From Octopus sinensis (Eukaryota): a DNA stretch of 64,000 nt. The stretch covers positions 55,056,001 to 55,120,000 of the forward strand of contig NC_043008.1 of NCBI RefSeq assembly GCF_006345805.1. The letters are read 5' to 3'. Shown here piece after piece: positions 1-64,000 of the stretch. Position numbers and translations under genes: made by a program. The notes beneath the pieces were generated by a model. That model worked only from the letters and a program-made list of their open reading frames with translations, was not told the origin of the DNA and did not search any database. Numbering within the stretch: the stretch's first letter is position 1; the number at the start of each line of letters is the position of its first letter.

Positions 1-149
1 ACAATATTACATAAGCTGATCAATTGTTTACTGCAGTGCATAAGGCGAAATTACTGAAATTGCGCTATCGTTTCTTTCTTTTCTGGAAACTCGCCGCATA
101 CCAGCAGCTGATGGCTCACGGACCAGCACTGGTCTGTAGACCACCACTT

Positions 150-1570
150 TGAGTAGCACTGTTCTAGAGTACAGTAATGCACCCGGTATCTTAGTCCTTA
201 GTTATATCCTTTGTAAGGCTCAGTGTCTTGAGATCAGCCTTCAATATTTCATTCCTATCTTCCTGGGTCTCCATCTTCCACAAGTTCCATCCACTTTAAG
301 TGATTCATACTTCTGTATGCAACTGTCTACATCCATATGCATCACATGACCAAACGAGCGCAGTCTTCTCTCTTGCACACTGCATCGACTGTATTTTAAG
401 GTGTATAAGGAACCCGCTTTTGTCAGAAATTAGGTTAAAAAAAAATAAGGTAGTTTCTTATACATGGATAGTATTATAATCCTTTACAAAACCTTCTTTT
501 TTTTTCAGATTTTAAGCCCCCAAAATTAGGGGGTTCCTTATGCACAAGGGTTCTTTATACATGTTAAAATTTCGTCTGGTGCTCTGTCACACATGTATAC
601 TGACATTGCACATCCAGCAGAGCATACTCACTTCATTCCTCTCTAGTTTTCATATGTCTTCTGCATTCAGGGTCCATGTCTCACTACCATGTCTACATGT
701 AGCATTGCTGTTTTTATACATACATCATACAATCTTCCTTTCACTCAGAGAGAGAGAAAGAGAACTTTGGTTGCCAACTGAGGTAAAAGCTTTTTGGACT
801 TTTTCCATCCTATTTTTATTCTAGCAATTACACTTTCTGTGCATCCTCCCTCACAGCTATTTAGGTTCCCTAGGTAGGGAAAATTATCCACTACCTCTAA
901 AGAGTCTTCGAGTATCTGTAGTTTTTATAACTCTTGTGTGTCTTTCACTTACAAACATTACCTTCTCTGATAACCTTCATATTATTACACAGCACCTGTT
1001 ATGTGTCCATATCTGACACTGGGTGTGTCATCTGGAATTCCTGCCTACGCTTTTTCTACATATTGAGCAGGGCCATTTACCTGATGATGCAAGGGTCCTG
1101 TCCGTTTTCTTGTCTACTAGAACCTTAGGCTTTGCTAAGTTAATTTTTAGGCACTTTGATTCCAGGCACTTTTTTTAGGCACTTTGATTTTAGGCACTTT
1201 GATTCCACACCTGGTATTTCTTTTCCAGTTTTGTAAAGGAAACTGCTTTAAGAGTAACATCATCAGCATATAACAGTTCCCAGGAGCAGCCAGTCTTGAA
1301 TTCAAGCTATGGCCTGAAGGACAAAGATGAATAGGAGGAGATTGAGAACCAAACCCTCATGAATGCCTACCTCTACACTAAATTCACCACTATACTCAAA
1401 GTTAACTTTCACCTCATTGACATCACCTCTATACATGGCTTCCTCAGAGCCTACCATATCATACAGGGGGGTTCTTTATCAAAAGCTTTCTCTAAGTCAA
1501 CAAATGCCAAGTACAATAGTTTATTCTTTGTCAAATACTTCTTCTACAGTTATCTGACTATAATAAATAC
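150..1570 (-). mobile_element. Decayed RTE-clade LINE, reverse transcriptase region, interrupted by insertions
   Basis: Manual minus-strand translation gives RT motifs in the correct order: AFVDLEKAFD (~1480-1510), EFSVEVGIHEGLVLNLLLFIFVLQAI (~1310-1390), FKTGCSWELLYADDV (~1255-1300), SLEVVDNFPYLG (~870-905), RRLRSFGHVM (~340-370). Stops and frameshifts are present. Confidence 0.8.
388..575. mobile_element. Degenerate MITE-like insertion in the RTE relic
   Basis: Imperfect terminal inverted repeats: actgtattttaaggtgtataaggaaccc versus gggttctttatacatgttaaaatttcgt. Confidence 0.35.
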
Positions 1571-1576
1571 CATATA

Positions 1577-1581
<5 letters not shown>

Positions 1582-1644
<63 letters not shown>
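1582..1644. repeat. (TA)n microsatellite
   Basis: Direct inspection. Confidence 0.95.
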
Positions 1645-1646
<2 letters not shown>

Positions 1647-1779
1647 TAGTAGAATGAATTGTCTTGTTATGGATAATTCGGTTAACCGATACCTGGGTAG
1701 CAAATTCACATCAGAGAAGACACGTTTGAAGTTACGTGCTTTCGTGTGGAAATTTGTATGTTTTTTTTAAAATATAAAT

Positions 1780-1984
1780 ATATGAAAGAATGAAGTTGAA
1801 CGACCAATTAACAAAATTCCTTTATTTTCGACATATGTTTCGAAGGCTGCATATTCCTAATTGCAAAGGAATAAGGAGTATATAATGCCGCTTTCTCATC
1901 AGGAAAAGCAAGGAACTTTTGTCAACATTAAGATGCACAAAAAACTTTTGTTAATTCGTCGTTCAACTCCATTCTTTCATATAT
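1780..1984. repeat. Inverted-repeat element with ~40-bp arms next to (TA)n
   Basis: tatatgaaagaatgaagttgaacgaccaattaacaaaa pairs with ttttgttaattcgtcgttcaactccattctttcatata. Confidence 0.7.
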
Positions 1985-2001
1985 TTATATATATATATAT
2001 T

Positions 2002-2034
<33 letters not shown>

Positions 2035-2050
2035 GTATGTATATATATAT

Positions 2051-2172
2051 AACACCTTTTATCAATTCAATAATGAAAAATTTAATTATATCATCTAGAA
2101 AATTACATATTATAGAAAGATTAAATATTATAGAACAATTAATTTTTCATTATTGAATTGATAAAAGGCGTT
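2051..2172. repeat. Inverted-repeat element with ~32-bp arms next to (TA)n
   Basis: aacaccttttatcaattcaataatgaaaaatt pairs with aatttttcattattgaattgataaaaggcgtt. Confidence 0.7.
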
Positions 2173-3482
2173 TTTTTTTTCTAATTTATATATGCATATT
2201 ATATTTTGTGAAATTTGATTTAGTATTTCTAAATTGAATTTTTCCCTGTAAGTTTGGAATAATATTCCCTAATATTCCCTCATATTATTATTATCATTAT
2301 GATATATATATATATATATATATATTTGTGAGTTTAGAGGGATATATTATCCATGTGGATACCATGGTGGCTCTCAGTTGTGTTCCAGGTTATGGCTAAC
2401 TGCATCAATTAGTATTTAACTTCTATGACTAACAGAAGTTGTCACTCACTCTTTAATTTCTTCCCATAGGAAATTCACTGGATGGTAATATTATCTTGAG
2501 TGTATATTAGCAATAAATCCAACACAGAGAATATGGAGACTGGTATGTCCTCAAAATTTATTTCCTTTTATTTTACAATGTCATACAGCATATTTTTATG
2601 GTTACGATGACCTATATGTGTTTCCACAGAATATGTGCAGCTGGAAACATATGTAGGTTGTTATAACCATAAAAAAATGCTGTATAACATTGTAAAATAA
2701 AAGCAAATAAATTTTGAGGATGTACCGGTTTCCATATTCTCTATCTTTGGAATTATTGTTTATACACACACACACACACCACACACACACACACACATAT
2801 ATATATTAAAGTCTTTGGGAAAATTATTTGATACAGTTTTACTAAGAATAAAAAAGATTTTTTTTTTTATTATTTTTAAAAAAAAGTTGTAAATTCTTTA
2901 TCAGAACTTCACTAACCTTTTCTGAAGAAGTTTCTTTCTAGTTTGTGTGTAAGCGCTTTCAATTATCTTTTTCAAACACATGTGTTCTTGGATATTATTT
3001 TACTCTTTTACTTGTTTCAGTCATTTTGACTGTGGACATGCTGGAGCGCCACCTTAAAGGATTTTAGTTGGAGAATTCAACCCCAGGGGACGTAAATGAG
3101 AGGAAAAAGAACATAGGCTTGAACCTGGTACTCCTCTATTTCATCTCTTACATATGTTTTGGCATTGGGTAACACATGATGTCTTACAATTGATATAATC
3201 TATAGATGCAGCTCATAAGGGCACCATATCTTGTATCCGGAGATGTGTTTGCTAATGCATGCTGCCCTTATGCTGTGTGTGTACAGATTGCATCTATACT
3301 GAGATATCTTGTGTTACTGAATACTGAAACATATGTAACAGATGTGAAAAAGCATTTCAAATTTAAGCCCATGTTCTTCTTTCTCTCTCTCTCTCTCTCT
3401 CTCAAAAAAAAAATGTATATGTATGCATAAATGAGGAAACTTGTAGTCATTAAAATTAAAAACTTTTCCATTATATGAATAA

Positions 3483-3488
3483 TTTATT
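3483..3488 (-). promoter_or_regulatory. Candidate polyadenylation signal (AATAAA) for HAP2-like copy 1
   Basis: tttatt on the plus strand, ~185 nt downstream of the stop codon. The motif is common in AT-rich DNA. Confidence 0.35.
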
Positions 3489-3672
3489 AATGTTTGATTT
3501 GTTTTGATTATTTTACTAAAGTCGATTTTGCCTTTAGAGACAGGATAGTCTTGATAAAATTTTCATTCTAAAATTTGACATTCTTTTGATCTTAAATCGG
3601 GCTCTGGGTAAAAACTCTCAGAAAAAAAGATCATAGGTACAAGGATAATTACAATTCATATACGATTATATT

Positions 3673-6600
3673 TTAATCTGGATTATTCAGACATGGGTAC
3701 TTGGGCTTCTTTGTAATGAATGAAAGAACTCCAGAGCAATCGAGATATCTGTTAAACACGTAAGAGTTTGAAATTAATATTTTCCTTCCTTGCAATGGAC
3801 GTGCTATTCCATCAATGTTTTCATAGGTCTGTTCAAGGAATTGCATTAAGCGGAAAACATAACGATTCCCATCTTTTCGAAGGGCTCCATAAAGACTGAA
3901 TTTATCTCCAGAGTTTATGAGGTTACGAGAGGATTCTGGAAAATTATAATAGACTTTCTCAGATTTGACCAGTTTGTTAACATATTCTTTGTCTGTTGTT
4001 GAAGACTGCATTCCTTGAGCTGATTCACTACATACTTTTATAGTATCTTTGCAAAACCTAGATGTAGATGCAACTGCTTTATTATTGCTAGAATTGTTGT
4101 CAAGACCGGATTCAGTTTTTTCTTCACAAACATACTCTCCTTCACAAATATTTTCCCTTCCTTGGGACTTTTGTGTCCTGTCTTTCTTCTGGGCCTGTTT
4201 CATTGGGAAGCCATCTGCAGCATATGAACTAGTATTTTCTGACTTATCCATTAGGTCATCAGATCTGTCTTGGTCTGCATTTTGACTTGAATCAATTTGA
4301 TTTTTCTTTCTGTTACCAAGAAAATTCTTGCTATTTAAGTTAGTACTTTTTTTCTTTTGGGAGGTACCAGGTTTGTCAAATTTCTTTGCAGTTTTCCCAA
4401 CATATTTTTTAACACTTATATTATTATTTTGACTTTTGTCAAGAGTACTTCTTAAAGCATTTGAGTTGGTGCTAATTTTATCTGAAGAGGAACTCCTTGA
4501 TGTTTGCGAAGAATGACTACTGCTTGATTTTGAAAGAGCACGTGCAGAATCAGACTCATTCCTAATTACCGTAGTCGCTTGAGATCTAGACGATTCATTC
4601 GATGTCTCAGTTAAAGCAACATCACTTTCATACCTGGATTGTTGAGATGAGACTACATACGAATCTCTGGGTTGAATTCCAGCTGGAAAATCCGCCAATG
4701 ATGATTGAGTGCGAGAACTTCTACTAAGCTCATCAAGGACTTCACCAACAGAAGTGTTAGTGTCCTGCCTAATAGATCTGCCACTTGATATTTCTGATAA
4801 TGGTCTATGTGAGGTGGATCTTGATGTCGCTGAACTGGGAATATTTTCTCGACTGGATATCTGACTTTGTTGCTCTCTCATTGAACTGGGGCTACCCTCT
4901 CTCCCAGATATCTCACTCTGCTGACCCGTCATTGTACCAGGAGTACTTTCTCTTCCAGATATCTGACTTCGTTCGTCTCTCATTGAACTGGGGGTACCCT
5001 CTCTTCCAGATATCTGGCTTCGCTGCTCCATCATTGAACCAGGAATACTCTCCCTTCCAGATAAATGACTTCGTTGGTCTGTCGTTGAGCTGGGTGTACT
5101 CACTCTTCCAGATATCTGACTTCGTTGGTCTCTCATTGAACTGGGAGTACTCTCTCTTCCAGATATCTGACTTCGTTGGTCTGTCATTGAACTGGAGGTA
5201 CCCTCTCGCTCGAATATCTGACTCCGCTGGTCTGTTACTGAACCAGGAATACTCTCTCTTCCAGATATCTGACTTCGTTGGTCTCTTATTGAAGTGGGAG
5301 TACTCACTTTTCCAGATATCTGACTCCGCTGGTCCATCATAGAACCAGGTATACTCTCTCTTCCAGATATCTGACTTCGTTGAAATGGTGTTGAACCTAC
5401 GATGCTTTCATTTCTAGATAATTGTCTCCATTCATTTGATACAGGAGTGTAAACTATCTCACTTCCAGATTTCTGGCTCATTTGGTCAGCTACTGAACTT
5501 GGAACACTCTCACCTTGGAATACTTGACTGCGGTGACCTGGAACTGAACTAAAACTACTCTCTCTTTCAGACACCTGTCTCCGTTGGTCTGTTACTGGAG
5601 TAAAAATACGCTCTTTCTCAGATATTTGACTTCCTTGATCTGGTAATGAACTGACAAAACTTTCCTTTCCAGTAATCTGGCTCCGCTGGTCAGACGTTGA
5701 ACTGTGAATACTCGCTCTATCAGATATATGACTCCCTAGCTCAACTATTAAACTGGGAGTACTCTCTCTTGCAGATATATATGTCAGATGAGGTGCTATA
5801 GTTTGGCGAATATTCTCACTTTCAGATATCTGACTCCGCTGGTTTGGTTCTGATCTTTGAATACTCTCTCTTCTGAGAAATACCTGACTCCACTGTTCTG
5901 GTACCGAACCAAGAATACTCTCTCTATGAAAGACCTGATTCTCCTGGTCTTGCATAGAACTAAATGTATTCCATCTATCTGATATCTGACTGCGCTGGTT
6001 GGGAATTGAAGTACGAGCACTTTCTCCTCTAGATATCTGAAGCTGTTCATCGGGAGTAGATTGAAGCATACACTCAGATACGGATGCCTCACTCGGTTGA
6101 TCTACTATTGAACTAAGACTACTCTCACTTCTAGATGTTTGTGTCCGTTGTTCTGGTGTTGAACTAAAAATACTATCTCTTTCTGATACGTGACTGTGCT
6201 GCTCTGAACTGGGAATACTCTCTCTTCCAGATATCTGACTTCGTTGGTCTCTCATTGAACTAGGAATACTCTCTCTTCCAGATATCTGACTTCGTTGGTC
6301 TCTCATTGAACTAGGAATACTCTCTCTTCCAGATATCTGACTTCGTTCGTCTCTCATTGAACTACGAGTACTCTCTCTTCCAGATATCTGACTTCGTTCG
6401 TCTCTCATTGAACTGGGAATACTCTCTCTTCCAGATATCTGACTTCGTTCGTCTCTCATTGAACTGGGAATACTCTCTCTTCCAGATATCTGACTTCGTT
6501 CGTCTCTCATTGAACTGGGAATACTCTCTCTTCCAGATATCTGACTTCGTTCGTCTCTCATTGAACTGGGAATACTCTCTCTTCCAGATATCTGACTTCG

Positions 6601-9600
6601 TTCGTCTCTCATTGAACTACGAGTACTCTCTCTTCCAGATATCTGACTTCGTTCGTCTCTCATTGAACTGGGAATACTCTCTCTTCCAGATATATGACTT
6701 CGTTCGTCTCTCATTGAACTACGAGTGCTCTCTCTTCCAGATATCTGACTTCGTTCGTCTCTCATTGAACTGGGAATACTCTCTCTTCCAGATATCTGAC
6801 TTCGTTCGTCTCTCATTGAACTACGAGTACTCTCTCTTCCAGATATCTGACTTCGTTCGTCTCTCATTGAACTGGGAATACTCTCTCTTCCAGATATCTG
6901 ACTTCGTTCGTCTCTCATTGAACTAGGAGTACTCTCTCTTCCAGATATCTGACTTCGTTCGTCTCTCATTGAACTACGAGTACTCTCTCTTCCAGATATC
7001 TGACTTCGTTCGTCTCTCATTGAACTGGGAATACTCTCTCTTCCAGATATCTGACTTCGTTCGTCTCTCATTGAACTGGGAGTACTCTCTCTTCCAGATA
7101 TCTGACTTCGTTCGTCTCTCATTGAACTACGAGTACTCTCTCTTCCAGATATCTGACTTCGTTCGTCTCTCATTGAACTACGAGTACTCTCTCTTCCAGA
7201 TATCTGACTTCGTTCGTCTCTCATTGAACTGGGAGTACTCTCTCTTCCAGATATCTGACTTCGTCGGTCTGTCATTGAACTGGGAATACTCTCTCTTCCA
7301 GATATCTGACTTCGTTCGTCTCTCATTGAACTGGGAATACTCTCTCTTCCAGATATCTGACTTCGTTCGTCTCTCATTGAACTGGGAATACTCTCTCTTT
7401 CAGATATCCGACTTCGTTCGTCTCTCATTGAACTGGGAATACTCTCTCTTCCAGATATCTGACTTCGTTCGTCTCTCATTGAACTGGGAATACTCTCTCT
7501 TCCAGATATCTGACTTCGTTCGTCTCTCATGGAACTGGGAATACTCTCCCTTCCAGATATCTGACTTCGTCGGTCTCTCATCGTACTGGGAATACTTTCT
7601 CTTCCAGATATCTGACTTCGTCGGTCTGTCATAGAACTGGGAGTACTCTCTCTTCCAGATGTCAGACTTCGCTGGTCTGTCATTGAACTGAGGGTACTCT
7701 CCTTTCCAGATATCTGACTACGTCTGTCTATCATTGAACCAGGAATACCTTCTCTTCCTGATATTATGCTCGGTTCTGTTGTTAAACTACGAATAATCTC
7801 TCTTCTAGACGTATAACTCCGTTCGTCTGGACCAGACTGAACACTAATATCGCTTTTAGATAACTGACGTTCTTCAGAGAAAGGTCTCTCAGTACTCACT
7901 GTTTCATAAAGTCGGCTGCGTTGGTCTGGTATGGAACGAACAATACTTTCTCTCTCTGTTATTCGACTTCCCTGTTCAGGTATAAAAGTTTTAAATGATG
8001 CACTTTCATCATCCCGACTCCTTTGACTTAATACATTACTATGCATTCTTTCTCTTTCAAATATTTCGCTCCTTTGGAGAGACAGTGGACTTTGAATACT
8101 TTCTCTTCCACTTATCTGCTCGTCTGGTACAGAAATACGTAAGCTCTCAGTTCGCGATGGTTTACTCCATTGTTCTGGTACTGTACTAACTCTACTATGT
8201 TTTCCAGATATTTGACTCAATTCCTCTGAGAGCGAACTTCGAATAGATGGTGGTTCAGATATATGGCTTTCTTGATCTTGTACAGAACTCAGATTGCTGT
8301 CGCTTCTCGATAACGTACTGTGCCTTAGAGACACACGGCTATCTTGTCCAGTAATTTGACTGTGTTGATCTCCCATTTCCCTAGAGATACTCTGTATTCT
8401 TGTTATTGAACTAGGCTGTTCTTCTTTTGAACTATGTATTCTCTCCCTTCCAGATGATATACTTCGTTGGTCAGCCATTGAACTGAGAATACTCTCTCGT
8501 CCAGATATCTGACTACGTTGGTCTCTCATTAAACTAGGAATACTCTCTCTTTCAGATACATGACTCACTTCGACTGGCGGAGAACTAAGAATGTTCTCCT
8601 TACCAGATAATTGACTTAGCTGATGGGCTATTGAAGTCGGAATGCTCTCCTTTTCTGATATGCGACTCCGCTTATCTAACGGAGATATGAGACTTCTCAT
8701 ACTTCGGGATATTTGACTACGAATATCGGCTATTGAACTGCGAATAGTGCGTTTGCTAGGTGTTGCGCTTCGTTGGTCTGCCGTAGAGACTTCCATTCTC
8801 TCTCTTTCTGATATTTGACTCCACTTTTCCGGTGTCAAACTGTGGATTTTCTCTCTCTCTGATATCGGACTCTGAATGTCAGATACAGGAGATTGAGTAA
8901 CCTCTTTTTCTGATAAACGGCTTCGATGAGCAGCTATTATACTGGGAATACTCTCTTTATCAGTTACATCACTCCGCCGGTCTGCTTCCGAAGTGGAAAT
9001 ACTCATTGAACCGGATATCTGACTCCGATCATCTGATGTTAATCCGATAGTACTCTCCCTTTCCGATAACCGACTTCGTTGTTCTGTGAATGTACTGGGG
9101 ACAGACTCTCTTTCAGTTACATCACTCCGACGGCTGGATGTTGAACTTCGAACACTCCTTGTTCTGGACATTTCACTTCGCCCATCTGATATCGAACTGA
9201 CAGTGCTCTCTCTTTCTGATAATCTACTTCTATGATCTGGCATCCATACTTCACTCCGTCGGTCTGTCATTGAACTCGGAGTACTCATGGTTCCCGATGT
9301 ATAACTTCGATCATCTGATATCGATCTGATAGTACTATCTCTTTCGGATAATCGACTTCGTTGATCTGCTATAGTACTGGGAATACTCTCTCTTTCAGAT
9401 ACTTCACTCCGACGGTCCGTTATTGAACTGGGAATACTCATTGTTCCAGATATCTGACTTCGCTGATCTGCTATCGATCTGACAGTACTCTCTCTTTCGG
9501 ATAATCGACTTCGTTGATCCGTCATTGTACTGGGGATACTTTCTCTTTCAGATACCTCACTCCTGCGGTCTGTTATTGAGCTGGGAATACTCATCGTCTC

Positions 9601-12600
9601 CGCTATCTGACTTCGCCCCTCTGATATCGATCTGACAGTACTCCCTCTTTCGGATAATCGACTTCGTGGATACGTCATTGTACTAGGAATACTTTCTCTT
9701 TCAGATATTTCGGTGCGACGGTCCGTTATTGAACTGGGAATACTCATTGTTCCAGATATCTGACTCCGACCATCTGATATCGATCTGATAGTACTCTCTC
9801 TTTCGGATAATCGACTTCGTTGATCCGTCATTGTACTGGGGATTCTCTCTCTTTCAGATACTTCACTTCTGCGGTCCGTTATTGAACTGGGAATACTCAG
9901 TGTTCCAGATAACTGACTTTGCGCATCAGATATCGATCTGACAATACTCTCTCTTTCGGATAATCGACTTCGTTGATCCATCATTGTACTGGGAATACTT
10001 TTTCTTTCAGATACTTCACTCAGACGATCCTTTATTGAACTGGGAATACTCATTGTTCCCGATATCTGACTTCGCTGATCTGATATCGATCTGATAGTGC
10101 TCTCTCTTTCGGATAACCGACTTCGTTGATCCGTCATTGTACTGGGAATACTTTCTCTTTCAGATATTTCGGTGCGACGGTCCGTTATTGAACTGGGAAT
10201 GCTCATTGTTCCCGATATCTGACTTCGTCCATCTGATATCGATCTGATAGTACTCTCTCTTTCGGATAATCGACTTCGTTGATCTGCTATAGTACTGGGA
10301 ATACTTTCTCTTTCAGATATTTCGGTGCGACGGTCTGTTATTGAGCTGGGAATACTCATCGTTCCCGATATCTGACTTCGCTGATCTGATATCGATCTGA
10401 TAGTACTCTCTCTTTCGGATAATCGACTTCGTTGATCCTTCATTGTACTTGGAATACTTTCTCTTTCAGATACTTCACTCCTGCGGTCCGTTATTGAACT
10501 GGGAATACTCAGTGTTCCAGATATCTGACTCCGACCATCTGATATCGATCTGATAGTACTCTCTCTTTCGGATAATCGACTTCGTTGATCCGTCATTGTA
10601 CTGGGAATACTTTCTCTTTCAGATATTTCGGTGCGACGGTCCGTTATTGAACTGGGAATACTCATTGTTCCCGATATCTGACTTCGCTGATCTGTTATCG
10701 ATCTGATAGTACTCTCTCTTTCGGATAATCGACTTCGTTGATCCGTCATTGAACTGGGAATACTTTCTCTTTCAGATATTTCGGTGCGACGGTCCGTTAT
10801 TGAACTGGGAATACTCAAGGTTCCAGATATCTGACTTCGACCATCTGATATCGATCTGATAGTACTCTCTCTTTCGGATAATCGACTTCGTTGATCCGTC
10901 ATTGAACTGGGAATACTTTCTCTTTCTGATATTTCGGTCCGCCGGTCTGTTATTGAACTGGGAATACTCATTGTTCCCGATATCTGACTTCGACCATCTG
11001 ATATCGATCTGATAGTACTCTCTCTTTCGGATAATCGACTTCGTTGATCCGTCATTGTACTAGGAATACTTTCTCTTACAGACATTTCGGTCCGACGGTC
11101 CGTCATTGAACTAGGAATACTCATTGTTCCCGATATCTGACTTCGCTGATCTGATATCGATCTGATAGTACTCTCTCTTTCGGATAATCGACTTCGTTGA
11201 TCCGTCATTGTACTAGGAATACTTTCTCTTACAGACATTTCGGTCCGACGGTCCGTTATTGAGCTGGGAATACTCATTGTTCCCGATATCTGACTTCGAC
11301 CATCTGATATCGATCTGATAGTACTCTCTCTTTCGGATAATCGACTTCGTTGATCCGTCATTGAACTGGGAATACTTTCTCTTTCTGATATTTCGGTCCG
11401 CCGGTCTGTTATTGAACTGGGAATACTCATTGTTCCCGATATCTGACTTCGACCATCTGATATCGATCTGATAGTACTCTCTCTTTCGGATAATCGACTT
11501 CGTTGATCCGTCATTGTACTAGGAATACTTTCTCTTTCTGATATTTCGGTCCGCCGGTCTGTTATTGAACTGGGAATACTCATTGTTCCCGATATCTGAC
11601 TTCGACCATCTGATATCGATCTGATAGTACTCTCTCTTTCGGATAATCGACTTCGTTGATCCGTCATTGTACTAGGAATACTTTCTCTTTCTGATATTTC
11701 GGTCCGCCGGTCTGTTATTGAACTGGGAATACTCATTGTTCCCGATATCTGACTTCGACCATCTGATATCGATCTGATAGTACTCTCTCTTTCGGATAAT
11801 CGACTTCGTTGATCCGTCATTGAACTGGGAATACTTTCTCTTTCTGATATTTCGGTCCGCCGGTCTGTTATTGAACTGGGAATACTCATTGTTCCCAATA
11901 TCTGACTTCGACCATCTGATATCGATCTGATAGTACTCTCTCTTTCGGATAATCGACTTCGTTGATCCGTCATTGAACTGGGAATACTTTCTCTTTCTGA
12001 TATTTCGGTCCGCCGGTCTGTTATTGAACTGGGAATACTCATTGTTCCCGATATCTGACTTCGCTGATCTGATATCGATCTGACAGTACTCTCTCTTTCG
12101 GATAATCGACTTCGTTGATCTGTCATTGAACTGGGAATACTTTCTCTTTCAGACATTTCGGTCCGACGGTCAGTCATTGAACTGGGAATACTCATTGTTC
12201 CCGATATCTGACTTCGTGGTCCTGAAATGGATGTGATAGTGCTTTCGCTTCCTGTTAATTGACTTCGTTGCTCTGTCATTGTACTAGGAGTACTCTTTCT
12301 TTCAGATACTGCACTTCGCCGGTCTATTATTGAACTGGGAATACTCATTGTTCCCGATATCTGACTGCGTGGACCTGAAATTGATGTGATAGTACTTTCG
12401 GTTCCTGATAATCGACTTGTTGGCTCTGTCATTGTTCTGGTCATACTCTCTCTTTCAGATACCGCACTCCGACGGTCTATTATTGAACTAGGAATACTTA
12501 ATGTTCCCGATATCTGACTTCGTGGACCTGATATGGATCTGATTGTACCTTCCCCTTCTGATAATCGACTTCGTTGGTCTTCTATTTTACTGGGAATACT

Positions 12601-15600
12601 CTCCCTTTCAAATATTTCACTGAGTCGATCACTTATTGAACTGGGGGTACTCATTGTTCTAGATATCCGACTTCGTTGATCGTATATAGATCTAATAATA
12701 CTCTCTCTTTCTGATAATCGACTTTGTTGGTCAGGTATCGTACTTACAATACGAGCTCTTTCATATACTTCACTCCTCACCTCCATTACTGAACTAGGGA
12801 CACTCGCTGTTTCAGCTATTTGACTGCGTTCATCTGGTATCGAACTGATTGTACTCTCTCTTTCTGATAATCGACTTCGTTCGTCTGATATTGCCCTGGG
12901 ACTAATTTCTCTTTCAGATGCTTCACTTTGCCATTCTGATACTGAACTGGGAATATGCAACCTTGCAAATATCTGACTTCGTTGATCTGCTATCGACCTG
13001 ACAGGAGTTTCTCTTTCTGATAATCGCCTTCGTTGGTCTGGTAAAAACCTTACTATACCCGCTCTTTCAGACACCACACCCGACCCGCTTCTTATTGAAC
13101 TCGGAATACTCTCTGCTGCAGATATCTGACTTTGCAGATCTGATTTAGATCTAAAAGTGCTCTCGCTTTCTGATAACCGACTTCCTTGGTGAATAATTGT
13201 ACTGGGAACAGACTCCCTTTCAGATATTTCACTCCCTCGGTCAGTTCTTGAACTGGGGAGACTTATTTGTTCAGAAGTCTTACTTTCTTCAACTGATGCC
13301 GATCTGATAGTACTCTCTCTTTCTGATAATCGACTTCGTTCGTCTGATATTGTACTCGGAGTACTCTCCCTTTCAGATACTTCACTCCTGCGGTCTGTTA
13401 TTGAACGGGGAATACTCATCGTCCCCGATATCTGACTTCGCCCCTCTGATATCGATCTGATAGTACTCTCCCTTTCAGATAATCGACTTCGTTGATCTGC
13501 TATTGTACTGGGAATACTCTCTCTTTCAGATACTTCACTCCTGCGGTCTGTTACAGAACTGGGAATACTCATTGTTTCCGATATCTGACTTCGTCCATCT
13601 GATATCGATCTGATAGTACTCTCTCTTTCGGATAATCGACTTAGTTGATCAGCTATTGTACTCGGAATACTTTCTCTTTCAGATATTTCACTTCGACGGT
13701 CCGTTATTGAACTGGGAATACTCATCGTCCCCGATATCTGACTTCGCTGATCTGATATCGATCTGATAGTACTCTCTCTTTCGGATAATCGACTTAGTTG
13801 ATCTGCTATTGTACTCGGAATACTTTCTCTTTCAGATACTTCACTCCTGCGGTCTATTATTGAACTGGGAATACTCATCGTCCCCGATATCTGACTTGGC
13901 CTATCTGATATCGATCTGATAGTACTCTCCCTCTCGGATAATCGACTTCGTTGATCTGCAATTGTACTCGGAATACTTTCTCTTTCAGTTACTTCACTCC
14001 TGCGGTCTGTTACTGAACTGGGAATACTCATTGTTCCCGATATCTTACTTCGCTCATCTGATATCGATCTGATAGTACTTTCTCTTTCGGATAATCGACT
14101 TCGTTGATCTGCTATTGTACTTGGATAACTCTCACTTTCAAATATTTCACTCCGTCGGTCTGTTATTGAACTGGGAATACTCATTGTCTTGGATATTTGA
14201 CTTCGTCCATCTGATATCGATCTTATCCTACTCTCTCTTTCTGATAATCGACTTCGTTGATCTGTCATTGTACTGGGAATACTCTCTCTTTCAGATACTT
14301 CACTCCGATGGTACGTTATTGAACTGGGAATACTCATTGTTCCAGATATCTGGCTTCGATCATCTGATATCGATCTGACTGTACTCTCTCTTTCGGATAA
14401 TCGACTGCGTTGATCTGCTACTGTACTTGGATAACTCTCCCTTTCAAATATTTCACTCCGTCGGTCTGTTATTGAACTGGGAATACTCATCGTTCCCGAT
14501 ATCTGACTTCGCCCATCTGATATCGATCTTATCCTACTCTCTCTTTCAGATAATCGACTTCGTTGATCAGTCATTGTACTGGGAATACTCCCTCTTTCAG
14601 ATACTTCACTCCGTCGGTCCGTTATTGAACTGGGAATACTCGTCATGCCCGATATCTGAATTTGCTCATCTGATATCGATCTGACTGTACTCTCTCTTTC
14701 GGATAATCGACTTCGTTGATCTGCAATTGTACTCGGAATACTTTCTCTTTCAGATACTTCACTCCTGCGGTCTGTTATTGAACTGGGAATACTTATCATC
14801 CCCGATATCTGACTTGGTCCATCTGATGTCGGTCTGATAGTACTCTCTCTTTCGGATAATCGACTTCGTTGATCTGCTATAGTACTGGGAATACTTTCTC
14901 TTTCAGATATTTCGGTCCGACGGTCCGTTATTGAGCTGGGAATACTCATCGTTCCCGATATCTGACTTCGCTGATCTGATATCGATCTGATAGTACTCTC
15001 TCTTTCGGATAATCGACTTCGTTGATCTGCTATTGTACTCGGAATACTTTCTCTTTCAGATACTTCACTCCTGCGGTCCGTTATTGAACTTGGAATACTC
15101 ATTGTTCCCGATATCTGACTTCGCTGATCTGATATCGATCTGACAGTACTCTCTCTTTCGGATAATCGACTTCGTTGATCCGTCATTGTACTGGGAATAC
15201 TTTCTCTTTCAGATATTTCGGTGCGACGGTCCGTTATTGAACTGGGAATACTCATTGTTCCCGATATCTGACTTCGTCCATCTGATATCGATCTGATAGT
15301 ACTCTCTCTTTCGGATAATCGACTTCGTTGATCTGCTATAGTGCTGGGAATACTCTCTCTTTCAGTTACTTCACTCTTGCGGTCTGTTACTGAAATGGGA
15401 ATACTCATTGTTCCCGATATCTGACTTCGCTGATCTGATATCGATCTGACAGTACTCTCTCTTTCGGATAATCGACTTCGTTGATCTGCTATAGTACTGG
15501 GAATACTTTCTCTTTCAGATATTTCGGTCCGACGGTCCGTTATTGAGCTGGGAATACTCATTGTTCCAGATATCTGACTTCGTCCATCTGATATCGATCT

Positions 15601-18600
15601 GACAGTACTCTCTCTTTCGGATAATCGACTTCGTTGATCTGCTATAGTACTGGGAATACTTTCTCTTTCAGATATTTCGGTCCGACGGTCGGTTATTGAG
15701 CTGGGAATACTCATTATTCCTGATATCTGACTTCGCTGATCTGATATCGATCTGACAGTACTCTCTCTTTCGGATAATCGACTTCGTTGATCTGCTATAG
15801 TACTGGGAATACTTTCTCTTTCAGATATTTCGGTCCGACGGTCGGTTATTGAGCTGGGAATACTCATTATTCCTGATATCTGACTTCGCTGATCTGATAT
15901 CGATCTGACAGTACTCTCTCTTTCGGGTAATCGACTTCGTTGATCCATAATTGTACTGGGAATACTTTCTCTTTCAGATATTTCGGTCCGACGGTCTGTT
16001 AGTGAACTGGGAATACTCATCGTCCCCGATATCTGACTTCGCTGATCTGATATCGATCTGACAGTACTCTCTCTTTCGGATAATCGACTTAGTTGATCAA
16101 TTATTGTACTGGGAATACTTTCTCTTTCAGATACTTCACTCCTGCGGTCTGTTATTGAACTGGGAATACTCATCGTTCCCGATATCTTAGTTCGCTCGTC
16201 AGATATCGATCTGATAGTACTCTCTCTTTCGGATAATCGACTTCGTTGATCTGCTAATTTACTCTGAATACTTTCTCTTTCAGATTCTTCACTACGACGG
16301 TCTGTTATTGAGCTAGGAATACTCATTGTACCCGATATCTGACTTCGCTGATCTGATATCGATCTAATAGTACTCTCTCTTTCGGATAATCGACTTAGTT
16401 GATCAGCTATTGTACTGGGAATACTCTCTCTTTCAGATATTTGACTTCGCCGATCTGTTATTGAACTGGGGATACTCATCGTTCCTGATATCTGACTTCG
16501 CTCATCTGACATTGATCTGATAGTACTTTCTCTTTCTGATAGTCGACTTCGTTGATCTGCTAATGAGCTTGGAATACTCTCTCTTTCGGATACTTCACTC
16601 CGCCGGTCTGTTATTGAACTGGGAATACTCATTCTTCCAGGTATTTCACTTCGCTGGTCTGGTGTCGATCTGAAAGAACTCTCTCTTTCTGATGATAGAC
16701 TTCTCTGGGTTTCTATTGTACTGGGAATGCTCTCCCTTGTATATACTTCACTCCGACGGTCCATTATTGAGCTTGGTATACTCATTGTATCTGATATCTG
16801 ACTTCGCAGATCTGATATCGATCTGATAGTACTCTCTGTCTCTGATAATCGACTCCGTTCGTCTGGGATTTTACTGGAAATACTCTCTCTTTCAGATACT
16901 TCACTCAGCCGGTCTGTTATTGAACTTGGAATACTCATTATTCCACTTATCTGACTTCGCTGATCGTATATGGACCTTACAATGCTCTCCGTTTCTTGTA
17001 ATCGACTACGCTGTTCTGGTGTCATACTAAAAATTCTATGTCTTTCAGATATTTCACTCCGCCAGTCTGTTGTTGAAATTGGAAAATACGTTTTTTCAGA
17101 TATCTCACTTCGCTGATCGTATGTCGACCTAACCATGCTCTCCCTCTCTGGCAATCGACTTCGTTGGTCTGGCATCCAACTTAAGACACTCTTTCTTTGA
17201 GTTACTTGGCTTGGCCAGTCTCTTATTGAACTGGGAATACTCGTTGTTCCAGAAATCTGACTTCGTTCGTCTGATATCGATCTTATAGTACTCTCTCTTT
17301 CTGATGATCGACGTTGCTCGTCTGATATTGTACTGGGAGTACTCTCTCTTTCGGATACTTCACTTAGTCGCTCCGTTACTGAACTGACGGGGATACTCAT
17401 CGTTCCTGATATCTGACTTCGCTCATCAGATATCGATCTGATAGTGCTCTCTCTTTCGGATAATCGACTTCGCTGATCTGCTATTGTACTGGGAGTACTC
17501 CGTCTTTCAGATACTTCACTTAGTCGCTCCGTTACTGAACTGGGGGGGATACTCATCGTTCCTGATATCTGACTTCGCTCATCATATATCGATCTGAGAG
17601 TACTCTCTCTTTCGGATAATCGACTTCGCTGATCTGCTATTGTACTGGGAGTACTCCGTCTTTCAGATACTTCACTTAGTCGCTCCGTTACTGAACTGGG
17701 GGGGATACTCATCGTTCCTGATATCTGACTTCGCTCATCATATATCGATCTGAGAGTACTCTCTCTTTCTGATAATCGACTTCGCTGATCTGCTATTGTA
17801 CTGGGAGTACTCCGTCTTTCAGAAACTTCACTTAGTTGCTCCGTTACTGAACTGGCGGGGATACTCATCGTTCCTGATATCTGACTTCGCTGATCTGTTA
17901 TCGATCTGATAGTACTCTCTCTTTCGGATAATCGACTTCGCTCATCTACTTTTGTACTGGGAATACTCTCTCTTTCAGATATTTGACTCCGCCGATCTGT
18001 TATTGAACTGGGGATACTCATCGTTCCTGATATCTGACTTCGCTCATCAGATATCGATCTGATAGTGCTCTCTCTTTCGGATAATCGACTTCGCTGATCT
18101 GCTATTGTACTGGGGGTACTCCGTCTTTCAGATACTTCACTTAGTCGCTCCGTTACTGAACTGGGGGGGATACTCATCGTTCCCGATATCTGACTTCGCT
18201 GATCTGTTATCGATCTGATAGTACTCTCTCTTTCTGATAATCGACTTCGTTGATCTGCTATTGTACTGGGAGTACTCCGTCTTTCAGATACTTCACTCCG
18301 ACGGTCCGTGACCGAACTTGGGGGGATTCTCATCGTTCCCGATATCTGACTTCGCTCATCTGATATCGATCTGAGAGTACTCTCTCTTTCGGATAATCGA
18401 CTTCGCTGGTCTGCTATTGTACTGGGAGTACTCCGTCTTTCAGAAACTTCACTTAGTCGCTCTGTTACTGAACTGGCGGGGGTACTCATCGTTCCCGATA
18501 TCTGACTTCGCTCATCTGATATCGATCTGATAGTGCTCTCTCTTTCTGATAATCGACTTCGCTGATCTGCTATTGTACTGGGAGTACTCCGTCTTTCAGA

Positions 18601-21600
18601 CACTTCACTTAGTCGCTCCGTTACTGAACTGGGCGGGATACTCATCGTTCCCGATATCTGACTTCGCTGATCTGATATCGATCTGACAGTACTCTCTCTT
18701 TTTGATGATCGACTTCTTTGATCTGTTTTTGTACTGGGAATACTCTCTCTTCCAGATATTTGACTCCGCCGATCCGTTATTGAACTGGAGATACTCATCT
18801 TTCCCGATATCCGACTTCGCGCATCTGATATCGATCTGACAATACTCTCTCTTTCTGTTAATCGACTTCGCTGATCTGCTATTGTACTGGGAGTACTCCG
18901 TCTTCCAGATACTTCAGTTAGTCGCTCCGTTACTGAACTGGGGGGGATACTCATAGTTCCTGATATCTGACTCCGCTCATCAGATATCGAGCTGATAGTG
19001 TTCTCTCTTTCTGATAATCGACTTCCTTGATCTGCTTTTGTACTGGGAATACTTTCAGATATTTGACTCCATGGTTCCGTTATTATACTGGGAATACTCA
19101 TTGTTCCTGATATCTGACTTTGCTGATCTGGTATCGATTTGACAATACTCTCTCTTTCGTATAATCGACTTCGTTGATCTGCTATAGTACTAGGAATACC
19201 CTCTCTTTCAGACATTTCGGTCCGACGGTCCGTTATTGAACTGGGAATACTCTTTGTTCCCGATATCTGACTTCGCTGATCTGATATCGATTTGATAGTA
19301 CTCTCTCTTTCTGATAGTCGACTTCGTTGCTCTTGTATTGTACTAGGAATACTCTCTCTTTGATATATCTCACTTCGTTGTTCTGTAATACCTTCCTTTT
19401 CTGAAATCTGACTCCGTCGGTCATGTGTTGAACTAACTGTACTTTCACTTCCAGATATTTGACTTCTTTGTGCTATCGCTGAACTTGGTTTGCTCTCCCT
19501 TTGTGACATCTGACTCTTTTGGTCAACCTTTGGGCTTGGTGTTCTCTTTTTTACACTTATTCGACTCCGCCGGTCTGATTTCGTAGTTGTAGTACTGTCA
19601 CTCCTAGAAATTGGACTTCGTTTGTCTGTTATCGAACTAGGAGTACTCTTTCTTCCCAATATCTTTTTCCGTTGTTCACTTACCGAACTAGGAGTACTCT
19701 TTCTGCTAGATACCTGACTCCGCTTGTCACTAATTGAACTAGGCGTACTAGTACCATCTCTCACGGATCTCTGACTCCGCTGGTCAGTTGCTGAGCGAGA
19801 AGCACTCCTTGATGAGCTAGGACTACTCCTTATTTTGTCAGTTATTGTACTAGGAGTACTCTCTTTTCCAGATATTTGACTACGTTTATCCGGCATATAT
19901 CTAGGAGTAGTCTCTCTTGATGATGTCTGACTTCGTTGGTCTACCATTGAACCAGCGATACTTTCTTTTCCTGATATCTTGCTCTGCTGCTCTGTAACAA
20001 CACTGGGTGTACTTTCTCTTCCATATATAAGACTCTCTTTTTCAGTTATTGTACTATGAGTACTCTCTTTTCCAGATATCTTGCTTCGTTGGTCAATTAT
20101 AGATGTAGGTGTTCTCTGTCTTCCGGATATTTGACTCCGTTGGTCAATTATGGAACTCGGAGTACTTTCCCTTCCAGATATCTGACTACTTTGGTCAATT
20201 ATTGATGTAGGCGTTCTCTGTTTTCCAGATATCTGACTCCGCTGATCTGCAACAGAACTGCGAGAACTCTCACTAAGGAAACTATGGCTTAGATGGGATG
20301 GTACTGCACTGTGAATACTTTCCCTTCCTGAAATCTGACTTTGTTTTATTGTTGAACTCGGAACACTTTCGCTTGGTGGTGTTCGACTCAGCTGGTCTGT
20401 TGCAGAGCTAGTATAACTTTCACTCTCATGCATCTGACTTCGCTGATATGGAACCGAACTAATTATACTCTCTCTTTCTGGTGATAAGATTGGTTGCTCT
20501 GATATAGAACTAGGAGTGCTTGCTCTTGGCGATATTTCACTTTGTTCTCCTATTGCTGAACTAGGAATACTCTCTCGCCCAGATATTTGACTTCGCTGGT
20601 CTGCGATTGAACTTCGAATTCTCTCTCGTACAGTAATTTGACTCTGCTGGTCGGCTACTGAACTGAGACTACTCTCTTTTTCTGACAATTGTACTTGTTG
20701 GTCAGCTATTGAACTAGGAGTACTCTCTCTTCCATATATCTGACTCCTCTGGTCAGCTACCGGACTGAGAATACTCTCTTTTTCTGATAACAGACTCTGC
20801 TCAGATGGCTTTGAAATGGCAATACTCTCTCGTCCTGACAACAGGCTTCGTTGATCTAGAACTGAACTGGGAATGCGACTCCGCTGATCTAGCAAACTAA
20901 GAACACTCTCTCTTCGTGATAATGGACTTCGTTGATCTGTTATTGAACTGAGAATGCTATCCTTTTTGTATACTTCACTCAGTCTGTCTGCCACTAGACT
21001 ATGTGCACTTTCTCTTGTGGACAACTTATCTAGATCTTCTGGTATCGAACTGTGTTTACTCTTTTGCCCAGTTAAAGAAATTGACCGTTCTCTCTCTAAA
21101 CCAAGCAATTCTCTCTCAGACATTTGTCTCTCAGTATCTGTGTAATACGGAGTCTGTATATCCAACAGTGATTTACTCTTTCTTTCTTCACTTAGCAGAT
21201 GCCTACTTTCTCTTGATAAGCTTCCTCTTATACTGTCAATCATCTGACCGCGTGTTTCAATGCCATACTTTGCTAATAAATCGTCTAAACTCTTTTTCTT
21301 TTCTCTTAGATCTAACAGATCTGTTACTGGCATGTATGGTTTTGTCTCTATGTCTGATTGTTGATCTCTGTCTCTCATTTCCAGATGTGACCTTTCTTGT
21401 GGGGATATACTGCTATATTGTTCTGTGACCGGAGGAGAAATTTCGGTAACTGTTGACGTTTGATCTGGCTGTTCTTGGAATGAAACAGCGTGAAGCTTTT
21501 CAGCAGATGGAATACTCGTTGTTACCGGTATCTGACTTCGTTCATCTGATATCGATCTGATAGTACCCTCTCTTTCGGATAATCGACTGGGAATACTTTC

Positions 21601-24600
21601 TCTTTCAGATATTTCGGTCCGACGGTCCATTATTGAACTGGGAATACTCATTGTTACCGGTATCTGACTTCGCTCATCTGATATCGATCTGATAGTGCCC
21701 TCTCTTTCTGATAATCGACTTCGTTGATCAGCTATTGTACTGGGAATACTCTCTCTTTCATATACTTCACGCCGCTGGTCCGTTATGGAACGCGGAACAC
21801 TCATTGTTTCAGATATCCGACTTCGCTGTTCTGTTATCGACCCGATAGCACCCTCTCTTTCAACAGATGGTTGACTTACTTGGTCTGTTAACAGGCTATA
21901 CACTTCCGATATATTATGCCGCGTGTCTCTCACTGTATCATACAGCATTGAAGCCTGCCTTTCAGGTGATGGAATATGCAGTTCTTCAAATACACCTCTT
22001 GAATCATATGTTGGTAGAGTTTCTTTGACATCCCCTATGTAAGTTTCACTTGGCCGTTGTTCAAAGGAACTCTCCACTGTATCTTTTCTGGATATTTGAC
22101 TTCGATGATCAACTGAAGAAGATCTCTTTCTCATACTTATTGGTTTTTGATCGTACATTGGTGAAGTCGGTGTTGTTATGTCATCTGGTGGTATAAAACT
22201 AACATCTACTTTTTTCGGTGCAAATATAGGTGTATCAAAAAAGGATACTCGATAGTGTCCCTTTTTCGATTGTTTTCTCTGTTGCGCTGCTATTGAAGTG
22301 GTTACTTTGTCTTTTTCAGATAATTTCCCATCTGAGTGCAGTTTGTACAGAGTATCTTTTACAGGAAATTGAGTCTCTGGCTCTACCATCGATTTGTACT
22401 TTCGTTCTTGTGTGGGTAACACGTCAAGTTGTTGACGTAATGGCGATTTTTCAAACTCGAAACAAGGTGCTGAAGCCGTGGAAGTCGACTGTTGAACTCC
22501 AGTAATGCGCTGCATCGTTTCCTCAGAAATTCTACTCGGCTGTCCCATGAAAATATCTTGAATCTCTTGGGTAGATAGTGGACTCATCTCTTCTTCTAAG
22601 GAGACAACTTGCATATCTTCACTACGCTGTCTACTTCGTAATTGTTCTAAGGAGATATGCTGCGTTTCCTTTCTAGACAATTGACTCGGCTCTTGTTCTA
22701 ACGAAGATGTTTGCTTCTGCTCGAAAATTGGTTCAATTGGCGGTTGTTCTAAGGAAATAACCATAGATATCGGACTTCGTTGTTGTTCTCTGGAGAAATG
22801 CTGAAAGCCATCGGAAGATCGTCGAACGAACTGTTGATCAAATGCAACGTCCGATGGTTCTTTGGTGTATGTGGGAGATGCTGGGGGGTATAACATAGCA
22901 TCTGGGACTCCTTTCAGTGTGGCTGGCTGTTCTTTCTGATCCGGTGAAATGACTGATCTTTGTAGTATATCACTTCTTGTGATTTCACTTGGATGCATCC
23001 TGCTTGAAGTATACGGCCTTTCCGAAGTTAATGGCATTGTAGTCGATGGGTGTCTTGATGAAACATACTCCCTCTCCTGTACGGGAAACGCACTCATAGA
23101 TTTTACTAGAGGCATGCACTCAACTCCTTGAGCGGAAACATCAGAAAAGCTACCTAACTTAGCTGGTGATGCTCTACCTCTCTCTTCACCTAACGGTCCA
23201 ACTGGCACTTCTCTGGATTCTTTACTCGATGACACCCGTGATTTTCCTTTGAATCCAAAACGCCGTTTACCTTCTTTGCTGCTGCACACTTGTTCTTCAA
23301 AATCTGCCTCTGTCCAGGAAACACGTGGTGTGCTCCGTTTTGGTTTTGACAGCTTTTTTTTAAAGATGCTGGTCTTAGACGGCTTTTTCCCAACTTCTCT
23401 ACAGGAAATATCACTCATATATTCACTCATTTCAATTTCAGAGAGAGTTGTTGCGTCTACATTGCCACGCTCAATCCTTCTTTTGTCAGTATCCTCTGGT
23501 GGCTTCTCTTGAGGAACATCGAGAATTAATTCTGATAGTGGAAACTGAATTATACCTTTCATAGATTCACTGGTTGGTTGGCATGGAGGCTCAAACGATG
23601 ATGAACTAGTCTCGTGTCCTATAGAAGTACTATACGTCTGTCGTTTTGTCGATTTAGTCAACGGAAATGTTGATAATCTATCCCTCTTACCTTTCTGACT
23701 TTCTAGACTTTCTGATGACGTAGAATCCTTGTCAGTTCTCATGATATTAGCAAGCATGCTTTTAAATTTAGTCTTTGATCGATAGTCTTCTGAAGATTGT
23801 TTCTGTGATTTTTTCGACGGTTTGCAAATCGAATCTTCCCGACGTTTTGGTCTGCATACTCTTTTCCCATATTCATTTAATATAGCACTCCGTTTTTCTT
23901 CGATATGATCTGGCAATTCGGAGTGATCTGATGATGAATAATGACATGTTGTTTTTCGTAAAGATTCGTGCAAACTACGCTCTTCGTCACCTTCGTGAAT
24001 CAGTTGGATATTTGTTTCTAATTTATTCCACATTATATCTGATTTCTTTTTATTTATATATTTTCGTACTAAAAGCCAATGAATGCCAATAAATGGCAAA
24101 TAAAAGAAAAAAAAGAAATTCATAATCCCCATTTGCTTTTGTGACAGAGCACGCACTCTTCGCTTCGTTTTGGGGTGCATTGGGTAACCGTCTTTATTAT
24201 ATTTTACAGCTTTATATTGAAGATCTTTATCGAAATATTTACACTGATAGTTGCTTTTTATAAAAACACACAGCCCTGCTTCGCCAATAGATACCGGAAA
24301 ACAAAATCCAAAAATGAGTTTTAACATATTAAGTATCATAAGAAAAAGTAAAACTATACCGAAAATAACTAATGTTTCGTCTCGGAAAATAGCCGTGACC
24401 GGAGAATGGATCATTTTAGCTTTTTTCACTTCACACGGATATGGTGGATCACAACTACATTTACAACCAACTAGACATAAACAGAGTTTGTTTCTTTTTA
24501 AAATAAGGTATTTTGACTTAACTGTTTTCTGATCTTCATTCCATAATTCTATTACACACTGCACTGGAAATTGTAATTTGGCAGTATTTCCAGGAATAAT

Positions 24601-25953
24601 GCCTCCTTCAATAGATTCAAACTTGTGAAAAAATATCACTGTTTCTCCTTGAAATGGGGTCAACGTATAAGTCTTGAACTGTCTATCAGGTTCACAGTTT
24701 AATAATACTTTAAAGTTTCCTGTAATTAGTCCTATGTTAATTACATTTATTCCAATCTCATATTGGTGGCCACTATCTGAAAATGGGTGGCCGTACAAGG
24801 TTCCAATGGATCCTTCACTTAATAATGGAATTGCAGAAGGAAGAAGATCTTTGTTAAGATTTATTATAATATCTAGCTGTGCCCGAACTGAATGCCTTTT
24901 ATTCTCTACAAATAACAACGATTTATTTGATACCCAACCGGGAACTTTTCCAGTATAAGGAGCCATTGGCTTGGTAAAATGCGATAGGAAATATTTTGAT
25001 CTGTCTGACTCCACATTATTGTTCAATTTCTTCAAATTATCTTCAAGCCAGAAACTCAATGGTTGATTCTTGAAACAAGTTTTGACAAAGGATTTTGTAC
25101 AACGGTCGGTCTTTTTCAAAACGGCGCCGGCAACAATTCCTATTGCTCCACAAGATGTTCCTTTTAAATCAAAATATTTTTTCTTAATAAGCAAGTACTC
25201 ATTAACACCTTTTATGTCCGTTTTTGCCTGTGGATTTCTATTGTTTAGGGCCGAGTTTGCAACGGGTATCAATAAATAATTTAAATTTGAACAAATTATC
25301 TGTCTACAACTAAAGTTGGTCTGGTGAAGAACGCGGGCCGTGAAATAAAGGTCGTCGTCTCTCTTCTCGATAGTTTTGCCGTTGACAAGAAAACGATTGC
25401 TTTGTGCGACACTTTGCACTACTTTTACAGCGTGTTTTTCTTTTCTAAAGACCTCTACCATAAGACTTTGAATAATTATAGGGTTGCCGAGAGTATTAAC
25501 AGAATACCATAAAGGATCATATAGAATACAATGCATCTGGAGACTTTCAGGACAGCAGTATCCTTTTGTTTTGTACGACTTACCACCTACATCGGACTGT
25601 TGGCAGAAAGTTCCGGCACTTTTATAATCACCATCACAGGTTTGGTTGTAAGTCATTTCGTATGGTTGATTGTTGACAAATTGCAAAAATTGGAGGGGAT
25701 AACCAACAAGTAAATCGCTGAAGTAAACGCGCAGAGTTACTGAATCTTCGAAAAAAAAAATTTTGTTTGTGGCTAAATCAATCATGGTTTCAACTGTGTA
25801 GAAACGACCTAATTTCCAGTCGTTGTAATTATGTATATCTGCCACAAGTTGCAGTGTTAGATACCGATGGGAATTTGAACTTCGCTGTTCCTCGTCTGAA
25901 TGTTGTAGAAGGACGGTTAAAACATATGTGCTTAGCAATGTCTGTAGCTTCAT
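3673..25953 (-). CDS. HAP2: Giant intronless HAP2/GCS1-like fusexin with a ~6800-aa repetitive Ser/Arg/Glu tail (7426 aa)
   Basis: The ORF track starts at a TTG (26130); the first in-frame ATG is at 25953, giving MKLQTLLSTYVLTVLLQHS, a plausible signal peptide. HAP2 hallmarks: YPLQFLQFVNNQPYE..C..C..GYCC..HC..YDPLWY; HAP2-GCS1 (PF10699)-like motif YLLIKKKYFDLKGTSCGAIGIV..RC..CFKNQPLSFWLED (~25039-25197); Ig-like domain III ending in CLCLVGCKCSC; hydrophobic anchors at ~24298-24375 and ~24067-24132. The frame is open for 22281 nt. Confidence 0.88.
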   Translation of the reverse strand: MKLQTLLSTYVLTVLLQHSDEEQRSSNSHRYLTLQLVADIHNYNDWKLGRFYTVETMIDLATNKIFFFEDSVTLRVYFSDLLVGYPLQFLQFVNNQPYEMTYNQTCDGDYKSAGTFCQQSDVGGKSYKTKGYCCPESLQMHCILYDPLWYSVNTLGNPIIIQSLMVEVFRKEKHAVKVVQSVAQSNRFLVNGKTIEKRDDDLYFTARVLHQTNFSCRQIICSNLNYLLIPVANSALNNRNPQAKTDIKGVNEYLLIKKKYFDLKGTSCGAIGIVAGAVLKKTDRCTKSFVKTCFKNQPLSFWLEDNLKKLNNNVESDRSKYFLSHFTKPMAPYTGKVPGWVSNKSLLFVENKRHSVRAQLDIIINLNKDLLPSAIPLLSEGSIGTLYGHPFSDSGHQYEIGINVINIGLITGNFKVLLNCEPDRQFKTYTLTPFQGETVIFFHKFESIEGGIIPGNTAKLQFPVQCVIELWNEDQKTVKSKYLILKRNKLCLCLVGCKCSCDPPYPCEVKKAKMIHSPVTAIFRDETLVIFGIVLLFLMILNMLKLIFGFCFPVSIGEAGLCVFIKSNYQCKYFDKDLQYKAVKYNKDGYPMHPKTKRRVRALSQKQMGIMNFFFFFYLPFIGIHWLLVRKYINKKKSDIMWNKLETNIQLIHEGDEERSLHESLRKTTCHYSSSDHSELPDHIEEKRSAILNEYGKRVCRPKRREDSICKPSKKSQKQSSEDYRSKTKFKSMLANIMRTDKDSTSSESLESQKGKRDRLSTFPLTKSTKRQTYSTSIGHETSSSSFEPPCQPTSESMKGIIQFPLSELILDVPQEKPPEDTDKRRIERGNVDATTLSEIEMSEYMSDISCREVGKKPSKTSIFKKKLSKPKRSTPRVSWTEADFEEQVCSSKEGKRRFGFKGKSRVSSSKESREVPVGPLGEERGRASPAKLGSFSDVSAQGVECMPLVKSMSAFPVQEREYVSSRHPSTTMPLTSERPYTSSRMHPSEITRSDILQRSVISPDQKEQPATLKGVPDAMLYPPASPTYTKEPSDVAFDQQFVRRSSDGFQHFSREQQRSPISMVISLEQPPIEPIFEQKQTSSLEQEPSQLSRKETQHISLEQLRSRQRSEDMQVVSLEEEMSPLSTQEIQDIFMGQPSRISEETMQRITGVQQSTSTASAPCFEFEKSPLRQQLDVLPTQERKYKSMVEPETQFPVKDTLYKLHSDGKLSEKDKVTTSIAAQQRKQSKKGHYRVSFFDTPIFAPKKVDVSFIPPDDITTPTSPMYDQKPISMRKRSSSVDHRSQISRKDTVESSFEQRPSETYIGDVKETLPTYDSRGVFEELHIPSPERQASMLYDTVRDTRHNISEVYSLLTDQVSQPSVEREGAIGSITEQRSRISETMSVPRSITDQRREVYERESIPSTIADQRSRLSEREGTIRSISDERSQIPVTMSIPSSIMDRRTEISERESIPSRLSEREGTIRSISDERSQIPVTTSIPSAEKLHAVSFQEQPDQTSTVTEISPPVTEQYSSISPQERSHLEMRDRDQQSDIETKPYMPVTDLLDLREKKKSLDDLLAKYGIETRGQMIDSIRGSLSRESRHLLSEERKSKSLLDIQTPYYTDTERQMSERELLGLERERSISLTGQKSKHSSIPEDLDKLSTRESAHSLVADRLSEVYKKDSILSSITDQRSPLSRRESVLSLLDQRSRIPSSVLDQRSLLSGRESIAISKPSEQSLLSEKESILSPVADQRSQIYGRESTPSSIADQQVQLSEKESSLSSVADQQSQITVRERIRSSIADQRSQISGRESIPSSAIGEQSEISPRASTPSSISEQPILSPERESIISSVPYQRSQMHESESYTSSATDQLSRTPPSESVPSSTIKQSQISGRESIHSAVPSHLSHSFLSESSRSSVADQRSQISGKQRTPTSIIDQSSQISGRESTPSSIIDQRSQISGRQRTPTSIIDQRSKISGKESTHSTITEKESLIYGRESTPSVVTEQQSKISGKESIAGSMVDQRSQTSSRETTPRYMPDKRSQISGKESTPSTITDKIRSSPSSSRSASRSATDQRSQRSVRDGTSTPSSISDKRSQVSSRKSTPSSVSEQRKKILGRKSTPSSITDKRSPISRSDSTTTTKSDRRSRISVKKRTPSPKVDQKSQMSQRESKPSSAIAQRSQISGSESTVSSTHDRRSQISEKEGITEQRSEIYQRESIPSTIQEQRSRLSERESTIKSISDQRSQISGTKSIPSSITDRRTEMSEREGIPSTIADQRSRLYERESIVKSIPDQQSQISGTMSIPSIITEPWSQISESIPSTKADQGSRLSERENTISSISDERSQISGTMSIPPSSVTERLTEVSGRRSTPSTIADQRSRLTERESIVRSISDARSRISGKMSISSSITDRRSQISGRESIPSTKTDQRSRSSKRESTVRSISDQRSQISGTMSIPPSSVTERLSEVSERRSTPSTIADQRSRLSERESTIRSISDERSQISGTMSTPASSVTERLSEVSERRSTPSTIADQRSRLSERESTLRSISDERSQISGTMRIPPSSVTDRRSEVSERRSTPSTIADQRSRLSERESTIRSITDQRSQISGTMSIPPSSVTERLSEVSERRSTPSTIADQRSRLSERESTIRSISDERSQISGTMSIPSSITDRRSQISERESIPSTKVDERSRLSERESTIRSITDQRSQISGTMSIPASSVTEQLSEVSERRSTPSTIADQRSRLSERESTLRSIYDERSQISGTMSIPPSSVTERLSEVSERRSTPSTIADQRSRLSERESTLRSIYDERSQISGTMSIPPSSVTERLSEVSERRSTPSTIADQRSRLSERESTIRSISDERSQISGTMSIPVSSVTERLSEVSERESTPSTISDEQRRSSERESTIRSISDERSQISGTTSIPSSIRDWPSQVTQRKSVLSWMPDQRSRLPERESMVRSTYDQRSEISEKTYFPISTTDWRSEISERHRIFSMTPEQRSRLQETESIVRSIYDQRSQISGIMSIPSSITDRLSEVSERESISSKIPDERSRLSETESTIRSISDLRSQISDTMSIPSSIMDRRSEVYTRESIPSTIETQRSLSSERESSFRSTPDQRSEIPGRMSIPSSITDRRSEVSERESIPSSLADQRSRLSERESTIRSMSDERSQISGTMSIPSSITDRRSQISERESIPSTIADQLSRLSERESTIRSISDQRSQISGTMSIPSSITDRRSEESERESIQSKLADQRSRLSERESTIRSISDERTKISGTMSIPSSITDRRSEVSERESIPSTIIDQLSRLSERESTVRSISDQRSQISGTMSIPSSLTDRRTEISERESIPSTIMDQRSRLPERESTVRSISDQRSQISGIMSIPSSITDRRTEISERESIPSTIADQRSRLSERESTVRSISDQRSQISGIMSIPSSITDRRTEISERESIPSTIADQRSRLSERESTVRSISDGRSQISGTMSIPSSITDRRTEISERESIPSTIADQRSRLSERESTVRSISDQRSQISGTMSIPISVTDRKSEVTERESIPSTIADQRSRLSERESTIRSISDGRSQISGTMSIPSSITDRRTEISERESIPSTMTDQRSRLSERESTVRSISDQRSQISGTMSIPSSITDRRSEVSERESIPSTIADQRSRLSERESTIRSISDQRSQISGTMSIPSSITDRRTEISERESIPSTIADQRSRLSERESTIRPTSDGPSQISGMISIPSSITDRRSEVSERESIPSTIADQRSRLSERESTVRSISDEQIQISGMTSIPSSITDRRSEVSERGSIPSTMTDQRSRLSERESRIRSISDGRSQISGTMSIPSSITDRRSEIFERESYPSTVADQRSRLSERESTVRSISDDRSQISGTMSIPSSITYHRSEVSERESIPSTMTDQRSRLSERESRIRSISDGRSQISKTMSIPSSITDRRSEIFESESYPSTIADQRSRLSERESTIRSISDERSKISGTMSIPSSVTDRRSEVTERESIPSTIADQRSRLSERESTIRSISDRPSQISGTMSIPSSIIDRRSEVSERESIPSTIADQLSRLSERESTIRSISDQRSQISGTMSIPSSITDRRSEISERESIPSTIADQLSRLSERESTIRSISDGRSQISETMSIPSSVTDRRSEVSERESIPSTIADQRSRLSERESTIRSISEGRSQISGTMSIPRSITDRRSEVSERESTPSTISDERSRLSERESTIRSASVEESKTSEQISLPSSRTDRGSEISERESVPSTIIHQGSRLSESESTFRSKSDLQSQISAAESIPSSIRSGSGVVSERAGIVRFLPDQRRRLSERETPVRSIADQRSQIFARLHIPSSVSEWQSEASEREISPRAISDERSRLSERESTISSIPDERSQIAETASVPSSVMEVRSEVYERARIVSTIPDQQSRLSERESIIRSIYDQRSRISRTMSTPSSISDRLSEIFERESIPSKIEDQRSRLSEGEGTIRSISGPRSQISGTLSIPSSIIDRRSAVSERESMTRTMTEPTSRLSGTESTITSISGPRSQISGTMSIPSSIIDRRSAVSERKSTPSTMTEQRSQLTGSESTITSISGPRSQISGTMSIPSSMTDRRTEMSERESIPSSMTDQRSRLSERESTVRSISDQRSQISGTMSIPSSITDRRTEISERESIPSSMTDQRSRLSERESTIRSISDGRSQILGTMSIPSSITDRRTEISERESIPSSMTDQRSRLSERESTIRSISDGRSQISGTMSIPSSITDRRTEISERESIPSTMTDQRSRLSERESTIRSISDGRSQISGTMSIPSSITDRRTEISERESIPSTMTDQRSRLSERESTIRSISDGRSQISGTMSIPSSITDRRTEISERESIPSSMTDQRSRLSERESTIRSISDGRSQISGTMSIPSSITDRRTEMSVRESIPSTMTDQRSRLSERESTIRSISDQRSQISGTMSIPSSMTDRRTEMSVRESIPSTMTDQRSRLSERESTIRSISDGRSQISGTMSIPSSITDRRTEISERESIPSSMTDQRSRLSERESTIRSISDGRSQISGTLSIPSSITDRRTEISERESIPSSMTDQRSRLSERESTIRSITDQRSQISGTMSIPSSITDRRTEISERESIPSTMTDQRSRLSERESTIRSISDGRSQISGTLSIPSSITDRRSEVSERESIPSTMKDQRSRLSERESTIRSISDQRSQISGTMSIPSSITDRRTEISERESIPSTIADQRSRLSERESTIRSISDGRSQISGTMSIPSSITDRRTEISERESIPSTMTDQRSRLSERESTIRSISDQRSQISGTMSIPSSIKDRLSEVSERKSIPSTMMDQRSRLSERESIVRSISDAQSQLSGTLSIPSSITDRRSEVSERERIPSTMTDQRSRLSERESTIRSISDGRSQISGTMSIPSSITDRRTEISERESIPSTMTYPRSRLSERGSTVRSISEGRSQIAETMSIPSSITDRRSEVSERESIPSTMTDQRSRLSERESTVRSIADQRSQISGTMSIPSSITDRRSEVSERESIPSTIADQRSRLSERDSTIRSISDDRSYTSGTMSTPSSMTDRRSEVWMPDHRSRLSERESTVSSISDGRSEMSRTRSVRSSTSSRRSDVTERESVPSTFTEQRSRLSERESTIGLTSDDRSQISGSMSISTSEADRRSDVTDKESIPSIIAAHRSRLSEKEVTQSPVSDIQSPISEREKIHSLTPEKWSQISERERMEVSTADQRSATPSKRTIRSSIADIRSQISRSMRSLISPLDKRSRISEKESIPTSIAHQLSQLSGKENILSSPPVEVSHVSERESIPSLMRDQRSQISGRESILSSMADQRSISSGRERIHSSKEEQPSSITRIQSISREMGDQHSQITGQDSRVSLRHSTLSRSDSNLSSVQDQESHISEPPSIRSSLSEELSQISGKHSRVSTVPEQWSKPSRTESLRISVPDEQISGRESIQSPLSLQRSEIFERERMHSNVLSQRSRDDESASFKTFIPEQGSRITERESIVRSIPDQRSRLYETVSTERPFSEERQLSKSDISVQSGPDERSYTSRREIIRSLTTEPSIISGREGIPGSMIDRRSQISGKESTLSSMTDQRSLTSGRESTPSSMTDRRSQISGRESIPSTMRDRRSQISGRESIPSSMRDERSQISGRESIPSSMRDERSQISGRESIPSSMRDERSRISERESIPSSMRDERSQISGRESIPSSMRDERSQISGRESIPSSMTDRRSQISGRESTPSSMRDERSQISGRESTRSSMRDERSQISGRESTRSSMRDERSQISGRESTPSSMRDERSQISGRESIPSSMRDERSQISGRESTRSSMRDERSQISGRESTPSSMRDERSQISGRESIPSSMRDERSQISGRESTRSSMRDERSQISGRESIPSSMRDERSQISGRESTRSSMRDERSHISGRESIPSSMRDERSQISGRESTRSSMRDERSQISGRESIPSSMRDERSQISGRESIPSSMRDERSQISGRESIPSSMRDERSQISGRESIPSSMRDERSQISGRESTRSSMRDERSQISGRESIPSSMRDQRSQISGRESIPSSMRDQRSQISGRESIPSSEQHSHVSERDSIFSSTPEQRTQTSRSESSLSSIVDQPSEASVSECMLQSTPDEQLQISRGESARTSIPNQRSQISDRWNTFSSMQDQENQVFHRESILGSVPEQWSQVFLRRESIQRSEPNQRSQISESENIRQTIAPHLTYISARESTPSLIVELGSHISDRASIHSSTSDQRSQITGKESFVSSLPDQGSQISEKERIFTPVTDQRRQVSERESSFSSVPGHRSQVFQGESVPSSVADQMSQKSGSEIVYTPVSNEWRQLSRNESIVGSTPFQRSQISGRESIPGSMMDQRSQISGKVSTPTSIRDQRSQISGRESIPGSVTDQRSQIFEREGTSSSMTDQRSQISGRESTPSSMRDQRSQISGRVSTPSSTTDQRSHLSGRESIPGSMMEQRSQISGREGTPSSMRDERSQISGRESTPGTMTGQQSEISGREGSPSSMREQQSQISSRENIPSSATSRSTSHRPLSEISSGRSIRQDTNTSVGEVLDELSRSSRTQSSLADFPAGIQPRDSYVVSSQQSRYESDVALTETSNESSRSQATTVIRNESDSARALSKSSSSHSSQTSRSSSSDKISTNSNALRSTLDKSQNNNISVKKYVGKTAKKFDKPGTSQKKKSTNLNSKNFLGNRKKNQIDSSQNADQDRSDDLMDKSENTSSYAADGFPMKQAQKKDRTQKSQGRENICEGEYVCEEKTESGLDNNSSNNKAVASTSRFCKDTIKVCSESAQGMQSSTTDKEYVNKLVKSEKVYYNFPESSRNLINSGDKFSLYGALRKDGNRYVFRLMQFLEQTYENIDGIARPLQGRKILISNSYVFNRYLDCSGVLSFITKKPKYPCLNNPD
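6210..7740 (-). repeat. Homogeneous coding tandem array, 51-bp unit (SGRESIPSSMRDERSQI), about 30 copies
   Basis: The 17-aa unit can be read directly in the translation, with near-identical DNA units. Confidence 0.95.
9230..19370 (-). repeat. Coding higher-order array, 153-bp unit (3 x 51 bp) with a 156-bp variant block at ~17300-18960
   Basis: Unit SERESTIRSISDQRSQI-SGTMSIPSSITDRRTEI-SERESIPSTIADQRSRL. The variant adds one codon (IPPSS/IPASS/IPVSS). Degenerate zones lie at ~12230-13300 and ~16650-17300. Confidence 0.95.
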
Positions 25954-26372
25954 AATTCCACCATAATTAATGAAATTTAAATCGTCAACAATATTTGATT
26001 GGATGAGCGAGACAGAGGAATATAGAAAAATACAACATGAAGAAATATATAATTGTATATATACCGAATTATGCAAATAAGCACACGAGAAATGAAAACC
26101 AAAAAGCTTACTGATTTTATATATCTTCAAAAAGCGGGATTCTTATCTATTATGTTCATTTTAATATCCATCCTTCATGAAAATGTCAGACAGTTGGCAA
26201 TATCGCGTTTGTTTAGCGTCATTCTTTTTGAAACAACCTATTTCTTCTCAACGCTGTTACTTTGAATTTGACTCCCTGTTGATAAAGATCGGTTCTGATT
26301 AAATGTACACCATGGATTATTATTACTGATTTCAACATCGGTGGGGTAGATACCGGAAAGGAGTCATTAGTT
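25887..26372. repeat. 5' flank and signal-peptide tract nearly identical to 46049-46535
   Basis: By-eye alignment gives about 11 differences in ~490 bp. Confidence 0.9.
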
Positions 26373-26639
26373 GTAACTCATTTATTTTACTAATTTATGT
26401 TCTCCTACACATGGTAATATTTATGACTACTGTGCGTGCGCGTAATCACGTGACTGTGTGTGTGCGTGTGACAATGAATAAATTATCCAATCTATTTATA
26501 GTTAAATCCATTTAATTGTATATATTGTATATCATCCGACGATTAAAATCATTGATGATCTATCTGTCAGTATTTTTGCTCAGTAAAGGAATTCCTCATA
26601 AAACTTTACAGATACGGCACGCATAAATCCCGGCTTTCA

Positions 26640-26890
<251 letters not shown>

Positions 26891-27304
26891 GAGTACGACA
26901 ATTATTGACAAATTGTCTTACCCGAGATGTTAAAGACAATCGCTTTCAGCAATGGCTTTCCTGATATTTAATGTCAATAACAGCTTGCACATCACCATTA
27001 AAAACTCTCACCTAAACAGCTACGTAATCCAGAAAAAAATAGGAATAAGACCCTCCAGCTTCGCAGTGAGGTGGGTGCTCTTTTGGAATTTCCTTCTCCA
27101 AGAGAAATATCTTAAACAAGGACCGGGGAGCTCTCATTCCTATCCGTGGGATGACCGTTGATTTTCCTGACTTCTTTCGTCCTTTTCATAGGTTTTGTTT
27201 TAAACAGAAAGTACCCTTACCAAACAAACTTAGTATGGTTGTCTGTTTTGTCATCAACAGCCCAACCATATGATAGGTTGTACTGGGATACCTGTTGCCA
27301 GTAG

Positions 27305-27342
27305 CATACATACATACATACATACATACATACATACATACA

Positions 27343-27376
<34 letters not shown>

Positions 27377-27515
27377 CACACACATACATACATATATACA
27401 TACATACATGCATACACACACATACATACATACACACATACACACACATACATACATACATACATACATACATACATACATACATACATACACACATACA
27501 TACATACATACATAC

Positions 27516-27546
<31 letters not shown>

Positions 27547-28760
27547 CATACTTACATACATACATACATACATACATATATACACACATGCACACATACA
27601 CACATACATACATACATACATACATACACACATACATATATACACACACATACATACATACATACATATATACACACATACATACATACACACACACATA
27701 CATACATACATACATACATACACACATGCACACATACACACATACATACATATATATACACACACATACATACATGCATACATACATACATGCATACACA
27801 CACATACATGCATACACATACGTACACACATACATATATACACACACACACATACATACATACATACATACATACACACATACATACACATACATACGTA
27901 CACACATACACACATACATACATACATACATACATACACACACATACATACATACACACATAAACACCTACATATATACATACACACATGCACACATACA
28001 CACATACACACATACATACATACATACATACATATATACACACACACATACATACATACATACATGCATACATACATGCATACACACACATACATGCATA
28101 CACATACATACACACATACATACATACATACATACATACATACACACACATACATACACACACATACATACATACACACATACATATATACACACATACA
28201 TACATACATACATACATATATACACACATACATACACACACACACACATACATACATACATACATACATACATACATACATACATACACATATACACACA
28301 TACATACATATATACACACACATACATACATACATACATACAGGCATACATACACACATACATCCATACACATACATACACACATACACACATACATACA
28401 TACATACATACACACACATATATACACACATACACACATACATATATACACACATACATACATACATACATATATACACACACATACACACATACATACA
28501 TACATACATACATACATACATACACACACACATACATACATACATACACATACATACATACACACATACCCACATACATACATACATACGCACACACACA
28601 TGCATACATACATACGCACACACACATGCATACATACACACACACATACACACATACATATATGCATACATACACACACACACGCACATACACACATATA
28701 CATACATACATACATACATACATACATACATACATACATACATACATACATACATACATA
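27305..28760. repeat. ~1.45-kb compound (CATA)n/(CA)n microsatellite
   Basis: Direct inspection. It is the source of the spurious YVCM/HTYI ORFs. Confidence 0.95.
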
Positions 28761-28779
28761 CCCGTCTACTCGTGACCGA

Positions 28780-29525
28780 AGAAGACCATTGCTGAAATTT
28801 AGGAACATTGTGCGCTCTAGGACTAACTTATATTTAGCATTTGCGGCTCCGTTGGTGGCTAATGAGCCCTGCTCTTGACAAGCATATAAGACTGAAAACA
28901 TTGCAAACTAGAATTTCCCCATTCACTACACCAGCAGTGCACATTCAAGCAGCATTCTTAAGTTCTTCATGCAGAATGTGGAAGCACTCCGTCGGTTACG
29001 ACGACGAGGGTACCGGTTGATCCGAATCAACGGAACAGCCTGCTCGTGAAATTAACGTGTAAGTGGCTGAGCACTCCACATACACGTGTACCCTTAACGT
29101 AGTTCTCGGGGATATTTAGCGTGACACAGAGAGTGACAAGGCCGGCTCTTTGAAATACAGGTACAACAGAAACAGGAAGTAAGAGTGAGAGAAAGTTGTG
29201 GTGAAAGAGTACAGCAGGGATCACCACCATCCCCTGCCGGAGCCCCGGTCTGGGAATCGAAACCGCGATCCTACGACCGCGAGTCCGCTGCCCTAACCAC
29301 TGGGCCATTGCGCCTCCACTTCATGCAGAATACGTGCTCTCTCAAAGGTATCGACCTCCTCCTTAACCTGCTTCCTCCATCTGTGGCGATGACAGGTATT
29401 GCTCTCCCTGTCAGTCTCCTGCATACCACAGGCCTTTAATGAGGATTTGACACAGTCCTTAAATCGCAGCAGATGTCTCTTTCCATTTACAAGTTCCCCA
29501 TATAACTTTGTTTGTTCTGAGTAGA
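28780..29525 (-). mobile_element. RTE-clade LINE 3' relic split by a SINE
   Basis: The minus-strand peptide LYGELVNGKR..LRFKDCVKSSLKACGM..RWRKQV..FE matches the typical RTE post-RT region. Confidence 0.6.
28978..29318 (-). mobile_element. tRNA-derived SINE, family B, internally deleted, 13-bp TSD
   Basis: Head ggaggcgcaatggcccagtggttagggc with A and B boxes. TSD cttcatgcagaat at 28965-28977 and 29319-29331. Confidence 0.85.
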
Positions 29526-29582
29526 AACACCAAGATTGCCCCAAAGTGTCACGCAGTGCGACTGAACCCAGAACCACTGTGT

Positions 29583-29814
29583 TTACTCTCTCTCTACTCT
29601 TTTACTCTTTTACTTGTTTCAGTCATTTGACTGCGGCCATGCTGGAGCACCGCCTTTAATCGAGCAACTCGACCCAGGAACTTATTCTTTTGTAAGCCCA
29701 GTACTTATTCTATCGATCTCTTTTGCCGAACCGCTAAGTAACGGGGACATAAACACACCAGCATCGGTTGTTAAGCAATGCTGGGGGACGAACACAGACG
29801 CACAAACACACACA

Positions 29815-29885
<71 letters not shown>

Positions 29886-30057
29886 ATATATATACGACGG
29901 GCTTCTTTCAGTTTCCATCTACCAAATCCACTCACAAGGCATTGGTCGGCCCGGAGCTATAGCAGAAGACACTTGCCCAAGGTGCCACGCAGTGGGACTG
30001 AACCCGGAACCATGTGGTTGGTTAGCAAGCTACTTACCACACAGCCACTCCTGCGCC
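29583..30057 (-). mobile_element. tRNA-derived SINE, family A, with internal (TA)n
   Basis: Head ggcgcaggagtggctgtgtggtaag, CORE-like ccttgggcaagtg, tail gactgaaacaagtaaaagagt. Multiple copies occur in the window. Confidence 0.85.
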
Positions 30058-30398
30058 TATGTTTGTTTGTCCCCCACCGAAGTTGTCCGTAAATTAGCGG
30101 TGCGACAAAAGAAAACCGAGAAAATAACTACACGCATGAGCCAGTGAACCAGAGGAGCCAACTGCGCCAAGTTCCAGTGTCATGCGTAGGCTAACGTTTC
30201 TACGAAAGCGCGCGCGCGCACACACACACATAAACACACACATACATAAACACATACACATAATCAACACACACACACACACATAATAAACACACACACA
30301 CACACGTATTGTATGATACCCTCGGTAAGAATCTTCTGCTATAGATTACGGTTGACCAACACACTAAACGAAATCTGTTCGATTTGGTTTGTCGACAT

Positions 30399-30750
30399 GT
30401 TAGTTAGTTAGTTAGTTAGTTAATTTGGCTCAAAAGCAAATAGCAAGGCCATCTAGGGGGGCATGGAGTTATGTACAGGGTGGTGTTCATGTAAAGAGTT
30501 CAGGCCACTTGAGGTCAAGGGAGACTTTGAACAAAGCGGTCGTCGGCATCTTCGCCATCTCGTCTGGCAGCTTGTTCCACGGATCCGCAACCCGGACGGA
30601 GAAAGCTCCTCTCCTTCGATTGAGATGAAATCGTCGCAGGTAGAGCTTTTCGGAATGACCCCGCAGCCGACGCTCTGGAGCAGGAGTGAAGAACAGCTCT
30701 TTCAAGAGGTTACACTTTCCGCTTATGATGCTGTGAGCATTTTGCAGTGT
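30399..30750 (-). mobile_element. CR1/L2-type LINE 3' fragment with (TAAC)n tail
   Basis: Peptide RLRGHSEKLYLRRFHLNRRRGAFSVRVADPWNKLP..FKVSLD is the typical CR1 RT C-terminus. Confidence 0.75.
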
Positions 30751-31043
30751 ATGTGAATGTGTGTGTGTGTGTGTGTGAATGTATGTGTGTGTGTGTGTGT
30801 GTGCGTGTGCGCGCATGTGTGTTTGAGTCTGTGTTTATTTTATGTCCGTTAATGTCGTGTGGCATAGTCGTTCGACAAATGTAATTCAATAAAGCATTGA
30901 CAAACATCGATAAAATATATAGCATAGCCAAATTAGCACTAAAATCGATATGATCAACTACACCTTTGAAGATGGCGCCTCGGTGTGACAGCAGTCCAAT
31001 AACTGAAAACGTTCAAAGAAAAAAAAAAGAAAGAAAACTATAC

Positions 31044-31452
31044 GCGCAGGAGTGGCTGTGTGGTAAGTAGCTTGCTAACCAACCACATGGTTCCGGGTTC
31101 AGTCCCACTGCGTGGCATCTTGGGCAAGTGTCTTCTACTATAGCCCCGGGCCGACCAAAGCTTTGTGAGTGGATTTGGTAGACGGAAATTGAAAGAAGCC
31201 TGTCGTATATATGTATATATATATATATGCGTGTGTATGTTTGTGTGTCTGTGTTTGTCCCCCTAGCATTGCTTGACAACCGATGCTGGTGTGTTTATGT
31301 CCCCGTTACTTAGCGGTTCGGCAAAAGAGACCGATAGAATAAGTACTGGGCTTACAAAAGAATAAGTCCTGGGGTCGATTTGCTCGACTAAAGGCGGTGC
31401 TCCAGCATGGCCGCAGTCAAATGACTCAAACAAGTAAAAGAGTAAAGAGTAA
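31044..31452 (+). mobile_element. SINE family A
   Basis: Full-length match to the other family A copies. Confidence 0.85.
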
Positions 31453-31776
31453 ATGAGAGTATATTACACACCCACAGACACACACACACACACACACGTG
31501 AGCGTGCGCTCACATACACACATTAAGATTTATAATAATTTAAAAAATAGAAGAGACATGCATATTACGGTTTTGCGCAAAAACCCAGAAATGCTATTTT
31601 CTAAGAAAGACCAAAAGACACAAACGTACTCCCTCCAAATCCAATCTATTAGCGGCGCAGCAAAAATTTGTAAGCTACCCCAAAGATTCGCCAGTTGAAA
31701 TTCTTTAGACCACGTTATCTGGTGGTTTCAGCACTGAAGGTGGCGAAGATTTATCTCCCCACTAGCTATATAAACA

Positions 31777-32076
31777 ACTAGCAGTATCGCCCGGCGTTGC
31801 TCGGGTTTGTAACTATATAAGCATTTTTAGAGAGTTACTTCCCTTATATAACCCGAGCAAAAATCATTAAAAATGCGGAAAAATGATGGTAAATTTTTTT
31901 TTAAACCGTAGACTCATCGTAGACGCGCGCTAATACCCAGAAGGGCTCGATATGAATGACGACTATAAGATACCCGCTTTGGGTTAAACTGCACCGCAAA
32001 ATGTGGGAGTAGTTATGAATCTAAATCGGGGGAGACAGAGTCTCACACACACAACTTCAATTTTATATATAAAGAT
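31777..32076 (+). mobile_element. Probable non-autonomous Helentron/HINE-like element
   Basis: Begins actagcagtatcgcccggcgttgctcggg and ends ttttatatataaagat. These termini resemble DINE-1/HINE-type elements; family assignment is from memory. Confidence 0.4.
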
Positions 32077-32792
32077 AAAGCCAGTATACGAGTTTCTCTC
32101 ATGGTCATTACTGCAGTTTAGTTTGTTCAAACTTAACATCCACGTTTAACTGGGCACCTCTCCGTATTAACACTGCCTCTGTCGCTAATATATATATATA
32201 TATTAACAAACTCAATGGCTAGTCGTGACACCAGCGCCTGTTCTGGCACCATTATTCTATATATCTCTGGTGGAGAGATGAATAGCTCCTATCTCTAGCG
32301 GTCGAGTGTCCATCATTGACATGATCAAAGAAGGTCAAAATCACGTGATCTGGTGGTCTCGCTGGAGATGGAAATATATACATGAATGCATTTTGCACCA
32401 AAAGCCGATATGAGAGTTCAACTCGTGGTAACTACCACGGTATAGTTTTGTTGCGTAGCTGACATCACTGTTTGAGCGATATATTAGAAATGATCTCGTG
32501 TTAGATAATAAAAGCCCTACTCTGGTGACCCCTAGTTTTCGAACACGCAAGCCTCCATTATTTTCAGTGGTCTTACGATCACTCGAACGTCCCAATTAGT
32601 GACCTAGTGCCAGTTTATGTGACCAACCGTTCGGATATCACCTCTTCGCTGCAGAATGTCCATTTTATCGCTCTGTAGCGTAGCTGATATCCTCACTGTT
32701 TGAGAGATAAACATTTTTTAGTTACCTAGAAATTATGTTAAAAACTGTCGTTCAAACCGAAAAGATCTGAGATCATTTCTAATATATCTCTC

Positions 32793-33223
32793 GGATCTTT
32801 TCGGTTTGAACGGCAGTTTTTAACATAATTTCTAGGTAACTAAAAAATTTTAAACTTCTTATACTGGTAGAATGTGTTTATAAAACATCTTTTTCTCTTG
32901 GCTTTATTGAGAAAATTCTATAGTTTGTAAGATATTTGTTGTTTTTTTCTTCTTCAATTTCTGCAATTTCAACCAATCAATGACGTCCATTGAGGTAAAT
33001 AACATTCTGTGCCGTATCAATATGTCCCTCGTTTAAGAAACAGATTGGGTTTATTTACATTTGGGAAGAAAAAAAAGATACCCTTCCCCCACCTCTAACC
33101 CTAACCCTAACCCTAAAACAGATTGAAATGCAATAGATCGATACTAGGGTCATAATTATGGGTGACAATTTCATATGACACCGCTAGAAAAAACTACCGT
33201 TCATGTTCATCCCGAAAAGATGC
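32793..33223 (+). mobile_element. Merlin-like MITE, family D, with internal (TAACCC)n
   Basis: Left TIR ggatcttttcggtttgaacggcagtttt; right TIR degenerate; body matches the other copies. Confidence 0.75.
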
Positions 33224-33618
33224 ATGATCTCGTGTTAGATAACAAAAATCCTACAGTTTGTTCTAACAGAACACCCACGTTTACATGGGAACAAATATTA
33301 CCTCTCTTTAGATGAATATTTGCACACACTTAGGTGTGTGCGTTTACAAAGTAATCATGCACATGCGCGCGTATCGAACACCCAAGTGCTGAAGCGGCTT
33401 GTTCACACATCTAACTGTAAACACACACTAGCTCAACCTCATATTTACAAGCCCACAGGATTTGTTTTAACTCTCTTGAGCTCTCGTCAGTTTGTTAGCG
33501 TCATTAATACGGACCCGGGCTATAGCGTAGTAGTTACAAGAATCACATATACTTTAAATCGATTTCATTAATGGCAACGTATGTTATAATGATCGTTATT
33601 TTTTTTCTTTCTTTCTTA

Positions 33619-33711
<93 letters not shown>

Positions 33712-33725
33712 CTGTCTATTATATA

Positions 33726-33764
<39 letters not shown>

Positions 33765-33770
<6 letters not shown>

Positions 33771-33970
33771 ATCCAAACAAGAAAACACAAAAAAACGCAA
33801 CAACGCGAGGACGTGAAACAAATATAGTATTATTGGACACTCAGGAAAGAAGGAAAGAAGGAGGGTTTAACGTTTCGAGCGGAGCTCTTCGTCGGAAACA
33901 TAGGAGAAGGAAAGATCCAGAGAAGGGAAGACAGAGGGAAAAAATCGCCAACGGTACACACGAGGTCACA
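33765..33970 (-). mobile_element. Possible Penelope-like terminal fragment next to (TA)n
   Basis: The motif acgtttcgagcggagctcttcgtcgg resembles Penelope pseudo-LTR ends. No coding support. Confidence 0.35.
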
Positions 33971-34006
33971 TATTATGTGTTATATATATATGACGGAGAA
34001 CTTTTC

Positions 34007-34428
34007 GGATCTTTTCGGTTTGAACGGCAGTTTTTTCTAGCGGTGTCATATGAAATTGTCACCCATAATTATGACCCTAGTATCGATCTATTGCACTTCA
34101 ATCTGTTTTAGGGATAGAGTTAGGGTTAAGGGTGGGGGAAGGGTATCTTTTTTTCTTCACAAATGTAAATAAACCCAATCTTTTTCTTAAACGAGGGACA
34201 TATTCATACGGCACAGAATGTTTTTTACCTCAATAGACATCGGTGATTGGTTGAAATTGCAGAAATAGAAGAAAAAAAGGAACAAATATCTTACAAACTA
34301 TAGAATTTTCTCAATAAAGCCAAGAGAAAAAGATGTTTTATAAACACATTCTACCAGTATACGAAGTTTAAAATTTTTTAGTTACCTAGAAATTATGTTA
34401 AAAACTGCCGTTCAAACCGAAAAGATCC
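34007..34428 (-). mobile_element. Merlin-like MITE, family D, full length, 8-bp TSD
   Basis: ~28-bp TIRs starting with GG. TSD aacttttc at 33999-34006 and 34429-34436. Confidence 0.85.
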
Positions 34429-34544
34429 AACTTTTCCTTTAGACTTACTTTAGGTTCCAGTTTAATCTTCCATTGGTGTTTTCTCATATTTCGGTATAAG
34501 ACCTTTGGAACAATAAATATGAATGCATATATGCACACACACAC

Positions 34545-34627
<83 letters not shown>

Positions 34628-34682
34628 ATACACACGGGTATGTGTATGTGTATCAACTTAAATATATATATATATATATATA

Positions 34683-34788
34683 AGAGGGATGACCACTATG
34701 TGGACAACCCTTATACAAGACGATCTGCTATGGTCCATAGCGGATCTACTTCTAGCATAAGGGTTGTCCACATAGTGGTCATCCCTCT
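34683..34788. repeat. 106-bp hairpin element with perfect 32-bp arms, adjoining (TA)n
   Basis: agagggatgaccactatgtggacaacccttat pairs with ataagggttgtccacatagtggtcatccctct. Confidence 0.85.
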
Positions 34789-34849
34789 CATATGTATATA
34801 TTACAATTTACTGAACCTTCAGATTTTTATAATAATAAAAATAATAATG

Positions 34850-35270
34850 AAATTATTGTATACAGTGCTCAGGTGCACCACAACTTGTCAGAAAGTGCAT
34901 ATGAAGTACATGCAGTAATGTAGAAATGTCTGGAAAGCGAACAATGTATGAGTCAGATACATGCTTGTGTGTGTATGGAGGGGAGAAAATCAAGTGTAGT
35001 GTTGGCGAATCTCAGGAAGCATGGAAGTTTTGAAGGATGCAGTGCTCCGACAACTAACAACCGATGCCGGCAGTTTGTTCCATGCTTCAGCAACTCTCAG
35101 CGTGAAAAAATGTTTCCTGAAGTCATGGGAGCTGTGCTGTTTTCTTACTTTGTAAATATATCCACGGGTGTTAGATGGGTGGAGTTTGAAAAGGTGCTCA
35201 GAGTTATTGTTTGTACGATGGTTGATAATTTTATGGGTGTCTATATGCTAGACCACTGGTGTTGTTAAAT
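34850..35270 (-). mobile_element. CR1/L2-type LINE 3' fragment
   Basis: Minus-strand peptide HDFRKHFFTLRVAEAWNKLPASVVSCRSTASFK. Confidence 0.7.
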
Positions 35271-35336
35271 TGATGTTAATTAAATTAATATATATATTTT
35301 TTTTTTTCAGTGAAGTTTATTCACTGATCACCAAAA

Positions 35337-35666
35337 TCAGAAATATTAAATTTCTAAATGTCTCAAAGAGACATGAGCAGTGGTGGAGCGATAGAGTGGT
35401 TGTATACTGTCAACTTAACGTGACAGTCCCGTAAGGTAATTAATTACCTAGCTGTTCGGGGTGTTTGTCTCCCCTTCGTAAAAATTATATAAGGACACAG
35501 GAAATGTGTCAAAGCCGACAGGAAGCGTCGATGCTTCCTAGGGCTAAACAGCGGTGGTGTAATTACCTTACGGGACTGTCACGTTAAGTTGACAATTATA
35601 CAACCACTCTATCGCTCCACCACTGTACATATCTCTATGAGATGTTTAGAAATTTAATATTTCTGA
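35337..35666. repeat. Foldback element with ~105-bp inverted arms
   Basis: 35337-35442 is the reverse complement of 35560-35666, with a few mismatches. Confidence 0.85.
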
Positions 35667-35976
35667 ATCACTTAATATTTTTGGAAAAGCATATTTGCTT
35701 ATATGAGATTCATTCACAGTGACAATATAGTCACATAGTTTCTAGTTTACAAGAAACTTGAGAAACATGCCAGGGAACAAGATATTTTCCAAACCTTGAT
35801 TGTGTATTTGGAAAAGGTAGAGATGTCATAGGGTTCTTGTACTAGAATTTGTATGGATGGGGTGCCATGTATAAGGTATGTGATGAGCTTGATGGCACTT
35901 ATCTAGCAGAACAATCAAAATGTAATATTCTTTTCCACTCTAGGCATAGGACCTGAAATTTTGGGGGAGGGGGCCA

Positions 35977-36130
35977 GTCGATTACATCGACCCCAGTACG
36001 CCACTTATCGACCCCGAAAGGATGAAAGGCAAAGTCGACCTCGGCGGAATTTGAACTCAGAACGTAAAGACAGACGGGATACTTCTAAGCATTTCGCCCG
36101 GCGTGCTAACGTTTCTGCCAGCTCGCCGCC
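35977..36130 (-). mobile_element. SINE family C, partial
   Basis: Head ggcggcgagctggcagaaacgttagcacg and B box gagttcaaattcc. Confidence 0.75.
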
Positions 36131-36831
36131 TTAACAATCAAAATGTAATATTAACTCACTGTGAGGCGGAAATTTAGCAGAACTGTTTGAGCGCCTGAAA
36201 AATTGCTTTTCGGTATTTCTTCCAACTTATTACAATCAGAGTTCAAATTCCGCCGAGATCGACTTTGCCTTTCACCCTTTCGATAGCGATAAAATAAATA
36301 TCAATTGAACACTAGGTTCTATGCGACCGACTTAACTCCTGTTCTAAAATCGCGGAGTTTGTGCCAGAATGTGAAACCGATATTAACTCAGTTTTTTTTT
36401 TTTTTTTTTCATACAGAGATGTATTAGTCAAGAAAACCATATCAGCTGATTTGAAGTTGATTATTTGTTCAACACCACAAAGTCATGAAATCGGAATACC
36501 AATGCTTAATTCTTCATTCGGAGCTTCACCGGCTGTACTGCAGAAAAAATTTTAATCGGGTGTTGTAACTGAAGAACTAATTGGGAGAAATTTTTTAAAA
36601 CAAGCAGGAAACCTATTGGGAATAACTGGTGTGCAAAGCTGGAATATATGACTGATATCTTTTCCATGTTGAACATGCCGAATGGCAAGCAAGGTTGCGA
36701 TAACAGTAACTGCTCGACTGAGTCAAACTAACTGCAACACAATGTTCCTACTAGTAAAAAAAAAAAATATGCAATAAATAGTACATTTTCATACAAGAAT
36801 ATTTTGCATTTACATCTAATAGAAAAGATTG

Positions 36832-37249
36832 GGATCTTTTCGGTTTGACCGGCAGTTTTTAACATAATTTCTAGGTAACTAAAAAATTTTAACTTCGTAT
36901 ACTGGTAGAATGTGTTTATAAAACATCTTTTTCTCTTGGCTTTATTGAGAAAATTCTATAGTTTGTAAGATATTTGTTGTCTTTTTTCTTCTTTAATTTC
37001 TGCAATTTCAACCAATCAATGACGTCCATTGAGGTAAAAAAAAACAACATTCTGTGCCGTATGAATATGTCCCTCGTTTAAGAAACAGATTGGGTTTATT
37101 TACATTTGTGAAGAAAAAAAGATACCCTTCCCCCACCCCTAACCCTAAAACAGATTGAAATGTAATAGATCGATACTAGGATCATAATTATGGGTGACAA
37201 TTTCATATGACGCCGCTAGAAAAAACTGCCGTTCAAACCGAAAAGATCC
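36832..37249 (+). mobile_element. Merlin-like MITE, family D, full length, 8-bp TSD
   Basis: TIRs GGATCTTTTCGGTTTGA.. and ..TCAAACCGAAAAGATCC. TSD aaagattg at 36824-36831 and 37250-37257. Confidence 0.85.
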
Positions 37250-37382
37250 AAAGATTGCTCCTTACTTCACATCGTTGTCTACAGAAAAATTCCGCTGGGT
37301 TAGAGATCTCTTAGCAAATTCCAGCGGTTAATGGTCTGTCGTTGGATGAGAAACAGAAAATGGTTTGCATTTCGAGCTGCAA

Positions 37383-37616
37383 GGCGGCGAGCTGGCAGAA
37401 ACGTTAGCACGCCGGACGAAATGCTTTGTGGTATTTCGTCCGCCAGTGCGTTCTGAGTTCAAATTCCGCCGAGGTCGACTTTGCCTTTCATCCTTTCGGG
37501 GTCGATAAATTAAGTACCAGTTACGCACTGGGGTCGATGTAATCGACTTAATCCGTGTGTCTGTCCTTGTTTGTCCGCTCTATGTTTAGCCCCTCGTGGG
37601 TAGTAAAGAAATAGGT
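37383..37616 (+). mobile_element. SINE family C
   Basis: Full-length match to the other family C copies. Confidence 0.8.
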
Positions 37617-37822
37617 TTGCATTTCGAGTGATCGTAACTTGACAATTAAGCACATGAGTAGGTCACAGGTCTCTTTTCTCGGTGCATGGCGTTCTGCTTC
37701 ATTGATAAGAATATATACAACGAGGACCTAAACAATGCTATGCTATATGAAAAGGTCACCGAAGGTCACCGATATCACCCCTAAATAACTAGAAAATATG
37801 AATACCTATAAAACAAACATTT

Positions 37823-38210
37823 CATGGAAGCACTCCGTCGGTTACGACGATGAGGGTTCCGGTTGATCCGATCAACGGAACAGCCTGCTCGTGAAATTAA
37901 CGTGTAAGTGGCTGAGCACTCCACATACACGTGTACCCTTAACGTAGTTCTCGGGGATATTCAGCGTGACACAGAGAGTGACAAGGCGGGCCCTTTGAAA
38001 TACAGGTACAACAGAAACAGGAAGTAAGAGTGAGAGAAAGTTGTGGTGAAAGAGTACAGCAGGGATCACCACCATCCCCTGCCGGAGCCGCGTTCCACGC
38101 TTTAGGTGTTTTCGCTCAATAAACACTCACAACGCCCGGTCTGGGAATCGAAACCGCGATCCTACGACCGCGAGTCCGCTGCCCTAACCACTGGGCCATT
38201 GCGCCTCCAC
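37823..38210 (-). mobile_element. SINE family B, full length, 13-bp TSD
   Basis: TSD aaaacaaacattt at 37810-37822 and 38211-38223. Confidence 0.9.
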
Positions 38211-38589
38211 AAAACAAACATTTACAACCGTAGAGAATTCCCTAATGAAATTTAACGAAATTTTACCATCAGAAACAGCAAACTTCACATTTTCTATGAT
38301 CCCATTTTCTATGATTCAGAAACCTGGATCCAAAAATAGAAATTAAACCCATGGTCTTTAGCATAGAAGGACCATTATTCCAAGCATTGTGATTCCAGTC
38401 CAAAATTTTCAAATCTAAATGTCATGTCTCCTCAGGAAAACTCAATTATTTTGATATCAATGTACATGGACTTTCCTGTATATATCTGTTCTTGCTCTTC
38501 GGGTAGTCAAATTATGTAGAACTGAGATACAGGAGACCCGGACAAACAGAATATCGCATTAATTAAGATAGATGACGTCTTTTCTTAAT

Positions 38590-38592
<3 letters not shown>

Positions 38593-38659
<67 letters not shown>

Positions 38660-39382
38660 AAACACCAGGACTTACAAACACATATAACATACAGAAAATT
38701 GCACTACTAGGCACTGCACACATCCTACGCAGAACACTTTCCATACAATAACCATCAGAGCATCACAACAAATCACAGCACATACCCAAGGCACACAGAG
38801 CTGCGCTCGGTAGTGAAGTGAAAGCACGCTATAAAAATAAAAATAAAACTACTGAATAATAATAATAGTACAACACTATGTACAAAACCAAATATATGGC
38901 ACCCTAGGCATAACACCAACACGAACTTCCAACTTGTTGTCTCTTGAGGTCTCTGGGTGAGACTTGGAACCAGCTTGTGCAAATGTAAAGCAAAAGTCAA
39001 ACATAGAATAATAATATATAATAATAATAATAATGAAAACACCAGGACTTACAAACACATATAACATACAGAAAATTGCACTACTAGGCACTGCACACAT
39101 CCTACGCAGAACACTTTCCATACAATAACCATCAGAGCATCACAACAAATCACAGCACATACCCAAGGCACACAGAGCTGCGCTCGGTAGTGAAGTGAAA
39201 GCACGCTATAAAAATAAAAATAAAACTACTGAATAATAATAATAGTACAACACTATGTACAAAACCAAATATATGGCACCCTAGGCATAACACCAACACG
39301 AACTTCCAACTTGTTGTCTCTTGAGGTCTCTGGGTGAGACTTGGAACCAGCTTGTGCAAATGTAAAGCAAAAGTCAAACATA

Positions 39383-39440
<58 letters not shown>
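38593..39440 (+). mobile_element. Dong/R4-like non-LTR retrotransposon 3' ends embedded in (TAA)n, as a 377-bp tandem duplication
   Basis: Peptide NIQKIALLGTAHILRRTLSIQ* is typical of the R4/Dong C-terminus. Units start at 38657 and 39034 and are flanked by (TAA)n. Confidence 0.7.
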
Positions 39441-39442
<2 letters not shown>

Positions 39443-39926
39443 ATTGTTTTGTCTTGGTATAAAAGATGGGCTACAGCAAATATTCTGCTCAATACCACAG
39501 ATTTGCTTGTCAGTTGTTTGACCTTAACCAGTTGAGCATGTCCCTTAGTGGCTGACGATATGTGCATCTCTGATCACGAGCAGAAGTAGTGGGGGAGCAT
39601 CATAGCCATGTGTTGAGAGGGATTCTTTCGGGTTTGAATAGTTCACCTCTGGAAACATGGGTGGTTCTTTCAACATCCTTAAACAACCCTTATTCAGGGA
39701 CCGTTTGAGCGATATGGGCTACTCAACCTGAAGAAAATTATAACTGGGCCCCACCTGCAAGGTCATGTGCTGTTTATCTTGATATGAGATCACCATGTCG
39801 CGCACATATGGTTGTGATGCATGTGCCTGGTGTACCTTTATCAGACGGGTAGTCATGATGGGTATATTGGGCTTCGTATATTTTACCCCAGTGTCACTTT
39901 GATGGCATGAACTGCTCTCTCACTCA
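39441..39926. mobile_element. Unclassified ~485-bp element bounded by (TAA)n on both sides
   Basis: A GC-richer block between two (TAA)n tracts. No coding motif was recognised. Confidence 0.35.
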
Positions 39927-40296
39927 ATAATAATAATAATAATAACACAACAACAACAACAACAACAACAACCCTGCAAGCCTTAGAGTTGGAAATTTTG
40001 CTAATTTTAGCTGATCGACATACCGGAAGTTACAAGTTTCCTGTGATGACGATAAGAGAATGAAAACATATTGCTGCTGTGGATAAAAATATTTTTCAGA
40101 ATTCCTTGTTTTTAATACGGCGCGACTGCTACTTTTATCAGCTACAGCGACACATGCGCCACAGAATCCGGGAAAGCGATCTTATGAGAGTTACTCGGGA
40201 AGGATCTTTGACAGGCATATTAATTATCGACCCCGAAAGGATAGAAAGCAAAATTGGTCGCAGTAAGATTCGATCATAGACTGTGGAGAGCAGAGA

Positions 40297-40750
40297 TAAA
40301 TACTTATTTCTTTATTACCCACAAGGGGCTAAACACAGAGGGGACAAACAAGGACAGACATAGGTATTAAGTCGATTACATCGACCCCAGTGCGTAACTG
40401 GTACTTAATTTATCGACCCCGAAACGTAACGCAGACGAAATACCTATTTCTTTATTACCCACAAGGGGCTAAACACAGAGGGGACAAACAAGGACAGACA
40501 TAGGTATTAAGTCGATTACATCGACCTCAGTGCGTAACTAGTACTTAATTTATCGACCCCGAAAGGATGAAAGGCAAAGTCGACCTCGGCGGAATTTGAA
40601 CTCACAACGTAGCGACAGACGAAATACCGCTAAGCATTTCGCCCGGCGTGCTAACGTTTCTGCCAGCTCGCCGCCTATAAATACCTATTTCTTTATTACC
40701 CACAAGGGGCTAAACACAGAGGGGACAAACAAGGACAGTCGCCGCCTATA
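40297..40750 (-). mobile_element. SINE family C cluster with three copies of the 3' segment
   Basis: aaatac(c/t)tatttctttattacccacaaggggctaaacacagagggg occurs at ~40298, ~40438 and ~40680. Confidence 0.8.
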
Positions 40751-40910
40751 AATACCGTAAGGCATTCATTCCAGCCGATGCTCAAATGACTCGGCCAATT
40801 CACTCCCATAAACTGTTGCAGAGTGAACACATTTTCATTACTCTTTATTATTATATCACATTAAAATATGGTAAAACTAAATTCATAAATCCAACCGCAT
40901 ATTTTTTTTT

Positions 40911-41291
40911 TTACTTGTTTCAGTCATTTGACTGTGGCCATGCTGGAGCACCGCCTTTAGTCGAGCAAATCGAACCCCAGGACTTATTCTTTGTAAGTCT
41001 AGTACTTATTCTATTGATCTCTTTTGCCGAACCGCTAAGTTACGGGGACGTAAACACGCCACCATCGGTTGTCAAGCGATGTTAGGGGAACAAACACACA
41101 CACACTTACACACACACACACACATACACGACGGGCTTCTTTCAGTTTCCGTCTACCAAATCCACTCACAAGGCTTTGGGCGGCCCGAGGCTATAGCAGA
41201 AGACACTTGCCCAAGGTGCCAAGCAGTGGGACTGAACCCGAAACCATGTGGTTCGTAAGCAAGCTACTTACCGCACAGCTACTCCTACGCC
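40911..41291 (-). mobile_element. SINE family A
   Basis: Match to the other family A copies. Confidence 0.85.
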
Positions 41292-41984
41292 TATATCCTA
41301 TGCATATTGAAAATGTTCTTGCACAAATTACTGTATTTATATAGATTATTGTAGTCAGTTAGCACAGAGGATGTTCTTTCACGGTACCAGTTAACGTGCT
41401 AATCGAGGGATGCTATATGTGCGCATGCGTACGTGTGTGTGTGGGTGAAGGTTGATGTGTTGCTCTAGTGCAATAGTTCTTACACACACCACCGGATAAC
41501 TCAACCGGTGAAGCGGAAAACAGCCAAGTGTGTGACTCTTTGTTCACCAAAGTTTCTGCTTAACCTCCACGTGGCAACATACAATAACTGGATGCTTTGC
41601 GGGGCTAGGTCAACTTAACAAGGAAACTCAGAGGAACTGAGAGTTTCGGTATGTAGTGTGTAGTCCAACTTTGATAGATATACCCAGACGCTTAATAATT
41701 ACCGCTCTACAACCTTGGCGGTGAATGCAAGAAGAAAAATGCTAAAACATTAATGGCGTATACTCTGAGAAAGAAAACAATTGTGGTAGTCAGCTTTAAA
41801 GTGGTTTCCGAAAAGCTGGATTTCCAGCAGACTTCAAGAGCTAGTAAAATATTCTAATCATCTTGAATCATGTCACTAGGCCTACTTCATTCTCAGTTAT
41901 GACAGTAATACCAAGAAAGGTGTACTCCCTAACTCCTCTATACAGCTTTACTGAGCAGTAATTTTCTCTCTTCTCTTGCAATGA

Positions 41985-42024
<40 letters not shown>

Positions 42025-42073
42025 GGTCAGGTCAGGTCACTCGTGGTGCTACTAGTAACATGTAACCAATACA

Positions 42074-42314
42074 ACCTATTTCTTTATTACCCACAAGGGG
42101 CTAAACATAGAGGGGACAAACAAGGCCAGACTTACGTATTAATTCGATTACATCGACCCCAGTGCGTAACTGGTACTTATTTAATCGACCCCGAAAAGAT
42201 GAAAGGTAAAGTCGAGCTCGGCGGAATTTGAACTCAGAAAGTAGCGGCAGACGAAATACTGCTAAGAATTTCGTCCGGCGTGCTAACGATTCTGCCTGCT
42301 CGCCGCCCTACTGA
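42074..42314 (-). mobile_element. SINE family C with TSD
   Basis: The flanking direct repeat gtaaccaatacaacct occurs at ~42062 and ~42315. Confidence 0.8.
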
Positions 42315-42732
42315 GTAACCAATACAACCTTTCGCATGGTCGGGCCGGCAACCCTACAAAGCATGCTTGGTGAGGAGGGTTGTTTGCGGGGAACACTCTG
42401 CAGGACGAAAAACAAATCATCCAGTCAAAGGACGGATGAACTCAGTAGAGTCAAGGTTATCCAATAACTGGGAGTGAGAGCCTCCTATGCTTTGTTTAGA
42501 CATCTCTCTTGAGAAAGAAATTCCGAAGCAGGAGATGTTCTTGCTTGTTTCTGGACTACTTGGCTTCGTAGGTGGGAGTCGTGGCAGTGTTGTGCAAGCT
42601 GTTATTGACTTTAAATTTCAGCACGGGCATTGCTGATAACCAATTATTTTTAAGATCTAGGATAAGCTCATTTGTCACAGATGGTCATATTCATCTACAA
42701 GTCGACAACCACAGTGTATGTATGTATGTGCA

Positions 42733-42763
<31 letters not shown>

Positions 42764-42768
42764 ATGTA

Positions 42769-42808
<40 letters not shown>

Positions 42809-43719
42809 CATACATACTTTCGAATGTAATCAGCAGACTTATTGATGTATAAAATTCAAAAATTTATTTATTGTATTCCTTGTCTACTTTTAAATGTACT
42901 ATATACATGTATGTATGAGTGTGCACGTATGTATATGTGTGAAAACACTTGGTCACTATTTTATCATTTATGTTTTATCCTTAAAGAAGAAAATGTAATA
43001 AGGACAGGTAAAAATGTGCTTAGTATTCAACAATTTATTGGAAATGCAACATTGTTTTACTGCAGTCTACCTAAAAACGTCGGAAAATAATCTTTTCACG
43101 AATTTTTTCCTTTGAAAAAATAAAAATACTTAACCATGGTAATTTGATACGCATTAATATATTCTTCTTTCGTTGCCTTTGCCTGTAACTGTCTATAGTT
43201 ATGAAGTTCGTTAGGATCGATATTCATCACAAATAGTTTAAATTTCGTATTCGAGAAACATAACATAAAATTATTTTACAGTCACTCCTTTAATTTGTGG
43301 TACATTTCATCGACTCAGCTTCGTCTTCTTTGTATGCCCGCTTGTTGATCTACATTAAGAATGTCCTGAGAGTTAGTCCTTTCGAATAGGATTCAAATAA
43401 ATCGTGAACATCTATATCGTCTATTTTTACGAAACCAAGCTTTATTCCAATGTTAAGTATTTCTTCAAAAAAATTCCTCTGTTAGTGTGTCATTGAAATA
43501 TTAAGCACACTGAAATCAAATATGTTGGTTTTCACATTTCCCCACGATTCAAGAATATTTTAAATGGCGTTTTTTTAAAAATATATTAAACAGGTTCACA
43601 AATTCTACCAATGAACAATGGTAAAATATGTTGCAGTTTGTCACTTTCCCCCAAGATTTACAAATATTTTTAATGGCAACTTTTATATTAAACTGTTTCA
43701 CAAATTCTGCCAATGAAAT

Positions 43720-46115
43720 TCAAGAACATTTATCTTTTTTAGGAGTTCTCTTGAATGATGAACATGAAGAAGGCTCAGATGAACTACTCTCGTGACCGTC
43801 GCGAATAGTTTGGGTAATATCAGGTATGATACATGCTGAAAGATTATCCGTAATACTTTTCTGACAGTCTGAACTTTCACATGAACTAGGTTCTTTCTCT
43901 GTTTTTCGAAAATTATTAAACACGCATTTCAATTTACTCTTTCGTTGGCAATCCTTAGATAATTTCGGAGACTTTTCGCACGGGTGTTTCACTGACTCCT
44001 CACCACATTTCCCTTTATATATTCTTCTACCATATTCCTCTAATATAGAATTCCTTTCTTCTTGGACGGGGTCTGGCAATTCGGACTGATCTGATGATAT
44101 TGTTTGACATGATGCTCTTTTCAAAGCACGGTGCAAACAAAAGTTGTCATCGCCTTCTTTGACCATTTCAACAGTTGTTTCTAACTTGTCCCACGTTATA
44201 TCCTTTTTCTTTTTATTTATCTTGTTTCGTGCTAAAAACCAATGAAAGACAATAAATGGCAAGTAAAAGAAGAATAATAAATTCAGAGCACCCATTGTCT
44301 TGTACTGCAAAGCACGCACTCTTTCTTTAGTTTTCGGATGCACTGGGTAACCGTCTTCATCGTACTCTACTGCTTTTTGCTGAAGATCTTTTTCGAGATA
44401 TTCACACTGAAAGCTACTTGTTATAAAAACACATAGCCCTGCTTCGCCAACGGGAATTGGGAAGCAAAAGCCAAAAGAGAATTTTAGTAAATTGAGTAGC
44501 ATAAGTAGAAATAAAATTGTGCACACAATAACCCAGAGTTTCTCATGAGGAAAGTCTTTGACAGGAGATTCAGTGGTGGTTCTCTTGTCTATCATTTCGC
44601 ATGTATATGGTTGATCACAAATACATTTACAACCGACTAAACATATGCATATTTTGCTTTCTTCTAAAATAATTTCTTTTGATTGCGTTGTTTTCTCATC
44701 TTCATTCAACAATTCTATTCGACACAGCGATGGTAACAGTTTTTTATTGGTGTTTTTAGAGGTAGTGTTCGCGCTTTCTTTTTCAATAGTTAATTCAATA
44801 TTCTGATAAAATCTCACTATTTGTCCTTGAAATGGCATCAATATTAAAGTCTTGAACTGATTTTTCGGTTCACAGTTTAATGATATTTTAAAGCTTCCTG
44901 TAACTAGCCCTATGTTAAGAATACTTACTCCAATCTCATACTGGGTGTCATAATTTGTAAATGGATGGCTGTATATAGTTCTGATAGAACCTTTACCTAT
45001 TAATGGAATTGCAAAAGGAAAAAGGTTTTTATTGAGATTTATAATAATTTCCAGCTTCGCTTTATCTGAACGCTTTGGATTAGCTACAAATAACAATGTC
45101 GTACTAGATTTCCAGCCAGGAATTTTCCCAATATAAGGGGCTACAGGTAAGGCAAACCTCGATAGAAAATATTTTGATTTCTTTATATTGCCACCGCTGA
45201 TTTTTATCTCCTCATTTTTGTCATACTGAGTTTTGGAGCAATCTTTTACAAAGGTGTCTGAACATCTGTCGCTCTTTCTTGTAACAGAACCGATAGATAT
45301 TCCAGTTGTAGCGCACACTATTCCTTTTATATCAAAATCTTTCTTCTTAATAAGCAAGTATTCACGAACACCTTCCAATATCTGTAGACTGACGTTTGAT
45401 GGCATTCTTGAAAGAGGTACCAATAAATAATTAACTTTGGACAAAATGGGTTTTTACAAGCAGAAGAAGTAGTGTTAGCCAGATTATGAACGCGGGCCGT
45501 GAAATAAAGTTTATCGTCTTCCTTCTCGATAGTTTTGCCGTTGACAAGAAAACGATTGCTTTCGGCGATTTTTTTCTTTAGAACATCTGATTCGCCGCCT
45601 GCTTCCTTTGTGAAGACCTCCATTTTTATACCCTGAATGATTACAGGGTCGTCGAGCGTATTAATAGAATACCATAAAGGATCATAGAAAATACAACGAA
45701 TCTGAACACTTTCAGGACAACAGTACCCTTTGACCTTGTACGAATTGCTGTCTGAATTAGTCTGCTGGCAGAAATAGTCCATATTTCCATTTTTAGTACA
45801 GGTTTCGTTGAAAACTATTTCGTATGGGCGATTGTTGACAAATTGCAAAAATTGAATGGGATAACCGATCTTTGAGCTGGGAACGTAAAGGCGCAGAGTT
45901 ACTGAATCTTCGAAAAAATAAAATTTCTTGGTCGATAAATCAATCATGGTTTCAATGTTAAAAAAGCGATCCAATTTCTGCTGTTCGGGACTTTCCAGGT
46001 CTATCAGAAGTTGTACGGTCAGATACGTATCGGAATCTGAACTTAGTTGTTCTTCGTCTGAATGTTGTAGAAGGACGGTTAAAACATATGTGCTTAGCAA
46101 TGTCTGTAGCTTCAT
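43720..46115 (-). pseudogene. HAP2: Second intronless HAP2/GCS1-like paralogue with a short tail (~798 aa if repaired), one 1-bp deletion at 45431-45432; pseudogene or assembly error
   Basis: ORFs 45327..46292 and 43720..45444 are collinear with the N-terminal part of copy 1. Copy 1 reads TTA AAT TAT TTA TTG and copy 2 reads TTA AT TAT TTA TTG. ATG at 46115. No other lesion was seen. Confidence 0.8.
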
Positions 46116-47209
46116 AATTCCACCATAATTAATGAAATTTAAATCGTCAACAATATTTGATTGGATGAGCGAGACAGAGGAATATAGAAAAATATAACAT
46201 GAAGAAATATATAATTGTATATATACCGAATTATGCAAATAAGCACACGAGAAATGAAAACCAAAAAGCTTACTGATTTTATATATCTTCAAAAAGCGGG
46301 ATCTTATCTATTATGTTCATTTTAATATTCATCCTTCATGAAAATGTCAGACAGTTGGCAATATCGCGTTTGTTTAGCGTCATTCTTTTTGAAACAACTT
46401 ATTTCCTCTCAACGCTATTACTTTGAATTTGACTCCCTGTTGATAAAGATCGGTTCTGATTAAATGTACACCATGGATTAATATTACTGATTTCAACATC
46501 GGTGGAATAGATACCGGAAAGGAGTCATTAGCTGTAACTCTTTAATTTTACTATTTAAAGTTCTCTTACACATGATAATATTTACGTTTACTTCTATGCT
46601 GATATGAACGCACGTGAGTGTGTTGTTCTTCTTTAGTTCAAGGTACTGCAGACTTATGACCAAAAACATTCCAGTAATGACTAACCCCCCAACTTTTTTT
46701 GCAGTCATTATATTTAATACATACTATATTATCCTCTGTTATTTTTGATATTATCCAAGATATTATTCAAGATATTATTTGAGACATTTTCCCCGCTAAT
46801 TCTAACAGTTCATGCGAACAAACAGACGTTTTTGTTGATTCGTGTGTATGTATGTGTACGTCTGTGTGTGTGTATAACTACGAAATGAAGCTTATTCCAA
46901 TATTTTAATTCAGTACTTATACATAGCGAAAAAAAAAAAAACAAAGAAAGAAACTAAAAGCAAACATTCATGATATTCGTTAGATCAACCATTCTGTCTC
47001 ATACTGTTCTTTCCTGAGGCGCAGTGCTTTCATTCCAATTTGATGGAAGAGAATGACACTTCAAGGACAAAAGTTAGCTGCGGTTTCAACAGCTACCGAC
47101 GCAAAAAAGGAATTTGTCCTTTTATGCCCAGAACCCAATAAAGACTGCGCACATGTTGCACCTAATTAATTATTATCGAGCCCTGTTTATGTTGAAGAAC
47201 TGTATCGTT

Positions 47210-47322
47210 CTACCTAAAGAATACGCACACCCGGTGTTTGGAGTTAGGGTTAGGTTTTAGGGTTTGGGTTAGGGTTAGGGTTTTTGTTACGCTGAAAACG
47301 GGTGGTGTACGTATTCTTTACC
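47210..47322. repeat. Short inverted-repeat element enclosing TTAGGG-like repeats
   Basis: aaagaatacgcacacccg pairs with cgggtggtgtacgtattcttt around degenerate (TTAGGG)n. Confidence 0.55.
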
Positions 47323-47498
47323 TCTGCCAAATTCTTCTTTGGCTGCGCAGCGCACCATGTTAGGACATCTCGACAAACCAGATGCCACTATCCGTTCGTC
47401 TACGCAGTTCATCTGCAACATTGTTTTTCACAACACTTGCAGGCAGCATGTGGAGCTTTTTTGTGAGATTCGGCAACCTCTGTCCTCGTTCAGCATCT

Positions 47499-47767
47499 GG
47501 TACTACTTAAGAAGAGTGGTCCCGGTGCGTGCACTCGCGTACTCGCGCATCCGCGCTAGCTAGTCGTGACTAATTGATCCTACAACGACTACCTAGCAAA
47601 AGTAATTAAAACACAAAATAAATAATTTTTTTTTACACAAAGTAAATAGTTTTTTTTAAAACAAAGTAAATAAAACACAAAGTAAGGATCGACTAGTCAC
47701 GACTAGCTAGCGCGGATGCACGAGTACGCGAGTGCGCGCACCGGGACCACTCTTGTTAAGTAGTACC
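47499..47767. mobile_element. Merlin-like MITE, family G, ~82-bp TIRs, 8-bp TSD
   Basis: TIRs GGTACTAC.. and ..GTAGTACC. TSD cagcatct at 47491-47498 and 47768-47775. A lone arm of this family lies at ~54146-54216. Confidence 0.85.
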
Positions 47768-48894
47768 CAGCATCTGACTTAAAGTTGCCGGCTCCCCTCT
47801 CCATCCGCGAGGTTCCCCATAACACATTTGGGCCTCGCATGGACAACGGGTCAGCAATATAGGCTGGGGTGTGCGGCCTGTACAGGGCGGACACTTTATA
47901 TACGTGTTTGCTGTAGTCGAAGGTATGTTATGTTGAAAAAAGCTTCAAATGTCTGGAAGCTTTTCTAGGGAAAACAAACGAGGTGTTGGAACTATATTTT
48001 GATGCATAGTGGGACTGTGTAGAGCAAACACGTAAGAAGATGGAATACAAAAGCCTCGAAAACCTACTCAGAAGTTTCCAAATGTCTGACAAGTGTTAAA
48101 TGGATTTTCCTGGTATGTCAGTAGCAGTGGGTGCTCGCAGATAAAGTTAGTGGGGATGCTGCTTCAGAAAAATTTTAGCCGTTGTTTTAGTATTGTGTAA
48201 AAGGTGTTGTGTGTAGTTTGCGTTCTGATGGGATAGACAACCAAATGAAAACCATTGTTATGGTTACGTGTTTATTGACTATTCATGATACACGGACGAC
48301 GACATTCAGCGTAGTGATACATTATATACTTTACACACAGTTGTACTATTCACTAACAAAATAGTGCCAAGAGTGGGGATGTAGTTTGGCATACGCAAAC
48401 ACATAGATATGAATGTGTAACAAAAGGAAACAAACATATAAAAAGAAAATTTATACATAAACTTGATCGGTTCGTGTTTTAGTCATTGCCGGGTAGTGTG
48501 TTTAATTTGTTCACTGAACACCGCCGCAAATTCCCCTTTGTTTTTCAAAAATCCCCACTAAATCACAAAATAAGGGGGTGGAAATCTGCCCAATTTTTCA
48601 AATCCTGACAGCAACACTGTAGCTGGAAGCAGGAAAATAATCTAATTCTACACTTTATCACATTCAAGAATATAAACACGTTTTTGAGCATAACACACCC
48701 GGAGTCAAAAAGAAACACTAGCTTTCTCCGGATCACCGGGGCCGGCACTGTCGTTCACAGAGCTCTCTCTCCTTAGCGAGCAGCTTCCTATTTCGGGCAT
48801 GTGAGCATGCGCACAACAGCCAAACACCGCGATGCTGGAACTGTGAAGCGTACAGTTCTATACAAGGATTTTTGTATTTTTCTTTTTCTTTCTT

Positions 48895-49283
48895 TTTCCT
48901 TGTTTCAGTTATTTTGACTGCGGCCATGCTGGAGCACCGCCTTTAATCGAGCAACTCGACCCCGGGACTTATTCTTTTGTAAGTACTTATTCTATCGGTC
49001 TCTTTTGCCGAACCGCTAAGTAACGGGGACATAAACACACCAGCATCGGTTGTCAAACAATGCTAGGGGGACAAACACAAACACACAAACATACACACAC
49101 ATATATATATATACATATATACGACAGGCTTCTTTCAGTTTCCGTCTACCAAATCCACTCACAAGGCATTGGTCGGCCCGAGGCTATAGTAGAAGACACC
49201 TGCCCAAGGTGCCACGCAGTGGGACTGAACCCGGAACCATGTGGTTGGTTAGCAAGCTACTTACCACACAGCCACTCCTGCGT
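48895..49283 (-). mobile_element. SINE family A
   Basis: Match to the other family A copies. Confidence 0.85.
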
Positions 49284-50324
49284 CTTCAGCATCTGGAGAC
49301 ATTGTATGTTTTTTTTCATAAACTAGGGGATGGCTACTGACATTAAGCTTAAGGATTATATAATGTACAAGTATAAAGAAAAGATTAAAGAAAAAAAGGA
49401 CTCATTATATTGAATGTCATCGATAATATCGAGTGGAAACAGGGTGTGCTGCAATTTCGCAGTGCCTATACACGGGCCGCCGCTGGTCAGTAGAAACGTG
49501 GAGCAACCACAACGGATCATACGCATCGAATGTGAATAGAGTGTTTGTCAGGCTAGCGAGTAAAGTCCCTGTCTACGAGTCTTATCTAAGTTGATCGAGA
49601 AAATTAGGAATTTGAGGTCTGAGGAGCACAACTAGGAGTTGTGGACAGTGAAAGATGTCCACAGTTCAACTTGATCGGCGACACAGGCCTCAAACTCATG
49701 ATTGGAGTGGAGGGGTAACTAGTCAGCAATTTAGAAGACGTGGTTAGTAAATACATCGTGCTAACCTGCTAGCATCGAGAATGGTCCTTTATTGTTTCTT
49801 CAACGCAAAACATATAGCTACTTTGTTAGAGCTAAGATTCGTGCCCTAAAACACGAAAAAGAAAATACTGCAAGCACTCGTTCAGTATCCGGGCATTGTA
49901 GTGCTTTGTTGAAGAGCTGTTGTTGTCTTCTTCTTCTTCTTCTCCTCCTCCTCCTCCTCATCATCATCATCTTCACCACCACCACCACCACCACAACCAT
50001 CATCATCACTATTCTTCTTCTTATTATTATTATTATCAGGACTCACGCCATTAGCCACAAAAAATAATCTCTAATTCGAGCCTACTCAAAGATCTTCAAG
50101 TTGCCACAGGCAACTTGAAGATCCACCCACCACACGCGATAGACTGGCGGTTGCACGGGCGCGAAAGCTACGTTGTTATCCTCATTCCGTAAACTGTGGC
50201 TTTTAACGGGTGGAGAGCTGAACCATCCTGGGGTACAGAGGATTCGCATTCTAGACTAGGGTCTGAAAGTTTACCACACCATAGTGGGTTACACCATGAT
50301 TCCTCTGCTTTGTGGAAGAAGTAG

Positions 50325-50510
50325 GAAGAAAGAGTGAGAGAAAGTTGTGGTGAAAGAGTACAGCAGGGTTCACTACTAGCCCCCGCCAGAGCATCCTGGA
50401 GCTTAGGTGTTTTTGCTCAATAAACACTCACAATGCCCGGTCTGGGAATCGAAACCGCGTCCTTACGACCGCGAGTCCGCTGCCCTAACCACTGGACCAT
50501 TGCACCTCCA
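50325..50510 (-). mobile_element. SINE family B, 5' part
   Basis: Match to the head of the 37823-38210 copy. Confidence 0.75.
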
Positions 50511-50879
50511 CAGCAGCTGTTGTTGCGTGTAGGACGGATCCAACTATCAATGGAGTTCTTCGTGACGATTGCAATGCTTTCTTATAACTATAATTTCCTT
50601 CTAGAAGGTTGTGTAGTGAAGGAGGTTGAAAGGTCTGAGGGCAGAGACTTTCTACTTTCGAAGATTCCTCATCGACTTTTTCTTGTTGACTGGGACCTGG
50701 GACTAAGTTTCAGCTGAGCAGGTTATTCAGTCAGTAAGACATTGGAAAGGCTGTTAGTGAAGTGAAGTTCAAAGAAGTGCAGTAGTTTGGATTTATGAAA
50801 TGAAGAAAAACAAATTATGCAATTTTTATGCAAGGCAATTACAGAAATAAAGGGACACGAGGAAGATGATGCTTCGTTT

Positions 50880-51015
50880 TGATCTGGGGAAAGCTTTTGA
50901 TAAAATTCCACTTGAAATAGTGACATGAGTGCTGACAGACGAGTGATGGTTTGAGTAGCGATGTCTGTGTGAAAGCACATGGTGTAAGGATGAAAAGTGA
51001 GCTTGGAGTGAAGGT
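50880..51015 (+). mobile_element. RTE-type RT relic
   Basis: gatctggggaaagcttttgataaaattcca translates as DLGKAFDKIP. Confidence 0.45.
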
Positions 51016-51154
51016 CGGACAGCGACAAGAGGAAAGTATGAGACCTAATACTACCTGAATATATAAGGAAAGTTCAGCTTAGAACGAAAATTTACCAACG
51101 AAATTGTTGTACACCGGTCCTAAAACCAATTTACAACGTAAAAAATATCAGTGT

Positions 51155-51745
51155 AGATGCTGGTGCTACGTAAAAAGCATCTAGTACACTGTGAAGTGGT
51201 TGGCGTTAGGAAGGGCATCCAGCTGTAGATGGGGATCTTTTTGGTTTGAACGGCAGCTTTTAACATAATTTCTAGGTAACTAAGAAATTTTAAACTTCGT
51301 ATACTGGTAGAATGTGTTTATAAAACATCATTTTCTCTTGGCTTTCTTGAGAAAATTCTGTATTTTGTAACATATTTCGTCTTTAATTTCTTGCATTTCG
51401 GCAATTTTAACCAACCACTGACGTCCATTTAGGTAAACAACATTCTGTTCCGTATGAATATGTTCCTCGTTTAAGAAACAGATTGGGTTTATTTACATTT
51501 CTGAAGAAAAAAAGATACCCCCCCCAACCCTAACCCTAAAACAGCTAGAAATGCAATAGATCGATACTAGGGTCATAATTATGGGTGACGATTTCATACG
51601 ACACCTCAAGAAAAAAACTGCCGTTCAAACCGAAAAGATCCGACAATGGAACTTGGCACATCCCCGGGCCTTGCCAGTTCCTGTCAAGCCGTCCAACCCA
51701 TGCCAGCTTGGAAAACGGACGTTAAATGTTGATGATGATGATGAG
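51155..51745 (+). mobile_element. Retroelement 3' tail ending (GAT)n, split by a family D MITE at 51233-51641
   Basis: ggcgttaggaagggcatccagctgtaga ... ccaacccatgccagcttggaaaacggacgttaaatgttgatgatg. A related intact tail lies at 61470-61597. The MITE TSD is degenerate (5 of 8 bases match). Confidence 0.7.
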
Positions 51746-51869
51746 ATCATTTGGTGTTAATATGAAGGAGCATGGAAAGTTTGAATGAGAAGATAAATAG
51801 ATGTAAGGAATATATATTGAGTTTAAATATATTTCTTTCTTTTTTTTTTTTTTTTTTTTTTTTAAAGAC

Positions 51870-52806
51870 TCCGCCGGTTACGACGACGAGGGTTCCGGTT
51901 GATCCGAATCAGCGGAACAGCTTGCTCGTGAAATTAACGTGCAAATGGCTGAGCATTCCACAGACACGTGTACCCTTAACGTAGTTCTCGGGGATAATCA
52001 GCGTGACACAGAGAGTGACAAGGCTGACCCTTTGAAATACAAGTACAACTCATTTTTGCCAGCTGAGTGGACTGGAGCAACGTGAAATAAAGTGTCTTGC
52101 TCAAGGACACAACGCGTCGCCGGGAATCGAACTCACAACCTTACGATCATGAGCCGAATGCCCTAACCACTAAGCCACGCGCCCTCACATATTTCTTTAC
52201 TACCCACAAGGTAAACACAGAGGGGACAATCAAGGACAGACAAATGGATTAAGTCGATTATATCGACCCCAGTGTGTAACTGGTACTTAATTTATCGACT
52301 CCGAAAGGATGAAAGGCTAACTCGACCTCGACGGAATTTGAACTCAGACGAAATATGGCTAAGCATTTCGTCCGGCGTACTAAAGTTTCTGCCATTTAAC
52401 GGACGTTAAATGTTGATGATGATGATGAGATCATTTGGTGTTAATATGAAGGAGCATGGAAAGTTTGAATGAGAAGATAAATAGATGTAAGGAATATATC
52501 ACGTGATCACGTGACCGACCAGACCATCAGATGTAGTTACACATCGCTGGTCACAATGCGTTCGCATTGTTTTAGCCTTCGAATGACGCCACCCCGCTGG
52601 CTAAGCGAGCAGGCCAACAGAAGAAAGAGTGAGAGAAAGTGTGGTGAAAGAGTACAGCAGGGATCACCATCCCCTGCCGGAGCCTCGTGGAACTTTTTAG
52701 GTGTTTTTGCTCAATAAACACTCACAACGCCCGGTCTGGGAATCGAATCCGCGATCCTACGACCGCGAGTCCGCTGCCCTAACCACTGGGCCATTGCGCC
52801 TCCACA
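51870..52806 (-). mobile_element. SINE cluster: family B-related (51870-52187), family C (52190-52395) and family B (52500-52806)
   Basis: Matches to other copies. TSD aaggaatatat flanks 52500-52806. Confidence 0.75.
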
Positions 52807-53182
52807 AGGAATATATATTGAGTTTAAATAGGATGACGAGAAGAGGCATGTGGTAAGGTGGAAAGTAGAGGAAAGTGGTCAAGTGCAATGTGACAGGGTG
52901 TGTATTGGAGTAAATTTCATAAAAATTTCATACGTGCTGGCTGGGTTCATCGAAAGTGTAATATGTAAGAGGATTATTAATTAATGTGGCAGGGTTATTA
53001 ATTAAATTGTAAGGTGTAAAGTAGAGGGACCGTTGAGCTGGATCATGATTATGACGTGCGGACAGAAAGTGCGGAAACATTTTATTACTTAGGAAACACG
53101 TTGAATGGAAAAGATGTATCGTAACAAGCAATAGATGCCAGGAGAGATGTGGACGGAATGAGTCGAGGGGAATTGTGCAGCA

Positions 53183-53592
53183 TGAACGGCAGTTTTTTCT
53201 AGCAGTGTCATATGAAATTGTCACCCATAATTATGACCGTAGTATCGATCTATTGCATTTCAATCTGTTTTAGGGTTAGAGTTAGGGTTAGGGGTGGGGG
53301 GAAGGGTATCTTTTTTTCTTCAGAAATGAAAATAAACCCAATCTGTTTCTTAAACGAGGGACATATTCATACGGCACAGAATGTTTTCACCTCAATGGAC
53401 GTCATTGATTGGTTGAAATTGCAGAAATTGAAGAAAAAAAAACCAACAAATATCTTACAAACTATAGAATTTTCTCAATAAAGCCAAGAGAAAAAGATGT
53501 TTTATAAACGCATTCTACCAGTATACGAAGTTTAAATTTTTTTAGTTACGTGGAAATTATTTTAAAATCTGTCGGTCAAACAGAAAAGATCC
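53183..53592 (-). mobile_element. Merlin-like MITE, family D, one TIR truncated
   Basis: Body matches 34007-34428. Confidence 0.8.
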
Positions 53593-54466
53593 GAAGAATG
53601 TCATTAGAAATGAAGGAAAAGAGAGGTGAGAAGTTCTATGATTTCGGAAATGAAACATTGATAAATGAGGTGGAGCAACCGACTGGCTGTTGGTTCGTTT
53701 ACATCCCCATGATCTAGTCGTTCGTCAAAATAGACCAATAGAATGAGTACCAGTTCTAAGTTTGATATTGCTCGTCTTAACCCTTTAAATCAGTACCCGA
53801 GTATGGCCGCAGTCTGATGACTGGCGCAAATAAAAAAATAAAATTTGAAATATTCCCCCTCCCCTTTTCCGAACATTTTTGTTTTTGATTTTTTTTTTCT
53901 TCAAAATATTTTTTCAGATTTCTGCTTTACGATTATGCAAATATAGATTTTCACAAATTCAATTATTTGGTTAGGTTTCGTTTCGAATAAAAAAAAAATT
54001 TTTTTAGAAGTTTTTAAGGTGGGAGGAATAAAATTTTGATGTGGTTAATCGACAGCACCGATTCTAGTACTTGACTGGTACTTTTATTTATCGACCAGGA
54101 AGGATAAACAGTAAATTATTTATTTTGTGTTTTATTTACTTTGCTAGGGTAGTCATGACTAGCTAGCACGGATACGCGAGTACGCGCACCGGGACCACTC
54201 TTCTTACGTAGTACCAATCTTCGATGTTTAAAACATACAAATCCGAAGAGGTTACGGCTTTTGGTGATCTGGAAAATTTCCGACTCTATTCTTCAGGATT
54301 ACCAGCGACTCCCAAATATATAACAATTAGACACGAATAAAAAACGAAAGGTGACGGAAATTATAAAACTAGTTCGCACTGTGTCGCGTTTAGATAACGC
54401 CTGTGCTCAATATGAATACTCCCTCCAAACTCAACAAAATGAAAATATTTTCAATATTATGTAACC

Positions 54467-54634
54467 GAGTGGCTGTGTGGTAAGTAGCTTGTTTACCAAC
54501 CACATGGTTCCACGTTCAGTCCCACTGCGTGGCACCTTAGGCAAGTGTCTTCTACTATAGCCTCGAGCCGACCAAAGCCTTGTGAGTGGATTTGGTAGAC
54601 GGAAACTGAAAGAAGCCTGTCGTATATATGTGTA

Positions 54635-54696
<62 letters not shown>

Positions 54697-54865
54697 CGAG
54701 ATTAAACAGCCGAAATTGCTAAGATGATCCGGTTCCGACTGAAGATTAGAGGCTTCCAGTGACCCGTCTGTTTTTTTTTGTGTCGTCGCTTTGTGTGTTT
54801 TTGCGTTCTTGTCCCACTTTGTAATTTATATTTTATATTTAATTTCTATACATATATATATATAC

Positions 54866-54918
<53 letters not shown>

Positions 54919-55122
54919 TGTGTGTGTGTCTGTGTTTGTCCCCCTAGCATTGCTTGACAACCGATGCTGGTGTGTTTATGTCCCCGTTACTTAGAGGTTC
55001 GGCAAAAGAGACCGATAGAATAAGTACTGGGCTTACAAAAGAATAAGTCCCGGGGTCGAGTTGCTCGACTAAAGGCGGTGCACCAGCATGGCCGCAGTCA
55101 AATGACTGAAACAAGTAAAAGA
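54467..55122 (+). mobile_element. SINE family A with an extra insertion in its internal (TA)n
   Basis: Family A 5' and 3' halves are separated by an unrelated ~150-bp block at ~54693-54850. Confidence 0.8.
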
Positions 55123-55194
55123 GGAGAGAGAGAGAGACTATGACCGCTGTGCGAGCCGCTCGCTACTATAAATAATTACATGAAAGCCTCTAAT

Positions 55195-55278
55195 GCGGAA
55201 GTAAACTACCTTCACCGTGCAATAACTGAGTCGCTCTCTAGAAAAATTAAGTTGTAAAAGCTAAACCGGAAGTGACGT
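55195..55278 (+). promoter_or_regulatory. Candidate housekeeping promoter: ETS site plus overlapping ETS-CRE composite
   Basis: GCGGAAGT at 55195-55202 and CCGGAAGTGACGT at 55266-55278, ~2.2 kb upstream of the GOLIM4-like ATG. Confidence 0.45.
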
Positions 55279-56829
55279 TTACACACCTTAATTTGACGCC
55301 AAAATTTCTAAACAAAACATTTTGGTATTTTTAATAAAATTTTTTAATAAAATATTTTAATGTAATTTGAAATACTCTTCAAATGTCACACCACATGTGT
55401 TTGTAGTTAATCGGTTTAGATATATCTGATATTAAATACTTGTCTATTTCATGTAATGGAGTATTTAGGCTCTGGTCACCTGAATATCGGCAATTCAGGT
55501 TCGAATCACGATTGAATCCAATTCATTTTTCTCACGTCCCTAATGTTGATTGTTAGGGGGAAATTAAATATTCTCTGTCTTCGTATACGTCACCCTAAAA
55601 TTTTGTGTTTTTTTTTTTTTTTTTTTGGTGGGTGGAAGCTATTCAAGAGAAACATTCAACAATTTTTGATATAATGTGTGAAATTTAAAACTAAGAGAAA
55701 ACCTGTGATAAATAATTTTTTTTCAGGATTAAAACATCCCAACATGTTATAATATTGGTTTCTGTTCGACAAATACCCTATTTATTTGAAGAAGAATTAA
55801 AGGTTGTGGGCAAACATTTTCCCAAGGAATAATAAAATAAAATTGCTTCAACTAAGAAAAAAAAAAATTATTCTCAGATCTATCTACGTTGTTTATTTTT
55901 CACTTGGTTTTCACTATATACTGAGACCTTATGATAAATATATCATTTTATATTAATATAAAATCTATCATATATATCTAAACGTTTTAAACATATTCTC
56001 AAATTTATTTACATCAGTATGTATTTTATATTTCATTAACTCCTTGAAATAAATATAGTTGTATTGTTTTACGCTGGTCCAGTGGCTATATAAAAAATTT
56101 CTAATTAAAGCACAAGTCTAGAAATGTTCAGTGGATGTGGGTTAATCGACAGCACCAATTCTAGTACTTGACTGGTACTTTTATTTATCGACCAGGAGGG
56201 ATAAATAGCAAAACTGACCTCCGCAAAAGTTGAACTAAGAACCTAAGGAAGAAGGAAAACATCGCCCCTGGACACTACAATAGGCCAGTTTCGACTCAAG
56301 TGCAGTTTAGTCGATAAATGACGTGTCAGGTGGGCCGTCTGAAGGCAGTAAAAGTTTCTTCTAAGTGATTAACTCATAGCTGGGCAGACGCGCGCACACG
56401 AACCCGTATCGCATATCCACCTCTGTCAATATTTATTCATAGAGAAAGACAAAGAGATCGATATATATTGGCATTTATATACAGTGATAAATGAATTCGT
56501 AAGTAGTTATAAGCATACACATTTTTGAAAAAAAAACAAAACAAAACTGTACACTGATTACAACACACACACACATTTAGGGACATACAAATAATGTCAG
56601 ATTTTTTTCTCTACGCACGAAAATCACAATTAATGAGGTTTACGTTTAGCTTCTTCGTCGTAACACATAAAACTTATGCGTTCGCAGGCAATTATAGGTA
56701 CACAAACGCATGTATACACACACGTATAGCCTACTAGAAAACAAATGCCATTTGTTTTGGTATAGACCGTATTATAGTAGATGAATTCACATGTCTATAT
56801 TCTAGATTCTCATGCATATACAACCACAC

Positions 56830-56861
<32 letters not shown>

Positions 56862-57525
56862 GTGTGTGTGTGTGTGTGCCAGTATGCAAATTTCCGCATA
56901 TTCTCACATGTATCCATACACTGACAAATCATTATTAGTGTTTGCTTTGGTGTTAGTAGACATACACGTATAGTTATCACACACTTATTGCTGACACATG
57001 TACCCTCTCATAGCCACATACACACATACACGCACAAACACATAGTTAACAGAAGTCTTAGTGGCCTTGGTACCATAGTTAGTAGCTAACGACAGGAAGA
57101 GAACGTCTCGGAGTAATATAGGATACGTATGCACTCACATACACGAAAATATTTACTGGAGATCAATAGATGATGGATCGATAGCTAAATAGATGTATTG
57201 ATAGATAGATCGATGTCTTAGGGAGTTAGAGAACACAAAAAGGAAAATTTAATAACCTTTCTTAAATAGCCCTGCAACGAACAACCAGACCGATACTAAA
57301 AGCAAGTGTAATAACAACGTCAGCAAATAATTAGTACGAAAGTATAATATATATTATATATTTATATATATTACATACTTCTAGCCACTCCATCTATCCA
57401 CGTCCACATCCACATATATACATTCATACATATAGGTTTACACGCTTATCTAATTTTTCTTTTTTTTTTTACTTGTGTCCATCCAACAACATCTGTGTAA
57501 ACGACTCCAAACCAGTGAAAAAAGT

Positions 57526-57697
57526 ATGATCAAGCGAAACGGAGCTGCAATCCGGAATCTACTGATTGCCATAACCTTGGTGTCTTTAATGTATTTTGTC
57601 TATATGTATCATGACATCCAGTCCCGCCTTCGACATTCCGAAATTGTTAGTGAGAAGTTTAAAAGAGACAGAGAATCTTTATCGTCCCAACTCAACG
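57526..57697 (+). CDS. GOLIM4: First coding exon of a GOLIM4 (GPP130)-like type II Golgi membrane protein; partial gene
   Basis: MIKRNGAAIRNLLIAITLVSLMYFVYMYHDIQSRLRHSEIVSEKFKRDRESLSSQLN has a short basic tail, a TM segment and a coiled coil resembling GOLIM4 YYELQTQLRKAEAVALKYQQHQESLSAQLQ (recalled). Phase-1 donor G/gtcagt at 57697/57698. Exon 2 was not found in the window. Confidence 0.75.
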
Positions 57698-59141
57698 GTC
57701 AGTTTTTTTTTTCTTTAAATCTTTTTTTCCTTTATTAGGTTTTATTTTATTTATTGTAGTCTGTTGAAGCATAAACTTCACAACCTTTCTCTTTGTGCTG
57801 AAAATACAAAAGAAAAACAAACGATTTGTATTTCTACCTAAGAATTGCATCGTCACGTTTACACCTCTCTTCCATATATGTGTCTGTGCGCACAAAATCA
57901 AGGTTTGACGCGCAACACACCATTCACACACACACAGTGATTGATCTTAATTCACAACAAATCGCCCATCGCTTACACAAACTTGCTCTTATTTACAACG
58001 CCACATACACGTACCCATGTGCATATTTCACCTATACCCACCCGAGACAAAACGGGATCCTCTACGTGGTCGATCGGCTTGTTAGGAATAACAGCCAAAT
58101 CTCCCACAAATCACACTTTATCGTCTAAGAAATGAATACGTTGAATGATATAAATCCTGGGTTCCCTCTCTGCATGTAGGAAAAAGAACAGAACAGTCGC
58201 GGCAGGACTGTTTTTGATCTTACGCCGCTCGATCAGGGCTGTCCTGGGGCGAATCAGCCATATACACATTTTAGTGAAACCCTTAATTACACTCATAGAC
58301 CCACCTTGCTTTTAATACACGTCGTAATCGCATTTCATTCTAAGTTTTTTTTTCTTCATATGTCTTTAATGACACTCTTTTCGTCTCCGATATGCAAAAC
58401 ACCATGTCTCTTAGAACTAGACCGCGTATCACTTACTACTTGCACACACACGACCTACATAATTGCTCAACCTGCGAGAAATTACGGCCAGATCTCCCTC
58501 GAACCACCCCCTACCGTCGTTAAAGAAGGACGTGTTGATCAATGTAACCATAAATATGCAAAAAAAGCTGGGATGGTCACAACAGAAACGACTTTGATAA
58601 GACGACTGCTCGATCAAGGCTGACTTGCTGCTAAGCAACAACAGTCCTTGTATGCACATATTAACAAGCATGAAAATGTACATAAATACTTCACCATTCA
58701 GCTTGCATGGGAGATTCTTTGATTGTTTCACTTAAAACACATGGTTATGAACACACCACAATGGATAGTATAGGCATATAAACACAAAGACATCTTTTTT
58801 TTTCTTTTCCTAATTTAACACATGGACAGATTGCCCACATCACCGTCTTTCTCTTTTGCCACCTCCACTTCGTATATCACTTAACTTTTTCTCACGTCAA
58901 CACAATTTTGTCAACTTCCACGTGTACTGTAACGACATGAATGCTACCCTTTAATACGCACACACCCATGCATATTGTTATAATGAACTGTTGGTAATAC
59001 AACGTTACTCAAGCGCTTGGATTTTCGTTTCGAATCACATGTGAAACTTGATACTTGTCTATTTTAACAAGTACTTTTGAAACGAAACCCAAGGCTCCTC
59101 AGACATGTATCCTCATAGCTAATAATAATAATAATAATAAT

Positions 59142-59176
<35 letters not shown>

Positions 59177-59407
59177 ATATGATGTATAAAAACATGTAAC
59201 ATACAAATAAATATCTGTAAATATAAAACCATCCGAATTTCTGAGTACCTCATTTCTTCTAATATAAAATACCTGTACATCATCTCCAAACCTTCTAATA
59301 TATATATATATATATGTCCTGTACCCATATATGCATGTATATATACATGTAGAGGTAGGTACGTACATATATGTATGTATATATGCATGTTTTATTTATT
59401 AATTTAT

Positions 59408-59439
<32 letters not shown>

Positions 59440-61210
59440 CACACATACACTTATTTTCATTTTTTACTTTTCTTGTCTGATCTTACATATATCTATCAGC
59501 GAAAAGTTACAAAAGTGTCTTTACAGCCGAGACTTCTGCATAACATGTTAAGCTTTGATGAGTGCCTCGAGTCATTTTCAGTCGATTAAAAATAAATATT
59601 GCTCTGTTTCTCTTTTCGTCCACTAAACCGGTGTGTGTCTGTGTGCGTGTGTAATCTGACATTTTGCATTCAGTAATAATAGTAATCATATATTCACAAA
59701 CCTTACTCTACAGAATACTTCTTGCACCCTTATCCTTCCTCCTTCACCTCTGTAAATATTTCTGTATCGCTGTCATCGCCCTTAATACAGTTTACCAAAT
59801 CTATCAGGTGGTTATTTTCAAGTTCACTGTTTTTCTTGAACTTTCTCAACTGCTCACTTTGTGCTCCTTCTTCGCTCAGTCTTAACTTAATTGTAGATAA
59901 CCAACAGAGTTATTATTCCAAGTCGTGTGTTATTCAAAACTCCTGACCCGTACTGGTTTTGGTTACTTTCATCGAAAGAATGAAGTATGGGTAACACTTG
60001 AGACGAATAGTGATTTCCTTCATTGGTTCAAGGATACAAATTAGAGAAGAGGAGAAAATTTCAATGTAACAATCATCACAAATACAATTTTGATCTTTGG
60101 AGGAATGAGAGACAATGTTGAGATCTTAGAATTCAAACTAAAAAAGTTAAAAGAGAGAGAGAAAGAGTTTCAAATTTTCGCACAAGGCCATCAATTTTAG
60201 GCGGAGGGAACAAATTGATTATCTCGACCCCAATTTTCAACTGGTACTTATTTTATCGATCTCAACGGAATTTGAACCGGAAGGGAAAAGAAGCAAAATG
60301 AAATGAAACTTTTAAACAAATTGCACTCCATTCTCTTTATGAAAGGTGGTATGAAGCTTTACACAATAACCTTTCATGGAATGTGCTCGGAACTCAAGAA
60401 ATGAAGTTCATTCTAAGCTAATCGATCAAGATACTTAGGGAAATCATAAGGTAGCAAACTGACTGAATTGTGAAAGCCTTGGATAAAATGCTTTGCATTC
60501 TTCCCATTTTTTTTGTTCCCCTGCACTCTGACCTCGTATCCTGCCGAAGTGAATTTGTAATTCAATATTGATAACTGAAGCACCAGCCCACTACAACTCC
60601 CTTGTTCTCTCTTTCCAAAGATCCAGACTTCTCACATGGTTTCAAGCTGATCCTGCCTGTTAATTTGATCTGTATATCTACATACAAGGTCGGCCAGATT
60701 GGGCTTCAATTTAAATTTATGCTACTATTTTACTTCTTTTTTTGTTTTTAATTTGGGCTATTTGCTGCTTTAAAGTTAACCTTATTGAATATCATATCGA
60801 ATTAGCTACTAAGTAATCCTTACATATATTCTTGCAATTCACAGCTAAGTGATCCTTATATGTATTTTCACAATCCTTACTAATAGTTTTACAATTAGCA
60901 ATTAAGCAATCCTTATATGTATTCTTGTAATGATCAACTAAACAATCCTTACACATTTTCTTGTAATTAATTAGTAATTAGCAACTTGAAAAGAAAGAAG
61001 AAAAAGGGATCAAAGGTCCTTCCTCAACCATAGGCTCTTGTAAGGCTGGTTTCCCAGATTCTTTGGTATATATACCCTCCCCCACCAGACAAGATGCCAA
61101 TCCATTGCAGAAGTGTTTTGCTCAAAAACACAAAGCTTCGTGTGGTCCTGGAATTGAAACCACAATCTTACAATCACTAAACCATGCACCTCCACGATTT
61201 GTAATTTAGG

Positions 61211-61597
61211 GCCACGGATTGGCTCCTGTGTTGGTGGCATGTAAAAAGCACCATTCAAGCATGATCATTGCCAGCGTTGCCTTACTGGCACATGTGCTGG
61301 TGGCATGTGAAAACCAACATTTGAGCGTAGTCGTTGCCTGTGCTCCTGGACTGGCTCCTGTGCAGGTGGCACTTAAAAAACACCTTTTGAGCATGGTCGT
61401 TGCCAGAACCACCTGACTGGCCCTCTTGCCAGTGGCACATAAAAGCACCCACTACACTCTAGGAGTGCTTGGTGTTAGGAAGGGCATCCAGCTGTAGAAA
61501 CTTGGCTAAATCAGATTGAGCCTGGTGCAGCCTTCTGGCTCACCAGTCCTCAAACGTCCAACCTATGCCAGCATGGAAAGCGGATGATGATGATGAT
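61211..61597 (+). mobile_element. Retroelement 3' region ending in (GAT)n
   Basis: Shares its tail with 51155-51745. Confidence 0.65.
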
Positions 61598-61626
61598 GAA
61601 TATATATATATATGTGTGTGTATCTC

Positions 61627-61662
<36 letters not shown>

Positions 61663-61712
61663 ACTCTCTCTCTGTCCGTCTCTCTCTCACTCTCTGTCTG
61701 TCTGTCTCTCTA

Positions 61713-61759
<47 letters not shown>

Positions 61760-62519
61760 AATTAGCAACTAAATAATGTTTAACTATATTTTTGTAATTT
61801 ACTAGTAACATTAGTGAAATTTTGCAAAAATTAATTTTCAAAGGTGTAAAAAAAAAAAGAAAACAAAGTTTGTCACCATAATCATCATCCTACACCTTTG
61901 AAAAACTTAACTTTGGCAAATTTCATTAAAGGTTTATGAATCATTAAACAAGGTTTTATGGGCGTCAAACTGTAATTATGCTGTAAAGTCTTCAATTTGG
62001 GATACTTTCCTTACATAATATGCTATGTTTTGAAACTTTGTTCTACTTTTCATTGAAATTGATCTGGTAGTCTTTGTGTAGACACTGGACTGGAATTCTT
62101 TGCGAGATATAATTGACAGGAACAGTTTCTGCTGACAGTTGCTAGAAGTTGATCATTACTTTTCCAAATGCTTTACAAACATTAAATCATGTTGTAAATG
62201 ACAACGTTTTGCTGTAGTGAAAACCCCGAGGAAAAGGAACAGAGGAATCTGATAGGTTTGAATCTAGTTGCCTATCTTTGTGGAGTATGGAAACCAGGTC
62301 AAAGTAGACTTGATTTCACCTTGTGCTTAATTAATTTGGCAGAATTTTGGAATAGCTGCATCTCAAAGTCTAATAATACCTTATGGAAAAAAAGAAAAGG
62401 ATAGTATTTTTCTTCTCCTCCTCCACTCTCTTTTTTTTTTTTAGTATTCTTCCTGTGTTTCTGACAATGGAAATTACGATTCTGCAAAAAAAAATATATA
62501 TATATATATTTACTATTTT

Positions 62520-62899
62520 TTTTACTTGTTTCAGTCATTTGACTGCGGCCATGCTGGAGCACCGCCTTTAGTTGAGCAGATCGACCCTGGGACTTATTCT
62601 TTTGTAAGCCCAGTACTTATTCTATCGGTCTCTTTTGCCGAACCGCTAAGTGACGGGGACGTAAACACACCAGCATCAGTTGTCAAGCAATGCTAGGGGG
62701 ACAAACACAGACACACAAACACACATGTACATATATATATATATGACAGGCTTCTTTCAGTTTCTGTCTACCAAATCCACTCGCAAGGAATTGGTTGGCC
62801 CGGGGCTATAGCAGAAGACACTTGCCCAAGATGCCATGCAGTGGGACTGAACCCGGAACCATGTGGTTGGTTAGCAAGCTACTTACCACACAGCCACTC
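62520..62899 (-). mobile_element. SINE family A
   Basis: Match to the other family A copies. Confidence 0.85.
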
Positions 62900-63259
62900 T
62901 ACATTTTTGCTCACTCTCCATTTCTGAGCCCTTATTTTTTCTCATGAGGTATGGGACTTCAAAGGACATATATTATAAAACTCTGCCATTAATTCTTTCT
63001 CCCACTTTAATCACCACAAAGGGGTGAATCTCTTAGGAATGAGAATATTTTTTCTAGTACCCGGAGGGATTGTAGGTTCATAAGAATGCGAGTCCTGTCT
63101 GTGCTGAGAACATTGATCATTTGTTCATTTTCCTTTTACATCCATTTTTCCATGTTAGCATGGATTAGATGAAATTATTGAGGTGTTGTTTTACAATCAG
63201 ATGCCTTTCCTGTCACTTACTTTTACTTGATTTTAGATTAAAAAATTTTATTCCACATA

Positions 63260-63654
63260 GGCGCAGAAGTGGCTGTGTGGTAAGTAGCTTACTTACCAAC
63301 CTCATGGTTCCGGGTTCAGTCCCACTGCGTGGCATCTTGGGCAAGTGTCTTCTGCTATAGCCCCGGGCTGACCAATGCCTTGTGAGTGGATTTGGTAGAC
63401 GGAAACTGAAAGAAGCCTGTCGTATATATGTATGTGTTTGTGTGTCTGTGTTTGTCCCCCCAGCATTGCTTGACAACCGATGCTAGTGTGTTTACGTTCC
63501 CGTCATTTAGCGGTTCGGCAAAAGAGACCGATAGAATAAGTACTGGGCTTACAAAGAATAAGTCCCGGGGTCAATTTGCTCGACTAAAAGGCGGTGCTCC
63601 AGCATGGCCGCAGTCAAATGACTGAAACAAGTAAAAGAGTAAAAGAGTAAAGAG
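63260..63654 (+). mobile_element. SINE family A, followed by a degenerate inverted partial copy at ~63720-63877
   Basis: Match to the other family A copies. Confidence 0.85.
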
Positions 63655-64000
63655 TATGTCTTTGACGGCATAAAGCAGTTTTCAGAGAACTGCAACTGTA
63701 AACAAACCAGACACACACATGCTTCTTTCACTGTCTTTCTATGAAATCTACTCACAAGTCTATGGTCAGTTTCTGGCTATAATAGAAAGCACTTGCCCAA
63801 GCTGCTGCACAGTAGGACTGAACCTCAAACCACATGGTTGAGAAGCAAGCTTTTTAACCACACAGCCATGCCTGTGCCTTTGTATTTAATTTTTACCAGT
63901 TCATAGTCATGCATCTTATATTAAATTACTGTTTCGGTTTTAAACTTTAAATCATTTTTTTCACAAGTTCCTAGAGATATCATCATCATACGAGAGGTTC

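What the first reader, a model, noticed from the sequence alone, without database searches (positions are those of the whole stretch)
3673..25953. Giant 7426-aa HAP2/GCS1 fusexin: a gamete-fusogen ectodomain joined to a ~6800-aa repetitive tail
Seen: one uninterrupted 22.3-kb frame. Its first ~630 aa carry the HAP2 cysteine framework, a PF10699-like motif and the terminal CxCxxxCxC of domain III, followed by membrane anchors and a huge Ser/Arg/Glu/Ile tandem-repeat region. Known: HAP2/GCS1 is the ancestral class II gamete fusogen, and characterised members are roughly 600-1200 aa. Inference: this is about ten times the usual size, in a probable cephalopod. The tail is a mixed-charge, RxxS-rich disordered polymer that could act as a phospho-regulated scaffold, spacer or condensate at a sperm membrane domain. 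That all repeat indels keep the frame over ~20 kb argues that the tail is translated and under selection.
Basis: partly seen in the sequence, partly recalled or inferred. Interest (0 to 1): 0.95.

Follow-up and report, generated by a model that had tools for sequence, protein, structure and literature searches.

The report
Giant intronless octopus-type HAP2 gene
This is a real 7,426-residue version of the ancient sperm–egg fusion protein HAP2 in a mollusc (probably an octopus) genome; its tail has grown about 100-fold through some 300-330 copies of a 17-residue repeat that selection keeps as protein, and its outer domain has lost the loop that other HAP2 proteins push into the egg membrane.

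Summary
Window 3673-25953 (-) is one 7,426-codon frame with no internal stop; the other five frames carry 303-511 stops each. Residues 57-484 match Pfam HAP2-GCS1 (87 bits, cut-off 27.4), and the AlphaFold model's best PDB matches are HAP2 structures (E 2.7e-23).

The last ~105 residues are homologous to the extreme C-terminus of ordinary 540-1,160-aa HAP2s of bivalves, nemerteans, a brachiopod and a hemichordate. So the 5,760-aa array sits inside the normal tail. The array evolves as protein: pN/pS is 0.37 in frame against 1.0-1.2 in the other sense frames, with 0 stops against ~22 expected. It occurs nowhere else in the 2.7-Gb genome.

- The coding sequence has no introns, whereas the bivalve orthologue has at least 17 exons over 45 kb.
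- A truncated, frameshifted, faster-evolving partial duplicate lies 20 kb upstream.
- The ~40-aa cd fusion loop, with its essential Arg, is deleted.
- RxxS is depleted in the tail, not enriched.

Expression, membrane topology and fusogenic activity are untested. I rate this a new variant of a known kind.

The parts
3673..25953 (-). Whole coding sequence of the giant HAP2: 7,426 codons plus stop, a single uninterrupted exon.
   Evidence: 0 internal stops against 303-511 in each other frame.
25954..26423 (-). 5' flank (putative promoter and 5'UTR) shared at ~85% identity with the second copy. It contains a TATAAAA-like element about 165 nt upstream of the ATG.
   Evidence: blastn of the two copies; sequence read directly.
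25897..25953 (-). Predicted signal peptide (MKLQTLLSTYVLTVLLQHS, aa 1-19).
   Evidence: Hydrophobic N-terminal helix 2-18 in the AF2 model. It is identical in copy 2. Assignment as a signal peptide is inference.
24424..25896 (-). HAP2/GCS1 ectodomain (aa 20-510) with the class II fusogen fold.
   Evidence: Pfam PF10699, 87 bits, E 1.4e-24. AF2 mean pLDDT 77.6. Foldseek top hits are HAP2 entries 7s0k, 6dbs, 5mf1 and 5ow3, E 2.7e-23 to 1.6e-20.
25534..25551 (-). Six-residue remnant (PESLQM, aa 135-140) where other HAP2s carry the ~40-aa cd loop with the fusion loops, the essential Arg (Chlamydomonas R185) and C190.
   Evidence: HMMER alignments to solved HAP2s skip chain residues 148-185 of 6e18 and 139-191 of 7s0k. 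The 40-sequence alignment shows the gap. The role of R185 is taken from PMC5332557.
24451..24483 (-). Domain III / stem cysteine motif CLCLVGCKCSC (aa 491-501).
   Evidence: C491, C493, C499 and C501 are invariant and C497 nearly invariant in alignment A2.
24298..24375 (-). Transmembrane helix 1 (aa 527-552).
   Evidence: AF2 helix 518-551 with pLDDT above 90. Conserved in 32 animal HAP2s, with an embedded Lys.
24133..24297 (-). Conserved 55-aa juxtamembrane loop (aa 553-607; ...GEAGLCVF...DGYPMHPKTKRRVR...).
   Evidence: The loop has a fixed length of 55-56 aa and conserved motifs in 29 of the 32 animal HAP2s tabulated. pLDDT is above 90.
24067..24132 (-). Second hydrophobic helix (aa 608-629, MGIMNFFFFFYLPFIGIHWLLV). 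Whether it spans the membrane or re-enters is unresolved.
   Evidence: AF2 helix 605-633. The conserved 'LNxxFFFxYP' motif is present across animal HAP2s.
22111..24066 (-). Non-repetitive S/E/K/P-rich linker (aa 630-1281). Its first ~160 aa are still alignable with copy 2.
   Evidence: it lies on the disordered side of the charge-hydropathy plot.
4831..22110 (-). Repeat array (aa 1282-7041). It holds 302 detectable units (an estimated 300-330) of the 17-aa consensus D-x-R-S-x-I-S-E-R-E-S-I-P-S-x-I-x, and is a balanced polyampholyte with net charge +17.
   Evidence: TRF. The unit HMM finds 302 units, 206 of them at a spacing of exactly 17 aa. Coding-type substitution pattern. All 64 genome matches lie inside this ORF.
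9246..19361 (-). Higher-order part of the array: 66 copies of a 153-nt (51-aa, three-unit) repeat, DRRSEISERESIPSTIA-DQRSRLSERESTIRSIS-DGRSQISGTMSIPSSIT.
   Evidence: TRF period 153, 85% matches, 0% indels. Register printed. Identity between adjacent units is 0.61-1.0.
4831..7764 (-). The most homogeneous sub-array: about 58 copies of a 51-nt unit (RDERSQISGRESIPSSM). It is probably the youngest amplification.
   Evidence: TRF period 51; translation.
3991..4830 (-). Non-repetitive S/K/T/D/N-rich segment (aa 7042-7321).
3676..3990 (-). Conserved C-terminal globular domain (aa 7322-7426; VYYNF...FSLYG...YPCLN).
   Evidence: phmmer E 1e-25 to 3e-9 against the extreme C-termini of HAP2s of Solemya, Pecten, Mytilus, Lineus, Tubulanus, Lingula and Ptychodera. 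AF2 pLDDT 88, pTM 0.78. No PDB fold neighbour and no Pfam family. Single copy in the genome.
3483..3488 (-). AATAAA, a candidate polyadenylation signal about 185 nt after the stop codon.
   Evidence: Read directly from the sequence. Its function is inferred.
43720..46115 (-). Second, partial HAP2 copy: 5' flank, ectodomain, membrane module and about 170 aa of tail. It has a 1-bp deletion near 45420-45440, no repeat array and no C-terminal domain. It is a probable pseudogene or truncated tandem duplicate.
   Evidence: PF10699 hit. ORFs. Frameshift seen in the alignment. 51-61% aa identity and dN/dS 0.54-0.67 against copy 1. Terminal branch 0.59 against 0.21. Relative-rate counts 66 against 45.

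Best explanation
This is the only full-length HAP2/GCS1 gene of the genome. It is a vertically inherited mollusc orthologue, and its coding sequence has become a single intronless exon, probably by retroposition.

The protein keeps the ancestral animal HAP2 layout: signal peptide, class II fusogen ectodomain, TM helix, conserved 55-aa loop, second hydrophobic helix, variable linker, and a conserved ~105-aa C-terminal domain. The variable linker is about 60-500 aa in relatives. Here it has been inflated in place to about 6,700 aa by tandem amplification of a 17-aa (51-nt) unit, with 153- and 306-nt higher-order repeats. The whole array is translated and kept under purifying selection.

Shown here: the gene anatomy, the homology of both ends, the fold, coding-type constraint on the repeats, the private origin of the repeat, and loss of the canonical cd fusion loop.

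Inferred:
(a) The tail lies on the cytoplasmic side.
(b) It behaves as a well-mixed, Ser-rich polyampholyte coil with a contour length of about 2 micrometres.
(c) It tethers the membrane-embedded ectodomain to whatever the C-terminal domain binds. It probably offers hundreds of acidophilic-kinase-type S-x-x-D/E sites, so it would act as a long spacer or scaffold at the sperm fusion site.
(d) The ectodomain either uses the short hydrophobic hairpin turn P-x-x-[LV]-x-[MIA] as a minimal membrane-insertion motif, or no longer acts as a canonical fusogen.
For: - Frame: the frame is open for 7,426 codons, while the other frames carry 303-511 stops.
- HAP2 identity: PF10699 at 87 bits. The AF2 model's best Foldseek hits are HAP2 structures (E 2.7e-23), followed by archaeal Fsx1, hantavirus Gc and EFF-1.
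- Both ends belong to one protein: a whole-genome search with Solemya HAP2 hits only the ORF start (aa 180-677 of Solemya), copy 2, and the ORF end (aa 741-841). The C-terminal domain matches the extreme C-termini of 9 distinct HAP2s (12 sequences counting isoforms).
- Translation and selection of the array: in 50 in-register 153-nt units, differences by codon position are 191/168/405. Synonymous changes are 52% observed against 26% expected. There are 0 nonsense changes against ~22 expected. pN/pS is 0.37 in frame against 1.2 and 1.0 in the control frames.
- Private origin: all 64 genome matches to the repeat lie in this ORF.
- Intron loss: the Solemya gene spans 44,955 bp with at least 17 exons, against none here.
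- Vertical descent, with copy 1 as the constrained copy: the mollusc clade has 96/99 support, and the terminal branches are 0.21 (copy 1) and 0.59 (copy 2).
- Disorder: mean hydropathy 0.389 is below the 0.414 boundary, the fraction of charged residues is 0.30, kappa is 0.07, and S-x-x-D/E occurs 413 times against 203 in shuffles.
- Cytoplasmic side: many arthropod HAP2s carry Cys clusters directly after helix 2.
Against: - There is no transcript or peptide evidence. Splicing within the array cannot be excluded from DNA alone.
- The exact 7,426-aa product is not in the 15-billion-protein collection, although the copy-2 ORF is. Public annotation may therefore model this gene differently.
- No orthologue from another octopod could be retrieved, because close relatives appear to be withheld. 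Conservation of the array between species is therefore unknown.
- The second hydrophobic helix could be a true TM segment, which would put the tail outside the cell. The charge counts are not decisive.
- Ile is 10.6% of the array, which is high for a disordered region. A regular repeat fold was not tested.
- Loss of the cd loop and the R185 equivalent argues against canonical fusogen activity.
- No poly(A) remnant or target-site duplication was seen, so retroposition is not directly supported.
Confidence: 0.7

Rival explanations
1. The gene is real, but the array is largely removed from the mature mRNA as an intron or exitron. The working protein would then be an ordinary ~1,000-aa HAP2 made of the N-terminal module joined to the C-terminal domain.
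For: Relatives bridge the two conserved ends with only about 60-530 aa (P0004, P0003). There is no expression evidence here. The exact giant product is absent from the protein collection.
Against: An intronic minisatellite would not show a third-position excess of changes, pN/pS of 0.37, or 0 stops where ~22 are expected. The frame is preserved across 17 kb into the C-terminal domain. The rest of the gene has no introns at all.
Confidence: 0.1
2. The protein is translated whole but is no longer a membrane fusogen. After losing the cd fusion loops, the cephalopod HAP2 was re-used as an adhesion, structural or scaffolding protein, and the giant tail is now its main selected part.
For: - The cd loop is reduced from about 40 aa to 6 aa. 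The Arg whose replacement abolishes fusion in Chlamydomonas is gone, and so are two framework cysteines.
- The same deletion is present in copy 2 and in P0003, so it is old and tolerated.
- The stems leading to this lineage are very long, 1.6 and 1.17 substitutions per site.
- The Pfam score is 87 bits against 257 for Solemya.
Against: - The three-domain fold, the E126 and Q379 equivalents, the ij-loop signature, the domain III cysteines and the TM module are all retained.
- HAP2 membrane-insertion motifs are known to vary widely, including short loops (PMC6089408 abstract).
- The remnant turn keeps two aliphatic residues in all three sequences.
- No other HAP2 exists in the genome to do the job.
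Confidence: 0.3
3. The second hydrophobic helix spans the membrane. The 6,800-aa tail is then extracellular, forming a Ser/Thr-rich, possibly O-glycosylated, mucin-like brush on the sperm surface.
For: - Two long helices, each long enough to span the membrane, are predicted at high confidence.
- The module is conserved in animal HAP2s.
- Ser plus Thr make up 33% of the array.
- Tails of some relatives are S/T/P-rich (P0010).
Against: - The region after helix 2 begins with K/R and often with Cys clusters in relatives, as expected at a cytoplasmic face.
- 30% of array residues are charged and only 4.7% are Pro, which is unlike mucins.
- One of the two conserved cysteines of the C-terminal domain is lost here (FSLYG), which argues against a structural disulfide.
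Confidence: 0.15
4. The length of the array is an assembly artefact, with the array over-expanded or mis-joined, or the locus is a decaying relic with no function.
For: Long tandem arrays are hard to assemble. The neighbouring copy carries a 1-bp frameshift, which could be an assembly error or real decay.
Against: - There are no gaps, and the longest exact repeat is only 301 nt. Units differ by 0-39% from their neighbours, with structured sub-arrays, which long reads can resolve.
- Constraint signals are present.
- Copy 1 has the short, constrained branch.
Confidence: 0.05

Closest known systems
Bivalve HAP2/GCS1 ('hapless 2-like'): Solemya velum KAL5009314.1 (841 aa) and Pecten maximus XP_033735139.1 (886 aa)
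   Same: Both have the signal peptide, PF10699 ectodomain, domain III cysteine motif, the TM / 55-aa loop / hydrophobic helix module, and the conserved C-terminal VYYN...YPCLN domain. They fall in the same mollusc clade.
   Different: The bivalve proteins are 841-886 aa. Solemya has about 63 aa between the membrane module and the C-terminal domain, against about 6,700 here. The Solemya gene has at least 17 exons over 45 kb, against one exon here. The bivalves keep the cd loop with the RGGQDC motif. Pfam scores are 257 against 87 bits.
P0003, an unnamed 1,163-aa HAP2 from ~4.2-kb Logan contigs whose ends coincide across sequencing runs, as transcripts would (ERR14857104, ERR12370320/1). It is the nearest relative found (36% identity).
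   Same: It has the same deletion of the cd loop (PHVLEA), the same membrane module and C-terminal domain, and a tail that also contains tandem repeats. It is sister to the two window copies with 100/100 support.
   Different: Its tail is only about 530 aa, and its repeats are an unrelated ~11-aa T-G-K-Q-K-E unit. Its organism is unknown.
Structurally characterised HAP2 ectodomains: Chlamydomonas 5MF1/6E18/6DBS, Arabidopsis 5OW3, Cyanidioschyzon 7S0K
   Same: The class II three-domain fold is shared (Foldseek E 1e-20 to 3e-23). The conserved Glu (E126 equivalent), the Gln of the PF10699 signature and most of the cysteines are retained.
   Different: Sequence identity is 13-16%. The 40-aa bipartite cd fusion loop with R185 and C190 is absent. 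The characterised proteins have a single TM helix and short, unrelated tails.
Large Ser/Arg-rich disordered repeat proteins (RS-domain proteins such as SRRM2). This is a resemblance recalled from memory, not a tested relationship.
   Same: The composition is similar (S 25%, R 14%), the RS dipeptide is enriched (325 against 202), and the charge-hydropathy plot places the array on the disordered side.
   Different: There is no sequence homology to any Pfam family and no relative in 5.8 billion proteins. SR dipeptides are depleted. Charge is balanced by Glu and Asp, Ile is 11%, and the region is attached to a membrane protein.

Membership tests
HAP2/GCS1 (PF10699) gamete fusogen family | Match to the family profile above the curated threshold | tested here: met
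   87 bits against a cut-off of 27.4, E 1.4e-24, profile positions 32-464 of 515. A genome-level search gave 82 bits.
HAP2/GCS1 (PF10699) gamete fusogen family | Three-domain class II fusion-protein fold | tested here: met
   AF2 model with mean pLDDT 77.6. The eight best Foldseek PDB hits are HAP2 chains, E 2.7e-23 to 1.6e-20.
HAP2/GCS1 (PF10699) gamete fusogen family | Conserved cysteine framework, including the domain III / stem CxCxxxCxC motif and the ij-loop signature with conserved Gln | tested here: met
   C268, C285, C293, C491, C493, C499 and C501 are invariant. Q297 and C497 are nearly invariant. The two cysteines inside the cd loop are missing.
HAP2/GCS1 (PF10699) gamete fusogen family | A cd loop at the tip of domain II carrying the fusion loops and the conserved, functionally essential Arg (Chlamydomonas R185) that pairs with conserved E126 | tested here: not met
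   Only six residues (PESLQM) lie between GYCC and HCILYDPLWYS. HMMER alignments skip 38-53 residues of the solved chains. Most other sequences that cover this region in the 40-sequence alignment have ...R-G-GQxC... here; the two tick sequences keep GQNC but lack the Arg. Definition and mutagenesis come from PMC5332557. The Glu partner is retained.
HAP2/GCS1 (PF10699) gamete fusogen family | Type I membrane protein: signal peptide, ectodomain, then a TM anchor | tested here: met
   An N-terminal hydrophobic helix at aa 2-18 and a TM helix at 518-551. The extra hydrophobic helix is shared with 32 animal HAP2s. The side of the membrane on which the tail lies is not resolved.
HAP2/GCS1 (PF10699) gamete fusogen family | Male-gamete expression and a requirement for gamete membrane fusion | not testable with these tools
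   No expression or functional data are reachable. No paper on cephalopod HAP2 was found in the searched library.
Animal HAP2 subfamily with C-terminal domain (defined here from the alignment; not a curated family) | A conserved ~105-aa domain at the extreme C-terminus (VYYN...FSLCG...YPCLN) | tested here: met
   phmmer E 1e-25 to 3e-9 against bivalve, nemertean, brachiopod and hemichordate HAP2s, each time within 0-25 residues of their C-terminus. N36, S52, G55, F66, Q74, L86, P116, C120, L121 and N122 are invariant.
Processed retrogene | Coding sequence without introns where orthologues have many | tested here: met
   22.3 kb form a single frame, against at least 17 exons over 44,955 bp in Solemya velum. 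No multi-exon parental copy exists in the genome.
Processed retrogene | Poly(A) remnant and target-site duplications flanking the insert | tested here: inconclusive
   No A-run or flanking direct repeat was seen in the 800 nt after the stop or before the start. An old event would have lost them. Stepwise intron loss is not excluded.

The most novel reading that the evidence does not exclude
In the cephalopod lineage the ancestral gamete fusogen was replaced by an intronless retrocopy that deleted its canonical fusion loops. In octopus it then grew a selected ~5,800-residue, micrometre-scale polyampholyte repeat between the membrane and a conserved C-terminal docking domain. The class II fusexin would thus have been re-purposed, from a simple fusogen into a giant membrane-anchored scaffold or structural element of the sperm (for example of the long acrosomal or fusion-site apparatus). 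Fusion itself would then be driven through a new minimal insertion motif or by another protein.
Probability: 0.2. Interest if true: 0.85.

Novelty: new variant of a known kind. Interest (0 to 1): 0.62.

Why it matters
HAP2 is the only gamete fusogen known to be shared across eukaryotic kingdoms, yet its role in bilaterian animals is almost unstudied, and nothing on cephalopods was found in the searched literature.

This locus offers three things.
- **An extreme case of tail function.** The tail has expanded about 100-fold and is still under purifying selection, while a conserved C-terminal domain of unknown fold is kept at its end. This bears directly on what the cytoplasmic tail of HAP2 does.
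- **A lineage without the essential Arg.** The fusion loop and the Arg that is essential in algae are gone, but the rest of the fusogen is conserved. That tests how much of the canonical membrane-insertion apparatus is dispensable.
- **A clean example of gene evolution.** The history appears to run: retrocopy, then loss of the parent gene, then in-place repeat amplification, then partial tandem duplication and decay.

It also shows that automated annotation can miss or truncate such genes. The exact product is not in a 15-billion-protein collection, while the ORF of the neighbouring broken copy is.

Tried and rejected
- **Word-indexed protein searches.** Three searches returned nothing, not even the window's own proteins: the whole protein restricted to region 1-700, the first 800 aa, and a 500-aa array segment. 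Close relatives seem to be withheld, so conservation of the array between octopod species could not be tested.
- **Pfam on the array.** Only composition-driven noise appeared. Ploopntkinase3 at 28.7 bits, just above its 27-bit cut-off, was rejected as an artefact of the repeats.
- **C-terminal domain.** It has no Pfam family and no PDB fold neighbour; the best Foldseek E-value was 0.49.
- **Literature.** Searches for HAP2 or GCS1 with cephalopod, octopus or Mollusca gave only 'haplotype 2' noise. Searching the run accessions of P0003 gave nothing.
- **A viral or transposon origin for the fusexin** was considered and rejected. The tree places it inside molluscs, and it carries the C-terminal domain specific to animal HAP2s.
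- **A genome-wide satellite or transposon origin for the repeat** was rejected. All 64 genome matches lie inside the ORF.
- **RNA genes.** No tRNA and no Rfam family was found anywhere in the window.
- **The ORFs at 27217-28907 on both strands** are a (CATA)n microsatellite, not genes.
- **Membrane topology.** The positive-inside rule was not decisive.
Full report
**1. Observation**

The minus strand of window 3673-25953 is one open frame of 7,426 codons, running from an ATG to a TAA. The reading frame has no internal stop. The other two sense frames have 452 and 470 stops and the antisense frames 303-511. Base composition predicts about 490. The window has no N's, and the longest exact internal repeat is 301 nt. 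Neighbouring 153-nt units are 61-100% identical, so the array looks like resolved sequence rather than an assembly duplication. The window is position 55,056,001-55,120,000 of contig 12 of a 2.72-Gb assembly in 13,516 contigs. From memory only, that size and contig count fit an Octopus assembly. What the tools show is placement inside molluscs.

**2. The N-terminal part is HAP2**

- Residues 57-484 match Pfam HAP2-GCS1 at 87 bits (cut-off 27.4; E 1.4e-24).
- A full HMMER scan of 1.84 billion representative proteins gave 129 hits. Every one whose name I looked up is an animal or choanoflagellate HAP2-type protein: 'hapless 2-like' of Pecten, Lineus, Tubulanus, Uloborus and Ornithodoros, a Mytilus 'GCS1/HAP2 domain-containing protein', and others.
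- An AlphaFold2 model of residues 1-640, built on a 40-sequence alignment, has mean pLDDT 77.6.
- Its best PDB neighbours are HAP2 of Cyanidioschyzon, Chlamydomonas and Arabidopsis (E 2.7e-23 to 1.6e-20). Next come archaeal Fsx1, hantavirus Gc and EFF-1.
- The domain III cysteine motif CLCLVGCKCSC (aa 491-501) is invariant in the family alignment.

**3. Both ends of the ORF belong to one ancestral protein**

The last ~105 residues (VYYNF...FSLYG...YPCLN) are homologous to the extreme C-termini of ordinary-sized HAP2s. These come from Solemya, Pecten, Mytilus, Lineus, Tubulanus, Lingula and Ptychodera, with phmmer E from 1e-25 to 3e-9. Each match lies within 0-25 residues of the relative's C-terminus.

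I searched the whole 2.7-Gb genome with the 841-aa Solemya protein. There were three hits only:
- Solemya residues 180-677 on the start of the giant ORF;
- Solemya residues 281-677 on a second copy;
- Solemya residues 741-841 on the end of the giant ORF.

The ~63 residues that separate these blocks in the bivalve therefore correspond to about 6,700 residues here.

The C-terminal domain is predicted with confidence (pLDDT 88, pTM 0.78). It has no PDB fold neighbour (best E 0.49) and no Pfam family. It occurs once in the genome.

**4. The tail**

- TRF reports periods of 51, 153 and 306 nt.
- An HMM of the 17-aa unit finds 302 units between aa 1282 and 7041. In 206 cases the spacing is exactly 17 residues.
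- The central 10 kb is a 51-aa higher-order repeat: DRRSEISERESIPSTIA / DQRSRLSERESTIRSIS / DGRSQISGTMSIPSSIT.
- The 3' 3 kb is a more uniform 17-aa array, RDERSQISGRESIPSSM.
- Composition is S 25%, R 14%, I 11%, E 10%, T 8%. Net charge is +17 over 5,760 residues. There is one Cys and there are three N-x-S/T sequons.
- The array lies on the disordered side of the charge-hydropathy boundary (0.389 against 0.414). The fraction of charged residues is 0.30 and the charges are well mixed (kappa 0.07).
- Motif counts against shuffles:

| Motif | Observed | Shuffle mean |
|---|---|---|
| R-x-x-S/T | 202 | 241 +/- 11 (depleted) |
| RS | 325 | 202 (enriched) |
| R-x-S/T | 350 | 251 (enriched) |
| S-x-x-D/E | 413 | 203 (enriched) |
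| S-x-D/E | 40 | 212 (depleted) |

- The repeat is private to this gene: all 64 genome matches fall inside the ORF.
- No relative exists in Pfam or in the 5.8-billion-protein index.

**5. Is the tail translated?**

The DNA evidence is strong.
- Among 50 in-register 153-nt units, differences from the consensus fall 191/168/405 on codon positions 1/2/3.
- 52% of single-change codons are synonymous, against 26% expected from the observed mutation spectrum.
- No unit carries a nonsense change, where about 22 are expected.
- Pairwise pN/pS is 0.37 in the reading frame, and 1.20 and 1.01 when the same alignments are read in the two other sense frames.

One caveat applies. Repeat units share ancestry, so the counts are not independent events. 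The ratios and the frame controls are not affected by that.

Together with section 3, an untranslated or neutrally drifting array is unlikely. Removal of part of the array by splicing cannot be excluded without RNA data.

**6. Gene structure and history**

- The Solemya orthologue spans 44,955 bp with at least 17 coding exons, 12 of them in the ectodomain and 3 in the C-terminal domain. Here everything is one exon.
- No multi-exon HAP2 remains elsewhere in the genome.
- Complete intron loss of this kind is what retroposition produces. No poly(A) remnant or target-site duplication is visible, so this stays an inference.
- AATAAA lies about 185 nt after the stop codon.
- In a maximum-likelihood tree the two window copies are sisters (100/100). 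They join P0003 (100/100), and this group sits in a clade with bivalves (96/99). The stems are long, at 1.6 and 1.17.

**7. The second copy**

Window 43720-46115 (-) repeats 470 bp of 5' flank (85% identity), the ectodomain, the membrane module and about 170 aa of tail. It then ends, with no array and no C-terminal domain.
- It carries a 1-bp deletion at ~45420-45440 that splits the frame.
- Its terminal branch is 0.59 against 0.21 for the giant copy.
- Unique changes number 66 against 45 with P0003 as outgroup (chi-square 3.97).
- Joint dN/dS is 0.54-0.67. Apportioned by branch length, this suggests roughly 0.3 for the giant copy and roughly 0.9 for copy 2. That apportionment is inference.
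- Copy 2 is therefore most likely a decaying partial tandem duplicate. Its downstream ORF is nevertheless in NCBI and UniRef as a 561-aa protein (P0002), while the exact giant product is not in the collection.

**8. A departure from the family: the fusion loop is gone**

In Chlamydomonas, the 40-aa cd loop lies between conserved segments 159-167 and 208-219. It carries the two fusion loops. Only R185 and C190 are conserved within it. R185A, R185Q and the deletion of residues 184-186 abolish fusion and liposome binding, and R185 pairs with the strictly conserved E126 (PMC5332557).

Here GYCC is followed by only PESLQM before HCILYDPLWYS.
- HMMER's own alignments to the solved structures skip chain residues 148-185 of 6e18 and 139-191 of 7s0k.
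- In the 40-sequence alignment, most sequences that cover this stretch have ...R-G-GQxC...SAHCL there. The exceptions are noted in the last point of this list.
- Copy 2 (PESVQIR) and P0003 (PHVLEA) share the deletion, so it predates the octopus expansion and has been tolerated.
- The Glu partner (VNNQPYE) and the signature Gln (KNQP) are kept.
- Two tick HAP2s also have shortened loops without the Arg.

Insertion motifs of HAP2 are known to vary (PMC6089408, abstract). Loss of the Arg is still a tested and failed family feature, and it leaves fusogenic activity open.

**9. The membrane module and topology**

After the TM helix (aa 527-552) come a loop and a second hydrophobic helix (LNxxFFFxYP). 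The loop is 55-56 aa in 29 of the 32 animal HAP2s tabulated. Both are predicted with pLDDT above 90.

Mean K+R / D+E counts are:
- 1.0 / 1.7 before TM1;
- 8.6 / 7.4 in the loop;
- 3.3 / 2.2 in the 15 residues after helix 2.

In many arthropods Cys clusters follow helix 2 directly. I read this as favouring a cytoplasmic tail with helix 2 re-entrant or peripheral, at about 0.7 against 0.15-0.2 for an extracellular tail. It was not resolved.

**10. Mechanism, committed**

Most likely (about 0.7 for the anatomy and translation, lower for the function), this is the working HAP2 of the species. It would be a type I class II fusexin whose cytoplasmic linker has become a Ser-rich polyampholyte coil with a contour length of about 2 micrometres (5,760 x 0.36 nm). 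That coil joins the membrane module to a conserved C-terminal docking domain.

The coil would act as a long spacer or scaffold. It probably carries hundreds of acidophilic-kinase-type sites. The assignment of S-x-x-D/E to CK2-type kinases comes from general knowledge and was not tested.

Whether the ectodomain still fuses membranes through the short aliphatic turn, or has been re-purposed, is the main open point. I put re-purposing at about 0.3.

**11. Verdict**

The finding is real and correctly identified. It is a new variant of a known kind: an extreme, selected tail expansion, combined with intron loss and fusion-loop deletion, in a known family. I lower the interest from 0.95 to about 0.6. 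The family and the occurrence of repeat-bearing tails in relatives are known or visible in databases (P0003, P0005, P0010), and no expression or function is shown. The combination of features is unusual, however, and directly testable.

Noticed in passing
window 43720-46115 (-): A second, truncated HAP2 copy lies 20 kb upstream of the giant gene. It has a 1-bp frameshift near 45420-45440 and a terminal branch about three times longer. It lacks the repeat tail and the C-terminal domain. Its downstream ORF is in public databases as a 561-aa protein.
   Followed up: yes
window 24067-24375 (-); alignment A2: Animal HAP2s share a module that I did not find described in the papers searched here: a TM helix with an embedded Lys, a loop of 55-56 aa in 29 of 32 sequences (GxPxHPxTxxRVR), and a second hydrophobic helix (LNxxFFFxYP). 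It leaves open on which side of the membrane the tail lies.
   Followed up: partly
window 3676-3990 (-): A ~105-aa C-terminal domain is conserved in bilaterian HAP2s (molluscs, nemerteans, a brachiopod and a hemichordate). It is confidently predicted as a small mixed alpha/beta (mostly beta) fold, with no Pfam family and no PDB neighbour.
   Followed up: yes
L017 (Solemya velum JBHNWI010000646.1, 70392186-70439140): The bivalve HAP2 gene has at least 17 coding exons over 45 kb. The contrast with the single-exon gene here points to retroposition or wholesale intron loss in the cephalopod-type lineage.
   Followed up: partly
alignment A2, rows P0024 (Rhipicephalus) and P0056 (Ornithodoros): Tick HAP2s also have a much shortened cd loop. 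It keeps GQNC but lacks the conserved Arg, so loss of this residue may have happened more than once in animals.
   Followed up: no
window 26655-26890 and 27305-28761: (AT)n/(TATG)n and a 1.45-kb (CATA)n microsatellite lie just upstream of the gene. The microsatellite creates spurious 450-540-aa ORFs on both strands.
   Followed up: yes
window 29000-64000 (e.g. 29608-30050, 40909-41284, 48890-49277, 62520-62899): Many dispersed, SINE-like repeats of ~180-245 nt occur in both orientations at 85-98% identity. A 377-nt unit is repeated twice at 38631-39410. No tRNA or Rfam match was found in them.
   Followed up: partly
L003-L005 (Logan contigs from ERR14857104, ERR12370320, ERR12370321): The nearest relative, P0003, lies on ~4.2-kb contigs with the same ends in three runs, which looks like an mRNA. 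Its tail carries about 15 unrelated 11-aa TGKQKE repeats. Tandem repeats in the HAP2 tail therefore recur across lineages (also P0005 and P0010).
   Followed up: partly

What the first reader, a model, noticed from the sequence alone, without database searches (positions are those of the whole stretch)
25528..25557. The fusion-loop (cd loop) segment is nearly deleted in both HAP2 paralogues
Seen: between the CC and (H/R)C anchors there are only 6 residues, CC-PESLQM-HC in copy 1 and CC-PESVQI-RC in copy 2 (45693-45722), with no intron at this point. Known (recalled): in Arabidopsis HAP2 this interval is ~27 aa, and longer in Chlamydomonas. It carries the hydrophobic membrane-insertion helix or loops, extra cysteines, and the essential Arg that pairs with the Glu of the PxE motif. 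The Glu (QPYE/RPYE) is retained here, but the loop is gone and copy 1 has no Arg in it. Inference: these proteins may not insert into a target membrane like canonical HAP2. They may work bilaterally like EFF-1/AFF-1, need a partner, or have been repurposed for adhesion or structure. The same truncation in two diverged paralogues implies it is old and maintained.
Basis: partly seen in the sequence, partly recalled or inferred. Interest (0 to 1): 0.88.

Follow-up and report, generated by a model that had tools for sequence, protein, structure and literature searches.

The report
Octopus HAP2 without a fusion loop
Two neighbouring octopus genes encode relatives of the ancient sperm-egg fusion protein HAP2 in which the 25-45-residue loop that normally inserts into the partner cell's membrane is reduced to a six-residue hairpin turn, so if they still fuse cells they probably do it another way.

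Summary
On the minus strand, 25528-25557 encodes CC-PESLQM-HC and 45693-45722 encodes CC-PESVQI-RC. Both lie inside clear HAP2/GCS1 homologues: Pfam PF10699 scores 86.6 bits, and an AlphaFold model matches solved HAP2 structures at E about 1e-24. The window is 98-99.8% identical to Octopus vulgaris chromosome OX597825.1.

The same interval is 27 residues in Arabidopsis, 30 in Trypanosoma cruzi, 33 in Cyanidioschyzon, 43 in Chlamydomonas and 37 in two bivalves. It is 24-157 in all other family representatives except ticks, which have 10.

The octopus proteins lack two of the seven "invariant" tip cysteines and the clamp arginine. A relative only 33% identical (P0002, transcript-like contigs from an unidentified species) has the same six-residue gap and has also lost the partner glutamate, so the loss is old.

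Copy 1 is one uninterrupted 22.3-kb exon, whereas the bivalve orthologue has at least 19 exons. This looks like a retrogene. The frameshift in copy 2 is a 1-bp A-run difference; the public reference has an intact 798-codon ORF.

How the proteins work is untested. My best guess is protein-mediated (trans) anchoring to the other membrane rather than lipid insertion. This is a new variant of a known family.

The parts
3673..25953 (-). HAP2 copy 1: a single-exon coding sequence of 7,426 codons plus the stop. It comprises a signal peptide, the class II ectodomain, a transmembrane segment, a giant repetitive tail and a conserved C-terminal domain.
   Evidence: ORF list; start and coordinates; Pfam PF10699 at 86.6 bits against a cutoff of 27.4; AF2 model with pLDDT 76.6 whose best Foldseek hits are HAP2 structures.
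25897..25953 (-). Predicted signal peptide MKLQTLLSTYVLTVLLQHS.
   Evidence: Read directly from the sequence. It aligns with the N-terminal hydrophobic leader of P0002, which comes from a contig with a 495-nt 5' leader.
25657..25668 (-). QPYE: the end of strand b, with the conserved Glu (aa 99) that normally pairs with the cd-loop Arg.
   Evidence: Alignments A2 and A3; role of the Glu from PMC5332557.
25639..25656 (-). Variable region 1 (MTYNQT). It is only 6 residues, against 13 in other spiralians, and contains an N-x-T sequon.
   Evidence: region definition from PMC6089408.
25528..25557 (-). The finding itself: CC-PESLQM-HC, the c-d connection reduced to a hairpin turn.
   Evidence: The AF2 model has strands at 131-134 and 139-144, with block pLDDT 87-88.
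25039..25077 (-). ij-loop signature CFKNQPLSFWLED. The family-conserved Gln is retained.
   Evidence: role of the Gln (Q379) from PMC5332557.
24304..24372 (-). Transmembrane segment LVIFGIVLLFLMILNMLKLIFGF.
   Evidence: Read from the sequence; aligned with the same segment in relatives.
24067..24132 (-). Second hydrophobic segment MGIMNFFFFFYLPFIGIHWLLV, conserved across bilaterian HAP2.
4831..19386 (-). Tandem array inside the copy 1 tail: 51-nt (17-aa) units organised into 153- and 306-nt higher-order repeats.
   Evidence: Tandem Repeats Finder; tail composition S 24%, R 13%.
3676..3954 (-). Conserved C-terminal domain of about 93 aa (VYYN...FSLxG...KPKYPCLN).
   Evidence: Shared with P0002, Solemya, Pecten, nemerteans and P0037; no Pfam match.
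43720..46115 (-). HAP2 copy 2: a partial tandem duplicate with ectodomain, transmembrane segment and a short tail. It is split into two ORFs in this window.
   Evidence: The downstream ORF is identical to public protein P0001.
45693..45722 (-). Copy 2 c-d turn: CC-PESVQI-RC.
45431..45433 (-). A-run one base shorter than in the public O. vulgaris assembly. This causes the copy 2 frameshift in the window.
   Evidence: L004 (OX597825.1) reads AAA here and has an intact 798-codon ORF.
25901..26400 (-). Upstream region, 5' leader and signal-peptide codons that are 97-100% identical to the matching part of copy 2 (about 46062-46561). The coding sequence beyond is only 70-86% identical. Probably a gene-conversion tract.
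   Evidence: the signal-peptide codons have dS 0.14, against about 0.5-0.9 elsewhere.

Best explanation
These are genuine octopus HAP2/GCS1 class II fusogen homologues of a lineage-specific, intron-less (retrogene-like) type. An ancient deletion removed the whole membrane-insertion segment of the c-d connection, together with its two cysteines and the Arg of the Arg-Glu clamp. What remains is a tight beta-hairpin.

The rest of the fusion machinery is kept: domains I-III, the ij-loop signature, the Cys-rich stem and the transmembrane anchor.

- **Shown:** homology, the fold, the exact extent of the loss, its age, and its rarity.
- **Inferred:** the genes are functional. Because the tip has no lipid-seeking element, the protein most likely cannot anchor in the opposite membrane by itself. 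It would instead be tethered there through protein contacts, and the usual class II fold-back would then pull the membranes together. The contact could be the same protein on the other cell, as in the bilateral action of EFF-1/AFF-1, or an egg-surface partner.
For: **Homology and fold**
- Pfam PF10699 scores 86.6 bits.
- The Foldseek top hits are HAP2 structures 6DBS, 7S0K, 5OW3 and 5MF1 at E 1e-24 to 1e-21. Fsx1, EFF-1 and viral Gc come next.

**Extent of the loss**
- The b-c-d region has 5 Cys instead of 7, and there is no clamp Arg.
- AF2 predicts strands 131-134 and 139-144 joined by a 4-residue turn (block pLDDT 87-88). The same geometry appears in an independent model of P0002.
- The six residues contain no aromatic residue. 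Their Wimley-White interfacial energy is +2.3 to +2.9 kcal/mol, whereas the best window in most other HAP2 loops is negative.
- Variable region 1 is also minimal: 6 residues against 13 in bivalves and nemerteans.

**Age and maintenance**
- P0002 is 33% identical and comes from an intact 1,163-codon ORF on A-rich-ended 4.2-kb contigs seen in several read sets. It has the same six-residue gap and has additionally lost the Glu.
- Octopus copy 1, copy 2 and P0002 form a clade with 100% bootstrap support next to bivalves.
- dS between the two octopus copies is 0.60 and dN/dS is 0.58. Their rates are similar (39 against 53 unique changes, p = 0.14).
- Copy 1 has a 22.3-kb open frame. Copy 2 is intact in OX597825.1.

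**Why the loss should matter**
- In Chlamydomonas, R185A/Q, the deletion of TRA184-186 and F192A/W193A abolish or impair both fusion and liposome binding (PMC5332557).
- Deleting the Arabidopsis fusion helix abolishes function (PMC6089408).
- EFF-1 and AFF-1 lack true fusion loops and need to be present on both membranes (PMC8777248).

**Convergence**
- Ticks independently shortened both tip loops: the cd connection to 10 residues and region 1 to 7.
Against: - I have no expression data for octopus, so a role in gametes is assumed from the family.
- There is no evidence that eggs carry the same protein or any partner.
- dN/dS of 0.58 also fits relaxed constraint.
- The cd loops of other bilaterians are themselves only weakly hydrophobic on the Wimley-White scale (about -0.1 to -0.5 in the two bivalves, and positive in two chelicerate-clade sequences). 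The hydrophobicity contrast is therefore weaker within animals than against algae and protists.
- The AF2 models are monomers built from a 28-sequence alignment, and I had no coordinates to inspect the tip surface.
- I could not check whether a loop-bearing HAP2 exists elsewhere in the octopus genome. Ornithodoros ticks do have such a second paralogue.
Confidence: 0.42

Rival explanations
1. It is still a one-sided (unilateral) fusogen. A blunt tip made of the short c-d turn (Leu/Val, Met/Ile), the bc connection and the ij loop would be enough to engage the egg membrane. This would resemble the three short loops of Trypanosoma cruzi HAP2.
For: - The whole class II apparatus is conserved.
- Each of the three short-loop proteins keeps one or two aliphatic residues in the turn.
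- HAP2 tips are known to be very plastic, and T. cruzi uses three small loops (PMC6089408).
- Other bilaterian loops are only weakly hydrophobic.
Against: - The turn has no aromatic residue, contains a Glu in both octopus copies and in P0002, and has a positive interfacial energy.
- Variable region 1 is also minimal and carries an N-x-T sequon in both octopus copies.
- The Arg-Glu clamp that organises the tip is gone, and P0002 has lost the Glu as well.
Confidence: 0.2
2. It has been repurposed and no longer fuses membranes. The ectodomain would serve adhesion, recognition or scaffolding, and the huge Ser/Arg-rich tail and conserved C-terminal domain would carry the main function.
For: - Residues that are essential in Chlamydomonas and Arabidopsis are lost.
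- dN/dS is moderate at 0.58.
- Copy 1 has an extraordinary tail of about 6,640 aa, and P0002 has its own repeat tail.
- In ticks the short-loop form coexists with a loop-bearing paralogue.
Against: - Elements needed only for fold-back are retained: domain III, the Cys-rich stem, and the transmembrane anchor plus the membrane-proximal conserved segment.
- No loop-bearing cephalopod HAP2 turned up among the family representatives that carry spiralian signatures.
Confidence: 0.25
3. They are decaying retrocopies (pseudogenes) of a canonical HAP2, and the missing loop is simply damage.
For: - The gene has no introns, whereas the bivalve gene has at least 19 coding exons.
- Copy 2 is frameshifted in this window.
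- Copy 2 has lost the P and W of the ij-loop motif.
Against: - Copy 1 has a 22.3-kb open frame.
- Copy 2 is intact in the public assembly.
- dN/dS is below 1, and all other conserved cysteines are kept.
- The same gap sits in an intact, apparently transcribed gene of a species only 33% identical.
Confidence: 0.06
4. It is an artefact: a misalignment, an assembly error, or an unrecognised intron hiding the loop.
For: None was found. The only assembly-level difference seen is the 1-bp A-run in copy 2.
Against: - The reading frame is continuous through the site.
- Three independent sequences share the same spacing.
- In the public O. vulgaris assembly, copy 2 (2,901 aligned bases, which include its CC-PESVQI-RC site) differs from the window by five substitutions and two single-base indels, none within 45693-45722.
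- In the bivalve, the whole CC...HC segment lies in one exon, so exon skipping cannot produce this gap.
Confidence: 0.02

Closest known systems
Canonical HAP2/GCS1: solved structures from Chlamydomonas (5MF1, 6E18, 6DBS), Arabidopsis (5OW3), C. merolae (7S0K) and T. cruzi (5OW4); closest named relatives are the bivalves Solemya velum KAL5009314.1 and Pecten maximus XP_033735139.1
   Same: - The same Pfam family and the same three-domain class II fold.
- The same strand b-c-d framework (YPL..VNN.PYE, KGFCC, HCL.FDP.WY), ij-loop Gln and Cys-rich stem.
- A transmembrane anchor, a second hydrophobic segment and a C-terminal PCLN domain shared with other bilaterians.
   Different: - The c-d connection is 6 residues instead of 27-43 (37 in the bivalves).
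- Cysteines 5 and 6 of the tip and the clamp Arg are absent.
- Variable region 1 is 6 residues instead of 13.
- Two N-terminal cysteines are absent.
- There are no introns, against at least 19 exons in Solemya.
- Copy 1 has a tail of about 6,640 aa.
Tick 'hapless 2-like' proteins (Ornithodoros turicata XP_064484785.1, Ixodes persulcatus CAN8032015.1, Rhipicephalus appendiculatus KAL1487266.1)
   Same: - A very short c-d connection (10 residues) with no Arg and no aromatic residues.
- Variable region 1 is also shortened, to 7 residues.
   Different: - The shortening arose independently inside the chelicerate clade.
- Both loop cysteines (CC-NC-x5-C-TV-HC) and the Glu are kept.
- Ornithodoros also has a second paralogue with a 25-residue loop that includes an Arg.
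EFF-1/AFF-1 somatic cell fusogens of nematodes (PDB 4OJC, 4OJD, 4OJE)
   Same: - A class II fold with no true fusion loop.
- They are the known example of a class II protein that works only when present on both membranes (PMC8777248).
- Structural similarity to the octopus model is detectable (E about 1e-12).
   Different: - They are not close relatives. In the Pfam scan (max E-value 1) HAP2-GCS1 was the only family matched, so no EFF/AFF family match was seen, and the TM-score is about 0.27 against 0.4-0.5 for HAP2.
- Bilateral action of the octopus protein is only a hypothesis.
Trypanosoma cruzi HAP2 (5OW4)
   Same: It shows that HAP2 can work without a long loop or an amphipathic helix, using short tip loops (PMC6089408).
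   Different: Its c-d connection still has 30 residues, with the Arg and extra cysteines.

Membership tests
HAP2/GCS1 (homologous family, Pfam PF10699) | Significant match to the family profile above the curated threshold | tested here: met
   86.6 bits against a cutoff of 27.4, covering aa 57-484 of copy 1. The full HMMER search returned 86 family hits.
HAP2/GCS1 (homologous family, Pfam PF10699) | Three-domain class II fusion-protein fold | tested here: met
   AF2 model with pLDDT 76.6 and pTM 0.63. The best Foldseek hits are solved HAP2 ectodomains at E 1e-24 to 1e-21.
HAP2/GCS1 (homologous family, Pfam PF10699) | Type I membrane protein: signal peptide, ectodomain, C-terminal transmembrane anchor | tested here: met
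   Read from the sequence and from alignment with relatives. No dedicated topology predictor was run.
Canonical HAP2 fusogen (tip signature of Fedry et al. 2018, PMC6089408) | Seven conserved cysteines in the b-c-d region | tested here: not met
   Both octopus copies and P0002 have 5. All 25 other aligned family members have 7 (one has 8).
Canonical HAP2 fusogen (tip signature of Fedry et al. 2018, PMC6089408) | Conserved Glu in strand b | tested here: met
   QPYE and RPYE in the two copies. P0002 has Asn at this position.
Canonical HAP2 fusogen (tip signature of Fedry et al. 2018, PMC6089408) | Conserved Arg in the c-d connection (the RGGQxC motif) that pairs with the Glu | tested here: not met
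   The motif is absent. The Arg in copy 2 replaces the conserved His next to the last Cys.
Canonical HAP2 fusogen (tip signature of Fedry et al. 2018, PMC6089408) | A membrane-insertion element (loops or an amphipathic helix) in the c-d connection | tested here: not met
   Six residues, no aromatic residue, Wimley-White energy +2.4 and +2.9 kcal/mol, predicted to form a tight hairpin.
Canonical HAP2 fusogen (tip signature of Fedry et al. 2018, PMC6089408) | ij-loop signature with the conserved Gln | tested here: met
   Copy 1 has CFKNQPLSFW. Copy 2 keeps the Gln but lacks the Pro and Trp.
Canonical HAP2 fusogen (tip signature of Fedry et al. 2018, PMC6089408) | Expression in gametes and a requirement for membrane merger | not testable with these tools
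   I had no expression or genetic data. The only hint is that the related P0002 occurs on transcript-like contigs.
EFF-1/AFF-1 (FF fusogens) | Sequence membership of the FF family | tested here: not met
   HAP2-GCS1 was the only family returned by the Pfam scan (max E-value 1). The structural match to EFF-1 is much weaker than to HAP2.
EFF-1/AFF-1 (FF fusogens) | Fusion only when the protein is on both membranes | not testable with these tools
   This needs a cell-cell fusion assay.

The most novel reading that the evidence does not exclude
Cephalopod-type HAP2 is a working gamete fusogen that has dispensed with lipid insertion altogether. It would act through trans protein contacts, either homotypic like EFF-1/AFF-1 or via an egg receptor. 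That would make it a natural intermediate between HAP2 and the loop-less somatic fusogens. Ticks would have reached the same solution independently.
Probability: 0.25. Interest if true: 0.85.

Novelty: new variant of a known kind. Interest (0 to 1): 0.62.

Why it matters
The c-d "fusion loop", its disulfide and the Arg-Glu clamp are treated as universal and essential in HAP2. They anchor published alignments, mutating them kills fusion in Chlamydomonas and Arabidopsis, and the loop is a transmission-blocking vaccine target in parasites.

A natural HAP2 lineage that has lived for a long time without all of these shows that the rule is not universal. A convergent case in ticks strengthens the point.

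It also offers a ready-made test of a debated question: can HAP2 drive fusion bilaterally, or through a partner, without inserting into lipid? In addition, it gives a first molecular handle on cephalopod fertilisation. My searches of the held open-access and preprint library found no paper describing HAP2 in cephalopods.

Tried and rejected
- **Word-indexed protein search.** Three runs gave nothing, nothing, and one weevil protein. The full HMMER representative search was used instead.
- **Metagenome scan** with short-loop clade patterns: no relatives found.
- **Species of P0002.** The read-set accessions ERR14857104, ERR12370320 and ERR12370321 appear in no searchable paper. P0037, an unnamed canonical-loop relative, comes from a different read set. 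The species stays unknown.
- **"Copy 2 is a pseudogene."** I first favoured this because of the frameshift. I rejected it as the main reading for two reasons. The public O. vulgaris assembly has an intact 798-codon ORF that differs by one A in a short A-run. A relative-rate test showed no excess change in copy 2.
- **"The loop was lost by exon skipping."** Rejected. In Solemya one exon encodes GFCC...HCLRFDPVW, anchors included.
- **Retrocopy traces downstream of copy 1.** No poly(A) remnant is visible, only an AATAAA about 180 nt past the stop codon.
- **Pfam scans** of the tail repeats, the C-terminal domain and the transmembrane region: nothing above threshold.
- **Rfam scan** of the window: no hits.
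- **Tip-surface inspection** was not possible because model coordinates are not returned.

Full report
**What is at the coordinates.** Both sites lie on the minus strand. 25528-25557 translates to CCPESLQMHC and 45693-45722 to CCPESVQIRC. Copy 1 sits in one uninterrupted ORF, 3673-26130. The probable start, MKLQTLL, is at 25953, which gives 7,426 codons. In this window copy 2 is split into two ORFs, 45327-46292 and 43720-45444.

**Source of the window.** The downstream ORF of copy 2 is identical to a public protein that is encoded on OX597825.1 of assembly GCA_951406725.2. PMC10700109 gives that accession, as version GCA_951406725.1, for the Octopus vulgaris reference genome. The window is about 98% identical to that record in intergenic DNA and 99.8% identical across copy 2. 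It therefore comes from O. vulgaris or a very close relative, but not from that exact assembly.

**Family membership.** Copy 1 matches Pfam HAP2-GCS1 at 86.6 bits against a cutoff of 27.4. An AlphaFold2 model of residues 1-526, built on a 28-sequence alignment, has pLDDT 76.6 and pTM 0.63. Its best matches among solved structures are HAP2 ectodomains at E 1e-24 to 1e-21. Archaeal Fsx1, EFF-1 and viral class II proteins follow.

**Size of the gap.** The flanking motifs align without ambiguity. KGYCC matches the family's KGFCC, and HCILYDPLWYSV matches HCLRFDPVWYSV. The number of residues between the CC and the xC anchors is as follows.

| Protein or group | Residues | Source |
|---|---|---|
| Octopus copy 1 and copy 2 | 6 | |
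| P0002 (unidentified relative) | 6 | |
| Ticks (three proteins) | 10 | |
| Arabidopsis (5OW3) | 27 | |
| T. cruzi | 30 | |
| C. merolae | 33 | |
| Bivalves Solemya velum and Pecten maximus | 37 | |
| Chlamydomonas | 43 | |
| Nemerteans, a spider, a hemichordate, a sea anemone | 32-37 | |
| All other representatives with recognisable anchors (35 of 39, including the animal groups above) | 24-157 | |

**What was removed.** Fedry et al. (PMC6089408) anchor the tip alignment on nine invariant residues: seven cysteines, a Glu in strand b, and an Arg in the c-d connection. The octopus copies and P0002 have five cysteines. The other 25 aligned proteins have seven, and one of them has eight. The missing residues are the second Cys of the CxC motif, the Cys of RGGQxC, and the Arg. 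Because the two cysteines were lost together, and ticks keep both across only five intervening residues, I infer that they pair with each other. I could not check this on coordinates.

The Arg in copy 2 sits where the conserved His normally is. The Glu is kept in both octopus copies but is Asn in P0002. Variable region 1, next to strand b, is 6 residues against 13 in bivalves and nemerteans. It carries an N-x-T sequon in both octopus copies.

**Shape and chemistry of the turn.** AF2 predicts strands 131-134 and 139-144 joined by a four-residue turn, with block pLDDT 87-88. A separate model of P0002 shows the same geometry. The six residues include no aromatic residue. Their Wimley-White interfacial energy is +2.3 to +2.9 kcal/mol, whereas the best window in most other HAP2 loops is negative. 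The loops of other bilaterians are only weakly hydrophobic, however.

**Age and maintenance.** P0002 is an intact 1,163-codon ORF on 4.2-kb contigs that end in A-rich sequence and recur in several read sets, so they look like transcripts. It is 33% identical to copy 1 and groups with the two octopus copies at 100% bootstrap, next to the bivalves. The deletion therefore predates both the octopus duplication and the split from that unidentified species.

Between the two copies dS is 0.60 and dN/dS is 0.58. In the tip region dN/dS is 0.56, and in the transmembrane region 0.37. With P0002 as outgroup, copy 1 has 39 unique changes and copy 2 has 53 (p = 0.14).

The copy 2 frameshift is one missing A in a short A-run at about 45431-45433. 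The public assembly reads through this site as a 798-codon ORF. Copy 2 is nevertheless a partial duplicate. Homology to copy 1 ends in the proximal tail, and copy 2 lacks both the repeat array and the conserved C-terminal domain.

**Gene structure.** Solemya velum HAP2 has at least 19 coding exons spread over 45 kb, and one of those exons encodes GFCC...HCLRFDPVW in full. Fedry et al. also report introns between the b, c and d strand regions in intron-rich genomes. The octopus gene has none. It therefore looks like a retrogene that was later duplicated in tandem, and the loop loss cannot be a skipped exon.

**A convergent case.** Tick "hapless 2-like" proteins have a 10-residue c-d connection that keeps both cysteines but has no Arg, and a 7-residue region 1. 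They sit inside the chelicerate clade. Ornithodoros also carries a second paralogue with a 25-residue loop that includes an Arg. I could not test whether octopus likewise has a loop-bearing paralogue. Among the family representatives that carry spiralian signature motifs, every named one is a bivalve, a nemertean or a hemichordate.

**Mechanism.**
- *Shown:* a HAP2 fold with a blunt, non-hydrophobic tip that has been kept for a long time.
- *Known from the literature:* in Chlamydomonas, R185A/Q, the deletion of TRA184-186 and F192A/W193A abolish or impair both fusion and liposome binding (PMC5332557). Deleting the Arabidopsis fusion helix abolishes function (PMC6089408). EFF-1 and AFF-1 lack fusion loops and must be on both membranes (PMC8777248).
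- *Inferred:* the octopus protein probably cannot anchor in lipid by itself and is tethered to the opposite membrane through protein contacts before folding back. I give this 0.42.
- *Rivals:* unilateral fusion with the residual tip (0.20), a non-fusogenic role (0.25), decaying retrocopies (0.06), and artefact (0.02).

**Verdict.** The structural reading is supported and extended. The functional reading remains open. This is a new variant of a known family, and my searches of the held open-access and preprint library found no paper describing it.

Noticed in passing
window 4831-19386 (tail as a whole about 3955-24030), minus strand: The copy 1 tail is about 6,640 aa long (Ser 24%, Arg 13%, Ile 10%, Glu 10%). 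It is built from 17-aa units in 153- and 306-nt higher-order tandem repeats, all in frame within a single exon. There is no Pfam match. P0002 has its own, unrelated 11-aa repeat tail.
   Followed up: partly
window 3676-3954, minus strand: A C-terminal domain of about 93 aa (VYYN...FSLxG...QTYEN...KPKYPCLN) is conserved in HAP2 of P0002, bivalves, nemerteans and P0037. It has no Pfam family and is missing from copy 2.
   Followed up: partly
window 24067-24132 (copy 1) and the matching part of copy 2: A second hydrophobic segment lies about 55 residues after the transmembrane helix (NxxFFFYLPF..HW). It is conserved across bilaterian HAP2 and flanked by basic residues on both sides. Its topology (re-entrant or a second span) is unclear.
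   Followed up: no
window 25901-26400 and about 46062-46561: The upstream region, 5' leader and signal-peptide codons of the two copies are 97-100% identical, while the coding sequence beyond is 70-86% identical. This is probably a recent gene-conversion tract that gives both copies the same promoter.
   Followed up: partly
window 45431-45433: The window has AA where O. vulgaris OX597825.1 has AAA. This breaks the copy 2 frame in the window only. It is either a null allele or an assembly error.
   Followed up: yes
window 25636-25647 and 45798-45809: An N-x-T glycosylation sequon (NQT in copy 1, NET in copy 2) sits directly before the first tip cysteine in both copies. A glycan there would face the target membrane. 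P0002 has no such sequon.
   Followed up: no
window 26600-28900: About 2 kb of microsatellite-like arrays (TATG/CATA and TG-rich) lie just upstream of copy 1. They produce long spurious ORFs in several frames.
   Followed up: no
window 29000-64000: Many interspersed repeats of 150-300 nt occur in both orientations, at 62-100% identity to the reference copy in each direct-repeat family (for example 29856-30050, 41090-41284, 49083-49277, 62705-62899). They look like SINE-type elements. There are no Rfam hits and no other long ORFs in the window.
   Followed up: partly
L005 (Solemya velum JBHNWI010000646.1): tblastn shows overlapping, imperfect matches around aa 564-631 and 621-673 of the annotated Solemya HAP2. 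The gene model or the local assembly may be imperfect in this region.
   Followed up: no
P0032 against P0025/P0087 (Ornithodoros turicata): This tick has two HAP2 paralogues, one with a 25-residue c-d loop that includes an Arg and one with a 10-residue loop. It is a second, independent system for studying loop-less HAP2.
   Followed up: partly

What the first reader, a model, noticed from the sequence alone, without database searches (positions are those of the whole stretch)
43720..46115. Long-tail and short-tail HAP2 paralogue pair; the short copy is broken by a single base
Seen: a same-strand tandem paralogue lies ~18 kb upstream. It is collinear through the ectodomain, anchors and first ~170 tail residues (GHESSSSEP versus GHETSSSSFEP) and then stops. 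Its only lesion is TT versus TTT at 45431-45432 in an AT-rich run. The cysteines are conserved and there are no in-frame stops despite heavy amino-acid divergence. Inference: the lesion is very recent or a homopolymer assembly error. A two-component system is plausible, with a short and a giant form that might form heterotrimers or act at different stages.
Basis: partly seen in the sequence, partly recalled or inferred. Interest (0 to 1): 0.72.

Follow-up and report, generated by a model that had tools for sequence, protein, structure and literature searches.

The report
Octopus HAP2 duplicate with one frameshift
The common octopus carries two neighbouring copies of the ancient sperm-egg fusion gene HAP2: a giant one, and a short partial copy that selection kept readable until very recently but that this assembly shows broken by one missing base, either a very young null allele or a sequencing error.

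Summary
The window is Octopus vulgaris chromosome sequence (GCA_951406725.2). It holds a giant single-exon HAP2 gene (L, 3673-25953, minus strand, 7,426 aa). About 17.8 kb 5' of it on the same strand lies a 2.4-kb partial duplicate (S, 43720-46115). Both match Pfam HAP2-GCS1.

S is collinear with L from about 480 bp upstream of the ATG to about 150 residues into the tail. Its only frame-breaking lesion is one missing base at 45431-45432.

S is not an old pseudogene:
- dN/dS against L is 0.57 (CI 0.46-0.69).
- It has no stop codons where 26-40 would be expected under neutrality.
- Ten of the eleven indels are multiples of three.
- All 18 ectodomain cysteines are kept.

Any neutral decay is limited to d below about 0.02-0.035.

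S is not a full partner either. It lacks the repeat tail and a conserved C-terminal domain found in L and other lophotrochozoan HAP2s, it has lost ij-loop signature residues, and it evolves about 1.4 times faster than L.

The assembly is ONT-based (QV39), so I cannot separate a real null allele (my estimate about 0.5) from a consensus error (about 0.4). The heterotrimer idea remains untested.

Both copies, and the nearest relative, lack the canonical HAP2 fusion loop.

The parts
43720..46115 (-). S: short-tail HAP2 paralogue, ATG to TGA, 2,396 nt (798 codons if the frame is bridged)
45432..46115 (-). S piece 1: signal peptide and first 228 ectodomain codons, in frame with the ATG. As read, this frame runs on to TAA at 45327-45329
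   Evidence: 61% identical to L
45431..45432 (-). Frameshift site: AA on the coding strand (TT on plus) where L has AAA (TTT). The gap can be placed anywhere between the TGT codon and AAT TAT
43720..45431 (-). S piece 2: rest of the ectodomain, membrane anchors, 169-aa Cys-rich basic tail and stop. Public gene calls hold its Met-started 561-aa ORF (P0001)
44419..44553 (-). S first hydrophobic anchor (transmembrane helix plus GEAGLCVFI segment)
   Evidence: conserved across animal HAP2
44230..44298 (-). S second hydrophobic segment, followed by the basic stretch RNKINKKKK
45217..45243 (-). S ij-loop signature degraded: DCSKTQYDK, with a 3-codon deletion that removes the conserved P and W of NQPxxxW
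46040..46592 (-). S copy of the near-identical 5' tract (about 480 bp upstream plus the signal-peptide codons), 94-100% identical to L 25880-26431
25880..26431 (-). L copy of the near-identical 5' tract (putative gene-conversion tract)
3673..25953 (-). L: giant HAP2 gene, a single 7,426-aa open frame made of ectodomain, anchors, 6,797-aa Ser/Arg-rich tail and C-terminal domain
23679..26431 (-). The part of L that is duplicated in S (block boundary by blastn)
4831..19386 (-). L tail tandem repeats (51-, 153- and 306-bp periods); absent from S
3676..4005 (-). L C-terminal conserved domain (VYYN..FSLYG..PKYPCLN); absent from S and from the rest of the window
25537..25563 (-). L GYCCPESLQ: the place where other HAP2s carry the 35-90-residue cd (fusion) loop with RGGQxC. 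The S equivalent is 45702-45728, GYCCPESVQ

Best explanation
S is a partial tandem duplicate of the octopus HAP2 gene. It copied the 5' flank, signal peptide, whole class II ectodomain, both membrane anchors and about 150 tail residues. It did not copy the repeat tail or the conserved C-terminal domain. Shown: S stayed a translated gene under purifying selection for nearly all of the time since duplication (dS about 0.6). Shown: its first 550 bp or so are now nearly identical to L. I infer that this comes from recent gene conversion, so S probably shares L's 5' regulatory sequence. Shown: S carries one 1-nt deletion that truncates the product to 228 native residues plus 34 out-of-frame residues. 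My commitment: the deletion is more likely real than an artefact, making S a very young and possibly still polymorphic null allele of a gene already under weakened constraint. Inferred function while intact: a membrane-anchored HAP2 ectodomain with a short, Cys-rich basic tail, made in the same cells as L, acting as an accessory or modulating subunit and not as an independent fusogen.
For: Homology and architecture. Long-term selection rests on four results. dN/dS is 0.57 with bootstrap CI 0.46-0.69 (0 of 2,000 replicates reach 1). There are 0 stops where 26-40 would be expected if the S lineage had been neutral. Ten of 11 indels are multiples of 3. Eighteen of 18 ectodomain Cys are kept. Recency: d below 0.02-0.035 from stops alone, and below about 0.01 if further indels are counted at an assumed rate of one per ten substitutions. 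5' tract: 94-100% identity over about 550 bp against about 72% elsewhere. Weakened or changed constraint on S shows in three ways. Lineage-specific changes are 68 for S versus 47 for L with P0002 as outgroup (chi2 3.8), and 44 versus 23 with Solemya (chi2 6.6). S has lost H141, N296, P298 and W302, which are 85-100% conserved in 68 other HAP2s and are kept by L. S has no C-terminal domain. Arguments that the deletion is real: the neighbouring 22.3-kb L frame, much of it tandem repeat, has no frame error, so the local indel accuracy is better than the genome-wide QV39. The site is unique sequence (about 75% identical to L), where short-read polishing works. The same broken reading is in public gene calls for version 2 of the assembly.
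Against: The assembly is ONT R9.4.1 with Hypo polishing, QV39, which is about 0.3 expected errors per 2.4 kb at the genome-wide rate. The lesion is a 1-nt deletion in a short homopolymer in AT-rich sequence, which is the typical ONT error. Everything else about S looks like a working gene. No reads, transcripts or orthologous loci could be reached to decide. The accessory-subunit role is inference only.
Confidence: 0.5

Rival explanations
1. The missing base is a residual consensus error of the ONT-based assembly. S would then be an intact, expressed 798-aa short-tail HAP2 paralogue.
For: ONT R9.4.1 reads, NextDenovo assembly and Hypo polishing gave QV39. The lesion is a 1-nt deletion in AA/AAA within TTAATTATTTATT. 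There are no stops, all other indels are in frame, dN/dS is 0.57, and the ectodomain cysteines are intact.
Against: The adjacent 22.3-kb L frame has no frame error despite harder repeat sequence. The site is unique and only a 2-3-nt run. No intact 798-aa S protein appeared among representatives of about 15 billion proteins; the only S-derived hit was the 561-aa post-frameshift ORF.
Confidence: 0.4
2. S is an old, dead duplicate pseudogene drifting neutrally.
For: S is a partial duplicate without the C-terminal domain. It is frameshifted. dN/dS is fairly high at 0.57, and S evolves faster than L.
Against: There are zero stops where 26-40 would be expected. Ten of 10 other indels are multiples of three (chance at most about 2e-5 if a third of random indels are 3n). 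dN/dS is below 1 in all 2,000 bootstraps. All 18 ectodomain Cys are kept.
Confidence: 0.04
3. The frameshift is bypassed during expression, by a small intron, programmed -1 ribosomal frameshifting or transcriptional slippage.
For: The open frames on both sides are conserved, and the required shift is -1.
Against: Homologous residues abut the site on both sides, leaving no spare sequence for an intron. The 9 nt available (CCA AAG TTA) hold no X XXY YYZ slippery heptamer and no long homopolymer (read directly from the sequence).
Confidence: 0.03

Closest known systems
HAP2/GCS1 gamete fusogens (Pfam PF10699; Chlamydomonas 5MF1/6DBS, Arabidopsis 5OW3, Cyanidioschyzon 7S0K)
   Same: The Pfam domain scores above the cut-off in both copies. 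The AlphaFold model of L (pLDDT 79) matches HAP2 structures best, with E 1e-21 to 1e-18, ahead of Fsx1, EFF-1 and viral class II proteins. There is a signal peptide and a type I anchor. The conserved disulfide cysteines of domains II and III are kept.
   Different: The whole cd loop is replaced by a 4-residue turn in L, S and P0002. In Chlamydomonas this loop carries the fusion loops and the Arg (R185) that is essential for fusion (PMC5332557). L has a 6,797-aa tail, whereas reviews describe HAP2 tails from almost none to 500 residues or more (PMC8777248).
Lophotrochozoan 'hapless 2-like' proteins (Pecten maximus XP_033735139.1, Solemya velum KAL5009314.1, Lineus longissimus XP_064623729.1) and P0002 (1,163 aa, unlabelled transcript-like contig)
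   Same: They share the ectodomain, the double hydrophobic anchor with the conserved GxxGL...Y.E..L...V.Y...G.P.HP.T segment, and, for L only, the C-terminal VYYN..FSLCG..PxYPCLN domain.
   Different: S lacks the C-terminal domain. Pecten, Solemya and Lineus keep the RGGQxC cd loop, while P0002, L and S do not. Identity to L is 22-35%.
HAP2 paralogue pairs in protists: Leishmania HAP2-1/HAP2-2 and Plasmodium falciparum HAP2/HAP2p
   Same: These are two HAP2-family genes in one genome with different roles or expression (PMC10630298).
   Different: Those pairs are old and very divergent (26% identity in the GCS1 domain in L. tropica) and both members are intact. Here the pair is a tandem, 54-61% identical partial duplicate in an animal, and one member is frameshifted. 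I found no paper on cephalopod HAP2 in the library.
Unprocessed (duplicated) pseudogene or segregating loss-of-function allele
   Same: It is a tandem partial duplicate with a single frame-breaking indel.
   Different: There are no secondary lesions, dN/dS is clearly below 1, and the frame was preserved through ten other indels. If it is a pseudogene, it is at the very start of decay.

Membership tests
HAP2/GCS1 family (homology) | Match to Pfam PF10699 above the gathering score | tested here: met
   L scores 86.8 bits and S piece 2 scores 50.9 bits against a cut-off of 27.4. S piece 1 alone scores 22.3 bits.
HAP2/GCS1 family (homology) | Three-domain class II fusion-protein fold | tested here: met
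   The L model (pLDDT 79.1) has HAP2 structures as its top Foldseek hits: 7S0K at E 1.3e-21, then 6DBS, 5OW3 and 5MF1. S was not modelled; the fold is inferred from 54-61% identity to L.
HAP2/GCS1 family (homology) | Type I topology: N-terminal signal peptide, ectodomain, C-terminal membrane anchor | tested here: met
   Both copies start with the hydrophobic N-terminus MKLQTLLSTYVLTVLLQ. Hydropathy segments lie at L 519-565 and 610-629 and at S 522-566 and 607-629. The hydropathy scan is crude, and the topology of the second segment is unresolved.
HAP2/GCS1 as a working fusogen | cd loop bearing hydrophobic fusion loops, organised by a conserved Arg (Chlamydomonas R185, the RGGQxC motif in animals) | tested here: not met
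   The segment is absent in L, S and P0002, where GYCCP-ES(L/V)Q joins directly to HC/RC. It is present in the other 68 aligned HAP2s, with the Arg 96% conserved. The model shows a tight hairpin with pLDDT of 90 or more. Functional role of the loop: PMC5332557.
HAP2/GCS1 as a working fusogen | ij-loop signature of PF10699 (C-L-x-N-Q-P...W, including the conserved Gln) | tested here: inconclusive
   L keeps CFKNQPLSFW. S keeps only the Gln (CSKTQ---YD), having lost N, P and W.
HAP2/GCS1 as a working fusogen | Gamete-specific expression and a requirement for membrane merger | not testable with these tools
   No octopus transcript, proteome or genetic data were reachable.
Decaying pseudogene | Several independent disabling lesions and dN/dS about 1 | tested here: not met
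   There is one lesion only, and dN/dS is 0.57 (CI 0.46-0.69). There are 0 stops where 26-40 would be expected, and 10 of 10 other indels are in frame.
Gene-conversion tract between tandem paralogues | A sharply bounded stretch far more similar than the synonymous divergence of the flanking sequence | tested here: met
   Identity is 94-100% in 50-bp windows from L 26356 to 25907. It drops to 56-74% downstream and 38-44% upstream, and dS elsewhere is about 0.6. Direction and date were not determined.

The most novel reading that the evidence does not exclude
Octopods run a remodelled HAP2 machine. The canonical cd fusion loop has been deleted, the main gene has acquired a tail of about 6,800 residues rich in Ser and Arg that ends in an ancestral C-terminal domain, and a co-regulated short-tail, Cys-rich paralogue without that domain is kept by selection as a second subunit. 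S would then be intact in the population, co-assemble with L, and tune or trigger membrane merger or adhesion.
Probability: 0.12. Interest if true: 0.75.

Novelty: new variant of a known kind. Interest (0 to 1): 0.45.

Why it matters
HAP2 is the only established gamete fusogen shared across eukaryotes, and its role in animals is little studied. This locus shows that an octopus keeps HAP2, in an unusual form: the canonical fusion loop is gone, there is a giant repeat tail, and there is a second, short-tailed copy that selection preserved until very recently. If S is intact in most animals, the locus offers a natural contrast of the same ectodomain with and without the tail and the C-terminal domain. 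That contrast could show what HAP2 cytoplasmic regions do. If S is truly broken, it is a gene caught at the very start of decay. In either case annotators should note that the public 561-aa gene call for S is a fragment produced by the frameshift.

Tried and rejected
- Word-indexed protein searches with the L ectodomain, with P0001 and with a four-sequence alignment found nothing beyond P0001 itself. As a result no octopod orthologues were obtained.
- An exact look-up of the 262-aa product of S piece 1 found no record.
- A scan of metagenome contigs for the frameshift site, with or without the extra base, gave 0 matches.
- Literature searches for HAP2 in octopus, cephalopods or molluscs gave no relevant paper; most 'hap2' hits meant haplotype 2. 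The run accessions of P0002 are not cited anywhere in the library.
- Rfam and tRNA scans of the window found nothing.
- The C-terminal region and proximal tail of L have no Pfam match. The model of the C-terminal domain has no significant PDB neighbour, best E 0.35.
- Uncollapsed haplotype: rejected, because identity is only 72-75%.
- An intron across the site: rejected, because homology is collinear to the base.
- Programmed frameshifting or slippage: rejected, because there is no slippery motif or long homopolymer.
- A downstream exon giving S a C-terminal domain: tblastn of the L tail and C-terminal domain against the rest of the window found nothing. Splicing from S into L itself cannot be excluded without RNA data.
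- Separate dN/dS for the S lineage: not possible. The only outgroup, P0002, is 35% identical, so I judged its synonymous sites saturated and did not attempt the estimate.

Full report
**Source of the window**

The 561-aa ORF that follows the frameshift in S exists as a public gene call, P0001. It sits on one record only: NCBI GCA_951406725.2, OX597825.1, an 89.6-Mb chromosome, with the fetched locus L001 spanning positions 71,668,459-71,676,144. That accession is the Octopus vulgaris reference xcOctVulg1. The animal was a male. [quoted passage not shown] The window looks like animal DNA. It has no tRNA or Rfam hits, a 1.46-kb (CATA)n array, and many interspersed repeat copies.

**Checking the observation**

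- L: On the minus strand there is one giant open frame, 3673-26130. From its ATG at 25953 it encodes 7,426 aa.
- S: S runs from ATG 46115 to TGA 43720 and is 2,396 nt, one base short of a multiple of three. It appears as two overlapping ORFs.
- Family: Both genes match Pfam HAP2-GCS1. L scores 86.8 bits, and the S pieces score 50.9 and 22.3 bits, against a cut-off of 27.4.
- Duplicated block: A self-comparison of the window shows one duplicated block, L 23679-26431 = S 43845-46592, 75% identical. Everything else shared between the two halves of the window is dispersed repeat.
- The lesion: Nucleotide alignment places a single 1-nt gap at 45431-45432, TT on the plus strand where L has TTT. The residues on either side are homologous to L and to the outgroup P0002: CPKL|NYLLVP in S, CSNLNYLLIP in L, and ESNYLLIP in P0002.

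**Evidence that S was a working gene until very recently**

- Selection: Over 751 aligned codons outside the 5' tract, dN is 0.347, dS is 0.613 and dN/dS is 0.57. The bootstrap 95% interval is 0.46-0.69, and none of 2,000 replicates reaches 1.
- Stop codons: From the codon content of S, 90-134 stop-creating changes are expected per unit of neutral divergence. Neutral evolution of the S lineage (about 0.3) would therefore give 26-40 stops, and there are none. Zero stops bound the neutral divergence since loss of constraint to below 0.022-0.034.
- Indels: Of the eleven indels that separate the two coding sequences, ten are multiples of three.
- Cysteines: All 18 ectodomain cysteines of L are kept in S despite about 40-46% amino-acid divergence.

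An old pseudogene is therefore excluded.

**Evidence that S is not an equal partner of L**

- Missing C-terminal domain: The homology stops about 150 residues after the second anchor, and S then reads about 20 unrelated codons to a stop. L continues through 6,797 tail residues (24% Ser, built of 51/153/306-bp repeats). It ends in a domain of about 100 residues, VYYN..FSL(C/Y)G..PxYPCLN. That domain is shared with P0002 and with HAP2-like proteins of Solemya, Pecten and Lineus, in 12 of 138 collected proteins. It folds confidently (pLDDT 84) but has no Pfam or PDB match. No trace of it or of the repeats lies near S. The shared domain marks L as the copy with the ancestral architecture and S as a truncated derivative.
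- Faster evolution: With P0002 as outgroup, S has 68 lineage-specific replacements and L has 47 (chi2 3.8). With Solemya the counts are 44 and 23 (chi2 6.6). Three more distant outgroups show no difference.
- Lost signature residues: There are 112 columns conserved at 70% or more in 68 non-cephalopod HAP2s. In these, S alone has lost the invariant His of SAHC (H141R), and N296, P298 and W302 of the NQP..W ij-loop signature. Fedry et al. show that this signature underpins the membrane-interacting tip (PMC5332557).
- Cys-rich tail: The short S tail has 11 Cys in 169 residues, where the equivalent stretch of L has 4. Six of them are Ser in L and Cys in S. This could reflect a new role, for example acylation as proposed for Cys-rich basic HAP2 tails (PMC8777248). 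That is inference.

**The 5' tract**

From about 480 bp upstream of the ATG through the signal-peptide codons, L 26431-25880 and S 46592-46040 are 94-100% identical in 50-bp windows. Identity then falls abruptly to 56-74% inside the gene and to about 40% further upstream. With dS about 0.6 elsewhere, the simplest reading is recent gene conversion. S would then carry essentially L's 5' regulatory sequence and signal peptide. That fits co-expression but does not prove it.

**Is the frameshift real or an error?**

This cannot be settled from one assembly.

For an error:
- The reads are ONT R9.4.1, and QV39 means about 0.3 errors per 2.4 kb at the genome-wide rate.
- A 1-nt deletion in a short homopolymer in AT-rich sequence is a typical ONT error (this last point rests on my own knowledge).

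For a real lesion:
- The neighbouring L frame runs 22.3 kb without a single frame error, much of it through tandem repeats about 85% identical to one another.
- The site is unique sequence and the run is only 2-3 nt.
- S shows signs of weakened constraint.
- The search of representatives of about 15 billion proteins returned only the broken 561-aa product, not an intact 798-aa S.

I put a real, very young and possibly heterozygous null allele at about 0.5 and a consensus error at about 0.4. An intron is excluded because homology is collinear to the base. Recoding is unlikely because the 9 nt available hold no slippery heptamer or long run.

**What the proteins are**

An AlphaFold model of L residues 1-700, built on 72 aligned HAP2s, has a mean pLDDT of 79. 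Its best structural matches are HAP2 from Cyanidioschyzon, Chlamydomonas and Arabidopsis (E 1e-21 to 1e-18), followed by archaeal Fsx1, EFF-1 and viral class II proteins. Homology to HAP2 is therefore secure.

One functional hallmark is missing. In Chlamydomonas HAP2 the cd loop at the tip of domain II carries the two fusion loops. It also carries R185, whose removal or neutralisation abolishes fusion (PMC5332557). In animal HAP2s this is the GFCCxC...RGGQxC...SAHCL segment. L, S and P0002 go straight from GYCCP (GFCCP in P0002) to ES(L/V)Q-HC, whereas all 68 other aligned proteins keep the segment. The model shows a tight two-strand hairpin there, with pLDDT of 90 or more.

These proteins are therefore HAP2 homologues. 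Whether they still insert into a target membrane in the canonical way is open. I file them as a variant, not as standard members.

**Comparison with what is known**

HAP2 paralogue pairs are described in Leishmania (HAP2-1/HAP2-2) and Plasmodium falciparum (HAP2/HAP2p) (PMC10630298). Cytoplasmic tails are known to range from almost none to 500 residues or more (PMC8777248). 'Hapless 2-like' proteins are annotated in bivalves and a nemertean. I found no paper on cephalopod HAP2 in the searchable library. The tandem long/short pair, the loss of the cd loop and the 6.8-k-residue tail are therefore, as far as I could check, undescribed variants of a known family. A lone frameshift in a duplicate is an ordinary event.

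**Verdict**

The finding is real and correctly described. The 'two-component, heterotrimer' idea is possible but unsupported. It is weakened by the truncation of S, the loss of tip-signature residues and the faster rate. It is helped only by long-term purifying selection and the shared 5' tract. The decisive data are reads at the site, orthologous loci in other octopods and gonad transcriptomes, all of which lie outside this toolset.

Noticed in passing
window 25537-25563 (L) and 45702-45728 (S); also P0002: Both octopus HAP2 copies and the closest relative lack the entire cd loop, which in other HAP2s carries the fusion loops and the essential conserved Arg (RGGQxC). Sixty-eight other aligned HAP2s keep it. 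The AlphaFold model shows a tight hairpin in its place.
   Followed up: partly
window 3676-4005 (-): A conserved C-terminal domain of about 100 aa (VYYN..FSLCG..PxYPCLN) ends L. It also ends 12 of 138 HAP2-like proteins (Solemya, Pecten, Lineus, P0002 and others). The fold is predicted confidently (pLDDT 84), but there is no Pfam or PDB match. S lacks it.
   Followed up: partly
window 3673-24066 (-), repeats 4831-19386: The L cytoplasmic tail is 6,797 aa and 24% Ser. It is built from 51-, 153- and 306-bp tandem repeats (units such as RSQISGRESIPSSMRDE) and is uninterrupted by any stop or frameshift. It is far longer than the HAP2 tails described in the review I read.
   Followed up: partly
window 43720-44229 (-): The 169-aa S tail holds 11 cysteines, where the equivalent stretch of L holds 4. 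Six are Ser in L and Cys in S. This looks like a directional change, possibly creating acylation or metal-binding sites, and not like drift.
   Followed up: no
window 24067-24399 (L) and 44230-44553 (S): After the transmembrane helix there is a conserved GEAGLCVFI segment, a conserved hydrophilic stretch of about 45 aa (Y.E..L...V.Y...G.P.HP.T..RVR) and a second hydrophobic helix. The module is shared with bivalve, nemertean and insect HAP2s. Its topology is unclear.
   Followed up: no
window 25880-26431 and 46040-46592: A tract of about 550 bp that is 94-100% identical covers the 5' flank and signal peptide of both genes and has sharp edges. It probably reflects recent gene conversion. The direction is unknown.
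   Followed up: partly
window 27305-28761: A 1.46-kb (CATA)n microsatellite with about 372 copies lies just 5' of L. It produces spurious ORFs in all six frames.
   Followed up: no
window 38631-39410; 29584-30064, 31035-31462, 48890-49286, 54467-55142, 62508-63883 and others: There is a 377-bp unit duplicated in tandem at 99% identity. Several families of interspersed, SINE-like repeats of about 200-450 bp fill the intergenic space at 82-95% identity.
   Followed up: no
window 43400-43720 (-), just 3' of the S stop: Two tandem copies of a unit of about 95 bp (CATTGG.AGAATTTGTGAA...CAACATATTT) follow the S stop codon, close to the 3' edge of the duplicated block.
   Followed up: no
L001 / P0001: The public gene call for S is a 561-aa protein that starts at an internal Met just after the frameshift. 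It has no signal peptide and lacks the first 240 or so residues, so it is an annotation artefact of the frameshift.
   Followed up: yes
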